A stretch of DNA of 64,000 nucleotides from Azolla caroliniana (taxonomy: Eukaryota; Plantae; Polypodiophyta): contig JBHGNT010000022.1 in NCBI GenBank assembly GCA_043228905.1, positions 744,001 through 808,000 on the forward strand, read 5' to 3'. Below the pieces are notes generated by a model. It was not told the origin of the DNA. It worked only from the letters and a program-made list of their open reading frames with translations, and searched no databases. Below, one piece after another: positions 1 to 64,000 of this stretch. The position numbers and the translations under genes were made by a program. Position 1 is the stretch's first letter; every line of letters begins with the position of its first letter.

Positions 1-3000
1 TCGCGACAGCCGCTCCTCGATACTTAGCTTCGGTGCTCGACAATGCAACTGTCAGCTGCTTCTTACTGCTCCACGCTATCACGGCACTCCCAAGAGAGAA
101 CGCGTATCCAGACGTGGATCGGCGATCGGCGGCGTTGCCAGCCCAATCAACATTGGTGTAGCCGACCAACTGCAAGGTTGTACCAGTCCAGTATAGTAGT
201 CCCCAGTCCTTAGTGCCACTTACGTACCGCAGTACGCGTTGCGCACACTGAAGGTGCTCCTCAGTAGGTCGCGCCATGAACTGACTGATCACCCCGACCG
301 GGTAACCGAGATCAGGTCAGGTGATTGTCAAGTAGATAAGGCTTCCGACAATTTGTCGGAACCTCATCGGGTCGCATACCTTTCCGGAGTTGGGGCGAAG
401 CTTGATGGTTCTATCCAGAGCAGTCGAGACGGACTTACAGTCGGCCATCCCGAATTTGAAGAACATACTCAACACATAATGGTGTTGGCTGATCAATATG
501 CCTTTGGGGTTATGGATCACTTTGATCCCGAGGAAGTAATGAAGATCCCCCAGGTCCTTCATGTGAAACGATGCCGCAAGCTGGAGCTTCACCCCGGTCG
601 ATTTCACCTAGGTCGGTGCCGGTGATGACCAAGTCATCAACATATAGTAAAATACTGACTGGATCGAGTCCATCTTTCCGGATGAACAAGGAAGGGTCTG
701 ATTTTGACGTTGCAAAGCCCATCCGACTTAGTTGCTACGTCATCTTCGCGTTCCAGGCATGCGGGGCGTGCTTCAGTCCGTAAAGGGACTTCTACAATCG
801 GCACACTACCGACGTGTTCGTTCCGGAGTGAAATCTAGGGGGTTGTACCATGTACACCTATTCCTCAAGCTCACCTTGTAGGAACACATTCTTTACATCC
901 ATCTGATGTAAGTGCCACCCCTTTGCTGCAGCTATCGCGAGCAAAACACGGACGGTCGTCATCTTCGTGACCGGCGCAAACGTCTCATCGTAGTCGATGC
1001 CGTGTTTCTGCGTGTAGCCTTTTGCCACTAACCGAGCCTTGTATCGGTTGACCGAGTTGTCGGTGTCGTACTTGACCTTGTACACCCACCTACATCTGAT
1101 CGGCTTCACACCCTTCGGTGCATCAACCAGATCCCCGGTCTTGTTTTCCGCCAATGCATGCATCTCTTCCTCCATGGCGGTGCTCCAATTCGTGTCCTTA
1201 GCCGCTTCTGTGTAGCTCTCCAGCTCATGCACTTCCGCTACACGGGTCATGTACGCATAATGATGCGCCATGTACTCGTTGTATCCGAACCGCACAACTA
1301 GGTTCTTCTGGCGGGTAGATCGGCATAATCGGTCATTAGCCGATGTCGAGGTCTTCTCGGCCGACGCGGATTTCGCTCTTGAAGACCCGTCACCGCTTCC
1401 CTCGGTGTCGGACTCGTGTCGGTTTGACTCGTTCTTATCCGTGCCGGAATCCGACACCTTCTTCTTCCCTTTCTCTTTGCGCGTAGGCCGTCTCCTCGGC
1501 TTCCTGCATGGGGAATGCACGACCGAGTCTCCACTACTTGCCAGCGCTTCATCGGACTGGTCGAACCGACTCAGTTGTCCATTCGGTCCACTTAACCGAA
1601 ACGAAATCGAACTCTCTTCAAGGGTCCCGATTTCAGGCTCATCCGGAGGCATCTCAATCTTGCTGACCTCATCGTTAGAGCTCAGATTGGAGTTGAGATC
1701 CGGAGTCGTAGGCAAGTACCAGGACGCGGACTCATCAAACACAACGTCACGGCTAACGCACGCTTGTTTGGTGTGCGGGTTATAACACTTATAACCCTTT
1801 TGCTCGTCCGAGTAACCGACCAAGGTACATTTCTCGGCCTTTGTGTCCAACTTCCTCCGTTTCTCCTTTGGCACATGCACATACGCAATGCTACCGAAAA
1901 CTCGTAAGTGTCGCAAGTTCGGCTTCATTCTGAAATATAGCTCGTGCGCCGATGCTTTGTCTCCGATCCGGTTCTGGATGTATACCGCGGTCCTTACTGT
2001 CTCGACCCAGTAGAACTTGGGCAAGCTCTTCTCCTCCAGCATTGCCCGTGCCGCTTCCACAACCGATCGATTTTTCCTCTCGGCCACGCCGTTTTGCTTC
2101 GGCGTGTATCTACAACTGAATTCGCGCCGAATTCCCATCTGTTGTAGATAACCGTTGAATTGACCGGAAAAGTATTCTTTTCCGCCATCCGACCGCAGGC
2201 ACCTTATCTTTATCCCTGTTTCCGTTTCCACGAACCCTTTGAGGTCCCGGAAACAGTCGAAGACTTCGGTCTTCCTCTCAATGAGGTAGATCCACATGTG
2301 CCGCGTGTAGTCGTCGATGAAGGAGACGAAATATCGGTTCCCACCAAGACTAACGTTTTGTGCTGGCCCCCACACATCGGAGTGTATCAAGTCGAGCTTG
2401 TTCCGGCTCCGGTTACGCTCGTTGGGGAAAGGAAGTCAGTGTTGCTTCCCAAGCTGGCAGGCTTCACAAATTTGTGCCTTCCGGCCACTAAATTTGGGCA
2501 ATCCGAACACCACTTGTTTCGATTTTAGGTCTTGAAGCCGCTGGTAGTTGACGTGGCCTATCCGCTTGTGCCATAAGTCGATGTCCGACTCGATTTTTTG
2601 TCCCTTCGTGAACATTGTGGTACCACCGTTAGTAGAGTCGAGGATGAACATCCTCCCATCTCTGCGCCCTTGCACAATAACATGGCCTTCTTCCTCAATG
2701 AAGCACCCGAGGTGTGTAAACCGGGCCTCCATCCCTTGGTTGACGATCTGTCCGACTGACACCAAGTTCTTCGTGATTGTCGGAACGTGTAGCACGTTCA
2801 TGAGTTTCCCTTTCTGCCCGACATGGCTCAGGGGAACTTCTCCGACATTCGCAATCGGATGCTACTCCCAGTTGCATCGGTTTTTCTAGGTACAAGAACC
2901 ACTCCTTATGGCTCGTCATGTGATTTGACGCGCCGGAGTCGACGTACCACACCTCATCCGATTTCGGGGTGGTCTGCTTCATTGAGTTTTCTTCGTGTCT

Positions 3001-3945
3001 CGTCACGAAGGCAGACCCTTTTTCGGTTTTCCAGTGCGATAACTACCGATTTCCTTTGTCGATATGTTCGGAACCAGATCCGGAACCGGTCCTCTCCGAC
3101 TCGGCGTGCTTTTTCCAGCACTCGCTCTCCCTGTGGCCTTTCTTGCCACAGTACCAGCATTCCGTGGCGGGTTTCCCTTGCTAGTTCTCATCGCCTCGAT
3201 TCCCCCTGTTTTCGAAGGGTCCGGAATTGCTGTTGGCATCATTTCGGTGCCTCCTTCCTTGATCTCGTGGGCCGCCTCCATTGCACACCGACTCGCCTTG
3301 TCCTCCACGTCCATGGGGCCTATCTCCCTCCGTGTACAACATCATGTTTTCGGTGTGCGTGCTCATTGATGCACCCGCGTGGTTCTCCTCTACTAGGAGC
3401 ATCGATTGTAAGTTGAAAAAGGACGACGTATTCTCCCGGGTACACACAGAAGTTTGGAACGCCCCGAACTTTGACGCCAAACCCCCGAGATAGACCTGGA
3501 CCATCTCGCTTTCCTCGATGTTCACATCGACGGAAGCTAAGGAGTCGCATATGTCCTTGATCTTGGAGGTATAGTTAGCCACCGACAAGTCGCGTTGTCG
3601 TAGGTTGCTCAACTCCTGTCGGAGCTGAAGCTTCCTGGCTATGGTGCTCGCGGCGAAGATCTTCTTCAGATTTTCCCACGCACCCTTCGGCGTTTTTGCA
3701 TCCCGAACGTAGCTTAATAGCTATTCGCCCACACAAGACGCGAAACAGTACAACACTCTACTCACCGATTGTTCCCACGCCTGGAAGTCTTTGTGTGTCG
3801 ATTTGGGTGCTGCGTCATTCGCTCCTTCGACATAGCTCCAGTAACCATGCCCAAGCAGGTACTGGTGCATCTTGTAGGATCAAGATGCATAGTTGGTTCT
3901 GTCGAGCTTCTCCGTTGGAAGCAAGCTAGCCATTCCTCTGTCCAT
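1..3945 (-). pseudogene. Copia gag-pol, interrupted by stops and frameshifts
   Basis: ORF pieces 3181-3612, 2695-3006, 2436-2801, 858-2390, 510-722 and 317-607 are colinear Copia domains. Gag ATG at 3945 (MDRGMASLLPTEKLD). Confidence 0.9.
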
Positions 3946-4455
3946 CGGTTTTCTTGTTCTTCTTCGTTGGTTTTTCCTTCAAGCAAAGTTGATTGCAGAG
4001 GTTCTCAACCCTCACGCTCTGATACCATGAAAAGAATGGCGTGCGGAAGCAATATAGGAAACTGAACAACAGAAAACATAGGTTTAATGGAAAGCTTAGG
4101 TTTGCACAGTATGCACGGGGGAGAGAGAGAGAGAGAGTAAAAACCAGAACTATATTCAAAATAATACTCAATCTGTACATCGTGTGTGTTCAATGAACAC
4201 TTTTATACAAGTCCTTTTCAGACTAACAGAAGTACTGACAATACTTCAATGCTCATTAAGGAGCCCCTACACTAACTCCCAAATATATTCCTTGCGGAAT
4301 ATCTTTCCGATGGCCTCACGGTTTCTACACGGATCCGGCCTTCCTACGCACCGGTCTGCGTACCGGTACCGATCCAGCCTAACCGATCGGTCCCAACCGA
4401 TCCGGTCCTCGGCTTGCTCAACTGATCCGGCCAGTGTTAAGTTTGTCTCTCAATA
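1..4455 (-). mobile_element. Ty1/Copia LTR retrotransposon (copy A), degenerate, truncated by the window start
   Basis: Minus-strand fragments in Copia order: gag, protease (WYVDSGASNHMT), GAG-pre/integrase ([24 protein letters not shown]), RT (HQMDVKN, LLYVDD), RNase H. PBS TGGTATCAGAGC at 4027-4016; 5' LTR ~4028-4455. Confidence 0.95.
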
Positions 4456-7400
4456 ATTATGCTTGGCTTGGGAACACAACACTCTTTTCCTTGTGACAAT
4501 CTACCTTGAACATTGTCAATCTTGCCATAGTACCAACATTTGGTTTGTTTTGATGGTTTTCTCTATCATTGAAGCTTCCCCTTCTTCTAGAATTTTCATT
4601 TACTCTCTTGTCACTTTTCGGCGCAGTTGGGAATTTGTGTTCTATGAATATCTTTCTCCTCCATTGCATAATCTATGTTAGATCTTCTTCGTCTTCTATG
4701 ATCACGAATGTCATTAGAGTGTTTGTAAGGCATTTGGGATGTGTAGACCCTTTCCTTGAACACTATTGAATTCTTTCTTAGAATTGAAGGTTGTCTACAG
4801 TTACGTTGGTCCAATAATAAAGTTTAGGTTTCCCCACACTTTGGCATCTTCGCACTCATGTTTGTATACAAAAATGTGCTCATGCACACATGATGTTACA
4901 AAATATGTTCACACTATTAGCCCCTTGTTGCCGTTTGACGTAATCAACACCAATTTGTCATTGATGTAGCCCCAATATACTTGTTTGTCAAGGAATCATG
5001 TCATTTTGTACTTTGAATTTTTGAAGTTGATTCCATCATGTTTCTCACTTGGGAGAGAGCTACCCATCAACATCATCTTATTGGTGGACGTTTTTTGTTC
5101 TAATAATCTTCCGTTGAACTTCAAAACACATGGAATGATCTTACCTACTTGGGCAAGAGGTTGTATCAAGTTAATGCTTAATGGTGAAATCACCTCAGAG
5201 GTTGCCTTCATGAGATCAATTAGTCAACCGGGTGTCAGGAAAAGTACTAAAACCGAGAGAGAATTAGTACTAGAGAAGGGATGTACTATTAGTACTAAGA
5301 GGACGGGACTACGTAAGACTCCCGAGAGAGAGAAAAGAGAAGAGGAGAGAGAGAGAGAGAGAGAGATGATGATGATAACAGATGATATATTATAGGAAGA
5401 GTATGTACAAGATGGCTATGAGGCTTATGACCGGCGTTGAACCAATTTGGTTCAAAATAATGCCTAGTGCCTTCTTTTATAGTGTTCTTAGGAGTAATCC
5501 TGAAGCTTCTAGAAGGTTCTAGAGAAATCTGGAATATACATTAATTTCCTAGAATAAAACTTAAATGAAAATAATATCCTACGTATTACAATAGATGGTA
5601 TAATGGTCAAGAGCTCAACCCATATAACATAAGGTCATGGGTTCGAGTCTTGCCATATCATGACACTATCTTCCCCTTGACTCATTGCGTTGATTGTGGA
5701 CCGGGTTTGTCCGGATACTTTCGGTGGAACTCAGCAAGAAGATCTTGAGCATTGGCGACATGCTTGATGGGTTCCCAAGTACGTTCGCCCGGACTATAGC
5801 CGAGCCAATCTACGAAATAATAAAGTTTGTTGCGAACAAGTTTGGAATTGAGGACGGCAACAACTTCATACTTCGGGCCGACTTCCAACTCAAGCGAGGG
5901 CAGTGGTGGTGTAACACGATCGGGAATAGTGTTTGCTTTGTAAGGTTCAAGAAGAGAGCTATGGAAAACTGGATGGATCTGAAGATGCGGAGGGAGATCA
6001 AGGCGGAACGTGACATCATTAACCTTACTAGTAATACGGAAAGGACCGAGTCGTCAATAATTCAACTTGTCGCACGGTCGAGTAGTCTTGATGTGACGAC
6101 GTAAGAGCCATACTCGATCGCCGATGGAAAAAGAGGAGGGAAGCCGATGACGATCCGCATAAGTCTTCTGTGTGTTTTGAGCATGACAAAGATGAGTAGA
6201 GAGATCCATCTGGATCTTGCGTAGCCTCTCCAAATGATCCTCGGCACGAGGATTGGTAGGTAGCTCTAGGGTGTCGATCACCGACCATCGAGGATGAGAA
6301 CCGGTATAAGTGTAAAATGGGGAGACACGAGTCGAGGAGTGAACAACATTATTATATGCAAACTCCGCAAAGTGGAGAATCTCGGCCCAATCGTCCTGTT
6401 GATAACTCAGAAAGCACCGGAGATATTGTTCTAGCGTTTGGTTTGTTTGTTTCGCCTGCCCATCGGTCTGGGGATGGTAGCCTGAGGAGAGGTTGCAAGA
6501 GACCTTGAGCATCTTGAAGAGATGCTGCCAAAATTTGGAGACGAATTGAGGTCCTCGATCACTGATGATACTGTCTGGGAGGCCATGATGCCGAAATACC
6601 TCACGCATGACAAGGGCGGCGGTTTCCTCGCTAGTGATGGCCTTAGTACACAGCACAAAATGTGTCATCTTCGTATATCGATCGACGACAGTTAAGATAG
6701 CATCGAACCCCTTCGAGACCAGCAGATCTGTGATAAAATCAAGACAAATAGACTGCCACGGCTTACTTGGAATCGGTAAGGGTTCCAACAAGCCATATGG
6801 ATGGTGTCAGGGCATCTTTGCTTGGCAGCAAGCATCACAAGTCCGAACGTAATCGTCGACAAAACGTCACATATGGGGCCACCAAAAGGATCGTTGAACG
6901 AGATCCAACATCTTAGTACTACCGAAATGTACTGTCGTATGGGTGTCGTGGCAATTTTGGACGATTTGAAGGCGACAGGAGCAATTGGGGACATATACAA
7001 GCTTTTTAAAGAATAACAAACCATCATGATATTCGAATTGTCAGTAGTCCATACCTGGTTGTTGCGATTGGGAATAGGATGCCAAAGAGGTATCAATGTG
7101 CGCCAGAATGTCTTGAGCAAAATTGTCTGTCTTCAAGTTCGCACGTATGACATCGGTAATCCGGGAATCCATAGGGGTGTGAAAAATCCGCATTGTGTGC
7201 AATTGTGTTGGTCCCAAGATTACTTGCTTTTGATTATCAAACGTTGGATCACTAGGACGAGGTGCAAGATATGAACATCGTGCTAGCGCATCTACTTTTC
7301 CTTGCTGCTTCCCCGGTCGATATGTGATTTTGAAGTCAAAACGCGTGAGGAATTGAACCCACCGAGCTTGTCGTCGATTTAGCACCCGAGCATTCTGGAA

Positions 7401-8363
7401 ATAAGCAAGGTTTTTGTGATCACTAAAGACGATGACCTAATGTGGAGAGCCCTCTAAGAAATACCGCCATTGCACAAAGGAATCCACAATGGCTAATAAC
7501 TCCTTGTCATGTATTTCGTAGTTGATTTCCGCGGCATCGAATTTTCACAAATGGAAAGCCACAGAATGTAACTCTTCTTTATCTCCTTGTTGAGAAAGGA
7601 TGCTACCGAGGGCGAAATACGATGCGTCAGCCTCCATGATGAATGGTTTCTTTGTATCCACATGAGCTAGAATAGGAGCTGATGTAAAGGCTTTCTTTAG
7701 ATGCCGAAAAGCCATGTTCGCTTCATTGGACCAAAGAAATGCTTGTCCCTTCTTTGTAAGTTGTGTGAGAGGTAAAATAGTCTTCGAGTAATCCTGTATA
7801 AACTTGCGGTAGAAGTTTAAGCAAAACCTAGAAAACATTGTACATCTCGTACCGTCCGTGGAATTTGCCACTCTAGCACAATTTGGACTTTAGCTGGATC
7901 CATGGAGATGCCCTTTGAGGAGATGACATAGCCTAGAAATTCCACTTGCTTGCAATCAAAGCTACATTTTTCTAGCTTGGCATAAAGACCATTCTCGCGG
8001 AGTCGTTTTAGTACTAATAGTACATGAGAATCATGCTCTTCTTGGGTCTTCGAATAAATCAATAGATCATCTAGATAGATGATCAAACAGATATCCAAGA
8101 GGTCTCTGAATATATCATTTGCCATGTGTTGGAAGACTGTGGGTGCATTGGTTAGACCGAACGACATAGCAATATATTCGAAATGCCCATACCGCGTGCG
8201 AAAGGCGGTCTTCCATTCATCTCCCAGTCGGATCCGCACGAGGTTATACGCTCCTCGTAGATCGATTTTTGTAAAAAACTTGGCACCATTAACTCGCTCT
8301 AAAAGACTTGATATAAGAGGAAGTGCATACCTATTCCAGATGGTGACTTTATTCAAGCTGCGG

Positions 8364-9534
8364 TGTCGTGAAGATCCGTCACTACGCGCGGATCGCGAGG
8401 CGGAACTGCTGGGGTTTTGGACCGGAAGGATTCGACGTTGGCACTAGCTTTAGCGAGAAAGGTTTTAAGATAGATTGAAAGAGAGAGAGATTGAGAAAAG
8501 ATAGAACGCTTGATTTTAGATTGAGAGAGAGATTAAGAACTCTTGACTTTAGTTTTCAAGAACAAGGTATATCATCAAAAGGATAACGAATTTTCTTCTT
8601 AATATTAATTTTGATTTTAAAGTACAAAGCTTTCTTTTTTCCAAAGAAAAAAAAACCTCCATTGATCTTTTTCATTCCCTCTTTTATAGATGCCCTCATG
8701 CATTTGAGGGTTCAAGACATGCATAAAATGCATGTTTGCCATTTGGCGCTCATGTATTACATGTGGTGCATGATAACCATGTCACTCATTTTAGCTCTCA
8801 TGTATGAGAATTTATATCTAAAAGTACAATGATAGAAATATAATTTCAACTAAATATCTTGGCTTAGTGGTAAGCCAATTGACTCCTAACTTGGAGGTGC
8901 AAGGTTCGAATCCTTACTTGCCTTCCTTGTATATGTATATATATTTATATATTTATTTATCTAGTCGTCGGATGCCGCCGCCGGATGCCCCCGGTTACCG
9001 GTGGCCGCCGCCTCGCCGGATGTCGGTTCCACCGGCTCGCCGGCTCCGTCGAATGTCGGTTCCGCCGGATCACCAGTTGTCGGTGTGCCATCGTCGCTTT
9101 GCCGGCTGCCACCGGATCACTGACTCCATCGCCGGTCCGGTTTTGGTTGGCCAAAACCTTTACGAGTGGCTAGGCCACCTCCACTCTTAGTTCAAGTTAC
9201 CTTGAACTCTCTATGCTCCACACATAGACACAAAGATAATAGCTTTTGCTTTACCTTATATATGATGAGAGCCGTATTTGTCGTGCCTATGCGGTATATC
9301 TCACAGTTTTCCCTTTTCCTTTCACAAACTTTATACCCTCATATCTTGACATCTAGTTGTCCGTTTCTCGTGTAATAAAGTGCATTCGAAAGCTCTTGAA
9401 GGCCTCCATCATTTTGTACTTAGATATTAAACTTATTTAAAATGTTACCTTCACTATTATTGTTTTATGTGATTCACACTCGATTTTGTACGTTTTATGT
9501 GATTTTCACACCATTGCCGAAAATCTTCACGACA
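8364..9534 (-). mobile_element. Solo-LTR-like insert with 12-bp terminal inverted repeats, inside the T1 RT gene
   Basis: TGTCGTGAAGAT...ATCTTCACGACA; 4-bp TSD GCGG/ACGG; removing it restores VVDYRSLNKV. Orientation inferred from a minus-strand TATAAAA at ~8682-8688. Confidence 0.85.
8853..8925 (+). other. tRNA-like Pol III promoter module (A box + B box) inside a solo LTR; not a bona fide tRNA gene
   Basis: A box TGGCTTAGTGG at 8860 with D-like stem GGCTT/AAGCC; B box GGTTCGAATCC at 8903 in an AAGG/CCTT T-stem; tRNA-like spacing. No acceptor stem recognisable. Confidence 0.75.
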
Positions 9535-11478
9535 ACGGTAATCAACGACGAGACGAAGTGAACCATCTTTCTTCTTGACAAAGAAGATGGGTGCACCGGC
9601 TGGAGATTTCGAATGAAGAATAAACCCGCTTGCCAAGTTCTCCTCTATGTAGGCTCGAAGGACTTCTAACTCGGTGGGTGACAAGTTGTAAATTGGTCCC
9701 CATGGTGGCTCTGCTCCTAGTTGTAAATCGATGGGACAATCATAGGGACAATGATGAGGAAGAGTACTGGCTTTTACCTTGTCAAATACATCGGCATAAG
9801 GATGATATTTCGCCGGAAGTTGCACTAAGGATTCCTCCTTAATAGTGTTGGAAGGATGTACTGATATTGCAAATAGGAACATTGCCTCCTTGTGTCCTTC
9901 TTCGCGTAATTGACGTAGTGAAATGGTCGAAACTCGATGAGTAGATTCTTGGGGTTGTCAATGTTGGACTTCTCTTGTTCTCCAATCTATGTCTGGATTA
10001 TGTAATTCAAACCAAGGTAATCCCAGGACAATGGGATGCTCTGGACTACTAATTATATTAAATGCTCCTACACACACAAAACTACCTAGGACAACTTGAA
10101 TGGGTTCTGACTCTTCTACAATATTCCTGGAAGCAATGGGACGACCATCAATGACTACTACAGATGTGGGCAAGGAAGTTTTCTTAAGGATATCGGAGAA
10201 GCTTGGGCAAAATTTCAATCCATGAAACAAGAATTGGCTCCAGAAGCTAGAAGTGCTAGGACGTGTACTGGGGGAGTACTTTTAGTACTAACCATGACTT
10301 GGGCTAGGAACACATTGCTAACTTGCTTGGAGGGAATGGAACCACTAATGGGTTGTACAGATCTAGGGTTGTCCAACCAAACGGCTCCTATTTTGGCTGG
10401 ACTCAATCGTTTAACTCTTCATCTAATTGACTAAGGATTTCAAATTTGTTTGAGATATTTGGGCTATTAGTACTATTAATATTATCAGACACTCTATTGG
10501 TACTATTAATACTATTAGACACTCCTAAGGGAAGAATTGACTCGGGTTTATTACAGGCTATGATTTGATTTACCTGTCTTCTTGGCCTATGGGGACAATT
10601 GATTGCGATATGCCCTGATCCACCGCAATAAAGAGATAATCGATTTCCATGTCGTCGTTGCTTTTCTTCTTCCGATAACGGGCCACGTCGATTCATGGTG
10701 TCGATCTCCATCGGTGTCGGAGTATTTGCTTGAGGTATGTCTCGTGCAAACGGTTTAGCTGCGACTGAGGTGTAAGTAGGCTCCGGCCTAGAGCGTGGTA
10801 TTTGTAATTGATGTTCCGAACGCCGTTCAAAAAGGCGGTTGTCGCATTGGACCGCTCGACTGATTGCCTCCGTAAGAGACTTTGGTTCTTCGGGGAAGGT
10901 TAGAAGTAGATCTTTGACATTGTTTCGCAGGCCGTAGCGAAACTGCTCCATCAGTGCTTGATCATCCCAAGGGATATCTGAAGCGAGGAGATGAAAATCC
11001 GCCGCGTAGGCAGAGGCTGGACGATCGCCTTGATGCAATCGTCGTATTTTGTTGATCACTGTCCGGATGTTGTCTGTATCTCAAAAGCAAGCTTTAAACT
11101 CACTAATAAAGTCTTCAAAGTTATTAAGTAAGGGCAATTGTTTTTCTAGAAGCGGAGCAAACCATGCCAAGGCTGAGCCGCTAAGCAACGTGCCTATTAG
11201 GCTGACTCGGGATGCATCAGTGGGGTATCGAGACGGATGCATTTGAATGACTAAGCGTGCCTGATTGAGGAATTCCCTAAATTGTGATCGCGTTCCATCA
11301 AATTTCACAGGAAGTCCAATCTTGGGATCTTTATGAAATCCTTGGGGACTTGATCCTTGTTGTTGCAACGCTGCTTCGAGTTGTTGCACACGTAACGCTA
11401 ACTCCCCATGTTGCTGTTGCAACTCCCCATGTTGTTGTTGCATTTGTTGTTTTTCTAGGGCAATTTGTTGAAGATCCC

Positions 11479-11922
11479 TATCAAGATTCGAACTCTTGAC
11501 ATGACCATGTTATAATCGAGTGTTATGTGTTAACCACACATCTAGCATATAATCATGTATATACTTCCTCATTGTAGGTTTTAGCTAGCATCATGTGCAT
11601 AATTTCTCCCTTGTATTATTAACACTTGGCACATGCATGCGTACCTTCTACCTACATGCTCTGTTGTATCACATGCGTGCAACATGTATGCATGCCACTT
11701 AGTATAAATAGTTGAGTTCACCTTGAAGGAATTCAAGGTGAACAATGCCATTCATGGACATATCAATCTAGTATTCCCATTTCGCCCATCCTCTCTCCTT
11801 GATCTTCATCTCTATCTTTATGCTCTTGTGTCATTCCCCGTCTTAAGTTCCTCGTGTTATTGCTCCGTCATAGCCTCATCATCCGTGCTCCGTCTTAGTC
11901 TGCGCTTGGTGTGTCCGTGACA
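11479..11922 (+). mobile_element. Solo LTR inserted in T1 gag
   Basis: TA(TG)TCAAGA...GTGACA; 5-bp TSD ATCCC; removing it restores RLLGDLQQIALEK; TATAAATA at 11703. Confidence 0.85.
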
Positions 11923-12206
11923 ATCCCCTAACAATCGTTGGTTTTCTTGTTCCAAGGCAACAAATTTTTCTTTTAGACACTGTAGCTCGGAGAAAACGGA
12001 TTGGTATTCTTGGGCGCTAACAGAAGCCATTGTATAGAAAAAGGATAAGAGGATGAGGGAAACCAAAAGAAACACTAGAGAGACCAAATTGGTTCAAACT
12101 GTCAGGAATAGTACTAAAACAAAGAGAGAATTAGTACTAGAGAAGTGAAGTACTATTAGTACTAAGAGGACGAGACTGCATAAGACTCCCGAGAGAGAGA
12201 AAGGAG

Positions 12207-12237
<31 letters not shown>

Positions 12238-12693
12238 TGATGATAACAGATGATATATTATAGGAAGAGTAAGTACAAGATGGCTATGAGGCTTAAGACT
12301 GGCGTTGAACCAATTTGGTTCAAAATAATGCCTAGTGCCTTCTTTTATAGTGTTCTCGGGAGTAATCCTGAAGCTTATAGAATGTTCCAGAGAAATCTGG
12401 AATATACATTAATTTCCTATAATAAAACTTAAATGAAAATAATATCTTACATATTACAATAGATGGTATAATGGTCAAGAGCTCGACCCATATAACATAA
12501 GGTCATGGGTTCGAGTCTTGCCATATCATGACACTGGGCATGCTTAGTTTTTGGTTGTTTGGTATTGTTACTCATTCTCTTTTGGTGAGGTTATTAAGTC
12601 TTACAAATAATGAAGATATCATGGGTCTACACTTTCCATTTCGATGTTAGCTTGTGCTACAAGTTTTAGTTGATGAGATAGATAGATGTTTAT

Positions 12694-13202
12694 TGTAAAG
12701 AATTATGTGCGGAAGCGTAGACAAACCGGCTCAGGCGGTTACCAACAGAAAACAGAAACAAGGTTTAATGGAAGCTTGAATCACACATAGAATACATGGG
12801 AGAGACAGAGAGAGCAGAACGAAACTCAATTCAAAAATAATAACACTTTGTACATAGAGTGTACTCAAAGAGCACTTTTATACAAGTCCTTACACGGACT
12901 GACACAAGTACCATAAGTACTTGGATGCTCATAAATGAGCCTCTACACTCACTCCAAGGAATATGCCTATGTACGAGGCTTAGACCGTAGACCCCCAACG
13001 GCCTACCGGTTCACACTATTCCAGAGTACGATCTGGTCCGGCTTCAGCTTCTGGATACGATCCAGACACTGATCCAGTTCTTTGTTCCAGACACCGATCC
13101 GGTTCTTCTTTCCGAATACCGATCTGGTTCTTCATTCCAGATACTGATCCGGCTCAAGCTTATTCAGCCGATCTGGATCCGGTTGAGCTTGTCCGCTCAA
13201 CA
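12694..13202 (-). mobile_element. Copia solo LTR, same family as copies A and B
   Basis: TG..CA with TSD TTTAT; similar to LTRs 4028-4455 and 30021-30454; internal ~20-bp GATCCGG-containing tandem repeats at ~13020-13190. Confidence 0.88.
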
Positions 13203-16200
13203 TTTATATTATATATTTGTATGTGTAAGAGAAGAGGATACAATTATATACCAAATATCATAAATTGTATTAAGGAAGATGGGGAAATATTACAAGGGAG
13301 CTAATTACTAATCAACACATAATAAATGTTATAGGCAAGGGGGATCCTGGTTTATATAACTCTGCCTTCTCACTACTTATCATGTTGAGAGAGAGTGGCA
13401 TATGCGATTCTATTCAGATTGGTTTTCGACTTACCTTCTGCTCCTCGTTTGGCTTTCTTCTGTGTGGTTGCTTGTCGTAGTCCCATCTTTGTCCTCAGTG
13501 CTCCGAAGCATTGATCTGGGAGTGGCTTCATCAAGCAATCGACGATATTCACCTCGGTGTCAATCTTTCAGACTTCGGGCTTCTTTTCGATTACTAGCTC
13601 CCAAATGTGATGATACCGCACCTCAATATGTTTCGTCTTGGCATGATAGACACGGTTGTTGATGAGGTGTATTGCACTCTATGAGTTGCAATAGATGGTC
13701 AACACTTGTTGGTAGATTTGGCTAGTAGCCAAAAAATCAGCAATCAATCGGTGCAGCCAGATACCTTCTTTCGTTGCCTCTAATGTTGTTATGTACTCGG
13801 CCTCAATGGTAGACAGGGCCATGCACTCTTGAAGTTTTGAACTCCGTGATATGGCGCCGCCACCATAGGGGAAGATATAGTCTGATGTCAACTTTCGATT
13901 GTTCGGGTTCCCGGCATAGTCAAAGTCGGTGTTGCCTTCGACTTCGGTCGAGATTGCTAATCCAAAAGTCAGTTGTGCATCTTCGGTCCCTCTCAAGTAC
14001 TTGAAGATGTGTTTGACGGCCCCCCAATGCTTCCGTCCTGGGTTCGACATGTACAGGCTGACGACCCCTACGGCATATGCAAGATCGGGTCGGGTTGCCA
14101 CTATCGCATACATGATACTTCCTACGGCCAATGCGTAGGGTATCTTTCCATTGCGCTTTCTCTCCTTATGCGTCGAAGGAGATTCTCTGTCCGATAGTTG
14201 GATCGACATCGGAAGCGGTGTTGGTGTTGGCTTCACATTTTCCATATTGAAGTGCCTTAGCACCTTTTAGATGTAGTCGGATTGGGAGAGTCGAAGAGCC
14301 TTTGTCATTCGATTTCATACGATCCTCATGCCCAACATGTGTCGGGCTTGTCCGAGTTCCTTCATTGCGATTTTTTTGTGAAGGCTCTGCTTTAGCTTTC
14401 CAATTTCGTCTTGATCGTTCCCTGTAATCAGTATGTCATCGATGTATAGGATCAGGTAGATCCGGGACTCATCGGCTAGTTGCTGAGTATATAAACATGG
14501 GTCGGAGTCGGACCGGCTGTAGCCAAGTTGTCGGATGTAGGAGTCGAACTTTTGGTACCACATCCTTGGCACTTGTTTTAAGCCGTATAGGTTTTCTTCA
14601 ATCGACGGACAAGGTGACTTTCCTCCCCCGTCGTTGAGAAACCTACCGATTGGGACATGTAAATTTCCTCTTCCAAGTCTCCGTGTAGGAATGCCGTTTT
14701 TACGTCCATCTGCTCGAGATCTAGGTCTTCTATTTCCATGACCCTACTAGGAGCCGAAGGATGTTCATCTTGACTACTGGTAAGAATATCTCATCATAGT
14801 CGACCCCATGTTCTTGCTTGAATCCCTTCGCGACAAGCCGAACTTTGTATTTGGGCTTCTTCGAATCAAATACATATTTGTATTGGAAGACCCATTTTCA
14901 GGGTAGCGGCTTTCTTCCACCTGGTAATTAGACCAGCTCCGATGTATTGTTCTCATAGATCGAGTCCATCTCGGATCTCATGGCGTGTAGCCATGTATCG
15001 ACATCCGCTGCAGCTATAGCTTCTTCATATGTGCTTGGTTTGCCTGCATCCATGTACTTGACGTAGTCAATGCCTGGTTTATAAAACTCTGTAGGCCTTC
15101 TTACTCGTTCGAATCTCCTAGGTACCGAATTTGTCGGTTTGATTTCTTTAGTCAGCTCGATCGACCGATCAATATTGCTTGAATTGCGTTCAGGAGTCTT
15201 GTTGGATGACACGACCCTGTTATAGGATTTCGGCGATGTCGAGTCATCCCCCCTTTCTTCGGGATCGATTGACATGGCAGCTTTTGTCTTGGACATATTG
15301 TTTTTGCTAGCTCTTGTCAATCTCGTAGTAGACCCATTTTTTACTAGTGGAATTCAGAGTCGGTAGGTGTTTTATCGGCTTGATCGATTTCGACTGTTTG
15401 TTGAATCTCTAATTCGGCCCGTTGGGTTGGTCTTTCCTGCCCATTGCCAAGTCGAACTTTGCCGCTGGCATCAACCGAATAGTTTGAAAACCATTCGATG
15501 TTTGGGGTCACGTGGAATGTGGCACCAGAATCCAGCAACCACGTATGTGCGGCTTGTGCACTGTACGGGACTTCTCTGATCATCGAGTCCTCTAAGGAGA
15601 GGATTTCTCCCGATCGTGTGTCAACAACATTGACTTGGTTGTCGACTGGAGAGTGCTTTGAGTTGGATTGTCCTCGATTCCACCCGTATCACTGACCACT
15701 CTCTTTCCTCTTGATCGACCAGCAGTCAGAAACATTATGACCGGCTTTTCTGCAATGGGTGCCGAATTCGTCTGATCGAGTCCTTCTCGACTTCGACCAT
15801 TGTCGGTCTCCCCTCATTCTCGATCGACTATGATTTCGACCGGTTTTGTCGACTTGTTCTCTTGATCGACCAACTTGGTCGAGTGATGGGCTTTTGCTGA
15901 CTCGTTGATGGTGAGTCCCATCGATTTTCACTGAATATCCTCAATGAGGATTTGGCTGATTGTTTCGTCCAAGTTCAGCCTACGGTTGTTGTTGGCGAAG
16001 GTCGTGCAGAATACCTCCCAACTCGCTGACAAGCTCGATAGGAGGGCAAGGGCTTTCACTTCTTCTTCAAAGTTAATCCTTTGGGAGTAGAGTTCAGACA
16101 ACACCCGACTGAAGGTGTTGATGTCGGAGGTGGTTGGATTGGTTTCTCTCATCTTCATGTTAAACAGTTGTCTGATCAGTATCAATTTCGAAGATGAGGA

Positions 16201-16546
16201 CTTCTTTCCGTACACAACCTGCAACTTCTCCCATAACAAGAATGTTATCGTCTCCTTGGCCATGCTGAAGTAGATGTTTTCAGCCAAATGCATTCGGATG
16301 GTGGAGCATGCGATTTCATCTATGGATCTTGTTGAGCGAGCAAGCTCAACTGGATCCGGATCGGCTAAATAAGCCTGAGCCGGATTGGCATCCGGAAAGA
16401 TTACTCGAATCGGTATCCGGATGGTATCCAGAAACAACCGGCCGGATTGGGGAGCCGGATCGGAGAGCCGGATTCAAGCGGGAACCAGATTCCTAGTAGT
16501 AGCCTAGACTACTAGGTAATCATTGTCTCATAGTTAGTGTCAGTCG

Positions 16547-16820
16547 TGTCGTGAAATATGCGGAATAATCTCCGGCCACAACCAAAGAGTAGATCACTTG
16601 ATGACAATCGAACACAGAAGAAATGGGGATGGAGGTAAGTATAGAAACAAAGAGAGGATGCATAGGATGTTAACGTGGAAAACCCTGAGAGGGAAAAATC
16701 ACAGGAGTCCACCGACTCCAAACTATCACTATGCCCAAGAGTACAACAAGGAGCACAGAGGCAACAACCTCTTCCTAACAATCTTCGCCTGGGGCGGTTA
16801 CAACAGAGACATGCTCTATA

Positions 16821-16855
<35 letters not shown>

Positions 16856-17197
16856 GCAGTCGTTACACCATTAACGCTATACAAAGGTAATAACAGCAAC
16901 TATAATAACATACACGTTGTTTGCCCTAGGTCACATTTATACTAATATGACATTAGGACTATTTACAGATATAGCCCCAATGGGCTCTCAGAAACATATC
17001 TACATATATGTCCCTTCATCCGGTGAGAGGTTCTCACCGGGCCTGCAACATCCGGTTCTCATCGGGTCTTCCTTGCCAGGTACTCGTCATCCGGTTCTCA
17101 CCAGGTCTTCCGATGCTAGGTACTCATCATCCGGTTCTCATCGGGTCTTCCGATGCCGGGCCTTCGTATCCCATCCGAAGGGACCGAAATCCTAACA
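16547..17197 (-). mobile_element. Solo LTR inserted in the 5' LTR of copy B
   Basis: TG..CA with TSD AGTCG; the empty site (GTCAGTCGCACG) is preserved in copy B's 3' LTR; inverted homolog of 31610-32222. Confidence 0.92.
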
Positions 17198-20100
17198 AGT
17201 CGCACGTGTGAGCATTGAAGTACCTGTCAGTACTTCTGTTAGTCCTTTATGGACTTGTATAAATAGTGTTGTTTAGCATGTTGTATGTACAGAGTTTTAG
17301 AGTTAATTTTTTAATAGATTTTATGTTCTGCTCTCTCTGTCTCTCCCGTATATACTCTCTGTGTTTTAAGCTTTTCCATTAAACCTTCATCTCATTTTCT
17401 ATTGCTATTCGACTGAGCCGGTTCTGTCTGACGCTTCCGCACATTAACATTCACATGGTATCAGAGCGCGAGGGTTGAGAACCTCTGCAATCGACCCCTA
17501 GAACCTGGTAACAAGAAGTAGAGAGAATATATGGACAAAGGAATGGCGAGTTCACTTCCAACAAAGAAGCTCAACCGGAGCAACTATGTGTCCTGATCAT
17601 ATAAAATGCACCAGTACCTGCTGGGGCATGGATATTGGAGCTTTATGGAATGAACAAATGAAGTAGCACCAGAGCCGTCACACGAAGACTTCCCGGTATG
17701 GGAGTAATGAGCGAGTCGGGTACTGTATTGTCTCGCGTCCGGTGTGCATGATCAAATGCTCGGCTACATCAAGGATGCAAAGATGCCGAAGGAGGCCTGG
17801 GAAAATCTACGGAAGATTTTCGCCACAAGTACCACAACTCGTAAGTTGCAGCTTCGGCAAGAGCTGAACAACATCCGGCAAATAGACATGTCAGTTACGG
17901 ACTACACCACCAAGATAAAGGAGACTTGCAACGCACTCGAGTTCATCAACGTGACGGTGGACGAAGACGAGATGGTGCAAAGGTACGGGCCAATCCGGAC
18001 AGCGATCTGCACCCGTGAGAAACCATCGTCCTTCTTCGACTTGCAATCGATGTTGATGGTCAAAGAAAACCACGCGAGTGGGTCAAGGACCACTCAATCG
18101 AACGAGCGGATGTTGTACAGGGAGATAGATCGGCCCCATGGACGTGGTGGACGTGGTGGACGAGGTGGGTCAGCACACAATGGAGGCGGCTGACAAGAGC
18201 AGGACCGAAGGCACAAAGGTTGTGCCGACAGCAGTTCCAGACCCTCCACAAGCAGGGGGAGTCAAAGTGGCGCCGAGAACCGGCAAGGAAAGGCCGACAC
18301 GGAATGCTGGTGGAAGAAGTGTGCCGATTCAGACAAATCCGGATCCAGCAAAACCGGTCGGGAGAACCGGCAAAGCTCGCACTACGCGGAAGGATTGGAA
18401 GGATCCAAAATCGGGAAAACCGGTAAAGGGCCAGCCTTCGTGATGAAGCACAAGGCCAACTCGAACAAGAAGACTACTTTTGGATCGGAGGAAGTATGGT
18501 ACGTTGATTCCGGAGCGTCCAACCACATGACGAGCCATGAAGAGTGGTTCTCTTTTTTGGAGAAACCGGAACAACTGGAGATTGTCGAAACCGGAGATGA
18601 CACCCCTCACCCGATTGTGCATGTCAAAGAAGTCCCTTAAAGCCATGTCGGACAAAAGGGGAAGTTGATGAACGTACTGCACGTTCCGACTATCACAAAG
18701 AACCTGGTGTTAGTTGGACAAATCGTCGACCAGGGGACGCAGGTGCGGTTTACGCACCTAGGGTGCTTCATCGAGGAAGAGAATCGGATAATTGCGCAAG
18801 GGCGCAGAGACGAGAGGATGTTCATCCTCAACACTAATGATGTCGGCACCGCTATGTTTGCGAAAGGGCAGAAGGTCGAATCAGACATCGACCTGTGGCA
18901 CAAGCGGATCGGCCACGTCAATTATCGAAGGCTTCGAGACCTGTAATCGAAACAAGCCGTTTTCGGTTTGCCAAAATTTAGTGGTCGAAAGGTCAAAATT
19001 TGTGAAGCCTGCCACCTCGAGAAGCAACACTAGCTTCCATTCCCCATCGATCGAAACTGGAGCCATAACAAGCTCGATTTAATCCATTCAGATGTATGGG
19101 GATCGGCACAAAACGTTAGTCTTGGCGGGAGTCGGTATTTCGTCTCCTTCATTGACGACTATAGCTAGCACACGTGGATCTCCCTCATCGAGAGGAAGAG
19201 CGAAGTCGTCGAGTGTTTCCGGAACCTTCAAAACTTTGTTGAACGGGAAATGGAGAGGAAGATCAAGTGTCTGCGATCAGATGGCAGGAAAGAATCCTTT
19301 TCTGGCCAATTCAACAGTTATCTGCAGCAGAATGGAAATCGGAGAGAATTCAGTTGTAGGTACACACCGGAGCAAAACAGTGTGGCTGAAAGGAAGAACC
19401 GGTCGATTGTCGACGCAGCAAGGGCAATGTTAGAGGAGAAGAGCATGCCCCATTTCTACTAGGCCGAGGCGGTCCGGACGACCGTCTACATCCAAAACCG
19501 GATCGGTGACAAGGTGTCAACACATGAGCTGTATTTCGGGCGAAAGCCGAATTTGAGACACCTTCGGATATTCGGTAGCATAGCATATGTGCATGTACCG
19601 GATGAGAAGTAGAGGAAGCTGGATTCGAAGTCGGAGAAGTGCATTCTAGTTGGTTACTCACATGAGCAAAAGGGGTATAAGTGTTATAACCCCAAGACTA
19701 AGCAGGTCCAAGTAAGCTGAGATGTCGAGTTTGATGAGACGGCATCATGGTACTCCTTACCGACTCCAACTCCCGACGAAGACCCGATTCTGAAAGATGA
19801 GGCTAGTGAACCCGAGCAGGTCCAGGTAGAAGATGAAGACTTCGGCACTCTAGAAGAGAGTCTGATCTCATTCCGGCTAAGTGGACCGAATGAGCGGCTG
19901 AGTCGGGATGACCAATCGGATGAGGAACCGACGAGTAGTGGAGACTCTGTCGTGCTCTCCCTATGCAAGGAACCAAGGAGACGGTTCACACGCAAAGAGA
20001 AGGGGAAGAAGAAGATGTCGGAAGATGAAACCGGCAACGTTGAGTTGGATTGGAACGAATCTGACTCCAGAAAGGATGAAGGCGGATCTTCGGGAACGAA

Positions 20101-21421
20101 GTCCAACCTGGCCAAGAATGGCCCCAAACTGGGTGATACCAAGTTATGCCGGTCTTCCCGCCTGAAGAACCCCGTTACGTGGTACGGGTACAATGACTAC
20201 ATGGCGCATCATTACGCGGTCATGACTAAGGTGGCGGAAGTGCGTGAGCCGGAGAGCTACGCAGAAGCGGCAAAGGATACAAATTGGCGTGCCACTATGG
20301 AGGAAGAAATGCAGGCACTAGATGCCAACGACACATGGGACATCGTTGACCCTCCCCGACACTGTAAACCGATTGGGTGCAAATGGGTGTACAAGGTAAA
20401 GTACAATGTCGACGGTTCGGTTAACTGGTACAAGGCCCGGTTAGTGGCGAAGGGATACACACAGACCCAGGGAATCGACTACGACGAGACCTTCGCCCCG
20501 GTAGCGAAGATGACGACGGTTCGTGTGGTACTGGCGGTTGTTGCGGCAAGGGGGTGGCATCTTCACCAGATGGACGTTGTCGAGATATTATGCAAGTGCG
20601 TGCGGAATCGAGGCGGGACCGCGGGGGTCTCGAACCAAAGAGCAAGCGAGGGAGGAGAAAGAGAGAGAACCTGCTACGCAGGACCGGGGATACACAGGGA
20701 CACGGCCCTTCAGCACGGAGAACGCGAACAGACACCGACACAGACAGATGCTAATGACTAAATATGTATATTAACAAATGGCTAACACGACTACAACCCT
20801 CGATGGGGCACAGGTTGGTTACAACCGAACAGGCCGGCGAACAGATGCCGATGCCTGTTCACTTCGACGCTCAAAGGGGGGGGGGCTGCCGGAAGCACTC
20901 GGGCGTTCCTCGAAACAGCGCGAGCCTCCTCGGAACCCTGCACACAAAACTATGGAGCTCGAGAAGGAAGGAAAACAGAGAGAGAAGCGTCCAGAAACGG
21001 TCCGACAGCACTTCGTCCTCTCCGCGCGAGATGCCTGCAACAGCTCTTTCCTCCTCTTTTTATAGCCCGACGAGCAGGCCGTCATGTCAGCTTTATTCCC
21101 TGTCCCTTTTGGACAGGGATCCGCTCCGTTTTTCACGCATCCGCGTAGTTACGCCGCCGACTCGTACAGTTCGCGCGCGCGACCGAAAAGACTGTTCGCG
21201 CGGTCTTTGTCTCCACTTGAGTTAGGGCCCGTTCCTGCCGATTATCCTCCCAATTAACTTCTATGTACAACTTGGAGCGTGCGCGCGTGAAGAACCGGTT
21301 CCCACGCCTTGGTGCGCCGATTCCGCCTATGGACGGTTTTCTTCACGACATCCGCCCCCACCTAACCGCGCATCCTCCGGTATGTGCCAAGAGAGTTGGG
21401 ACGGAGAAAACCGGCCCGTCT

Positions 21422-24400
21422 TCATTCCTCGCCCGTCGGTTCTTCCTCGTTTTTGGATCGTTCGTCACTGCCGACCAGGAGAGCCGGGTCTGGCTCATCG
21501 TCGTGTCGCTTCTTGAACGCTTTGATCCGCTTCCCTGCAACCGGTATCGCCATTCTCGTGCCGTCGAGTTCCGCCAGGTGATATGTCCCGTTGTCATTGG
21601 CGCTCCGTACCACGTAGGGCCCAAACCACCTTCGTGCGAACTTCCGTGTGGCTCGGTGCTGGTTGTCGAGGCTGCTGTCGTAGACGAGCACCCAGTCACC
21701 TTCTTCGATTTTCTTCGGTCGGAGCCGGTGCGTTCGGTCGAACCTGGCTTTGTTCCTTTTCCTCGCCACCCGGAGCTTCTCCGCAGCCAGTTCCACGTCC
21801 TCCGGTCTCCGCTCGAGCTGTCGTATGCGCGCGGCCAACAACTCCTCCCGGCTCATCTCGTCCCTCCAGTCGACCGTTGCCCACGAGGAGATCGTCCGTT
21901 CCATCGGCATGATCGGCTTCTGGCCGAACATGAGCTCCGTCGGCATGTACCCGGTTACCGAACTGTGCGTGGTCCGGTCCGCCCACAAAGCATAAGGTAG
22001 CAGCCGCGGCCAGTTAGCGACTCGGCCTCTGCATGCCCGAACCAACGCCTTGACGATCGGTCCGTGTCCGCGCTCCACCTTCCCATTCGCCTCCGGATTG
22101 TACGCAGTGGTGAGCGAGAGCTTGACTCCCAGCCGGTCGAACAGCTCCGCGGCTTCTTCGGCGTCCAACTCCCCTCGGTCAGCCACGATCTTCCCGACGC
22201 ACCCGTACCGGCATATCACGTCCTCGATTAGGAACCGGCATACGGCCGCGGTTGTTTTGTTCGAAAGGGCCCGGCCTTCCACCTGGTTCGTCAGATCCTC
22301 CCGCGCTAGGACCAGGTACCGCATCTGTCCTACCCCCATTGGCATCGTCACCAGATCTACCATCCATTTGAAGTGGATGGTCGGAGGGTACGTGGGGTGA
22401 AGCTCGTCCCGATGTCGGACTATGGAGTGCATCTGACAGCTCTCGCAAGTTGTCACGAACCGATGCACGTCCTGGTACTGCCCCGGCCACCAATACTTCC
22501 CCTTCAGTTTCTCAAACGTAGCCCATGTTCCACGGTGTCCAGCCCAAGGGCTGTCGTGGTAGGCCGTCAGCAGCTCCTCCTGTTCTTCCTTCATTGCCAC
22601 CACCCGGAGCGGAGCGCCGTCCCTCTTCTTCGGGTGCTTCCATAGATAGCCATCCCGGAGGAAGAACCGGTACGCTTTCTTCCGGATCCGGTTGGCCTCG
22701 TCCTTCGTCCATGACGCATCGGGCGTCATCGTCTTCAAAAACCCACCGATCTGCAGCCACTCCCCGTCGTACTTGCTCGCGTCGAAGTCGCTAAGCGCCG
22801 GAGTGCTTGTTCCGTCGGTTGTTACATACGCAGTCTCGAAGAAGTCCACGCCGACCTCTTCGTCCTCCGAAACCATGCCGCCCTCGTTATCGAATCTCGC
22901 CCTTGAAAGCATGTCGGCCATGGCGTTGTCTTTCCCGGAAATGTGTCGTATTACCGGGTCTAGGGACTTGATATACGCTATCCACCTGAGCATTGCCAGG
23001 TCCGGCGTCGCGCATCCGGAAACCATGCCGAGAATCGGCATGCAATCCGTCTCTATGATTACCTCCGTCCCGATCAGATAGTCCTTGTCGGCCTTCACCG
23101 CCGAAACGATACCCCAGAGTTCGCGTTTAACCTGGGCGTATCCTCGCTGCCGTTCGCTGAGGACCTTCGCGCCGAATCGGATCGGAAACCGATTGCCGTC
23201 CTCGTCTTCTTGGTTGACGACCCACCCGATTCCGGTCGGACTCGTGTCAACCGTTATGTACACTGGGGTGCCCTTCCTGTAGACGGCCTTTCGGAGCGCC
23301 GGTGCTGCCGAAAGAGCCTCCTTCAGCTTCCGGACCGACTCCGTGTGCTTGTCTAGCCATTCGAATCTTCGCCCTTTCCTCAATAATCCGTATAGCGGCT
23401 CCGCAACGTGGGCGTAATGCGGAATCCATATGTGGTAGAATGCGCATGCCCCCAGGAATCTTCGTACTTCCGTGACCGAGCTGCAGTCGGGCTTCATCGC
23501 GGAGATGGCTTCTACCTTTGCCGGAGACGGTTTCCGGCCATATGGCCCACATAAGTGTCCGACCACCATGATTTCCGACTGCCCGAAGGCTGATTTCTCC
23601 CCCGAGAAGGTGAGCCTCGCATCCTCTAGCCTTTGCAGCACCTTCTCGCAGTCGTCGATGTGCGCCGTCACGAATCGCCGGCATCCGTCCGGCCCGATCG
23701 TCTCGTCCTTCTCTTCTACCGGGCATCCCTTGATCGGGATGTCGTCTAGAAACGGCATGGTGATGTTCGGGATGCAGTCCCTCAGCACCTTGTTCATCGC
23801 ATTCACCATGTGGGCCACCGAGTTGGTCCCTCCTTGCGGCAGCGTACACATCCGCACTAGGCCGAGGGGAGTTCGCATCGTCGTAATGTCTCTGCTCTCC
23901 ACGGCTAGCTGGAACTGGTCATACCCTGAGTATAGATCACCGACCGAGTAAATCGACCTTCCGGCGAAGGCCTCCGCGAACTCGTCTATGGTCGGTCCGA
24001 TCCCCGCGTTCCGAATGGTCACCCTATTGACCGGCTGCAGGTCCTGGATGAAGCGCAATGATCCGTTTTTCTTTGGTACGGTAAACCAGCGGTTTGAATA
24101 CGGGGCGCTCGACGGCTCGAGAATGCCCATATCAACTTTCTGCTTCAACAGCTCCATCAACTTCGGGACGTGAGCTCTCGGAACCGGAATTGGCTTGAGA
24201 TTCCACGGTACATGAGGTACCGTGAATATCACCATCGGCTCTACGATCGTCGGGTCCACGCACCCGATTTCCTCCGGCGAGAATGCGAAGGCTTTCCCGT
24301 GCCTTCCGAGCATTCTCCGGAACCGGTCTTCCTCCGCCGGCAGTAGGAACCCGCCCCCACCGATCTTCAGCTCGCGGAGCGTCTCGTTGGTGAAGGTGTG

Positions 24401-24904
24401 TCCTATGCAGGCCCGATCTCGTAAGCTGGGGTCCGATGCAACCCCTTTGATTCGGGATTCGCTGCCCTCCGGTAAGGGCGCCGCAACTGGCCTCACCTTC
24501 CGGTCCACCGTCTTGTACTTGGTGCTCACTCGGGCCGTCCGTTCCGACTCGAGCCTTCGACCGAAGTCCGCGATGACTTCGTACATTTCTTCGGAACATA
24601 CCGGTATCGTCCGGTCTTCGTTAAAGCCTTCTTCGACCACCTTCCCCAGCATTCCCAAGGTGTCGTCGAAGGAGACCGCCTCCACGGCTCCGTCGATTCC
24701 TTCGTCAGGGCCGAGAACTCCGCACGCCCGAAGTCTCCCCTCCGTCTTTGTTTTCTCTCGGCCGGTGATGCCGACCATCGTGCATGCTCCGCTGTCGGAG
24801 AAGCAAAATTTCCTACCTATTGTACACGGTTTTATCGTACAGATGTGGGGTTTTCCCGGAGCATCCGGACTGTCGCGGCCCCACGCCTTGGCAGTCCTCT
24901 CTAA
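21422..24904 (-). CDS. pol: Pol (RT-RNase H-integrase), probably expressed by -1 frameshift
   Basis: 1118-aa ORF from ATG 24778; the frame stays open upstream through the gag stop. RT (MPFLDD), RNase H (TVDTS), integrase HHCC/DDE and GPY motif; no chromodomain. Confidence 0.92.
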   Translation of the reverse strand, partial: LERTAKAWGRDSPDAPGKPHICTIKPCTIGRKFCFSDSGACTMVGITGREKTKTEGRLRACGVLGPDEGIDGAVEAVSFDDTLGMLGKVVEEGFNEDRTIPVCSEEMYEVIADFGRRLESERTARVSTKYKTVDRKVRPVAAPLPEGSESRIKGVASDPSLRDRACIGHTFTNETLRELKIGGGGFLLPAEEDRFRRMLGRHGKAFAFSPEEIGCVDPTIVEPMVIFTVPHVPWNLKPIPVPRAHVPKLMELLKQKVDMGILEPSSAPYSNRWFTVPKKNGSLRFIQDLQPVNRVTIRNAGIGPTIDEFAEAFAGRSIYSVGDLYSGYDQFQLAVESRDITTMRTPLGLVRMCTLPQGGTNSVAHMVNAMNKVLRDCIPNITMPFLDDIPIKGCPVEEKDETIGPDGCRRFVTAHIDDCEKVLQRLEDARLTFSGEKSAFGQSEIMVVGHLCGPYGRKPSPAKVEAISAMKPDCSSVTEVRRFLGACAFYHIWIPHYAHVAEPLYGLLRKGRRFEWLDKHTESVRKLKEALSAAPALRKAVYRKGTPVYITVDTSPTGIGWVVNQEDEDGNRFPIRFGAKVLSERQRGYAQVKRELWGIVSAVKADKDYLIGTEVIIETDCMPILGMVSGCATPDLAMLRWIAYIKSLDPVIRHISGKDNAMADMLSRARFDNEGGMVSEDEEVGVDFFETAYVTTDGTSTPALSDFDASKYDGEWLQIGGFLKTMTPDASWTKDEANRIRKKAYRFFLRDGYLWKHPKKRDGAPLRVVAMKEEQEELLTAYHDSPWAGHRGTWATFEKLKGKYWWPGQYQDVHRFVTTCESCQMHSIVRHRDELHPTYPPTIHFKWMVDLVTMPMGVGQMRYLVLAREDLTNQVEGRALSNKTTAAVCRFLIEDVICRYGCVGKIVADRGELDAEEAAELFDRLGVKLSLTTAYNPEANGKVERGHGPIVKALVRACRGRVANWPRLLPYALWADRTTHSSVTGYMPTELMFGQKPIMPMERTISSWATVDWRDEMSREELLAARIRQLERRPEDVELAAEKLRVARKRNKARFDRTHRLRPKKIEEGDWVLVYDSSLDNQHRATRKFARRWFGPYVVRSANDNGTYHLAELDGTRMAIPVAGKRIKAFKKRHDDEPDPALLVGSDERSKNEEEPTGEE

Positions 24905-27027
24905 AAATCCTCTCGGTTTTCGGAACCGAGGGAATCGCGGTTACGTTCGTGGTTCGGCCTTACCGTCAGAAACTGGACCGAATGGCGCCCGTCTTGGCTT
25001 TTGACCCTCGCGTAGGCCGAACCATTGTCCAGCACTTTGGTCTCCATTCGCGCCGCCGTGATGTATGGTTCCCCTAATATGACCGGATGCGAAGACGTCT
25101 CCTGCACGAAGAAGTGCTGGTCAATCTCGACGTCGCCAATCTTGACTCGCACATTCGGACAGGCCCCGTGCAGTTCCTCGGTGGCGCGCGTTGCTGCCCT
25201 TATTTTCCACCCGTGCTTGGTGTTGATCGGCCATTTGCCCTTCTTATAGAAGTCCATGGACATCAAATTGATCTCCGATCCGTGGTCCACCAAAGCTATC
25301 ACCGGTTCCCGGACATCGCCGATCTTCACCGGGGTTTCCGTGGTCGCTCGGGCCCAGTGTGGTCTCGAATAGTGGCTTTCCGCCCACTCGTCTCCCAGCG
25401 CCATGTCGTCTAGGTGCGTCGTCCGCACTTCCACCGGTCTTTCCGGTTCTGTCTCCGTCGACAGCCTCTTCCGTTTCACCAAGTCCACGATGGAGTCGTG
25501 GAACTCCTTCTTGGCGATTCCCAGCACCTCTCGTAACGACAGCTCCACCTTGCTGTCGAGGATCCGTTCCTCCAGGACCTTTCGTAAGTCCGTGGTCCTT
25601 TCTATCTCCGTCCCCAGACGGTACCCGCCCTTCTGGGGTTTATCTTGCGTGCCGGCCCCGCCGGCTTCGTCCCGTCGTGGCCCGGACCGGGTCTCGTATC
25701 GTTGTGAGGGCCCGGTCGTCCCAGGTCTCCCCACCCGCTTCTCTTCTACCAGAGCCTCGTAATTCTGGCAAGCGGCTTCCACGAAGCCCGTCCTTTCCTC
25801 GACCGGGTCGCTCCACCCGGTCATCTCCCGTACCCGTTTCTCCGCACTGTCCGATTCCTCCCCTTTAAGCCTTGCACCGGCAAGGCCTTCCAGCATCGTC
25901 GGCCAGAATCCGGCTTTGCTTTCCCTTCGGGCCTCGCCGCCCCCGACTCGAATGCCGGCCGACGCCGAGTAGTGGACGGTTTCCGCGTGTCGGGCCGCCG
26001 CCTCTTCCATCAACCTTTTCATACCACCCTTTCCGTCGTTTCGGCTCAGGGCCCTTCGGGTGTCGCTGGCATGCACCCGTCCTTCCCACAGGTACACCAC
26101 CCTGTCCCTCAGCGCCTCCGCGAAGTCGCCGCAGTCCTTCCGAATGTGGCCGACTTCATCGCACCACATGCACCTGTTTCCTGCCGCCGGCCGTCGGTCA
26201 CGAGCCGGTTCGCCTCCTTCCCTTCGGGCCTGCGCGATTTGGAGGTCCTTTATCGCCTTCGTCAATTCCTCCAGCGCCGCTCCTCCGGTTGAGCCTCTGA
26301 CTACGCCGGTCGAAGCCGAACCGGTTTCCAACCACTCCCGGGTCTCTTCCTTGCGCACCTGTGGCGCTGGTTCGAGCTTCCTTGCTGCGACCGAGCCCGA
26401 CCCGGTCGCCCCGTTATCCGCCCATTCTCGCCGTTTGTCGAAACGGCCACAGACCTTCCTGACAGCCGCCCAGTCGGTAGTGAGCCCGTCTTCGGTTTCC
26501 AGCAAGAAGCCCACTTGCTCCCGATCCCGCTCGTCGACCGACTTGACAAACAGCAAGACCCGGCTCGTGTCCAGGATGGTTCGGTCGAGCGCCGAAAGGC
26601 GCGCAAAGTTTTCCTCGAACTCCCGGAGGAGCGCCGACGCGTTTCTTCCCTTCCCCGGGGACTCCACCCATTCCATGAACCTTCGCTTCGAAAGCCGGAG
26701 CGCGTCGTCCAGCCCGTATTTCTCTAGGAGCCGACCTTCGAACTCCTCCCAGGTGCGGCTCTCCGTCCGCACCTCGAGCACCTCCGCATGGATGCTCGGC
26801 ATCGCTACTCGGGGAAATCCGGCAAGACGCCTTTCTTCCGGAATGTCCCGCATCAGCATCTCTGCACCGTAGGACGCCAAATACTTCGTGGCATCCTTCC
26901 CATCAAACCGGCCGATCGTGCCGACGACCGCCTCAATAGCTCTGTCGAGGGCACCGGTGCTCTCGCGCGCGTTTACAATCCGATCCACGGCCGAAGCCAT
27001 GGCCTCTGCGAGATCCGACCCCCTCAT
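24901..27027 (-). CDS. gag: Gag-protease polyprotein (~708 aa from the first ATG)
   Basis: Open ORF with CCHC knuckle CMWCDEVGHIRKDC and an aspartic-protease-like motif LVDHGSEINLMS...VILGEPY. Confidence 0.9.
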   Translation of the reverse strand: MRGSDLAEAMASAVDRIVNARESTGALDRAIEAVVGTIGRFDGKDATKYLASYGAEMLMRDIPEERRLAGFPRVAMPSIHAEVLEVRTESRTWEEFEGRLLEKYGLDDALRLSKRRFMEWVESPGKGRNASALLREFEENFARLSALDRTILDTSRVLLFVKSVDERDREQVGFLLETEDGLTTDWAAVRKVCGRFDKRREWADNGATGSGSVAARKLEPAPQVRKEETREWLETGSASTGVVRGSTGGAALEELTKAIKDLQIAQARREGGEPARDRRPAAGNRCMWCDEVGHIRKDCGDFAEALRDRVVYLWEGRVHASDTRRALSRNDGKGGMKRLMEEAAARHAETVHYSASAGIRVGGGEARRESKAGFWPTMLEGLAGARLKGEESDSAEKRVREMTGWSDPVEERTGFVEAACQNYEALVEEKRVGRPGTTGPSQRYETRSGPRRDEAGGAGTQDKPQKGGYRLGTEIERTTDLRKVLEERILDSKVELSLREVLGIAKKEFHDSIVDLVKRKRLSTETEPERPVEVRTTHLDDMALGDEWAESHYSRPHWARATTETPVKIGDVREPVIALVDHGSEINLMSMDFYKKGKWPINTKHGWKIRAATRATEELHGACPNVRVKIGDVEIDQHFFVQETSSHPVILGEPYITAARMETKVLDNGSAYARVKSQDGRHSVQFLTVRPNHERNRDSLGSENREDF

Positions 27028-27050
27028 CTTCTGCTCTTCTGCCGCCTCTT

Positions 27051-27067
27051 TCACGTCGGGTTCACCA
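27051..27067 (-). promoter_or_regulatory. Primer-binding site complementary to the tRNA-Trp 3' end
   Basis: TGGTGAACCCGACGTGA, 4 nt after the LTR, complementary to ...TCACGTCGGGTTCACCA of plant cytosolic tRNA-Trp (recalled sequence). Confidence 0.85.
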
Positions 27068-27891
27068 AAGATGTCGAGATATTATGCAAGTGCGTGCGGA
27101 ATCGAGGCGGGACCGCGGGGGTCTCGAACCAAAGAGCAAGCGAGGGAGGAGAAAGAGAGAGAACCTGCTACGCAGGACCGGGGATACACAGGGACACGGC
27201 CCTTCAGCACGGAGAACGCGAACAGACACCGACACAGACAGATGCTAATGACTAAATATGTATATTAACAAATGGCTAACACGACTACAACCCTCGATGG
27301 GGCACAGGTTGGTTACAACCGAACAGGCCGGCGAACAGATGCCGATGCCTGTTCACTTCGACGCTCAAAGGGGGGGGGGCTGCCGGAAGCACTCGGGCGT
27401 TCCTCGAAACAGCGCGAGCCTCCTCGGAACCCTGCACACAAAACTATGGAGCTCGAGAAGGAAGGAAAACAGAGAGAGAAGCGTCCAGAAACGGTCCGAC
27501 AGCACTTCGTCCTCTCCGCGCGAGATGCCTGCAACAGCTCTTTCCTCCTCTTTTTATAGCCCGACGAGTAGGCCGTCATGTCAGCTTTATTCCCTGTCCC
27601 TTTTGGACAGGGATCCGCTCCGTTTTTCACGCATCCGCGTAGTTACGCCGCCGACTCGTACAGTTCGCGCGCGCGACCGAAAAGACTGTTCGCACGGTCT
27701 TTGTCTCCACTTGAGTTAGGGCCCGTTCCTGCCGATTATCCTCCCAATTAACTTCTATGTACAACTTGGAGCGTGCGCGCGTGAAGAACCGGTTCCCACG
27801 CCTTGGTGCGCCGATTCCGCCTATGGACGGTTTTCTTCACGACAACGTGAAGAATGTGTTTCTTCAAGGTGACCTTGAAGAACGGGTCTAT

Positions 27892-28239
27892 TGTTGTTGG
27901 GGTGGGGGGTGAAGCCTAGAATGGCTTCACCCCCCCTCCCGAGGGGGGTTATGATAGAGAGAGAGAGAATGAGAGAGTGAAAATAAGAATGACACCAAAA
28001 TAAGAGGGAAAAAAAACTATATCTCATTACATGCCCCATAAGGGGTTTATATAATACATAATGTAACGGTAAATAATATGTCCGTTACAAAAAGAGACCG
28101 TTACATTCTTGTCGCATGCACATAATTGTGCATGTGCTCACACATACTCATCCTCACACTCATATACATTACACATATCGGACAACCTGTTTAACGTGTT
28201 TTACCCTTATACCACCCCGTACAACTCCTACGGGTAACA
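27892..28239. mobile_element. Solo LTR (348 bp) inside the copy B RT gene
   Basis: TGTTG...TAACA with TSD TCTAT; removing it restores EERVYMIQPPG. Confidence 0.88.
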
Positions 28240-31006
28240 TCTATATGATCCAACCTCCTGGTTTTCAGTCGGAGATGAACAAGTTGGCGGTGTACTGGCT
28301 CAAGAAGTCGCTATATGGTCTGAAACAAGCCCACCGAGCTTGGAATGCGAAGATCATGCACCGGTTGCGTAAGATGGGGTTAGTGACCTCTAAATCCGAC
28401 TCATCGTTGTTCATCCGGCAAGGTCCGGACGGTCCGGTCTGCATCTTGCTTTATGTAGATGATTTGGTAATCACTGAACCCGAACTCAATGAAATCGGCT
28501 GAGTAAAGTCCCAACTGTCAGACACATTTGAAATGAAGGACCTAGGGGACCTTCATTATTTTCTTGGGATCGAGGTTATCCGAACCCCCAATGGCATATT
28601 GCTCTCACAACAACACTATGTGTTGAATATGTTGTACAAGTTCGGTATGACAGAGTGCCAACCTGTCTCCACACCCCTAGACCAGAACTAGAAGCTCTAT
28701 CCCAACTCCGGACCAGCCTGCGATGAGAAATGGTTCCGACAAATCGTCGGAAGCCTGATATACTTGACAATCACTCAAGCCGACCTCAGTTACCCGATCG
28801 GAGTGATCATCCAGTTCATGCAGAAGCCGACCGTCGAGCACCTTCAGTGCGCACACCGGATACTCCGGTATGTGAGCGGCACGAAGGACCGAGGACTATT
28901 ATATTGGCATGGTATAACCGAAGAACTAGTCGGATATACAGATGCTGACTAGGCCGGTGATGGATCGGATCATCGATCCACCTCCGGTTATATGTTTTCT
29001 CTGGGTAGTGCAGTTGTTGCGTGGAGCAGCAAAAAGCAGCCAACAGTGGCTCTATCAAGCACTGAGGCTGAATACTGGGGCGCTACCAATGCCACCTGTG
29101 AAGCCATCTGGCTTCGGCGATTGCTGCAAGATTTGCAAATCAAGGTATCGACCCCGATCTTGATCTACTGCGACAACATGAGCAGCATTCAGCTCGCCAA
29201 GAACCCCGTGTTCCATGCTCGGACAAAGCACATAGAAGTGCATTATCACTTTTTGTGTGAGCGGGTTTTGAGCAGTGAAGTAGAACGTTCGTATGTTCAG
29301 ACGGATCGGCAAATTGCCGATATCTTCACCAAACCGCTCGGATCGGACAAGTTGCAACACTTCACCGAAATGCTTGGTGTTTAGCATCTCGATGTGCCGC
29401 ACTTGAGGGGGAGAAAAGGAAAGGGAACGAATAGCACCGAACAAGGAGCCGAAGAGGAAGAAAGAACCAACAAAGGGGGAGACAAGAGGAAAAAGGAAGC
29501 CGAGTCGACGAAGGAAGTCGGCACATCCGAACAGGTTGGAACAAGCGGCAGCGGCGGCAGAGTCAAGAAGGACAAAGCCAACTGGAAGAAAACGGCCAAG
29601 ACCCGGACGTGGTCAGGTGTGGTGAAGGGCCTGAAACCGGAAAACGAATCGGGAGCGACCGATTCGGACAAGAGCTAGAACAAATCGAAGGAAACCGATT
29701 CGGTTCAAGATTCGAAGAAGCCGGATCAACTAAAGACCAAACGGACACGGACGTAGCGGAAGTCGACGCCAACACGAAGGAACCGACGGGTCGACAAGCG
29801 CCGGAGTCGTAGCAGCAAGGGAGCTGAAATAGGAATGTTGAGTAGACAAGCCGACCAAGGAGGTCGAGGCGCGCAGTACCGGACGGGTCGCGGGAAGCAG
29901 AACCGGACCGGACGAGGAGCGCGAGCAAGGTGTGACGACGCTAGAAGGAGTCAGGTGGAAGGACCGGCTGTCGCGGACACTAACAACACGATCCGACCTC
30001 AAGTTGAGCTTGAGGGGGAGTGTTGAGCGAGCAAGCTCAACCGGATCCGGATCGGCATCCGGAAGGATGAGCCGAATCGGTATCCAGATGGTATTCGGAA
30101 ACAACCGGCCGGATCGAGGAGCCGGATTGGAGAGCCGGATTCGAGCGGGAACCGGAAGCCTAGTAGTAGCCTAGACTACTAGGTAATCATTGTCTCGTAG
30201 TTAGTGTCAGTCGCACGTGTGAGCATTGAAGTACATGTCAGTCCTTTATGGACTTGTACAAATAGTGTTGTTTAGCACGTTGTATGTATAGAGTTTTAGA
30301 GTTAATTTTTTAATAGAGTTTATGTTCTGCTCTCTCTGTCTCTCCCGTATATACTCTCTGTGTTTTAAGCTTTTCCATTAAACCTTCATCTCATTTTCTA
30401 TTGCTATTCGGCTGAGCCGGTTCTACCTAACACTTTTGCACATTAACATTCACAAATCTCCACTCTTCGGTTGTCATCAAAGCAGGTTTTTCGCTGTGTC
30501 GAATGGCTTCGGCCTATCTTTTGATGATCAACACATCCTACATCATCTCTTTCCACAAGGCAAAGTTTTTGCCATCGAACTTTCAGATTTCAACTCCTAT
30601 ATCGGATGTTGAAGCCATGTTCTTTATGAAGATGATATTTTACTGACCTTGTCTTCTCTTTCAACTTTCTCTGTTGTTTTGTTGTCGTTGAACAACAAGC
30701 TCGCACTGATACCACTTGTTGGAGATGGTGTCTGATATGTATGTGGAAGTATGTGAGGACCTGTCGATTATGTGCACAACAAACAACACAGAGATTATGA
30801 CTGAATAAATAGAAGGAAATGTAGACACAGTTCAAAGCTCTAATGGAAGCTCTCATTATTCTATAACTCTTACACTCTCTGAGACTCAAGAAAACAAGAA
30901 GAGATTCGTTACAATGTTAGGTTAGAGCTTATATACTAAGCCCTAACTATTTGGACATGTTCACATTAAGATACAAAGTGGAAGGAGTCGGCCTTTTATG
31001 CTAACA

Positions 31007-31919
31007 TATCTATAGTCCTGTAACAATAAGGTCTGATAAGGGTCTTTTCATGCACATTTGTGTACCACCATGTGTGTGTTCATACATGTATAATGTACAT
31101 AATTGAGTTTGTTATATCAACAATTTGGTGTATTATTGGGAGTTCATGTTATGAATGCCTTAATTGAATGGATTACTAGTAACTTGGGGGATATGTTCAT
31201 CTATTGAAAGTCATGGACTTGGTTGTTTCATATTATAACTTAACATTTCACAATGTATTATGGAACCTATGATGTTACATGCTTTGTCATGGATTCCATG
31301 AATTGTGAAGGCTATGCACTAAGTCCGGCCACATCTTTGATTTATGTTGTGGAGAAAGAGGGATAAGATGGAGGTTGCATGGAACCATTTAGCAACTCCA
31401 TTTTTTGCCTCAAGTTATTCTGTTCGTATTGTTTGACACCAAAAAATCTTATGACTATGATTTTCCTTTGGAATCATGTCTAAAAAAGCGTGGACCATCA
31501 ATAAATAATGCTTTTTGTGCATGGGTCAATTATAATATAATTCATTCAATGTCCAGTTACTTTCTAAGATTTGGCAATTTTTGTCATGTTGTTATTTGTG
31601 CCAACATAGTGTTAGGATCTCGGTCCCTCCGGATGGGATACGAAGACCCGGCATTGGAAGACCCGGTGGGAATCAGATGTGGAGTACCCAGAACCGGATG
31701 ACGAGTACCCGACAAGGAAGACCCGGTGAGAACCGGATGTTGCAGGCCCGATGAGAACCTCTCATCGGATGAAGGGACATATATGTAAATATGTTCCAGA
31801 GAGCCCACTGGGCTATATTTGTAAATAGCCCGAAAGTCATATTAGTATAAATATGACCTAGGGCAAACTCAATGTAGGTTTTTTTTTTGAGAGTTATTGG
31901 TGTAACTCCTGTACAATGC

Positions 31920-31961
<42 letters not shown>

Positions 31962-33820
31962 TATACAGAGATTGTGTCTTTGTTGTAACCGCCGTTAGGC
32001 GAAGATTGTGAGCAAGAGGTCGTTGCCTCCGTGCTCCCTGTTCTATTACTCGACATAGTGATAGTTTGGAGTCTGTGGACTCCCGTGGTTTTTCCCTCTC
32101 AGGGTTTTCCACGTTAATATCCTATGCCTGAGATTAACATTCCCATTTCATCTGTGTCTGATTGTCATCAAGTGATCTACGCTTCGGTTGTGGTCGGAGA
32201 TTATTCCGCTTATTTCACGTCAGATAGTGGAATTTGCGCAATTTACATAACCCAACCTAAAACATACATGGAGACCGCTTTTCTTCTAAAACTTGGGGGA
32301 TATGTTGATAGTTGGTGTATTGAATTGGTTGTTGCATGTACAACTTAATGTTGCACAATGTATTGTATGGAACCTATGATATAAAATGTTTTGTCATGAA
32401 CCATGAAGGTCATGCCCTAAGTCCGACAAACTCTTTTGGTTTATGTTATGAAGAAAGAGGGATAAGATGGCGATGGCATGGAACCATTCGGCAATTCCTA
32501 AGCATTATTGGATTTAGATATGCATACGATGGCTTGGTGATTTTCATTATTACGTGGAACGTGTTTGCAATCAGAACCATGGAAAATAATTATATAATAT
32601 GACCTGAAGTAGAGGGGTATAATAAATGGGAAGGCTAATTACTAATCAATATGTAATCAATGGTTTATACAAGGGGCATCCTGGCTTATCTAATTTTACC
32701 TTCTCAATACCTAGTTACTACTTTCTCACTACTTATCATGTTGAGAGCGAGTGACGTATGAGATATCCTTTACTTTAAATACACCAATCACTCTCTTTAC
32801 ATATGACAAGGGTGGTTGTAGTCTTGTGACAATCGGGTATGATAAGGGTCTTTCATCCATATTTTTGCACCACCGTGTGTATGTTCATACATAATGCAAA
32901 CAAGTAAGTTTGTTATCTCAACAATTTGGTGTATTATTGGAAGTTGATGTTATGAATGACTTAATAAATTGGATTACTAGTAACTTGGAAGATATGTTGG
33001 TGGATTGAAAGTCATGAATTTAGGTTGTTTCATGTACAATTTTACATTGCACAATGTATTATGGAACCTATGATGCTATATGTTTTGTCGTGGATTCCAT
33101 GAACCATGAAGGTTATGCACTAAGTTCCACAACCTTTTCAATTTATGTTGTGGAGAGAGGGATTAGATGGGGATTGCATTGAACCATTTTTGGAATCATT
33201 ATTGGATTTGGATACGCATATGATGGCTTATTGATTTTCATTTTCGCAAGGAACATGTTTGCAATCACGATTCACAACCATGGATATCTATTATACAACA
33301 TGACATGAGGGACGGTATAATAAATGGGAGGGTTATACCTATAATTAAAGTGTTGTGATGGCAACTACTTAATGGCAATGTGCCACTTCAAATCTTTTAC
33401 TCTTCAAGCACTGAACAATTGATTGTATCATGTCAATAACCATCACTTTAATTTGCTTGGTTACCAGTGACCACCATGTAGAACAAAGTAATATAATTCC
33501 TTACATAGGGAGCCATTTTTTGTCACAAGTTAATTTGTTATTGTTATTGTTATTGTTTGGCATCGGAAAATCTTATCACTGGAATTTTCATTTGGAATCA
33601 TGTTTAAAAGGCATGGGAAACAACAAATAATTGTTTTCTTTTCATGGTTCAACTATAATATATTTCATACAAGCTCTAATTACTTATCAAATTTGGGATT
33701 AAATTTCTAAGAATTGGCATTATTTTGTCATGTTGTTATTTGTCGCCAAGATAGTGGAGTTTGTGCAATTTACACAATCCAACCTAAAGTCAGAGATGGA
33801 GACTATTTTGCTTTTTTGAA
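31007..33820. repeat. Degenerate AT-rich tandem or mosaic duplication
   Basis: 31015-31400 resembles 32818-33190; 31400-31609 plus 32223-32290 resembles 33510-33810; 13210-13410 resembles 32560-32765. Confidence 0.75.
31610..32222 (+). mobile_element. Solo LTR, same family as 16547-17197
   Basis: TGTTAGGA...ACGTCA; TSD CATAG/GATAG; empty site CCAAGATAGTGG at ~33746. Confidence 0.9.
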
Positions 33821-34059
33821 GGTATCATTTGCAATTCTACAAAAGTTAAGGGAGTGTTGATGTGGCAAGTGTATTTATTGAATGAAGCAAGTCGAAATTC
33901 TTTTCGTAGTTGTGTATGTATGCAACACACTCTTCTTGCCTAAAAACATTGTGATATATCCTAGTACTCATGTGGTAGTGAAACTAGTTGTAGTACTATT
34001 GTAGTGTTCTTAGAGAGAGAGAGAGCACAATATTAGCAAAGGTGAGCTTAAGGAAACAT

Positions 34060-35035
34060 ATATCCAACATAACCCAATATTATGAAAGATGTCATGTGGA
34101 CAACTCATATCTGACACAAACTAGGATTGTTATGAAAGATGACTTGTGTGCATTTAGTGTCCAACAGAACCTAGTTTTGAAATATGACATGCGGGCAAGC
34201 GGTATCCGGACAAAACCCAATATTATCAAAGGCGGGATAGGTAGTGTATTTTGCACAACCCAAATTTATGAAAGATAACCTACAAGAAAGAGGACCTATA
34301 GGTAAGGCGGTGTAATTGACAAAACCTAGTATTATGAAAGATGACCTGTGTGCAAGTGGTATCCAACCCAGTGCTACGAAAGATGACCTATGGGCAGGTG
34401 TCGACACAACCCGGTGTTATGAAAGACGACCTATGGGCAGGCGGTGTAACCGACAGAACCTAGTATATGAAAGATGACCTGTGGGCAAGTGGTATCCAAC
34501 ACAACCCAGTGCTACGAAAGATGACCTATGGGCATGCGGTGTAACCAACAGAACCTAGTAAATGAAAGATGAGCTTTGTGGGCAAGTGGTATCCAACACA
34601 ACCCAGTGTTGCAAAAGATGACCTGTGGGCAAGACAACCCAGTGTTATGAAAGAAGACATACAGGCAAGCGATGTAATTGACAAAACCCAGTATTAGGAA
34701 AGATGACACATGGATAGGTGGTATCCAACACAACCTAGTGTTGCAAAAGATGACCTATAGGCAGGTGGTGTATCTGACACAACCTGGTGTTATGAAAGAA
34801 GACGTACGAGCAAGCGATGTAACCAACCGAACCCAGTATTATGAAAGATGACCTGTGGACAGGTGGTATCCAACACAACTCCAGTGCTGCGAAAGAGATG
34901 ACCTATGGGCAGGTGGTGGTGTATCCGACACAACCCAGTGTTATGAAAGGCGAGACCAATGGGCAAGCAGGGCAGTGTATCCAACCCAACCCAATATTGT
35001 ATTATGAAAGACGACCTCTAGGCAGGTGGTATCTA
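34060..35035 (+). repeat. Minisatellite, ~45-bp unit, roughly 20 degenerate copies
   Basis: Recurring ATGAAAGATGACCTRTGGGCARGYGGTRTA..ACAACCCAGTG. Confidence 0.9.
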
Positions 35036-35167
35036 TCCGTCACGACTACTGAGAGTACTACAACCGAGTAATCTAGCGAAAGTGGACCGATTGGCACCTG
35101 GTATCTGAGGCAGGCCAGGATCATGAAAGATGAGAGCACCCAGAACCCCATACCAGAAGAGGTCTCA

Positions 35168-35170
<3 letters not shown>

Positions 35171-35222
<52 letters not shown>

Positions 35223-35267
35223 ACATTGGCATTTTGCATGGTGTGTTGTCTCTTTCCACATCTGCAG

Positions 35268-35316
<49 letters not shown>
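35171..35316 (+). repeat. Two (GA)n microsatellites just upstream of the KASII start codon
   Basis: GA runs at ~35171-35221 and ~35272-35316. Confidence 0.95.
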
Positions 35317-35319
<3 letters not shown>

Positions 35320-35413
35320 CAGAGAACCCATATCTAGTCTCATTGTGAGAAAGAGAGCACAAAAAGAGAGAAGCCAGGGATAGATCATCATCAGCACCAG
35401 CACTATCACCACC

Positions 35414-38400
35414 ATGGCTATGGCGGTTGTAGCTCCCCTTTACTCTTGGCTCATCGCTGCAGCCTATTCTGTATGTGAAGAAGAAGGAGGAGGAGGAGGA
35501 GGAGTAGGAGCAGGTAGAGTGGCCAAGAATTCCCCACCCCTGAGCCGAAGAGCCCGCCGCCGGCTCAGCCGATTCGGTGGTGGTGATAACACCAACATTT
35601 CCACTAATTCTAGCCTTAGACCCAGACTCTCATCTATCTGCGGATCTAGCCTGCAAGGATTTGGTTCTTGCTTCTCCTTTGAAGCTTGCCCTGAGTATTA
35701 TAGCTCTAAACAATCCCCTCTGTTTGGAGATGGTGTCTTAGGTCTTGGGTTCGGATCCCGCCCGGCTTTCCGTGCTGCCCGCCGCCATCCCAAATCTGCA
35801 GGTTCTGGTAAGCATTTTTTGCATGAATGTGTGTTTATCTTTTTCTTTGTATGTGCATGCAATTCGTTGCACAAAGGTTACTTTTGAATTCTTTTATATA
35901 GCCCTCATAACAGAAATTTATGTATGTATCTATGTGTGTATCTGTGTGTGTCTGGGTGTGCATAAATTGGCATTTTGAACCCTAATATCAGACATTGTTC
36001 CTATGCATATATGTCTGTTCGTGCAATTCTTTGCATGTACTTACCCTGGAATTTTTGAAACCCTTAGCAAACATTTGGAACCCTAATATCAGAAGTTGTA
36101 TGTTTGTGATATGCATGTATCTACATGCATGCCTTTCTTTGTATGCGCATTCTTTGGAATTCTTTTGAAAAATCCTAATGGCAAACATCTTTAAGCACAA
36201 AGAGGAGACATTCATCTTTGAGTGGAACTGTATTGCTGTTGGCTTGCATGTACATATATGCATACCATTCTTTGCTTTGCATGTAATTATGTGGGAATTT
36301 TGCATAGAAATGCTAATGGACGAAATGCGTTAACCCTAATAAGGGACATTTCTGGGGGTAGATTCTCAAATTATTTGTTAAAGGGTTGCATACAATTTCG
36401 TTGTAATTCTTTTAGAAAACCCTAATTGCACACGTTTTGAACCCTAATATAAGACATTTCGTGGTGTAGATTTTCCATTATTTTTATTGTTAATGTCTTG
36501 CATGTGATTACTCTGGATTTCAGTTAAAAGAACTAGTAATGCACCACATGGGAACCTGAATAGAAGACTTTCTCACAGTAAATTTTCAAATCTTTGCTGA
36601 TAACGGGATGTATTTGTGGTCAAACTCTTGGAAATCATATGCATACCCTGAATTCTTTGGAACATTTCTGAGTAGAACCCCATGCATCAACTTTTATTGT
36701 GTTTTTTTAATCTCTTGGAACTTTCTTGGTTCTTTCAAACTATGCTTGATCTCAATTTGAGTCTAAAACCATCCAAATAATATGCATGCTTTAGACTTAC
36801 TTACGAAAGTTTTTACAGATTAAAATATCCAAAAACTTGATTTTCTGTCATTTATTCATTTATTTGCATAGGATCCTTCATGGTTGCTCCAGCTGAATTA
36901 TAAAGGAGCTCAACTGTGAATATTTGCATGCTTCTAATCTTTTGAACCCTACTTCAGACCTTTCCTTGGAATAAAATATCCATGGTGGTTTTTTTTTCTG
37001 CGTTGGACCTTGCATGACGCTTGTTAATGTGGCAATACTTTTTCTCAAATTGACGCCAAAACTTGTAAATTCTTTTCATCCTTAATGAGTTTATTTTATT
37101 CATTCAGTCTGGCATAACTCTTTCAGGTGGCCCATGAGTTAATGCGGGCATGATTGTATCCCAGTTTCAGGCCAAATCCTGCACATTTTTTGAAATGTTT
37201 AGCTGAAATTCCTCATTGTAGAATGTCCACCCTCTGCTGTTGTCAAGTTTTTGTTTTCATTATTGGGTCTTGTATGGTTCGCACATAACGTGGCAAGTTC
37301 TTTTTACTCAAAATTTTGAGGCAAAAAATGTGCTACTCTTTCATACTTTAATCTCTAATAGTGAACATTTTCGAAATGGAATTCCCATGCTTTGCTGTTA
37401 ATGCAATTTTTTGTTTCTGAAGTTTTGTCTCCTTCCCTTGGGTGAAGGTAACATGAAGTGTTCATAGGTTGTTTCTGGCTCAATTGCTAATCGGTTGTTT
37501 GATATTATGCTTCAAATCCTGGAAGTACATGTTTCTAGAGTACGATTTCCATTCACTGCTGTGCATGGGTTGTTTTTTTGCATTAGGTCTCTCATGGCTC
37601 TTTAATTCCTAGTGTTAAAGCTCTTTCCCAAATTATCTTTCGTTAATGTAGCAATGCTTTTCTGAATGTCTCCTTTGTTAATGCTTTGTTTTTAATATTG
37701 GGTTTAGCATGGGGTTTTCATCTCGTTTGTTAATTTTGCAATTCTTTATTTAGAAATTTCCTCTTTCAATAAGTTTTTATTTTGCATGGGGTCTTTCAGC
37801 TTACTCATTAGTGACAGGAATCATTTTATCTGATTCTGATACCAAAAACTTGCATGTTTTGTTATGCATGCAACCAGGTTATGAGTCCTTAGGGTATAGG
37901 CTGAGTTGTGATCTTATGCTAGGAAATGGAAATAAGACTATTCTAGGTATGTTTTTCAGCAGGCAAAGCTTGGGCCATTGCGATTCAACCAGTAAGGGAG
38001 ACAACTGAGAAGAAGAAGGTCACCACTAAGCCAAGGAGGGTGGTCGTAACAGGCATGGGTGTAGTCTCTTGCCTTGGCCATGATCCAGATAGTTTCTATA
38101 GCAACCTTTTGGCAGGGAACAGTGGCATCACCGATATAGAGAACTTTGATTGCCGAGAATTTCCAACTGTGAGTTTCTGGTGCTTCTTTATTAGAGGATG
38201 AAATTAAAGGTTTACACTTTATCAGTGATTCGAATTGTTACCACTAGAATTACCTTCTCTTTTTGCTTTATTATGATCAATTCTCATTAGCATTCCGTAG
38301 GACTTTCCTACCCTACAATTCCATAGGACTGATATCCTACTCTTACCTTTCTGGAGTGTCATTGGATAGTTCTGATAGTTTTAGATATCATCTAATTATC

Positions 38401-41400
38401 GTTGCTATTTTATAGGATGTGCCCCTGCTCAATTTGTTGTACTCTTTACTCATCGTAAATGGTACTCTGCTAATTTTGTACATCATACAATTATCCTTGC
38501 TATTCCATACGATATGCACTTGCCTATTTGTTCTTCTTTATTGTCATAAATGTCTTCATCTGTGATGATTATTTTGAATCAGAAAAGATTGACACAAGTT
38601 TTTATGAATCATTCTTAAATCAAGAACTGTATATCTTTTAACTCGTATTTTGTGTCATACCTGTTTCATCCATATTGCCTTTATTACATGTTTATGGCAG
38701 AGGATAGCTGGTGAAATAAAATCATTTTCAACAGATGGATGGGTTGCTCCGAAGTTCTCCCGGCGAATGGACAAGTTTATGCTTTATACTCTTACAGCTG
38801 GTAAAAAGGCCCTAGAAGATGGAGGTATTTCTCCTGATGTCATGGACAAATTGGACAAATCTAAATGTGGCATTCTAATAGGATCTGCATTGGGTGGAAT
38901 GAAGGTTTGCAATTTAAAGTTACGCTAAAAGACAAGATCTTGTTGAAAGGAAATATAAGGTTATCGTTTGTGTTTGTGGCGTGCAGGTTTTTAATGATGC
39001 TATTGAGGCCCTACGAGTTTCATATCGAAAAATGAATCCATTTTGTGTGCCATTTGCAACAACAAATATGGGGTCAGCTATGTTGGCTATGGATTTGGTA
39101 GGTTTTCTGGCTCAAAAAAAACTCCATTGATATAGGTTAAACCTGCCTCACTCTTTGGAAACCTCAGGGATGGATGGGTCCAAATTATTCAATATCAACT
39201 GCGTGTGCGACAAGTAATTTCTGTATCTTGAATTCAGCAAACCACATCCTTCGTGGTGAAGCTGTGAGTATAATCTTACTTTTGCAAATGGTCAATGTGT
39301 TGCAGTTTAAGTTGGTTTCTTACTATCTTGCTAATATGAAGCAAACCTGTATTTGCTATTAGGATGTCATGCTATGTGGTGGCTCAGATTCGGCGATCAT
39401 TCCGATTGGTAAGTGCTTATCAAATTGATCATGTATCAACTTATATAATCATGCAAGTCAACATGAAAGGCATCCAGCTGTAATTCAAGCTTCATTTTCA
39501 TGTTAGCATTAAAGTGCTGTCTAATTAACAAATTATTGTCCAAAATTTAGTGATAATGGTAATAATTATTTGGCAGGACTTGGAGGATTTGTGGCTTGCA
39601 GGGCATTGTCACAAAGAAATGATTCTCCGCAGAAGGCATCAAGGCCTTGGGATATGGTTAGTACTAATTTCTTTTACTGAATGCTCTTTTGTATTCTGAA
39701 TTACTGTAAGCATGCTCAATAGGTATTCCCCCTTCTGGCTGTGTAGGACCGTGATGGGTTTGTTATGGGCGAGGGCGCAGGTGTTCTACTGTTGGAAGAG
39801 CTCGAGCATGCCAAAGTATGCTCAAGTTCCAACTTTAATCTTGATGGTTTGTGCCAAATAAATAATGTTTTCTGAATGTTAAGAGGCTGTATGATACAAT
39901 CACAGGAAAGGGGAGCAACAATATATGCAGAATTCCTTGGTGGAAGCTTTACATGTGATGCGTATCACATGACAGAACCTCATCCCGAAGGCAAGAAAAT
40001 GTTTGAAGCAATATTTAATACATTTTTTGTAATGGATGCTGTTAAATTTCTTTTTAATGTTTTGATTGTGTTTTCTTCAGGGGCTGGTCTCTCACTCTGT
40101 ATAGAAAAAGCCTTGGCTCAAGCTGGAGTGTGCAAAGAGGATGTGAATTATGTAAATGCTCATGCAACTTCTACTCGTGCGGGCGACCTTCAAGAATATA
40201 AGGCACTGATCAGGGCTTTTGGAAAGAACCCAGAGGTATCATTCTTCACTTTTGTAATGCTTGATGTAGGTTATTCTTCCCAATTGCCAAGTTTATTATC
40301 TGATCTGTTTATGGCTTATCTCTTAGCTCAAGATAAATTCTACAAAATCGATGATTGGGCACTTGCTAGGAGCAGCTGGTGCTGTTGAGGCTATTGCCAC
40401 TGTTCAGGTATCTCTTGAAAGTTGTTAGTTTCTTTAATGTGATTCAGTCTTTTTATTTTACCTTTGATTTTAATGCTTTTTCTTGTAACTCCTTCCTCAT
40501 CAGACTTACATCCTAGGGCAAATTGATTGTCTTTCCCTCTTAGATTCTAGATGTCATACTTGGTACACCCTACATTTAACGACATTATTTAAATATTTAA
40601 GATTTGGAATATATGCCAAGAATGATGCTGTTAGTGGTGGATTTTGCTATCACATCAAATTTATATGCCACATTTAATTGATTTAAGCTTAGGAATGCCA
40701 AGAACGATGTTTTTGATGTCACATCAGGATCATACACTACATTTAAAATAAAGACTGGAAATGCAGAGAATAATGTTTATAGTTACGGTTTTTGCCGTCG
40801 CATCAAATCAAATAATATTTAGTCAATTCATCAATATATGCATGCAATTTTAATGACAGCATGTTATAATACCATTCTGTATTATATTGGGCACACATTT
40901 GAACCCTTCTGACACAGCAAATCATTAATACATATATTCTAAAGTGGTTTTTTGAAGTATGATGATGATTTTGAGATCAAACTCTTATTGAGCATTATGA
41001 AAAGTGAGATGATGTCCTAAACGAATCTCCTGATTAATTAAACTAAAGTTTATGCGAAAATAATTTGAAACACAGTAATGCTCTGATTTTTTTGTTCAGA
41101 AATTTTGTAATTTCTGACTTTCATCGAGAGTTAAATGTAAATTGTACGAATGCTTCAATATACCATGAATAGTTGTGTCAATGCATAATTAGATAATCTT
41201 AATTGTTTGGCAGGCTATCAGAACAGGCTGGGTCCATCCAACTCTCAATATTGAAAATCCAGAGAAGGAAATTGTAATGTTTTCCACTTTACTCCTAATG
41301 GCTAATGCATAGTGTATGAATGTAAATTGCATGTTTCAATACTCACTTCTAATTGCAAATGTGTGGTGAATGAATGTTCCCTTAAATAATTAAATTAATG

Positions 41401-41580
41401 AACATGTGTGTTTGTATGCTTAATAGTATGTATTGTCAACTATTCCAGGACATGAATGTAGTTGTCGGAGGGAAAAAAGAAAGGCTGGACATAAAGGTTG
41501 CCATGTCCAATTCATTTGGGTTTGGAGGCCACAATTCGTCTGTCATATTTTCTCCGTACCAAGAATCCAATGAAAACTAG
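35414..41580 (+). CDS. KAS2: Plastid 3-oxoacyl-ACP synthase II (KASII/FAB1), 13 exons, ~572 aa
   Basis: Exons 35414-35807, 37963-38168, 38701-38904, 38987-39097, 39168-39263, 39363-39408, 39577-39656, 39747-39815, 39906-39990, 40081-40235, 40327-40407, 41214-41273 and 41449-41580 join in frame (1719 nt). Motifs [17 protein letters not shown] (catalytic Cys), [29 protein letters not shown]; KASII-type N-terminal transit peptide. Confidence 0.95.
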
Positions 41581-42994
41581 TATGCATTGGCAGATTTCCG
41601 TTTGCAGAAAAAAAGAAGCAACACGTCTGAATGATTGTTTATGGCTTAATATGCACGAAAAAAAGCTACAATATGTACAAGATTTTATAAAAAAAGTCTT
41701 GGTTTGTATTGTGTAAAAAACAGTATATTGCAGGTGGAAAATGTTATAATGGTATTATTATTCGTTGGGAATTTGGTGTACATTGTGAAAATGAAGGTTT
41801 TGGTAATATGAGTTTCCCATTTGGAGCAAGTAGAATTCATTCCTCCAGCTGAGAATGCAAACCAAACCAAATAAGTAGAGCAATTAAGGTTGGAGGATAA
41901 TAACTGGAATTCTTTATTCCATCTTCCAGTGGCAGCATATGTTTTGTTAGCAAATGACTTTTGATTGTCTTGCAGTGTTATCATTTAATTGCATAATGAA
42001 TGGGAATGCAAACAAAATTAGTAGATTGGAGGATAATAAGTGTCTTTATTAGCATAGGTTTAGGTACAAATTTTGAGTCAATTATCATGCCGATCTGGTT
42101 GCTTAGTAAATGGGAATGCAAACTCTAAACCCTAAACTTTCCTCTGCACCTTAAATCTCTTGGTGCCATGTCAAAAAGTGCAAAGCAAAATAGTGAAGGT
42201 TGGAGGATAAATGGAATTCCTTATGTGCTATACTCTAGTATATTAGCATATGTTTAGGTAGAAAATTTGACTCAATTATCGATCTGATTGCTTAATACGT
42301 GGGGGAGAGTGTTAGATCAGTACACGTACAATTTGTTTTTCCATTGACATTTAAATGTGATCATTTTGTAATGCTTCAACTGAAGATTTGGATTGAAAAG
42401 ATTGTTATCCTTTAGAGAATGCACACATACATTTGTTTTTCCATTGACCTTAATAAGTATGGCTATGTATATGATTTTTTAAGGCATATACCCTCCCCCC
42501 CCCCCCCCCCCCAAAAAAAAACTAAAAAACAAAAAACAACGGAACATGCAAATTAAATGTGATCATTTTGTAATGCTTCAACTGAAGATCTGGATTGAAA
42601 AGATGTTGGATAAGCAAAATCTAGATAAATTTAGGTTAGAACTAATGGTAAACAGAACCTCAACCACGTTAATGCAAATGCATATAGTAATATTCATCAT
42701 TCTTGATTACTCAATTTTAATTCATGTCAAGAGTTAGGTTATATCTTTGGGGTGTGGACGTCACATTCAAACCAAACTCGTTTGTACACACTCATACCAC
42801 TATTATTATCACATATCACTTACAAATCCAACAATCACCATAAAAAGCCAACCATCAATCCAAATTAATTTACAAACATTAACTAGGAGAAATAGTGTGG
42901 CCTTTTGTATAAATTCTGGATATATAAATTCTCACATGTGCACCAGAACGTAACATCCATCCGTTTAATCTATCATGTGCACCAGAAGCTATAC

Positions 42995-44681
42995 TGTTAG
43001 AAATATTGAGAATCCATTAGATATTGTATATAGAGTTACAACCACAGAGATAGATATATGAAAACAAAACTTCTATTACATATGAGAGCTCACCCATGCG
43101 TTCACACCTTAGAGCTTAGATGGGATCTGGACTAGCTCACTACAAAATTAGTGGGAACTAATGATCAAAATACACCACTGTGTAAGAGAGTGGATTATAT
43201 TCTCTGTTTGGTCTGAGTGTAACATTAAATGTGCATGTCAGTTGATAGTAGTGGAGATATTCCTTTTTTGTCAACTGACTTGTTATTTAATATGACCCAA
43301 CTCCCTAGATATAGGCTAGTGCTAGATAGTACTTATCTTGAAGTCAATGGCACATACTTCAACACTAAGTACATTGTAAGTTGCCCACAAAATATTCTAG
43401 TTGACTTGATTAGCCAATCCTATTACCTATTTCGCTCTTTCCTAAATCCATTGTGTCCTATGCATCTACGGTTTCCTAGATTAACACCTTATCGACCCAT
43501 ATGGTCGAGTTGCACACTAGCCGCTCCTCATTTGCTGCGCTATCACAAAATGTGCACTCTAAGATCACATATGGGGGTAGATTTACAACTTGGGGCTGAT
43601 AATTGATTATATCTAACATGCCCCCTCAATGGTCAACCCATTGAGTTCACTTGGAATTGGGCCAACTCCTAGTCGTCAAAGGTGTTGTTGTAGCTGTTCT
43701 GCTCCAAGCGCCTTTGTGAAGATATCCGCAACATTTTTTGACGTTAGACAGTACTCAATCTCCATAGTCTCATCATTTATTAGCTCCCGCACATAGTGAT
43801 ACTGAATTTGTATGTGTTTAGTACGTGCAGGAAATACGAGGTTCTTGGCAATGGCCATGCAACTCTAATTGTCACACCTCAATACCGTTGCCGTCCTTAT
43901 TGGAACCGCCACATCCATAATGATTCTTCTTAGCCAAAGTACCTCGCATGCCGCTATGCATGCTGCTTTGTATTCTACCTCCGTTGAAGATAGTACCACT
44001 GTTGGTTGTTTTTTACTACTCCATGAAACAACTCCAGAGCCTATTGAAAAACAATATCTAGAAACTGATTTTCTCGAATCACTATCTCCAGCCCAGTCGG
44101 AGTCACAATATTCACTAAGTTCATCAATTGTTGGCTTGTAGAAGATTCTGTAATTTAAAGTACCCACAATGTACTTTAATACACGTAGTGCAACTTTCCA
44201 ATGAGTCTCCTTCGGCTTGTTGCTGAATCGACTCACCACACTGACTGCAAAACAAATATCCGGACTAGTGTTGCATAGGAAAATTAGACTTCCTACTAGC
44301 TATTTATACTTCCTTATGTCAACCGTTGGTGACGGGCATAGTTCTAGCCATACGTCCCATTTGTGTCATACTCAAACGCCAATATTCGTATCATACTCAT
44401 ACGTGAAAAGGCTCCAAGTATGATTGAAATCCATACGCGGTACATAGATATATACATATGGTGTACATAGTGTGTGTGTGAGAGAGAGAGAGAGAGCGTG
44501 TTTGGTCTAGAGAGAGAAGCCCTGTTTTGCATGTGTGAGGAGATAGTGGTTGAGTGTATATCTAGACTCTAGAGAGAGAGAGAGAGAGAGAGAGGAGCTA
44601 TGGGTTTTGTCTGTGTGAGGAGTGTGTAATATGTATATTAGATATCTAGATTTTGTAGAGAGAGAAGATCTGTTAGTTCTC

Positions 44682-44719
<38 letters not shown>

Positions 44720-46310
44720 GTGTGTCAGACGTCACTTCTATTCACAAAGAATTATGAATATCAAAAATTAAAAAAACCCAACCCCCCCCCCCCCCCCCCA
44801 AAAAAAAAAAGAAGCCAAACGAATATCGTGTATCATACGCATACGTTTGCAAACGTTCGCGTAGGTCCAGTAAATTGGACGTACGTGAATATTAGGAACT
44901 ATGGTGACGGGTCTTCTTGGGATAGCTTGCAGTTTGACTCCATTGGAGTCAACTTCGATTTGTTGTCCATCATCCCAAAGGTCTTCAAGATCTCTGTTGC
45001 ATACTTCCTTTGTGACATGAAGATGCCAACCGAGGTTTGCCAAACCTCAATTCCAAGGAAGTAGTGTAAAATCCCCAAGTCTGTCATTTCAAACTCTGTT
45101 TTCAAATACTCTTGTGTTTAGCCAATACACTCTTCATGGTCACTAGTAAGTACTAGATCGTCCACGTAAATGATGATGATAACTTGTTTCCCGTCCTTCA
45201 TTTTGACATACATACTTGCATTTGAAGCACATTGCTTAAAGTCGATTGACTATAAGAAGCTGTCTATCCTCTTGTTCCAAGCTCTTGGTGCTTGCTTTAG
45301 ACCATACAATGCCTTCTTCAGCTTGCAGACTTTGTTTTTCTGAATTCGGCATCTCAAACCCTAGTGGTTGTGTCACGTATACCTCCTCCTTGAGATGCCC
45401 ATTCAGAAATGCCGATTTGACATCCATTTGATAAATCTTTCATCCTCTTGAAGCAGCCAACGCTATGACCATTCGAATTGTTGTCATGCGAGCTATTGGG
45501 GCAAACGTTTCTTGTACATCAAACCCTTCAATTTGGGAGTATCTTTGGGCTAGTAGCCTGGCCTTAAATTTCTCCAAAGAACCATTAACTTTACACTTTA
45601 CTTTCCACACCCACTTGGTGCCTATCACTTTCCTCTTTGTTGGCCTCTCTACCAACTCCCACGTGTCATTTTTCATGATGCTATCGTATTCTGATATCAT
45701 CGCCTCTTTCCACTTCGGGTCGGCCATGGCTTCCTCCACCGAGGTCGGCTCACTCACCGAGCCTATGATGTCCACCATCAGAGCCATGTTGATAATGTGG
45801 TTAGAGGTTCTCCCTTGCTCCCGTATTCTTCTTGATCTTCGTAATCCATCAGTTGAAATTTCAGGAAACTCAACTTTAGGAGTACGATCATTGAAGAGTT
45901 GTTGAGCCCACTTAGGTATTTTCTTTACATCTGGCACTGGAATAGGCTGAACTAGCGAGCCGTTACCATCAGATGGTTCAACTTCCTTTTTTGGACAGTG
46001 GGTCGGGATTGGGGGGAATACTTCTTCTGTTGATGAGATAACTTGAGAATCATTGTTCCCAGCTAGCTGTGGTCGTTCCTCATTGAACACCACATCGCGG
46101 CTTGTCAATATCTTTCTTGCCTCTGGATTGTAGAGTCGATAGTCCTTTGACTCTTCACTATATCCGAGAAAGATACACTTCTTGCTTTTAGCATCCAACT
46201 TCTTTCTGCTCACATCCGGAACTTGTGCGTAACACGTACACCCAAAGGTTCTGAAGTGCAGCACTGAAGGTTTCTTGCTTGAATAAGCTTCTTGGGGTAT
46301 TTTCCCTTGA
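42995..46310 (-). mobile_element. 5'-truncated Ty1/Copia element (copy D) with 3' LTR
   Basis: LTR 42995-43618 (TG..CA) next to PPT TTGAGGGGGCA; RNase H 43676-44239; RT 44899-45640; integrase C-terminus to ~46300. Confidence 0.88.
44337..44903. mobile_element. Non-autonomous hAT-type DNA transposon (MITE), 567 bp
   Basis: TIR CATAGTTC/GAACTATG; 8-bp TSD GTGACGGG; removing it restores Copia RT EDPSPTV. Confidence 0.85.
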
Positions 46311-46690
46311 TGTGCCTTCATGTAGTAAGCTTCTTGGGGTATTTGAAAGGCACCTTGAGTATGTGTCTCCAGTTTGGCTCCGGTAATCCCCAACTTGACA
46401 GATTCACGGATTCGGATATGTTGGCTGATGCGGATACCAGCTGGTCTACATCCAGATATGTAATGACTTATGCAGGGGGAGCTGTATCATGGCAATCGAG
46501 GCTGCAAAAGACGGTTGCATTGTCAACCACGGAGGCGGAGTACATGACAGCTGTAGAAGCCGGCAAGGAGATAATCTGGATGAAGGACTTCATCGGAGAG
46601 TTAGGAATTCAATAGGAAGAATACCGGCTCTACTGCGACAGTCAAAGTGCCATCCACCTTGCAAAGAACGTGGCCTACCATTCTCGGAGA
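46305..46690 (+). pseudogene. Copia RT/RNase H fragment in the opposite orientation
   Basis: FTDSDML...GGAVSWQSRLQKTVALSTTEAEY...CDSQSAIHLAKN. Confidence 0.85.
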
Positions 46691-47375
46691 TTACCTCCTT
46701 GGCTTCCCGACGCGCCTCCTCATCTAGCAAGCTCGACTTGACCCTTGCTAGGGATAGCTCGACTCGACTCGGCTTTGGTGACTGCGCCAGAGGAGAGCAT
46801 TCGTCCATCGATAGCTTCGACTGGGGTTGGCTTCGACAACTGGACAACAGGAAAGTTGTGTTTACAAACGAACGTTTCGTCCATAAAACACGTTGTGGCC
46901 TCGAAATCGAGTAGCGCTAAGGATTGAATTGAAATAGACTAGAAATAGAGAGTTACCTCGAAGGAAAAGCCGTTAGTAGAACTTTGGGAGCAACATGTAT
47001 GTCTGTTGTCCAACCGCATGGCTCCTACTATAGTTGGACATCATCATTTTCCGAATGTTGGGACCCACTAGTTGGATTGTCCCGATAGACTTATTGCAGA
47101 TTGCTTTTGAGTGGGCAAAAACGAATTAGATGGGTAGAGGCGCCGCAGTATAGACATAGCCCATTGGTTCGTCGATGGTGTCGTTCGGTTGTGGTGAGTG
47201 GGGCTCGAGCTCGATCAATTTCCATTGGCATAGGATCATTGAACAATGTCGTTGGAGAAGATCTCGCAGTCACTTGGGGTTGTACCATAGGTTTAACATG
47301 GAGAAAGGGTGACAACTTGGAAATCGCCCGTTCCTCTTGTCGAAGTTCAAAAAGGTGGTTGTCACAATTGACTGT
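46690..47375 (-). pseudogene. Tcn1-like Gypsy gag/protease fragment
   Basis: CDNHLFE...PMEID...CLYCGASTHLIRFCP followed by an ALLDFEATTCFMD protease remnant. Confidence 0.8.
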
Positions 47376-47664
47376 ATTGTATGTATGTATTGTAGTCAAG
47401 GTGAACAACACCGGTTATGGAATCATAATTCAGTTCTTGTTCTCTTGACTACTTTCTCTCTCTCTTTCTTATTATCTTGTCTAGAATCTTTCTCTCACTC
47501 TCTCAGTATTGAGCGTTGTCTACTTGTCCATGACAACTTGTATAAATATGTGTGTTCACCTAGATTATAATCAAGGTGAACAACACCATTTATAGAGTCT
47601 TTCAATTAATCAACTCATCCCTTTGATTATCTGAATCTATTCTCTTGTGCATATTTTCTATCCA

Positions 47665-48138
47665 TGACAGATACACAGGTGTACGTGGGTGCAAAGATTG
47701 AAATGATAGAAAGGCAGAAAAACACAAGTACGGAGACACAAGTATTTTAACGTGGAAAACCCTAAAAAGGGAAAAACCACAGGAGTCCACAAACTCCGAA
47801 TAGAATCACTATATGAGAAAGGTGTACAACAAGAAGCTACAAGGCAACGACCTTGAGTTCTTCTTCGTCTGATCGACGGATATGGAGTTACACTCTCTCT
47901 CGTTCTCTACCTCTCTCTCACTCTCTTACTTACAGAGGCAACTACCAACAACAACTATACATCATACATCATACAATGGTTTGCCCTAGTTATATTTATA
48001 CTAAATTACAACTTTAGGACTATTTACAATTATGAGCTTTTCTAGATGCGTATCCAGATCCGGTCTTTCTTCTTCCTCGGATCCAACTGATCCGACTCGT
48101 GCTTTACTTCCCATCCGGAGGGACCTGTTTCACAACAC
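47665..48138 (-). mobile_element. Partial or solo LTR related to the 16547/31610 family
   Basis: Shares TTAACGTGGAAAACCCT..ACAGGAGTCCAC, TTTGCCCTAG..ATTTATACTAA and CCCATCCGGAGGGACC..AACA; left end and TSD unclear. Confidence 0.65.
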
Positions 48139-48139
48139 A

Positions 48140-50100
48140 TTAAAAGATCGTGCATGCTTGTTACATGTCAACAAACATATTGTATCATCATGCAATGGCT
48201 TCATTACCTTGGCTATCACTTAAAGCCGAAAAGGTGCAGAATGTATGTTAGTCAAACAAAGGTGGTGGCAAACCATGCAGTGTGGTTGGCATTTCCATTT
48301 GCCATTTCATGCAAAGGTATTGATATGAAGAGTAGTGATTGGTGGGCTCCCATTATGTTCGGCCTTAAAGAGACGAGGACTAAGGTCTGGTACGTGCTTC
48401 TTTTGATTATTGCATTGGAGGACATTACACATAGGTTCATAAAATGCCCTATAGTGCATATAATTTTGAAGTATACTCATTTGAGATTTGACAAGTTTTA
48501 ACTCGTTGCTTTTTTTATTATAAAACGATGTCATGCCTTTCGACGCCAGATCGTTGCGTGAGTCGGGTGGGAACCGTTGGGGTTTTGGACTGGGAAGAGG
48601 AAGAATTTGAGACAAGTTTATAGTTATGGATAGATTATTAGAAAGAGAGATAGAAATCTCGTGAATCCCACTAGTGTATTGTATTTGATTAATCAATATT
48701 TAGATAAGAATATGTATTTAGATTGAAATAAAGAGATTAAAAAGAACTTGTGAATCCCACAAGTATAGACTATTTCGTGAATCCCACGCATATATTAATT
48801 GGCGTCTTTTAGAAATATATCCAATTTTCAAATATTTCACACACCTATTACATTGTGCTCCTCATCCTTATATAGTGATGAGAGAGTCTTAACAATCCAT
48901 GCTTTTTCTATAGATAGACTCTATGCTTTTTCTAAAGTGTTCATGCACACTAAATGTGCATGAGTTGCTTTTTACACTATGCCTTTATTTCCTAAATATA
49001 GTGCTCATGCTCGCTAGATGTGCATGAGTAATATTTTATTGGTTTACATTTTTCTTATAAATAAAGTATTCACGCACTCTAAAAATGCATGACTTACCGA
49101 TGTAAATAAAGGTGTTATAGGTATTAAATCTATATTTAGAACATTAAGGATAAGTTAGTACAATGGTAAGGTCGGTGTTTGTCTATGTGGAGGTATAGGG
49201 TTTGAATCTTGCCCTATGCACGTAATAAATATTTTTTTAATATTTTATTTTATTTATTATACGTACTTTAAATCGGATATAGTATTTTACATATTTCACG
49301 TAGTGTGTGATTCACACTACGACAACGATATTAAGTGTTTTTACACTCCAATATGTACAACTCATAGATATTCAACCATATTACTCCAGTACGCGTTAAT
49401 CATCCTGCAATATGTAAAATTTCAGAAAAACACCATGTACCTTCATGGTTGGGCTGCCAAGGTGGAAATAACCATTTTGGCACACCATCTACATAATCCA
49501 CGAAGGACGAATCTGACGATGATTGTTGAAAGAAAAGTCTCACAACTTCCACCGTGTCTGAAGATCCTTCCAACTCTTCATATTAAGCTCGTATTTCGTA
49601 ATTAGGTCAAATACCATAGAGCAATGATTGTCTCCTTTGGTCGACTTTCTTCTTCCGCAAGACCTACGTTGCATCTAGGTTTCCAAATGTTCCATAGCGT
49701 GATAGAGGCTATGGGTGGCCAGATGTCACTCAGATTATTTGAACACCAAATTTGCAATTCCCTTACTGGTTGTACGATGCATTTATTTCTTTGCACGCAG
49801 AATGCCTTCAGCCTACCTAGGTCTCTTGATATCCAAGCTTACCTTGTTATTTGAGGCCTCAACAATGGGTTTTTGCTCATTATGTTCAAAATGGTCCAAA
49901 TGAAGAGTTGGAGATATTGTTCCAATGTTTACGATGTTGGGGATTGCAACACAATTAGAACATGCATAATCCTTTCATGTTCGATGGTAGACCTAGGGTG
50001 AAATTCTATGCGAAGAAGTTGAACTTAGGCATTCTCATGTGAAAAATTTGGATGTTATAACATGTGAGGACCATTTCCTCGAGTGTATATTCAGGTTTTC
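48140..50100 (-). mobile_element. Degenerate LINE ORF2 C-terminal remnant
   Basis: SITLWNIWKPRCNV resembles the LWxIWKxRN motif of L1/Tx1 ORF2; upstream fragments are Cys/His- and Trp-rich; split by the 48529 insert. Confidence 0.55.
48529..49324 (-). mobile_element. Solo-LTR-like insert related to 8364-9534
   Basis: TGTCATG...TACGACA; 4-bp TSD ACGA; shares GGGGTTTTGGAC near the left end and an A/B-box module (49156-49210) with the 8364 element. Confidence 0.8.
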
Positions 50101-51113
50101 TAATGGCTTTACAAGCTATCCCTCTAGCTACACTAAGCAGTTGTAAAAGGTGGGTTTTACATACAATTAGTATAATTGTGTGCTTTTACACACACACACA
50201 CACAATCTGTGTGCGAGTTAGTTTAACAACAATTGGAGTTGAAATTGGCTTATTAGAGAAATCATTATATATGTATAAGCATGAATCTAAGAAAATGAGC
50301 AAAAATGTCGACAACAAAAATACCTTCTATGTCATCTTACACCTTCCATTTTTATGAGAGAGATGTCTTAAGGGATAGAGAGAAATCTATGATAAGGCTA
50401 GGCTTCACAATGAGAGAGAATACGGGGTTGACAACTTTGGAATATTGCTTTTGGTGCTTATATAAAAAATGGATATTATATATATGAAGTGGTTATGTTT
50501 CATATGCAAAATTTCAATACTTCAGTCAAAAACTACCTATGCATGGATGCGTACAAAATGGCTAGAAAACCCCTTTTTGATTAACTTTACCTCAAAAACA
50601 ATGGTTTTAATCCACGTCAAGTGAGCTGAAGCTCTATGAAGCATACATGAGAATAAATACTCCAATGAAAAGAAAGGGTGTAAACCAAGAAATAACTTCT
50701 TTAATTTTAACAAGAGATTACATATGTGCAACGGATGTACTACTCTTATTTGGAGACTCGAGATGAATAGCCTTCAGAAAACCATAAAATAAGAGATAAA
50801 TTTAATATGCACACACACATACACATAGAAGTGGAAGATACTACTGAGATATTAATACAATATTTGATTGCTCATTGGATTTGAAGCTACATTTTTCAAA
50901 TTTGGCAAGTTTTATCGCGTTATTATTTCAAATCATAATTGGGACATATGCAATGCTTTTATGTTTGATTGTAGGCATGGAGTTAGGGCATATATAAGAA
51001 AGTTGGAGCGTTGATGAGACCGTTTTGTTTATTAGAGCAAGTTGAAATTCTTTCCTTGATGGAGTCTCCGTCTTGCCTATTGGTGATTCCACAAGTCTAA
51101 CTACCTGTGTAGG

Positions 51114-54100
51114 TGTTACGGGCATGACCATATAATATCCCGTGGTGAGAATTTACCGTCGTATTCTATACACGTGGATAAGTGTGAGGGTTAAACAAGA
51201 GTGTAGAGAAGGGGAGGATTACTTTTAAATCCTCGGGATTGAGACAACCCATTAGGCCAAGTGTGAACTTGCCTGGGGGCCTTGGGTATCGCTATAAATA
51301 AGAGGCCTAGCTACCCTCATTTGACCAGCTAGTTGACTACGTCGAGACTCTGTCTTGTGGTGGGTCAACTCTTGTAGCAAGCGCGCCAACACCAGGTACG
51401 ACTCGACGCCACGACGGTGGTATGGGACGCCGATCGAGGCTCGAGTCTGTCTCGATCCCTTCGCTCGGGGGTGGTCGGGTGGATCGACACCCTTCTTTCT
51501 CTCTCTCCTTTCTTTCTATCTACCTTGATCTATCCTTATCTAATGCTTACTTTAGTACATGTCTCTAATATTTGGTATCCGAGCCTTTGTACTAATGTTT
51601 CTTTTGTTGGTCTTATCTTCTCGATGGATGGCGATCGATCGTTGTGCGGTTGGCCTTCATGCAGACAAGGATCAACAAGGAACTTCGGTAATCTTTCTTG
51701 TTATTTTTTGTCTATTTTTTCTTCTCCCATCTAATCATGTGTATGGTTAATATGCAGATTATTTTCATTAATTAAATGATGTTGTAGTGGTATTTAATTG
51801 GTTATCTAAAACGTTTACATATGTGTACGAGGTTAATACCTCAATTACGTATTACGTTCACGAACATATGTTACGTTTGCGTATGAGGTCAACACCTCGA
51901 TTTTGTTGTAAATGATATTAGTTTCGTCTCGTATGCGTAAGAGGTTAATACCTCAATTGCGTATTACGTTGAACCCTTATTTTTGGATGTCTCATGTGCG
52001 TAGAGGTATATACCTCGATTACATATCTCGGTTACGTCAATTTTGGCTATTAAATATAACGATTTCTTTTATATACGCATATGTGGTCACGTGTATATGT
52101 AGTTGATCGTATATATGTGATAATATACATATGTGTATATAAGTTATTACGTGATTTTAAATCGAATGTTTTCCTTTTCGGGGAAAGGATCTTGGTGGCC
52201 GTCCTCACTTTTTTGTGAGAATCGCATTGTCACCATCCCTTTTTTCAATAATTTTTTATTGTTGAAATCCCCATTGGTGACTTCGATATTTCGTTACATA
52301 AAGAAATGCTATAGACATAATGATTTTGAGTACGTAGGGCTTGACCTACTTCATGTGAGGTCGCTCTTATGACACACATATCCAACATCCCTCCCTCATT
52401 ACATGGATACGATGCCACCATGAGATCATTCTTATGAGAGGCATTCGTAATGACGTGACCATGTGATGGGCCACATGGGCCTACTACGAAAAGAGGGCTC
52501 ATTTGGCTTGACCATTTGGTTGCACTTTGGTATATGCCATCGTAATTATGAGACTTGAGGTTAGGTAACGTACCAACATAGTTGTAGTAAATGAGGGCGA
52601 AATAAGGACTCTTGACATATATGTTTCTTTTAAAAAAACATATATGGGCAAATGCCTCACATATTTCTTATAGGCATGAAACATTAAACATTCAAGAAGA
52701 GCAACTTACTTGGTTGGCTCAAATGTTTAATGCATTTGTTCTCGAGGTCTCGAGTTCAAATATGACTAAGACCATACAACATCGTTGATAGATATGACTA
52801 TAACACATGTTTAGACTTGAGGTCTAAGTGCACTTCGGGGTCCTCGCAATAGGACTTAAAGAGCCGAAACCACATATGTGGGCACCGAAACATAGTTTAT
52901 TGTTAACATTTTTTTCGTGTATAAACTATTCATGACGCGAACATACATGGTTGAGCCTCGGGGAGCCACCATGAAAAAATCGATATAGAGATCAGGGAAA
53001 GACATTTATTTGTCACCCCCATGGTTTTTAAAACACCTTTGTGTTACCATAGTAACCTGATCTTGAACCTCATCTCATCCGTCTACAGGGGTATTGACGT
53101 GAGATAATGATATCGATTAATGCTCGCCCATGATAGGTTTACATCACGACATGTTGTTATGACTATCTCTCTAACCTTATCCTATTTCTTTTCCAGAAAT
53201 AATCATTTAATGGCTCAAAATAACGACTCGATGTCCTCCGCTCAAGCGGAAAGAACTCAAGGGAATCCTCCTGGACAAATGTCCATTGAGATGTATTTTT
53301 CGCAAATAACCCAATACCTTAGTTTCACCGCTCAACAGATGACCGAACTTCGGCAATCTCAAAGTGCTCTCGAGGCACGTGTCATTAGTCTACAACGTGA
53401 GACTAATAGACCTGATGAGTGATAGGGTGAACCATCGTTTGTCGTTAAGCCATTTACGGGAGACAAAAAGGAAAGAACCAAAGAAGCAATCTGCACGTGG
53501 TTGGGCCGATTGGAGTCTCATTTTGAGCTCTATCCCACACCAGATAGTACGAAGATTGCATATGTTGGCCGAGAACTAGGGGGTAAGGCCGCCACCTGGT
53601 GGCGTGTGCTCCGTACGTTGGGGAAATTGCCCGATACCTGGACAGATTTTGTCACAGTTTTCAAGGGCCAATTTCTGTAACCTCCCTCTCGAACCGAGGC
53701 AGCACATGCTTTAATGAACCTCTCTAGTTGGAAATTTTCCTCGCTAGAAGATTATGTCCACCATGCTAGAACCCAAATCCAAAAGTCGGGTCTAGAAGAG
53801 GACAATTGGTTAATAGCTTGTTTTGTCAATGGCGTCCCCAATTCGGACTATCACTGGATAGTGCACGATAAGGATCCAAAATCCTTCGAAGAGGCCGTTG
53901 AAATAGTTCTTCGCTATCAATGCACTTCGAAGAAGGACCACAACAAACCCAACGAAGCGCCCGGGACTAAGTAGTCGCAATTCGCTGGGAAACGCAAGAC
54001 ACCCAACGAATTCATGGATCGCGATTGTAAGCGTCAACATCCTTTTTGCGTATTCTGCAAAAAGAAGGGTCATACAAAAGAGCAATGTCAAAAGCTCCAA

Positions 54101-56578
54101 CGGAAAGAGCACGACAACAAAGCTAAAGATGCAGACAATAAAGGTCAGATTCCTAATGTCCTTCAGGTCTATACACATCATTTAAGTAATTGTCAATATT
54201 GTTTCCCTCCCTATGTATTGGGTCCCAATGATTTACTACGTGTAAACGGGTATATCAATGGATCTCCCGTACAATTTTTATTTGATTCGGGAAGCTCCCA
54301 CAATTTTGTGAATGATCGTTTGGTTCAGATATGTGGAATCCAACCCACCGTAAGTGATCACACCTACACGGTGCACTTGGCTGATGGAAGAGTACAATAC
54401 ATCAACGGGGTGATTCATTCATTAGGAATTTCGATTAACACTTATATAGAGGAAGTAGACTTCCATGTAATGAATCTTTGTACCACCGATGTAATACTAG
54501 GTTATCCTTGGTTTTATAATAAAAACTCTTCTTTATCTATTGATTGGGTTCATCATTCAATTACATTTGTACTGAACGATTGTACTCATTTTATTCAATG
54601 TGTAACAAAACAATCCCTCTCGATTGTTTCCTCGTGTCCATCAATATCCGAGTTGTCTTGTTCTACTCTATTTGATTGTGTACTTGATCCGGACATTCAC
54701 GTTTACAATATCGATAATGTCTCGGTTCAATCAACATATTTTGAACAACAACAACTTGATGAAATCTTAAATGATTTTCGTGATATTTTTCCGAGTGAAC
54801 TACCAGATGGCTTACCTCCTAAACGTAATATACCTCCTTATCGCTTAAGTCGATCCGAAGAGGATGAGGTATCTAAGCAACTCAAGGACTATTTATGAAT
54901 GGGTTATATACGTTATAGTAAATCTCCATGGGGTGCACCAGTTCTCTTGGTTAAAAAGAAAGAGGGCACATGGCGTATGTGTATTAATTACCGACGCTTG
55001 AATAAAGTGACGATCAAGAATTCGTATCCATTGCCCCGGGCTGACGATCTAATTGACTGTCTCCAGGGAGCTTGGTATTTTACGAAACTTGATCTCCGTA
55101 CTGGCTACCAGCAAATTTGTATAAGTGAGGACGATGTTCCTAAAACAACATTTCGTACGCGCTATGACCATTATGAGTTTCTGGTTATGCCTTTTGGTTT
55201 GACCAATGCTCCGGCTACATTTCAACAAGAAATGAATGACATTTTCCAAGAACAACTTGGAAAATTTGTCGTTATTTTCTTGGATGATATTTCAGTTTAT
55301 AGCCGTACATTACAGGAACATGCGAAACATGTCCTCTTTGTTTTACAAACATTGCGTGACAAACAGTTTTACGCGAAGATCTCAAAATGTGAGTTCTTCA
55401 AGAAATCAATTACTTATCTTGGACATCTCATAACCGAACGAGGAGTTGAAATTGATCCTTCTCGCATCGAGAAAATCAAGCTTTGGCCCACTCTTCGGAA
55501 TATTCGAGAAGTTCGATCATTCCTTGGTTTTGTTGGGTTTTTGCGAAAATCCCTTCGTAATTACTCCCAATTGACGACGCCGTTTACTGATCTTCTAAAA
55601 GGTCAAATGCGTAAGTCTACAAAACCTATTGTGTGGAATGCTACACTAGACCTTGCTTTGAAAGAACTCAAGGACCTGGTATGGAAGGCTCCTTCACTTC
55701 TTTTACCCGATCCTTCAAAACCTTTGGAGGTTGGAACCGATGCAAGCGATTATGCTATAGGTGTTGTCTTATATCAAGATGGTAAACCAATAGCATTCGA
55801 GAATAAGAAACTTGATTCTGCTCAATGTCGGTATACCGTTCAAGAAAAGGAATTATTTGCAGTTATACATACGCTCAAAACATGGCGCCATTATCTTTAT
55901 GGAAATCGCTTTGTGGTAACTACAGATCATGAGTCCTTGAAATATTTTTGTGACCAACAAGACCTGAAAGGTCGTAAAGCACGATGGGCTAATCTCATCC
56001 AGGACTTTGATTTTTCCATACGATATCGTAAAGGTTCCATGAATATTGTCGTTGATGCACTAATTCGCATCCGTGAAGTTAACATGCTTAGCTTCACTGA
56101 AACAACATCAGTTATCTTTATGATCACCTTCGAGGAAAGTATCTGTCATGAACACGACCATTATGGCGTCACCCGAACTTGAACCTCGAACCTTGTAATC
56201 CATACTTGAAAACCTCAACCATTAAGATAGCTTATTGTTATATGAAACAATAAAAGCTACTTCTTGTATTACATTGATTATTGTAAAACCCCTAGATTAT
56301 TCTAGAATGTTCTAGAATGTCTTAGAGCATTCTAGAACATTCTAGAAATCTCTAAGCTATTCTATAGGAACCTATAAATAAAGGCATACATGTATTCTCA
56401 AATCAATTCGAATCAACACCAATCTTTAGCTCTCATTACATATCTTGTATCCATTCTCTTTCTTTCTCTATCTTATACATCCATTCTTCTCTTAGTATTT
56501 CGTTCCTTTCTTCTTGTGTTCTCTAATATCCTTCTTCCATCACTCTATCTTTTATCCCCCGTTCTAACAGTTTGATTC

Positions 56579-56613
<35 letters not shown>

Positions 56614-59600
56614 CTCCTTTGTAACCATCCTGAAACCATGGCTGCCATTAACTCAGAAGAATATCTCACCCTTGTTGTAGAAATGGAGAACCTTAAATCC
56701 AAGTTCGCATCTCTTGAAGTAGAGAATCAACGTCTACTTGGGGATCTACAAAAGGTTACTATAGAGAAGCAACAACAACAAGAGGAGTTCATGCGACGAG
56801 TGCAACAGTTAGAGTCGACAATCGTAGTGTTACAACAACAAAGCGTTGAAGGTCAGGAACTTATCAAGGAGCCCAAAATTAGCCTCCCAGCTAAATTTGA
56901 TGGGTCGAGGGCGCATTTCCGAGGTTTCTTGAATCAAGTACGGTTGGTGATTCAAATGCATCCGACGCGTTATCCAACAGATGCATCACGAGTCGGGCTA
57001 GTGGGCACCTTATTGACTGGCATAGCATTGTTGTGGTTTGCTCCATTGCTAGAGACCAATTCTCCTCTACTAAATAATTTCGAGGAACTTATCAAGGAAT
57101 TTAAGGCTTGTTTCGGAGATACTGATGGGGCGAGAACAGCTATCAACAAGATTCGTACACTTCGTCAAGGTGATCAACCAACTTCGACATATGCTGCCAA
57201 TTTCCGTCTCATCGCAAGCGATATTCCTTGGGATGAACAAGCCCTAATGGAGCAATTCCATTCAGGCCTTCGTAGTGATGTCAAAGACTTACTTCTTACC
57301 TTCCCCGAGGATCGAAGTTCATTTACAAAAGCTATTAGTCGAGCAATACGGTGTGATAATCTCCTTTTTGAGCGTCGATGTGAGCGACAACAACAAATAA
57401 CAAGATCAAGATTCACACCAACTTATGCATCAGTAACTGCGCAATCGTCCCCAAGGCAAATGTATAGCCCTACTCCAACTCCAAGGCAAACACGTAGTCC
57501 AGTCCCAATGGATAGTCCTGCACCCATGGAGATCGATATGACTCAACGACGAGGACCGTTGTCAGACGAAGAGAAGCAACGTCGTTGAGCAAACCATCTA
57601 TGCTTATATTGCGGAGGTCCAGGACATATAGCCATTCATTGCTCCCGTAGGCCGAGACGTCAGGTAAATCAAATTCACTATGACAATAAAAATGAGTCCA
57701 ACATTTTAGAAGTAGTTAGTGAATCTAATATTATGAATAATCCACCCTTGTCCAATAAATTTGAAGTCCTAAGCCAATTAGAAGAGGAGTCAAATGAATA
57801 AGTCCGGCCAAAATAGGAGCCATTTGTTTGGACAACCCTAGATATGTACAACCTAGAGTGGGTTCCATTTCTTCCAAGCATGTTACTAGAGTCTTCTCAG
57901 CCCTAGTACAAGTTAGGACACCCAATTGTCAACTTCAAGTCCAAGCCCTCTTAGATACCGGAGCCAATTCTTGTTTCATGGATAGAGATTTTGCCCAAAA
58001 ACACCAAATATCCTTGCATACACTTCCTTGTCCAGTTTCCGTAGTAGTGATTGATGGACGCCCCATAGCTTCCGGGAAGATATTTGAAGAGTCTGAGCCA
58101 ATACACATACTCTTGGGGGATTTAGGATGTGTAGTTTCATTTAACATAATCCGTAGTCTTGAGCATCCAATTGTCCTCGGTTTGCCATGGTTTGAGCTAC
58201 ATAACCCTAGAATCGATTGGAGGAAGCGAGAAATTAGGTGCCCTTTAGCAGAAAATATCATTGTCAAGGATCGAACTCGGGATTATCCTCCTAAAGTATA
58301 TAGTTCTACCGATGCACCATATCCTTCTCATCAAATTTCAGCCATCACATTGCAACAATTGTGCCAAGTGGGAGGCAAGGAGGACCTTTTCTTATTTGTA
58401 GTATCAGTGACACCTTCTAGTGTCACTCAAGGGAATTCAGACATCCAAATTCCCAAAAAATATCAAGACTATGCTGATGTTTTCGATAAAGTCAAAGCTA
58501 GTGTTCTTCCAAAGCATCGGTCGTACGACTGTCCTATTGATCTCCAACTAGGAAAAGAGCCACCATGGGGTTCGATTTACAATTTACCACCCACTGAGCT
58601 TGAGGTTCTTCGAGAATACATCGAGGAAAATCTTGCACATGGGTTTATTCGACATTCAAAGTCTCCAGCTGGTGCTCCTATCTTTTTTGTGAAGAAAAAG
58701 GACGGCTCCCTTTGTTTGGTCGTGGACTATCAAGGCTTAAATAAAGTCACCATAAGGAATAGGTATGCTTTACCTTTAATCTCCAATCTCTTAGAACGCA
58801 TTGGTGGGGCAAAGCATTTTACCAAAATTGATCTAAGGGGTGCATATAATCTTGTTCGAATTCGGCCGGGAGATGAGTGGAAAACAACATTTCGTACTCG
58901 GTATGGTCATTTCAAGTATACAATCATGCCTTTTAGGCTCACAAATGCACCTACAGTATTCCAACATATGGCAAATGACATCTTCCGGGATTTCTTGGAT
59001 ATTTTTCTAATCATCTACCTAGATGATCTATTGATTTACTCTAAAACACAGGGGGAGCATGATATACATGTGCGACAAGTACTTGAACGCCTAAGGAAGT
59101 ATGGTCTTTATGCCAAACTTGAGAAATGCAGTTTTGATTGCAAACAAGTCGAATTTTTGGGATACACTATTTCATCCCAGGGTGTTTTCATGGACCCGGC
59201 AAATGTCCAAACAATATTGGAATGGAAACCCCCATGCTCAGTTCGGGATGTTTAGTGTTTCCTTGGATTTGCGAACTTCTATCGCAAATTCATACATAAT
59301 TATTCAAGCATTGTGTTGCCCCTTACTCAACTCACCAAGAAAAATCAAGCATTTTTTTGGAGTATCGAAGCGGACAAGGCTTTTACGCAGCTGAAAGAGG
59401 CATTCACATCAGCACCCATCCTAGCACATATTGATTCTGAAAAGCCATTTACTATTGAGGCAAATGCATCGGACTTTGCATTGGGGAGTATCCTATCGCA
59501 ACCAGGCGAGGACGGGCAGACACATCCATTCGCGTTTCACTCGAGAAAATTTACTGTTTTGGAGATAAACTATGAGGTGGATGACAAGGAGTTACTAGCT

Positions 59601-62600
59601 ATGGTCGACTCATTCGAGCAATGGCGTCATTTTCTAGAAGGATCACCTCATCAAATTATCATTTATAGTGATCACAAAAATCTCACATATTTTCAAACTG
59701 CTCTAGTATTAAATAGATGCCAAGCTCGGTGAGCCCAATTTCTAACGCGTTTCGATTTCAAGATCATTTTTCGCCCCGAAAAACAACAAGGGAAAGCAGA
59801 TGCTTTGTCTCGGCGTTCGTATCTAGCACTTCAACCTGGAGATCCGGCCTTTGACAATCAAAAGCAAATTCTCCTCGGGCTATCAAAGCTACAGGTAACA
59901 ACAATTTATGCCACACCACTTGATTCTACCCTTCTTGACACTATTCGGCAACAACTTCATTAAGATGATTTCGCTAAGGATGTCTTAGCCCACTGTGGTT
60001 CAAGTCGTCCATCTTGCTCCACATTGCCAGGGTCATCTCAACATTATTAGGACTTCAAGTGGCAAGATGGCTTACTCTTCTACAAGAATCTCCTTTATGT
60101 CCCCGATGGATCACCCTGACTTCAAGTGTTGGAACATTGTCATGATGCCCCCATGGCTGGACATTTTGGTATTTCCAAGACCATTGAGCTGGTGAAACGT
60201 TCGTTTTGGTGGCCTCACTTGCAAAAATTTGTCGAAGATTATGTTTGCACTTGTGACACTTGCTATCGTGCCAAAATACCTCGGCATCACCCTTATGGCT
60301 TACTACAACCATTACCCCCTCCCAACAAGCCATGGCAGTCTATTTCTATGGATTTCATTACGGATCTGCCACCTTCCAAAGGTTTTGATACTATTTTAAC
60401 AGTAGTGGATCGGTTCACCAAGATGACACATTTTGTACCATGTGTAAAGACCATCAATAGTGAAGAAACTCCAGATCTCATTATGCGTGAAGTGTTTCGC
60501 CATCATGGTCTCCCGAATGATATTATTAGCGATCGAGGTCCTCAATTTATCTCACACTTTTGGAAGCACCTATGGGCAGGCCTCAAAATCTCTTGCAAAC
60601 TCTCTTCGGCTTATCATCCACAAACTGACGGACAAATAGAGCGCACAAATCAAACGCTCAAGCAATATCTTCGATGTTTCATTAGTTATCAACAAGATGA
60701 TTGGAGTAATATTTTACATCTTGCCGAGTTTGCATACAACAACACGGTCCACTCTTCTACCAAAGTTACACCTTTCTTTGCCTACACTAGAAACCACCCT
60801 CGATGATGTATACTGAATCTTCCCGAGGTGTCATGAAACCCTAGTGCGGCGCATCACCTCCACCGACTACAACAAATCCAGTTCGAGTTATCGTCACATC
60901 TTCAGAAAGCGCAAGCACACCATAAGACCAATGCCGATTGACATTGTCTTAAGTCTCCATTTAAGGTTGGTGACCGTGTATGGTTGCTTCGTCGTCACAT
61001 CAAGACTACCCGACCATGTGCTAAGCTTGACTATCAACACTTAGGTCCTTTTGTCATCACGGCGCAGATTAATGATGCAACATTTCGTCTTAACCTCCCT
61101 GCACATATGCGGCTTCACCTTGTCTTTCATAGCTCTCTTTTGGAACCTTGCCGCACCTCTTTAATTCCTAATCGTGTCGTGCCACCACTGCCTTCTGTAC
61201 AACTTGTGGACGACCCCGAATACGAGAATACGAGGTAGCTGCTATTCTCGATTCTAAGATTGTGCGCAATAAGCTTTATTATCTAGTTGATTGGCTTGGC
61301 TATCCTCTGAATGATCACACTTGGGAACCCATTGATAACGTTTGTAATGCTGAAGCTCTGGTCAACGACTTCCATCGTCACTATCCAAACAAGCCTGGCC
61401 CAACAATGTTAACACCGACTTCCACTCGGCGTTCTCGAAAGAGGGATAGTGTCATGAACACATGACCATTATGGCGTCACCCGGACTTGAACCTTGAACC
61501 TTGAACCTTGTAATCCATACTTGAAAACCTCAACCATTAAGATAGCTTATTGTTATATGAAACAATAAAAGCTACTTCTTATATTACATTGATTATTGTA
61601 AAACCTCTAGATTATTCTAGAATGTTCTAGAATGTCCTAGAGCATTCTAGGTCTAGAACATTCTAGAACATTCTAGAAATCTCTAAGCTATTCTATAGGA
61701 ACCTATAAATAAGGGCATACATGTATTCTCAAATCAATTCGAATCGACACCAATCTTTAGCTCTCATTACATATCTTGTATCCATTCTCTTTCTTTCTCT
61801 ATCTTATACATCCATTCTTCTCTTAGTATTTCGTTCCTTTCTTCTCGTGTTCTCTAATATCCTTCTTCCATCACTCTATCTTTTATCCTTGGTTCTGACA
61901 GTATCCTGATGACAGTTATTTCGCAAAATACTGGGCAAGAGTTGAGTCTGGAACAGACACCACCACATCCTCGAAGGAATACTTCCACATTGCTAACGGT
62001 ATGCTCTACCGTAATGGGAAGGTTTGTGTTCCAGATTTGCCTGAGGTCAAAAAGAGAATTCTTTTTGCATGCCATGATGCACCCTCAGCAGGGCACCCTG
62101 GAATACATCGTACACTCGTTCTCATCTCCACTCAATTTTATTGGCCTAGGATGTGCCCTGACATACATAGCTATGTGACTAAATGTCACCAATGTCAGGT
62201 TAACAAAGCCAAGAGACTTAAAGCCGCAAGACTTTTACATCCCTTGGACATTCCCAACAATAAGTGGAAAAGTATATCCATGGATTTTATTGTTAGAATT
62301 CCTCGCACCCAAAAAGGCCATGATGCCATCTGGGTTGTGGTTGATCGACTAACTAAAATGGCCAAATTTATTGCTACTAAAACCATGGTAACAGCTCTTG
62401 AATTGTCTTACCAATTCGTTGACGAGTTATCTCGTTTTTATGGCTTACCGATGGATATTGTGAGTGATCGAGATCCAAAGTTTACTAGTGACTTCTGGAC
62501 GCAAGTCTTTAAGAAGTTAGAAACTACGTTGAGCATGAGCTCCACGGATCATCCTGAATCCGATGGACAGACAGAACGAGTAAATCAAATTATTGAGGAC

Positions 62601-63802
62601 ATGCTTCGAGCATATGTTGGTGCAAAACCAACAAAATGGGAACGTTATCTCCCAATTTTTGAGTTTGCTTATAACAACTCCAAGCATACGTCGACGGGAT
62701 ATAGTCCTTTTATGTTGATGTATGGTTTTTAGCCACGAGCCCCGATTGATGTTAGTATACATCATGATGAGTTGCGAAGTACGCAAAACTTTCTTCGGGA
62801 TATGCAAGATATGTTGCATATTGCACGAGATAATATAAAAACAGCTCAAGATAGAGCGCGTTTTTACGCCGATCATCATAGGCAACCTTGTGTATTCAAC
62901 CCTGGACAGAAGGTATTTTTTCGTGTACCTCACAATTCTAAGACATTGTCTACGGGTAAGTGCGCTAAGTTAGCCCCACGGTTTTGTGGACCTTTTACAG
63001 TCCTCAAATGCATTGGTTCATCAACCTATCGTCTCGCTCTTCCCGATGGTGTTGGAATTCATCCAGTCTTTCATGTGAGTCGTCTAAAAGAACTTCTAGG
63101 TTCTGGCGACAATACAGTTACAACTGAAACTTTGGTTACTTCTGAAGAATTATCTTCTAAACCACATGTCCCAGAAAGAATTCTCGATGTTAAAACAAAA
63201 AAATTACGTACTAAAGAAATCCAAGAATTTAAAATAAAATGGATGGATAAATCAATAAAAGATGCCAGCTGGGAACGTGAAAATACTCTCAGAACTAACT
63301 TCCCTAACTTTCCATTGCAAGAGTGCAATGTTTTAAAGAGGGGGAGTATGTTACGGGCATGACCATATAATATCCCGTGGTGAGAATTACCGTAGTATTC
63401 TATACACGTGGATAAGTGTGAGGGTTAAATGAGAGTGTAGAGAAGGGGAGGATTACTTTTAAATCCTCGGGATTGAGACAACCCATTAGGCCAAGTGTGA
63501 ACTTGCCTGGGGGCCTTGGGTATCGCTATAAATAAGAGGCCTAGCTACCCTCATTTGACCAGCTAGTTAACTACGTTGAGACTCTGTCTTGTGGTGGGTC
63601 AACTCTTGTAGCAAGCGCGCCAACCCTAGGTACGACTCGACGCCACGACGGTGGTATGGGACGTCGATCGAGGCTCGAGTCTGTCTCGATCCCTTCGCTC
63701 GGGGGTGGTCGGGTGGATCGACACCCTTCTTTTTGTCTCCTTTCTTTCTATCTACCTTGATCTATCCTTATCTAATGCTTACTTTAGTACATGTCTCTAA
63801 TA
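51114..63802 (+). mobile_element. Ty3/Gypsy chromovirus, tRNA-Met primed, full length, degenerate
   Basis: LTRs 51114-51570 and 63349-63802; TSD GTAGG; PBS TGGTATCCGAGCC at 51573; PPT AAAGAGGGGGAG. Gag ~53209-54100 (CVFCKKKGHTKEQC), protease FLFDSGSS, RT FLDD, RNase H, integrase 62001-62732, chromodomain ~63165-63300. Confidence 0.95.
56144..61900 (+). mobile_element. Tcn1/Tf1-sushi-like chromovirus (copy T2), nested in the previous element
   Basis: LTRs 56144-56569 and 61450-61900; TSD GTATC. Gag 56638-57801, protease LLDTGAN, RT YLDD, RNase H, integrase 60126-60806, chromodomain ~61220-61400; protein-level homolog of T1. Confidence 0.96.
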
Positions 63803-63879
63803 GTAGGGGTGACTACACTTGGTTGTGGTACCATCACAATGTTTTTTCATCCACATTTATTTACATAATTATGTGTTTT

Positions 63880-63883
<4 letters not shown>

Positions 63884-63961
<78 letters not shown>
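63884..63961 (+). repeat. (GA)n microsatellite
   Basis: Pure GA run. Confidence 0.98.
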
Positions 63962-63963
<2 letters not shown>

Positions 63964-64000
63964 AAGGCTACCACGAATCTTAAAATGAGGGGAATAAAAC

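What the first reader, a model, noticed from the sequence alone, without database searches (positions are those of the whole stretch)
5590..61520. tRNA-like Pol III A/B-box modules recur, antisense and upstream of the TATA box, in five different LTR sequences
Seen in sequence: (a) T1 LTRs: TGGTATAATGG...AGGTCATGGGTTCGAGTC (5596-5650; ~12464-12518, + strand; the element is -). (b) Solo LTR 8364: TGGCTTAGTGGTAAGCC...GGAGGTGCAAGGTTCGAATCCTT (8860-8915), with intact D- and T-like stems. (c) Solo LTR 48529: TAGTACAATGG...GGAGGT..GGGTTTGAATC (49156-49210). (d) T2 LTRs, - strand: TCTTAATGG...GGTTCAAGT(C/T)C (~56170-56230; ~61480-61545). (e) Solo LTR 11479, - strand: TAGATGTGTGG...GAGTTCGAATC. In each case the module lies in U3, on the opposite strand to the TATA box, with roughly tRNA-like box spacing. 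The flanks do not align, apart from (b) with (c). None has a SINE tail or its own TSD, and T1 and T2 carry it in both LTRs, so it replicates with the element. Known precedent: Cassandra TRIMs carry 5S rRNA-derived sequence in their LTRs, and tRNA genes/TFIIIC sites act as chromatin barriers in yeasts. Inference: a shared retrotransposon strategy that recruits TFIIIC/Pol III to insulate the LTR promoter from silencing, or produces an outward-directed RNA. I know of no description of this, but I cannot search the literature.
Basis: partly seen in the sequence, partly recalled or inferred. Interest (0 to 1): 0.85.

Follow-up and report, generated by a model that had tools for sequence, protein, structure and literature searches.

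The report
Fern retrotransposons keep backward tRNA-type promoter
Many related jumping genes in a likely fern genome keep the two sequence boxes of a tRNA-gene promoter, pointing backwards, in their end repeats while the DNA around the boxes has changed beyond recognition; this likely lets them recruit the host's tRNA transcription factors, which would shield their own promoter from silencing.

Summary
The window holds 3 perfect A+B box pairs; 200 shuffles gave none. All are antisense in U3.

In related chromovirus loci, 48 of 59 evaluable LTRs carry the module antisense, 0 of 59 sense (0.17% of shuffles), at a fixed 43-45 nt spacing. Among 9 deep representatives, box positions are 95% identical, positions 44-48 (not used to find the modules) 87%, and the spacer 38%. 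tRNA stems do not covary and no terminator position is fixed.

Selection therefore acts on a DNA promoter, likely read by TFIIIC, not on a tRNA-like RNA. The module occurs in self-priming Tcn1-type chromoviruses and in a non-chromovirus Ty3 lineage. Site (e) is a decayed, rearranged copy.

Its purpose is untested: a barrier or open-chromatin role is most likely, antisense RNA next. No RNA or ChIP data were available. The nearest published case is Helenus TRIMs, which are sense and non-autonomous. The scan's own unchecked notes report tRNA-like units in fungal Gypsy elements.

The parts
5233..12533 (-). T1: Ty3/gypsy chromovirus of Tcn1 type, degenerate copy; LTRs 5233-5667 (3') and 12101-12533 (5'), 94.9% identical; TSD CCGGG/CTGGG; self-priming PBS with a 15-nt complement in the LTR
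5596..5649 (+). Module (a) in T1 3' LTR: A box 5596-5606, AGGTC 5632-5636, B box 5640-5649; B box ends 18 nt inside the outer LTR end
12464..12517 (+). Module (a') in T1 5' LTR, pointing out into host DNA
8364..9534 (-). Solo LTR b, non-chromovirus Ty3 type, 4-bp TSD GCGG/ACGG, inserted in the T1 RT region
   Evidence: lineage inferred through c and L072
8860..8912 (+). Module (b), 0 mismatches, spacing 44
11479..11922 (+). Solo LTR e, chromovirus type, 5-bp TSD ATCCC, inserted in T1 gag
11485..11618 (-). Module (e), decayed and rearranged: B box 11494-11485, weak outer A box 11544-11534, inner A-box remnant 11618-11608 homologous to the intact A box of L046
48529..49324 (-). Solo LTR c, 4-bp TSD ACGA; 66.6% identical to b; 69% identical to an LTR in L072 that follows a chromodomain-less pol end
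49156..49208 (+). Module (c), 1 mismatch (C56 to T), spacing 44
56144..61900 (+). T2: Tcn1-type chromovirus nested in T3; LTRs 56144-56571 and 61451-61900, 97.2% identical; TSD GTATC; self-priming PBS with a 12-nt complement in the LTR
56176..56229 (-). Module (d) in T2 5' LTR, spacing 45
61484..61544 (-). Module (d') in T2 3' LTR, with a 7-nt duplication (spacing 52)
51114..63802 (+). T3: chromovirus with a tRNA-Met-type PBS (label recalled); no module (negative control)
20578..27844 (-). Young non-chromovirus Ty3 element (LTRs 99.7% identical, 4-bp TSD ACGT, PBS resembling the RSV PBS); same lineage as b and c but no module (negative control)

Best explanation
These LTRs carry a tRNA-derived type 2 Pol III promoter (A box, positions 44-48, B box), antisense in U3 and conserved across a whole clade of Tcn1-type chromoviruses; it likely binds host TFIIIC, likely loads TFIIIB, and would act as an outward-facing barrier that keeps the element's Pol II promoter open. 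Shown here: the sequence, orientation, position, fixed spacing, conservation across families, lack of stem covariation and lack of a fixed terminator. Inferred: TFIIIC binding (about 0.8); TFIIIB loading on the AT-rich tract and some outward Pol III transcription (about 0.6); and that the selected benefit is protection of the Pol II promoter from flanking heterochromatin or methylation (about 0.5 overall). Because U3 is templated from the 3' LTR and copied to both ends (established LTR mechanism), each new insertion would bring its own barrier between host DNA and its TATA box.
For: (1) 48 of 59 evaluable LTRs are antisense-positive, 0 of 59 sense, 0.17% of 590 shuffles, 0 of 43 internal controls; 23 of 30 clusters at 85% identity; spacing 45, 44 and 43 nt in 28, 19 and 1 loci. 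(2) Across 9 deep representatives, invariant positions are 95% identical, positions 44-48 (not used in the search) 87%, spacer 38%, flanks 33-37%; integrase-chromodomain identity among the 7 chromovirus representatives is 63-76%. (3) In 23 family representatives G53, T54, T55 and T47 are kept in 23 of 23, G45 and G46 in 22 of 23, C56 in 21 of 23, while positions 10, 12 and 59 vary freely. TFIIIC makes base contacts at the B box and at a base upstream of it, and changes at +44 to +47 alter transcription (PMC11724288, passages; PMC11811891, passages). (4) The A box is dispensable for TFIIIC affinity but positions tauA (PMC11724288), so keeping it points to TFIIIB loading; the 8-48 nt upstream of the A box are 81% AT against 64% further on. 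(5) No covariation in D, anticodon, T or acceptor stems (Watson-Crick pairs 39/100, 35/125, 52/125, 43/175 vs 39.6, 35.9, 50.8, 38.2 permuted), and the first T4 lies 0-1027 nt away: a DNA element, not a defined RNA. (6) Within families, diverged contigs change degenerate A-box positions. (7) In chromoviruses the B box ends 11-63 nt from the outer LTR end and a TATA-like motif lies about 100-207 nt inward in 16 of 23 representatives. (8) tRNA genes and ETC sites are TFIIIC-dependent heterochromatin barriers in yeast (PMC12409998, passages).
Against: There are no binding, chromatin or RNA data. TFIIIC accepts 31-93 bp between the boxes (PMC11724288), so the strict 44-45 nt spacing is not required by binding alone. 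The module is dispensable: 11 of 59 LTRs lack it or have it broken, including 3 of 34 contigs with coverage >=8 (L037, L042, L044); the young intact element, T3 and, by eye, Selaginella SM-Tcn1 have none. Position 10 departs from the canonical G in 14 of 23 families. Within-family tests are weak: T1, 0 of 23 box positions vs 29 of 241 others variable, P=0.06; b, P=0.007 for consensus-breaking changes but 0.16 if purine swaps count; both variant tables were cut (57 and 15 rows hidden) and appears blind at the B box. In b the module is about 620 nt from the LTR end, not at the edge. Barrier activity of tRNA genes is documented in yeast and mammals; I saw no plant evidence. The chromovirus families share ancestry, so they are not independent observations.
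Confidence: 0.5

Rival explanations
1. The module is a real Pol III promoter, but the selected product is the antisense RNA. From the 3' LTR it would run across the U3 start, the polypurine tract and the chromodomain-coding end, and tune the element's expression, small-RNA production or plus-strand priming.
For: The A box and the AT-rich upstream tract are kept, as a transcribed gene would need. Orientation is invariant. 20 of 48 loci have a T4 within 25 nt past the LTR end.
Against: 28 of 48 loci have no nearby T4; distances run from 0 to 1027 nt. There is no conserved fold (mean folding z -0.93, a weak test because the two real tRNAs in L023 scored only -1.1 and -1.8). From the 5' LTR the RNA would be mostly host flank.
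Confidence: 0.2
2. The boxes act as an upstream activator of the element's own Pol II promoter, or tether the cDNA or provirus: TFIIIC/TFIIIB bring TBP or clear nucleosomes next to the TATA box, or steer integration, with no barrier role.
For: The distance to the TATA-like motif is bounded (about 100-207 nt in chromoviruses, 170 and 280 in b and c). TFIIIB would sit between the module and the TATA box. In b the module tracks the TATA box better than the LTR end.
Against: The distance varies twofold, while the B box stays within 63 nt of the LTR end in 48 of 48 chromovirus loci. The nested insertions b, e and T2 sit in coding regions, not at module start sites.
Confidence: 0.15
3. The sense genomic RNA carries the complement of a tRNA in U3 and base-pairs with a host tRNA to aid strand transfer, as proposed for HIV-1 U3/R.
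For: Orientation and place match the HIV-1 precedent (title seen only in a reference list; content recalled). Conserved positions are those shared by most tRNAs. The b/c lineage is probably tRNA-primed, judged from its young relative.
Against: T1 and T2 self-prime and need no tRNA. Free single positions inside the conserved blocks (59: A10 G8 T5; 10; 12) would break a duplex, and wobble-tolerated changes are no commoner than others at G18, G19, G53, T47, T54 and T55. The anticodon region and stems are saturated.
Confidence: 0.08
4. The module is a neutral relic: a SINE or tRNA inserted once in an ancestral LTR and hitchhiked.
For: One clade holds all chromovirus carriers (support 0.88). It has been lost in several families. 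b and c have tail-like A/T runs.
Against: Spacer and flanks are near saturation (33-38%) while boxes stay at 87-95% and spacer length is fixed. The B-box CpG is kept in 10 of 23 families, of 11 with G57, against a U3 CpG observed/expected ratio of 0.59. This account may explain the origin but not the maintenance.
Confidence: 0.05

Closest known systems
Helenus (TRIMp3; Kojima 2024, PMC10886601; parts 1-4 of 6 of the text read, plus find passages and supplement passages)
   Same: tRNA-derived sequence inside LTRs, conserved around boxes A and B, unlikely to be a functional tRNA, proposed to arise by SINE insertion into an LTR; one plant family (Selaginella).
   Different: Helenus is non-coding and under 1.3 kb, and its tRNA part is in sense orientation in Helenus-1_SMo (supplement), proposed to transcribe the element itself. 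Here the carriers are 5.8-7.3 kb gag-pol elements with a TATA box, and the module is antisense. The paper analysed only TRIMs, notes that 'not a few LTRs' have tRNA similarity, and never uses 'antisense' or 'opposite' in the main text.
Cassandra TRIM (as described in PMC10886601; bioRxiv 10.1101/2023.07.14.548913, passages only)
   Same: Plant LTR element, present in ferns, with a Pol III internal promoter kept under selection in the LTR.
   Different: 5S (type 1) promoter, non-autonomous, drives transcription of the element.
Tcn1 chromoviruses (SM-Tcn1, PMC2864245, passages and supplement S3; Neumann 2019, PMC6317226, passages)
   Same: The T2 RT core matches SM-Tcn1 at 99 of 123 residues (counted by eye); chromodomain with aromatic residues; the same self-priming pair of PBS and LTR.
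   Different: The SM-Tcn1 LTR shows no antisense B box by eye; it has tandem repeats there. Neumann lists Tcn1 only from mosses and club-mosses.
tRNA genes and ETC sites as TFIIIC-dependent barriers (PMC12409998, passages); mouse B2 SINEs as mobile boundaries (PMC8136502, abstract only)
   Same: A/B-box DNA elements acting on neighbouring chromatin; B2 shows that a mobile element can carry a boundary.
   Different: Those are host loci or SINEs; the B2 abstract links the boundary to CTCF and to lowered neighbour expression. None is built into the promoter of an LTR element, and none is shown in plants in the passages I saw.
tRNA-Lys3-like sequence in HIV-1 U3/R (Piekna-Przybylska et al., PMC2802660; title only; content recalled)
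   Same: tRNA-gene-like sequence in U3 of a coding LTR retroelement.
   Different: Proposed to pair with the primer tRNA at the RNA level; T1 and T2 use no tRNA primer and conserve promoter positions only.

Membership tests
TRIMp3 / Helenus | tRNA-like sequence with boxes A and B in the LTR | tested here: met
TRIMp3 / Helenus | Non-autonomous, no protein coding, about 0.3-1.3 kb | tested here: not met
   T1 and T2 carry gag, RT, integrase and chromodomain remnants over 5.8-7.3 kb
TRIMp3 / Helenus | Pol III promoter in the sense of the element, able to make its genomic RNA | tested here: not met
   0 of 59 sense, 48 of 59 antisense; Helenus-1_SMo is sense
Tcn1 chromovirus (T1, T2) | C-terminal chromodomain with aromatic cage | tested here: met
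   EYEV/KYEV ... DWLGY in the translations; PF00385 in close homologues; cage residues judged by eye
Tcn1 chromovirus (T1, T2) | No tRNA PBS; self-priming | tested here: met
   15-nt and 12-nt complements between PBS and LTR
Tcn1 chromovirus (T1, T2) | RT/RH/INT phylogeny groups with Tcn1 references | tested here: inconclusive
   No reference set was in the tree; 80% RT-core identity to SM-Tcn1 counted by eye only; the fern clades Galahad and Mordred were not compared
Type 2 Pol III promoter | A box and B box 31-93 bp apart | tested here: met
   32-33 nt between the boxes; range from PMC11724288
Type 2 Pol III promoter | Binds TFIIIC/TFIIIB and is transcribed by Pol III | not testable with these tools
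   No ChIP data or raw RNA reads were available
tRNA gene | Cloverleaf with paired stems and an anticodon loop | tested here: not met
   ARAGORN finds none in the window, and in 42 loci only two genes outside the modules; no RF00005 hit; no covariation
tRNA-derived SINE insertion | Own body, tail and TSD; copy-specific | tested here: not met
   The LTR ends 11-63 nt after the B box in chromoviruses; present in both LTRs and family-wide; b and c keep a tail-like A/T run
Non-chromovirus Ty3 (Phygy/Selgy/OTA) for b and c | pol without chromodomain; tRNA PBS | tested here: inconclusive
   The c-like LTR in L072 follows a pol end 60% identical to the young element, which has no chromodomain hit; the PBS of b and c was not seen; clade not determined

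The most novel reading that the evidence does not exclude
Coding LTR retrotransposons of ferns have captured a tRNA-type Pol III promoter, at least twice or once followed by transfer between lineages, and keep it facing outward as a portable, TFIIIC-dependent chromatin barrier, so that every new insertion installs its own insulator. This would be an anti-silencing strategy that is cis-acting and needs no element protein, and it would seed large fern genomes with very many TFIIIC sites.
Probability: 0.45. Interest if true: 0.88.

Novelty: new variant of a known kind. Interest (0 to 1): 0.74.

Why it matters
How LTR elements stay transcribable after landing in heterochromatin is an open question, and ferns have very large, LTR-rich genomes (general knowledge). 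A conserved, outward-facing Pol III promoter beside the Pol II promoter gives a sharp, mutable target: a point change in the B box should abolish TFIIIC binding. It also offers a way to test whether TFIIIC barriers exist in plants at all. It extends Pol III promoter capture from non-autonomous TRIMs to coding elements and to a use other than making the genomic RNA. In practice, high-copy A/B boxes in LTRs could titrate TFIIIC, shape genome folding, and confuse SINE or tRNA-pseudogene annotation.

Tried and rejected
No whole genome is held, so no genome-wide count was possible. ARAGORN at default finds nothing; at lowered thresholds it gives 40-409 calls and is uninformative. Rfam gave no tRNA hit. 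Two scans of viral contigs gave no relatives. Sequencing runs: no RNA holder listed; the four runs laid were contigs of guessed DNA runs, so nothing on expression. One search lists no variant in roughly the first and last 30 nt of the stretch, so its silence at the B box was not used. Folding z-scores do not separate modules from real tRNAs and carry little weight. Integrase attachment site: rejected because the B box lies 11-63 nt from the end at variable distance. Landing pad for Pol III-targeting elements: no nested insertion in the window sits at a module start. The HIV paper is not held. Literature searches that found no description of antisense A/B boxes in coding plant LTR elements: (listings only, apart from the papers cited); the library lacks most subscription papers, Repbase entries were not searchable, and five .DOC supplements of PMC2864245 could not be read. 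Rows dropped: the scan kept 80 of 111 matches (78 loci); 13 loci had no PPT-LTR junction and 6 had under 150 nt of LTR, leaving 59; five of the dropped loci (L004, L039, L040, L050, L076) show the module, so dropping them did not favour the result. The tree used 63 rows (at least 90 aligned residues).


Full report
Setting. No whole genome is held. The host is likely a fern: an exon of the window's ketoacyl-ACP synthase gene is 91% identical to its Ceratopteris counterpart, the best named hit, against at most 87% for the listed angiosperms. The window is a stack of LTR elements. T1 (5233-12533, -) and T2 (56144-61900, +) are decayed Ty3 chromoviruses with chromodomains and self-priming PBS/LTR complements of 15 and 12 nt. 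These features define Tcn1 in PMC6317226 (passages), and the T2 RT core matches SM-Tcn1 at 99 of 123 residues by eye. LTR e has a 5-bp TSD, and its relative in L046 follows a chromodomain-like end. LTRs b and c have 4-bp TSDs; a c-like LTR in L072 follows a pol end 60% identical to the window's chromodomain-less young element. Two lineages are therefore involved.

1. Observation. At spacing 43-46, 3 perfect pairs compare with none in 200 shuffles, and 4 pairs with at most 1 mismatch compare with a mean of 0.015. Sites (a)-(d) also carry AGGTN at tRNA positions 44-48. Site (e) is a decayed, rearranged copy whose relative in L046 is intact. ARAGORN and Rfam see no tRNA. T3, the young element and the Copia-type LTRs score at background.

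2. Family-wide, not copy-specific. Laying contigs of 4 public runs on the T1 LTR gave 1118-4597 contigs per run; on b, 316-1212. In T1 the 40 best-supported variants include 26 sites in the 191 nt before the module and 3 within it, none at a box position (P=0.06; 57 rows hidden). Loose ends show diverged subfamilies whose A box differs mostly at degenerate positions (one of three T1 forms has a mismatch). In b the listed A-box changes are two purine swaps, while 32 of 95 neighbouring positions vary; the B box fell in the apparent blind zone at the edge of the stretch.

3. Lineage-wide conservation. A metagenome scan with an alignment of the T1 SH3-chromodomain region returned 78 loci (80 of 111 matches kept); 59 have a PPT-LTR junction and at least 150 nt of LTR. 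Of these, 48 have the module antisense within the first 200 nt (at most 3 mismatches), 0 on the sense strand, against 0.17% of 590 shuffles and 0 of 43 internal controls; 23 of 30 clusters at 85% identity and 7 of 11 at 65% are positive, from 15 assemblies. Spacing is 45 in 28 loci, 44 in 19 and 43 in 1; an earlier pass that allowed 40-60 nt also returned 44-45 for nearly all strong hits. A tree of 63 rows puts all carriers in one clade (support 0.88); the outgroups L054, L055 and L064 (42-44% identity) and T3 lack the module, and losses inside the clade (L037/L046, L042, L044, L047) are secondary. By eye, the Selaginella SM-Tcn1 LTR lacks it too. The search pattern restricts the sample to one clade, and the hosts of these assemblies may be few and related.

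4. What is conserved. Among 7 deep chromovirus representatives plus b and c, invariant positions are 95% identical, positions 44-48 87%, the spacer 38% and the flanks 33-37%. Positions 44-48 were not used to find the modules, so this is an independent check. No stem covaries, and the first T4 lies 0-1027 nt downstream. The conserved bases are those TFIIIC reads: base contacts at the B box (PMC11811891, passages) and a contact upstream of it, with known effects of changes at +44 to +47 (PMC11724288, passages). The same paper shows the A box is not needed for affinity but positions tauA; its retention, with an 81% AT tract just upstream, suggests a complete promoter that loads TFIIIB. This step is inference.

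5. Mechanism. Most likely (0.5), the module binds TFIIIC and TFIIIB on the outer side of the Pol II promoter and acts as a barrier or open-chromatin anchor, as tRNA genes and ETC sites do in yeast (PMC12409998, passages). An aromatic-cage chromodomain is expected to steer insertion to methylated chromatin (recalled), which would make a barrier useful. Rivals: antisense RNA as the product (0.2), activator or tether without barrier (0.15), tRNA pairing as proposed for HIV-1 U3/R (0.08), neutral relic (0.05). Against the main reading: no functional data exist, the strict spacing exceeds what TFIIIC needs, 11 of 59 LTRs and several successful families lack the module, and in b it lies far from the LTR edge.

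6. Relation to known systems. Helenus and Cassandra (TRIMp3) carry Pol III promoters in their LTRs, but they are short and non-coding, and Helenus-1_SMo is sense (PMC10886601). These elements fail two defining features of TRIMp3 and are not members, though they may share the origin by SINE capture. Seven searches found no description of antisense A/B boxes in coding plant LTR elements; coverage is limited to open-licence papers. The scan's unchecked notes describe tRNA-like units in fungal Gypsy elements (e1-7123521, e1-9776494, e1-10420559); no look-alike of this sequence is on record, and the six notes listed for this genome concern other features. These notes are leads, not support.

7. Verdict. 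The feature is real, under selection and lineage-wide; I rate it a new variant of LTR-borne Pol III promoter capture, with function untested. Interest 0.74.

Noticed in passing
window 52707-52762 (+): A weaker A/B-box-like unit with AGGTC, in sense orientation inside the T3 5' region and followed about 150 nt later by a T run; possibly a SINE insertion.
   Followed up: partly
window about 51255-51265 (-), T3 LTRs: A perfect antisense A-box 11-mer about 30 nt upstream of the T3 TATA box, with no B box at tRNA spacing.
   Followed up: partly
PMC2864245 supplement S3, SM-Tcn1: The paper reports no evidence of self-priming, but by eye its sequence has a 14-nt complement between the LTR and the bases after the 5' LTR, nearly the same as in T2.
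   Followed up: partly
window 20578-27844 (-): Very young non-chromovirus Ty3 element (2 differences in 773 nt between LTRs), with open frames of 726 and 1172 aa, 4-bp TSD and a PBS resembling the RSV PBS; inserted in a Copia RT region.
   Followed up: partly
window about 35400-41580 (+): Intron-rich 3-oxoacyl-ACP synthase II gene; one exon is 91% identical to the Ceratopteris richardii protein, the best named hit.
   Followed up: partly
window 34058-35033: Tandem array of about 48-nt units just upstream of the synthase gene.
   Followed up: no
window 56292-56347 and 61604-61699: T2 LTRs hold palindromic TCTAGAA repeats that could extrude hairpins, between the module and the TATA box; T1 has similar words there.
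   Followed up: no
L023 552-627 (+) and 831-906 (-): Two real tRNA genes (Asn, Thr) next to a truncated Tcn1-type element.
   Followed up: no
L037 and L046, first 130 nt of the 3' LTR: The B box is kept or duplicated while the A box is lost, in a contig of coverage 71 (L037); a natural B-box-only variant that would resemble an ETC site.
   Followed up: partly
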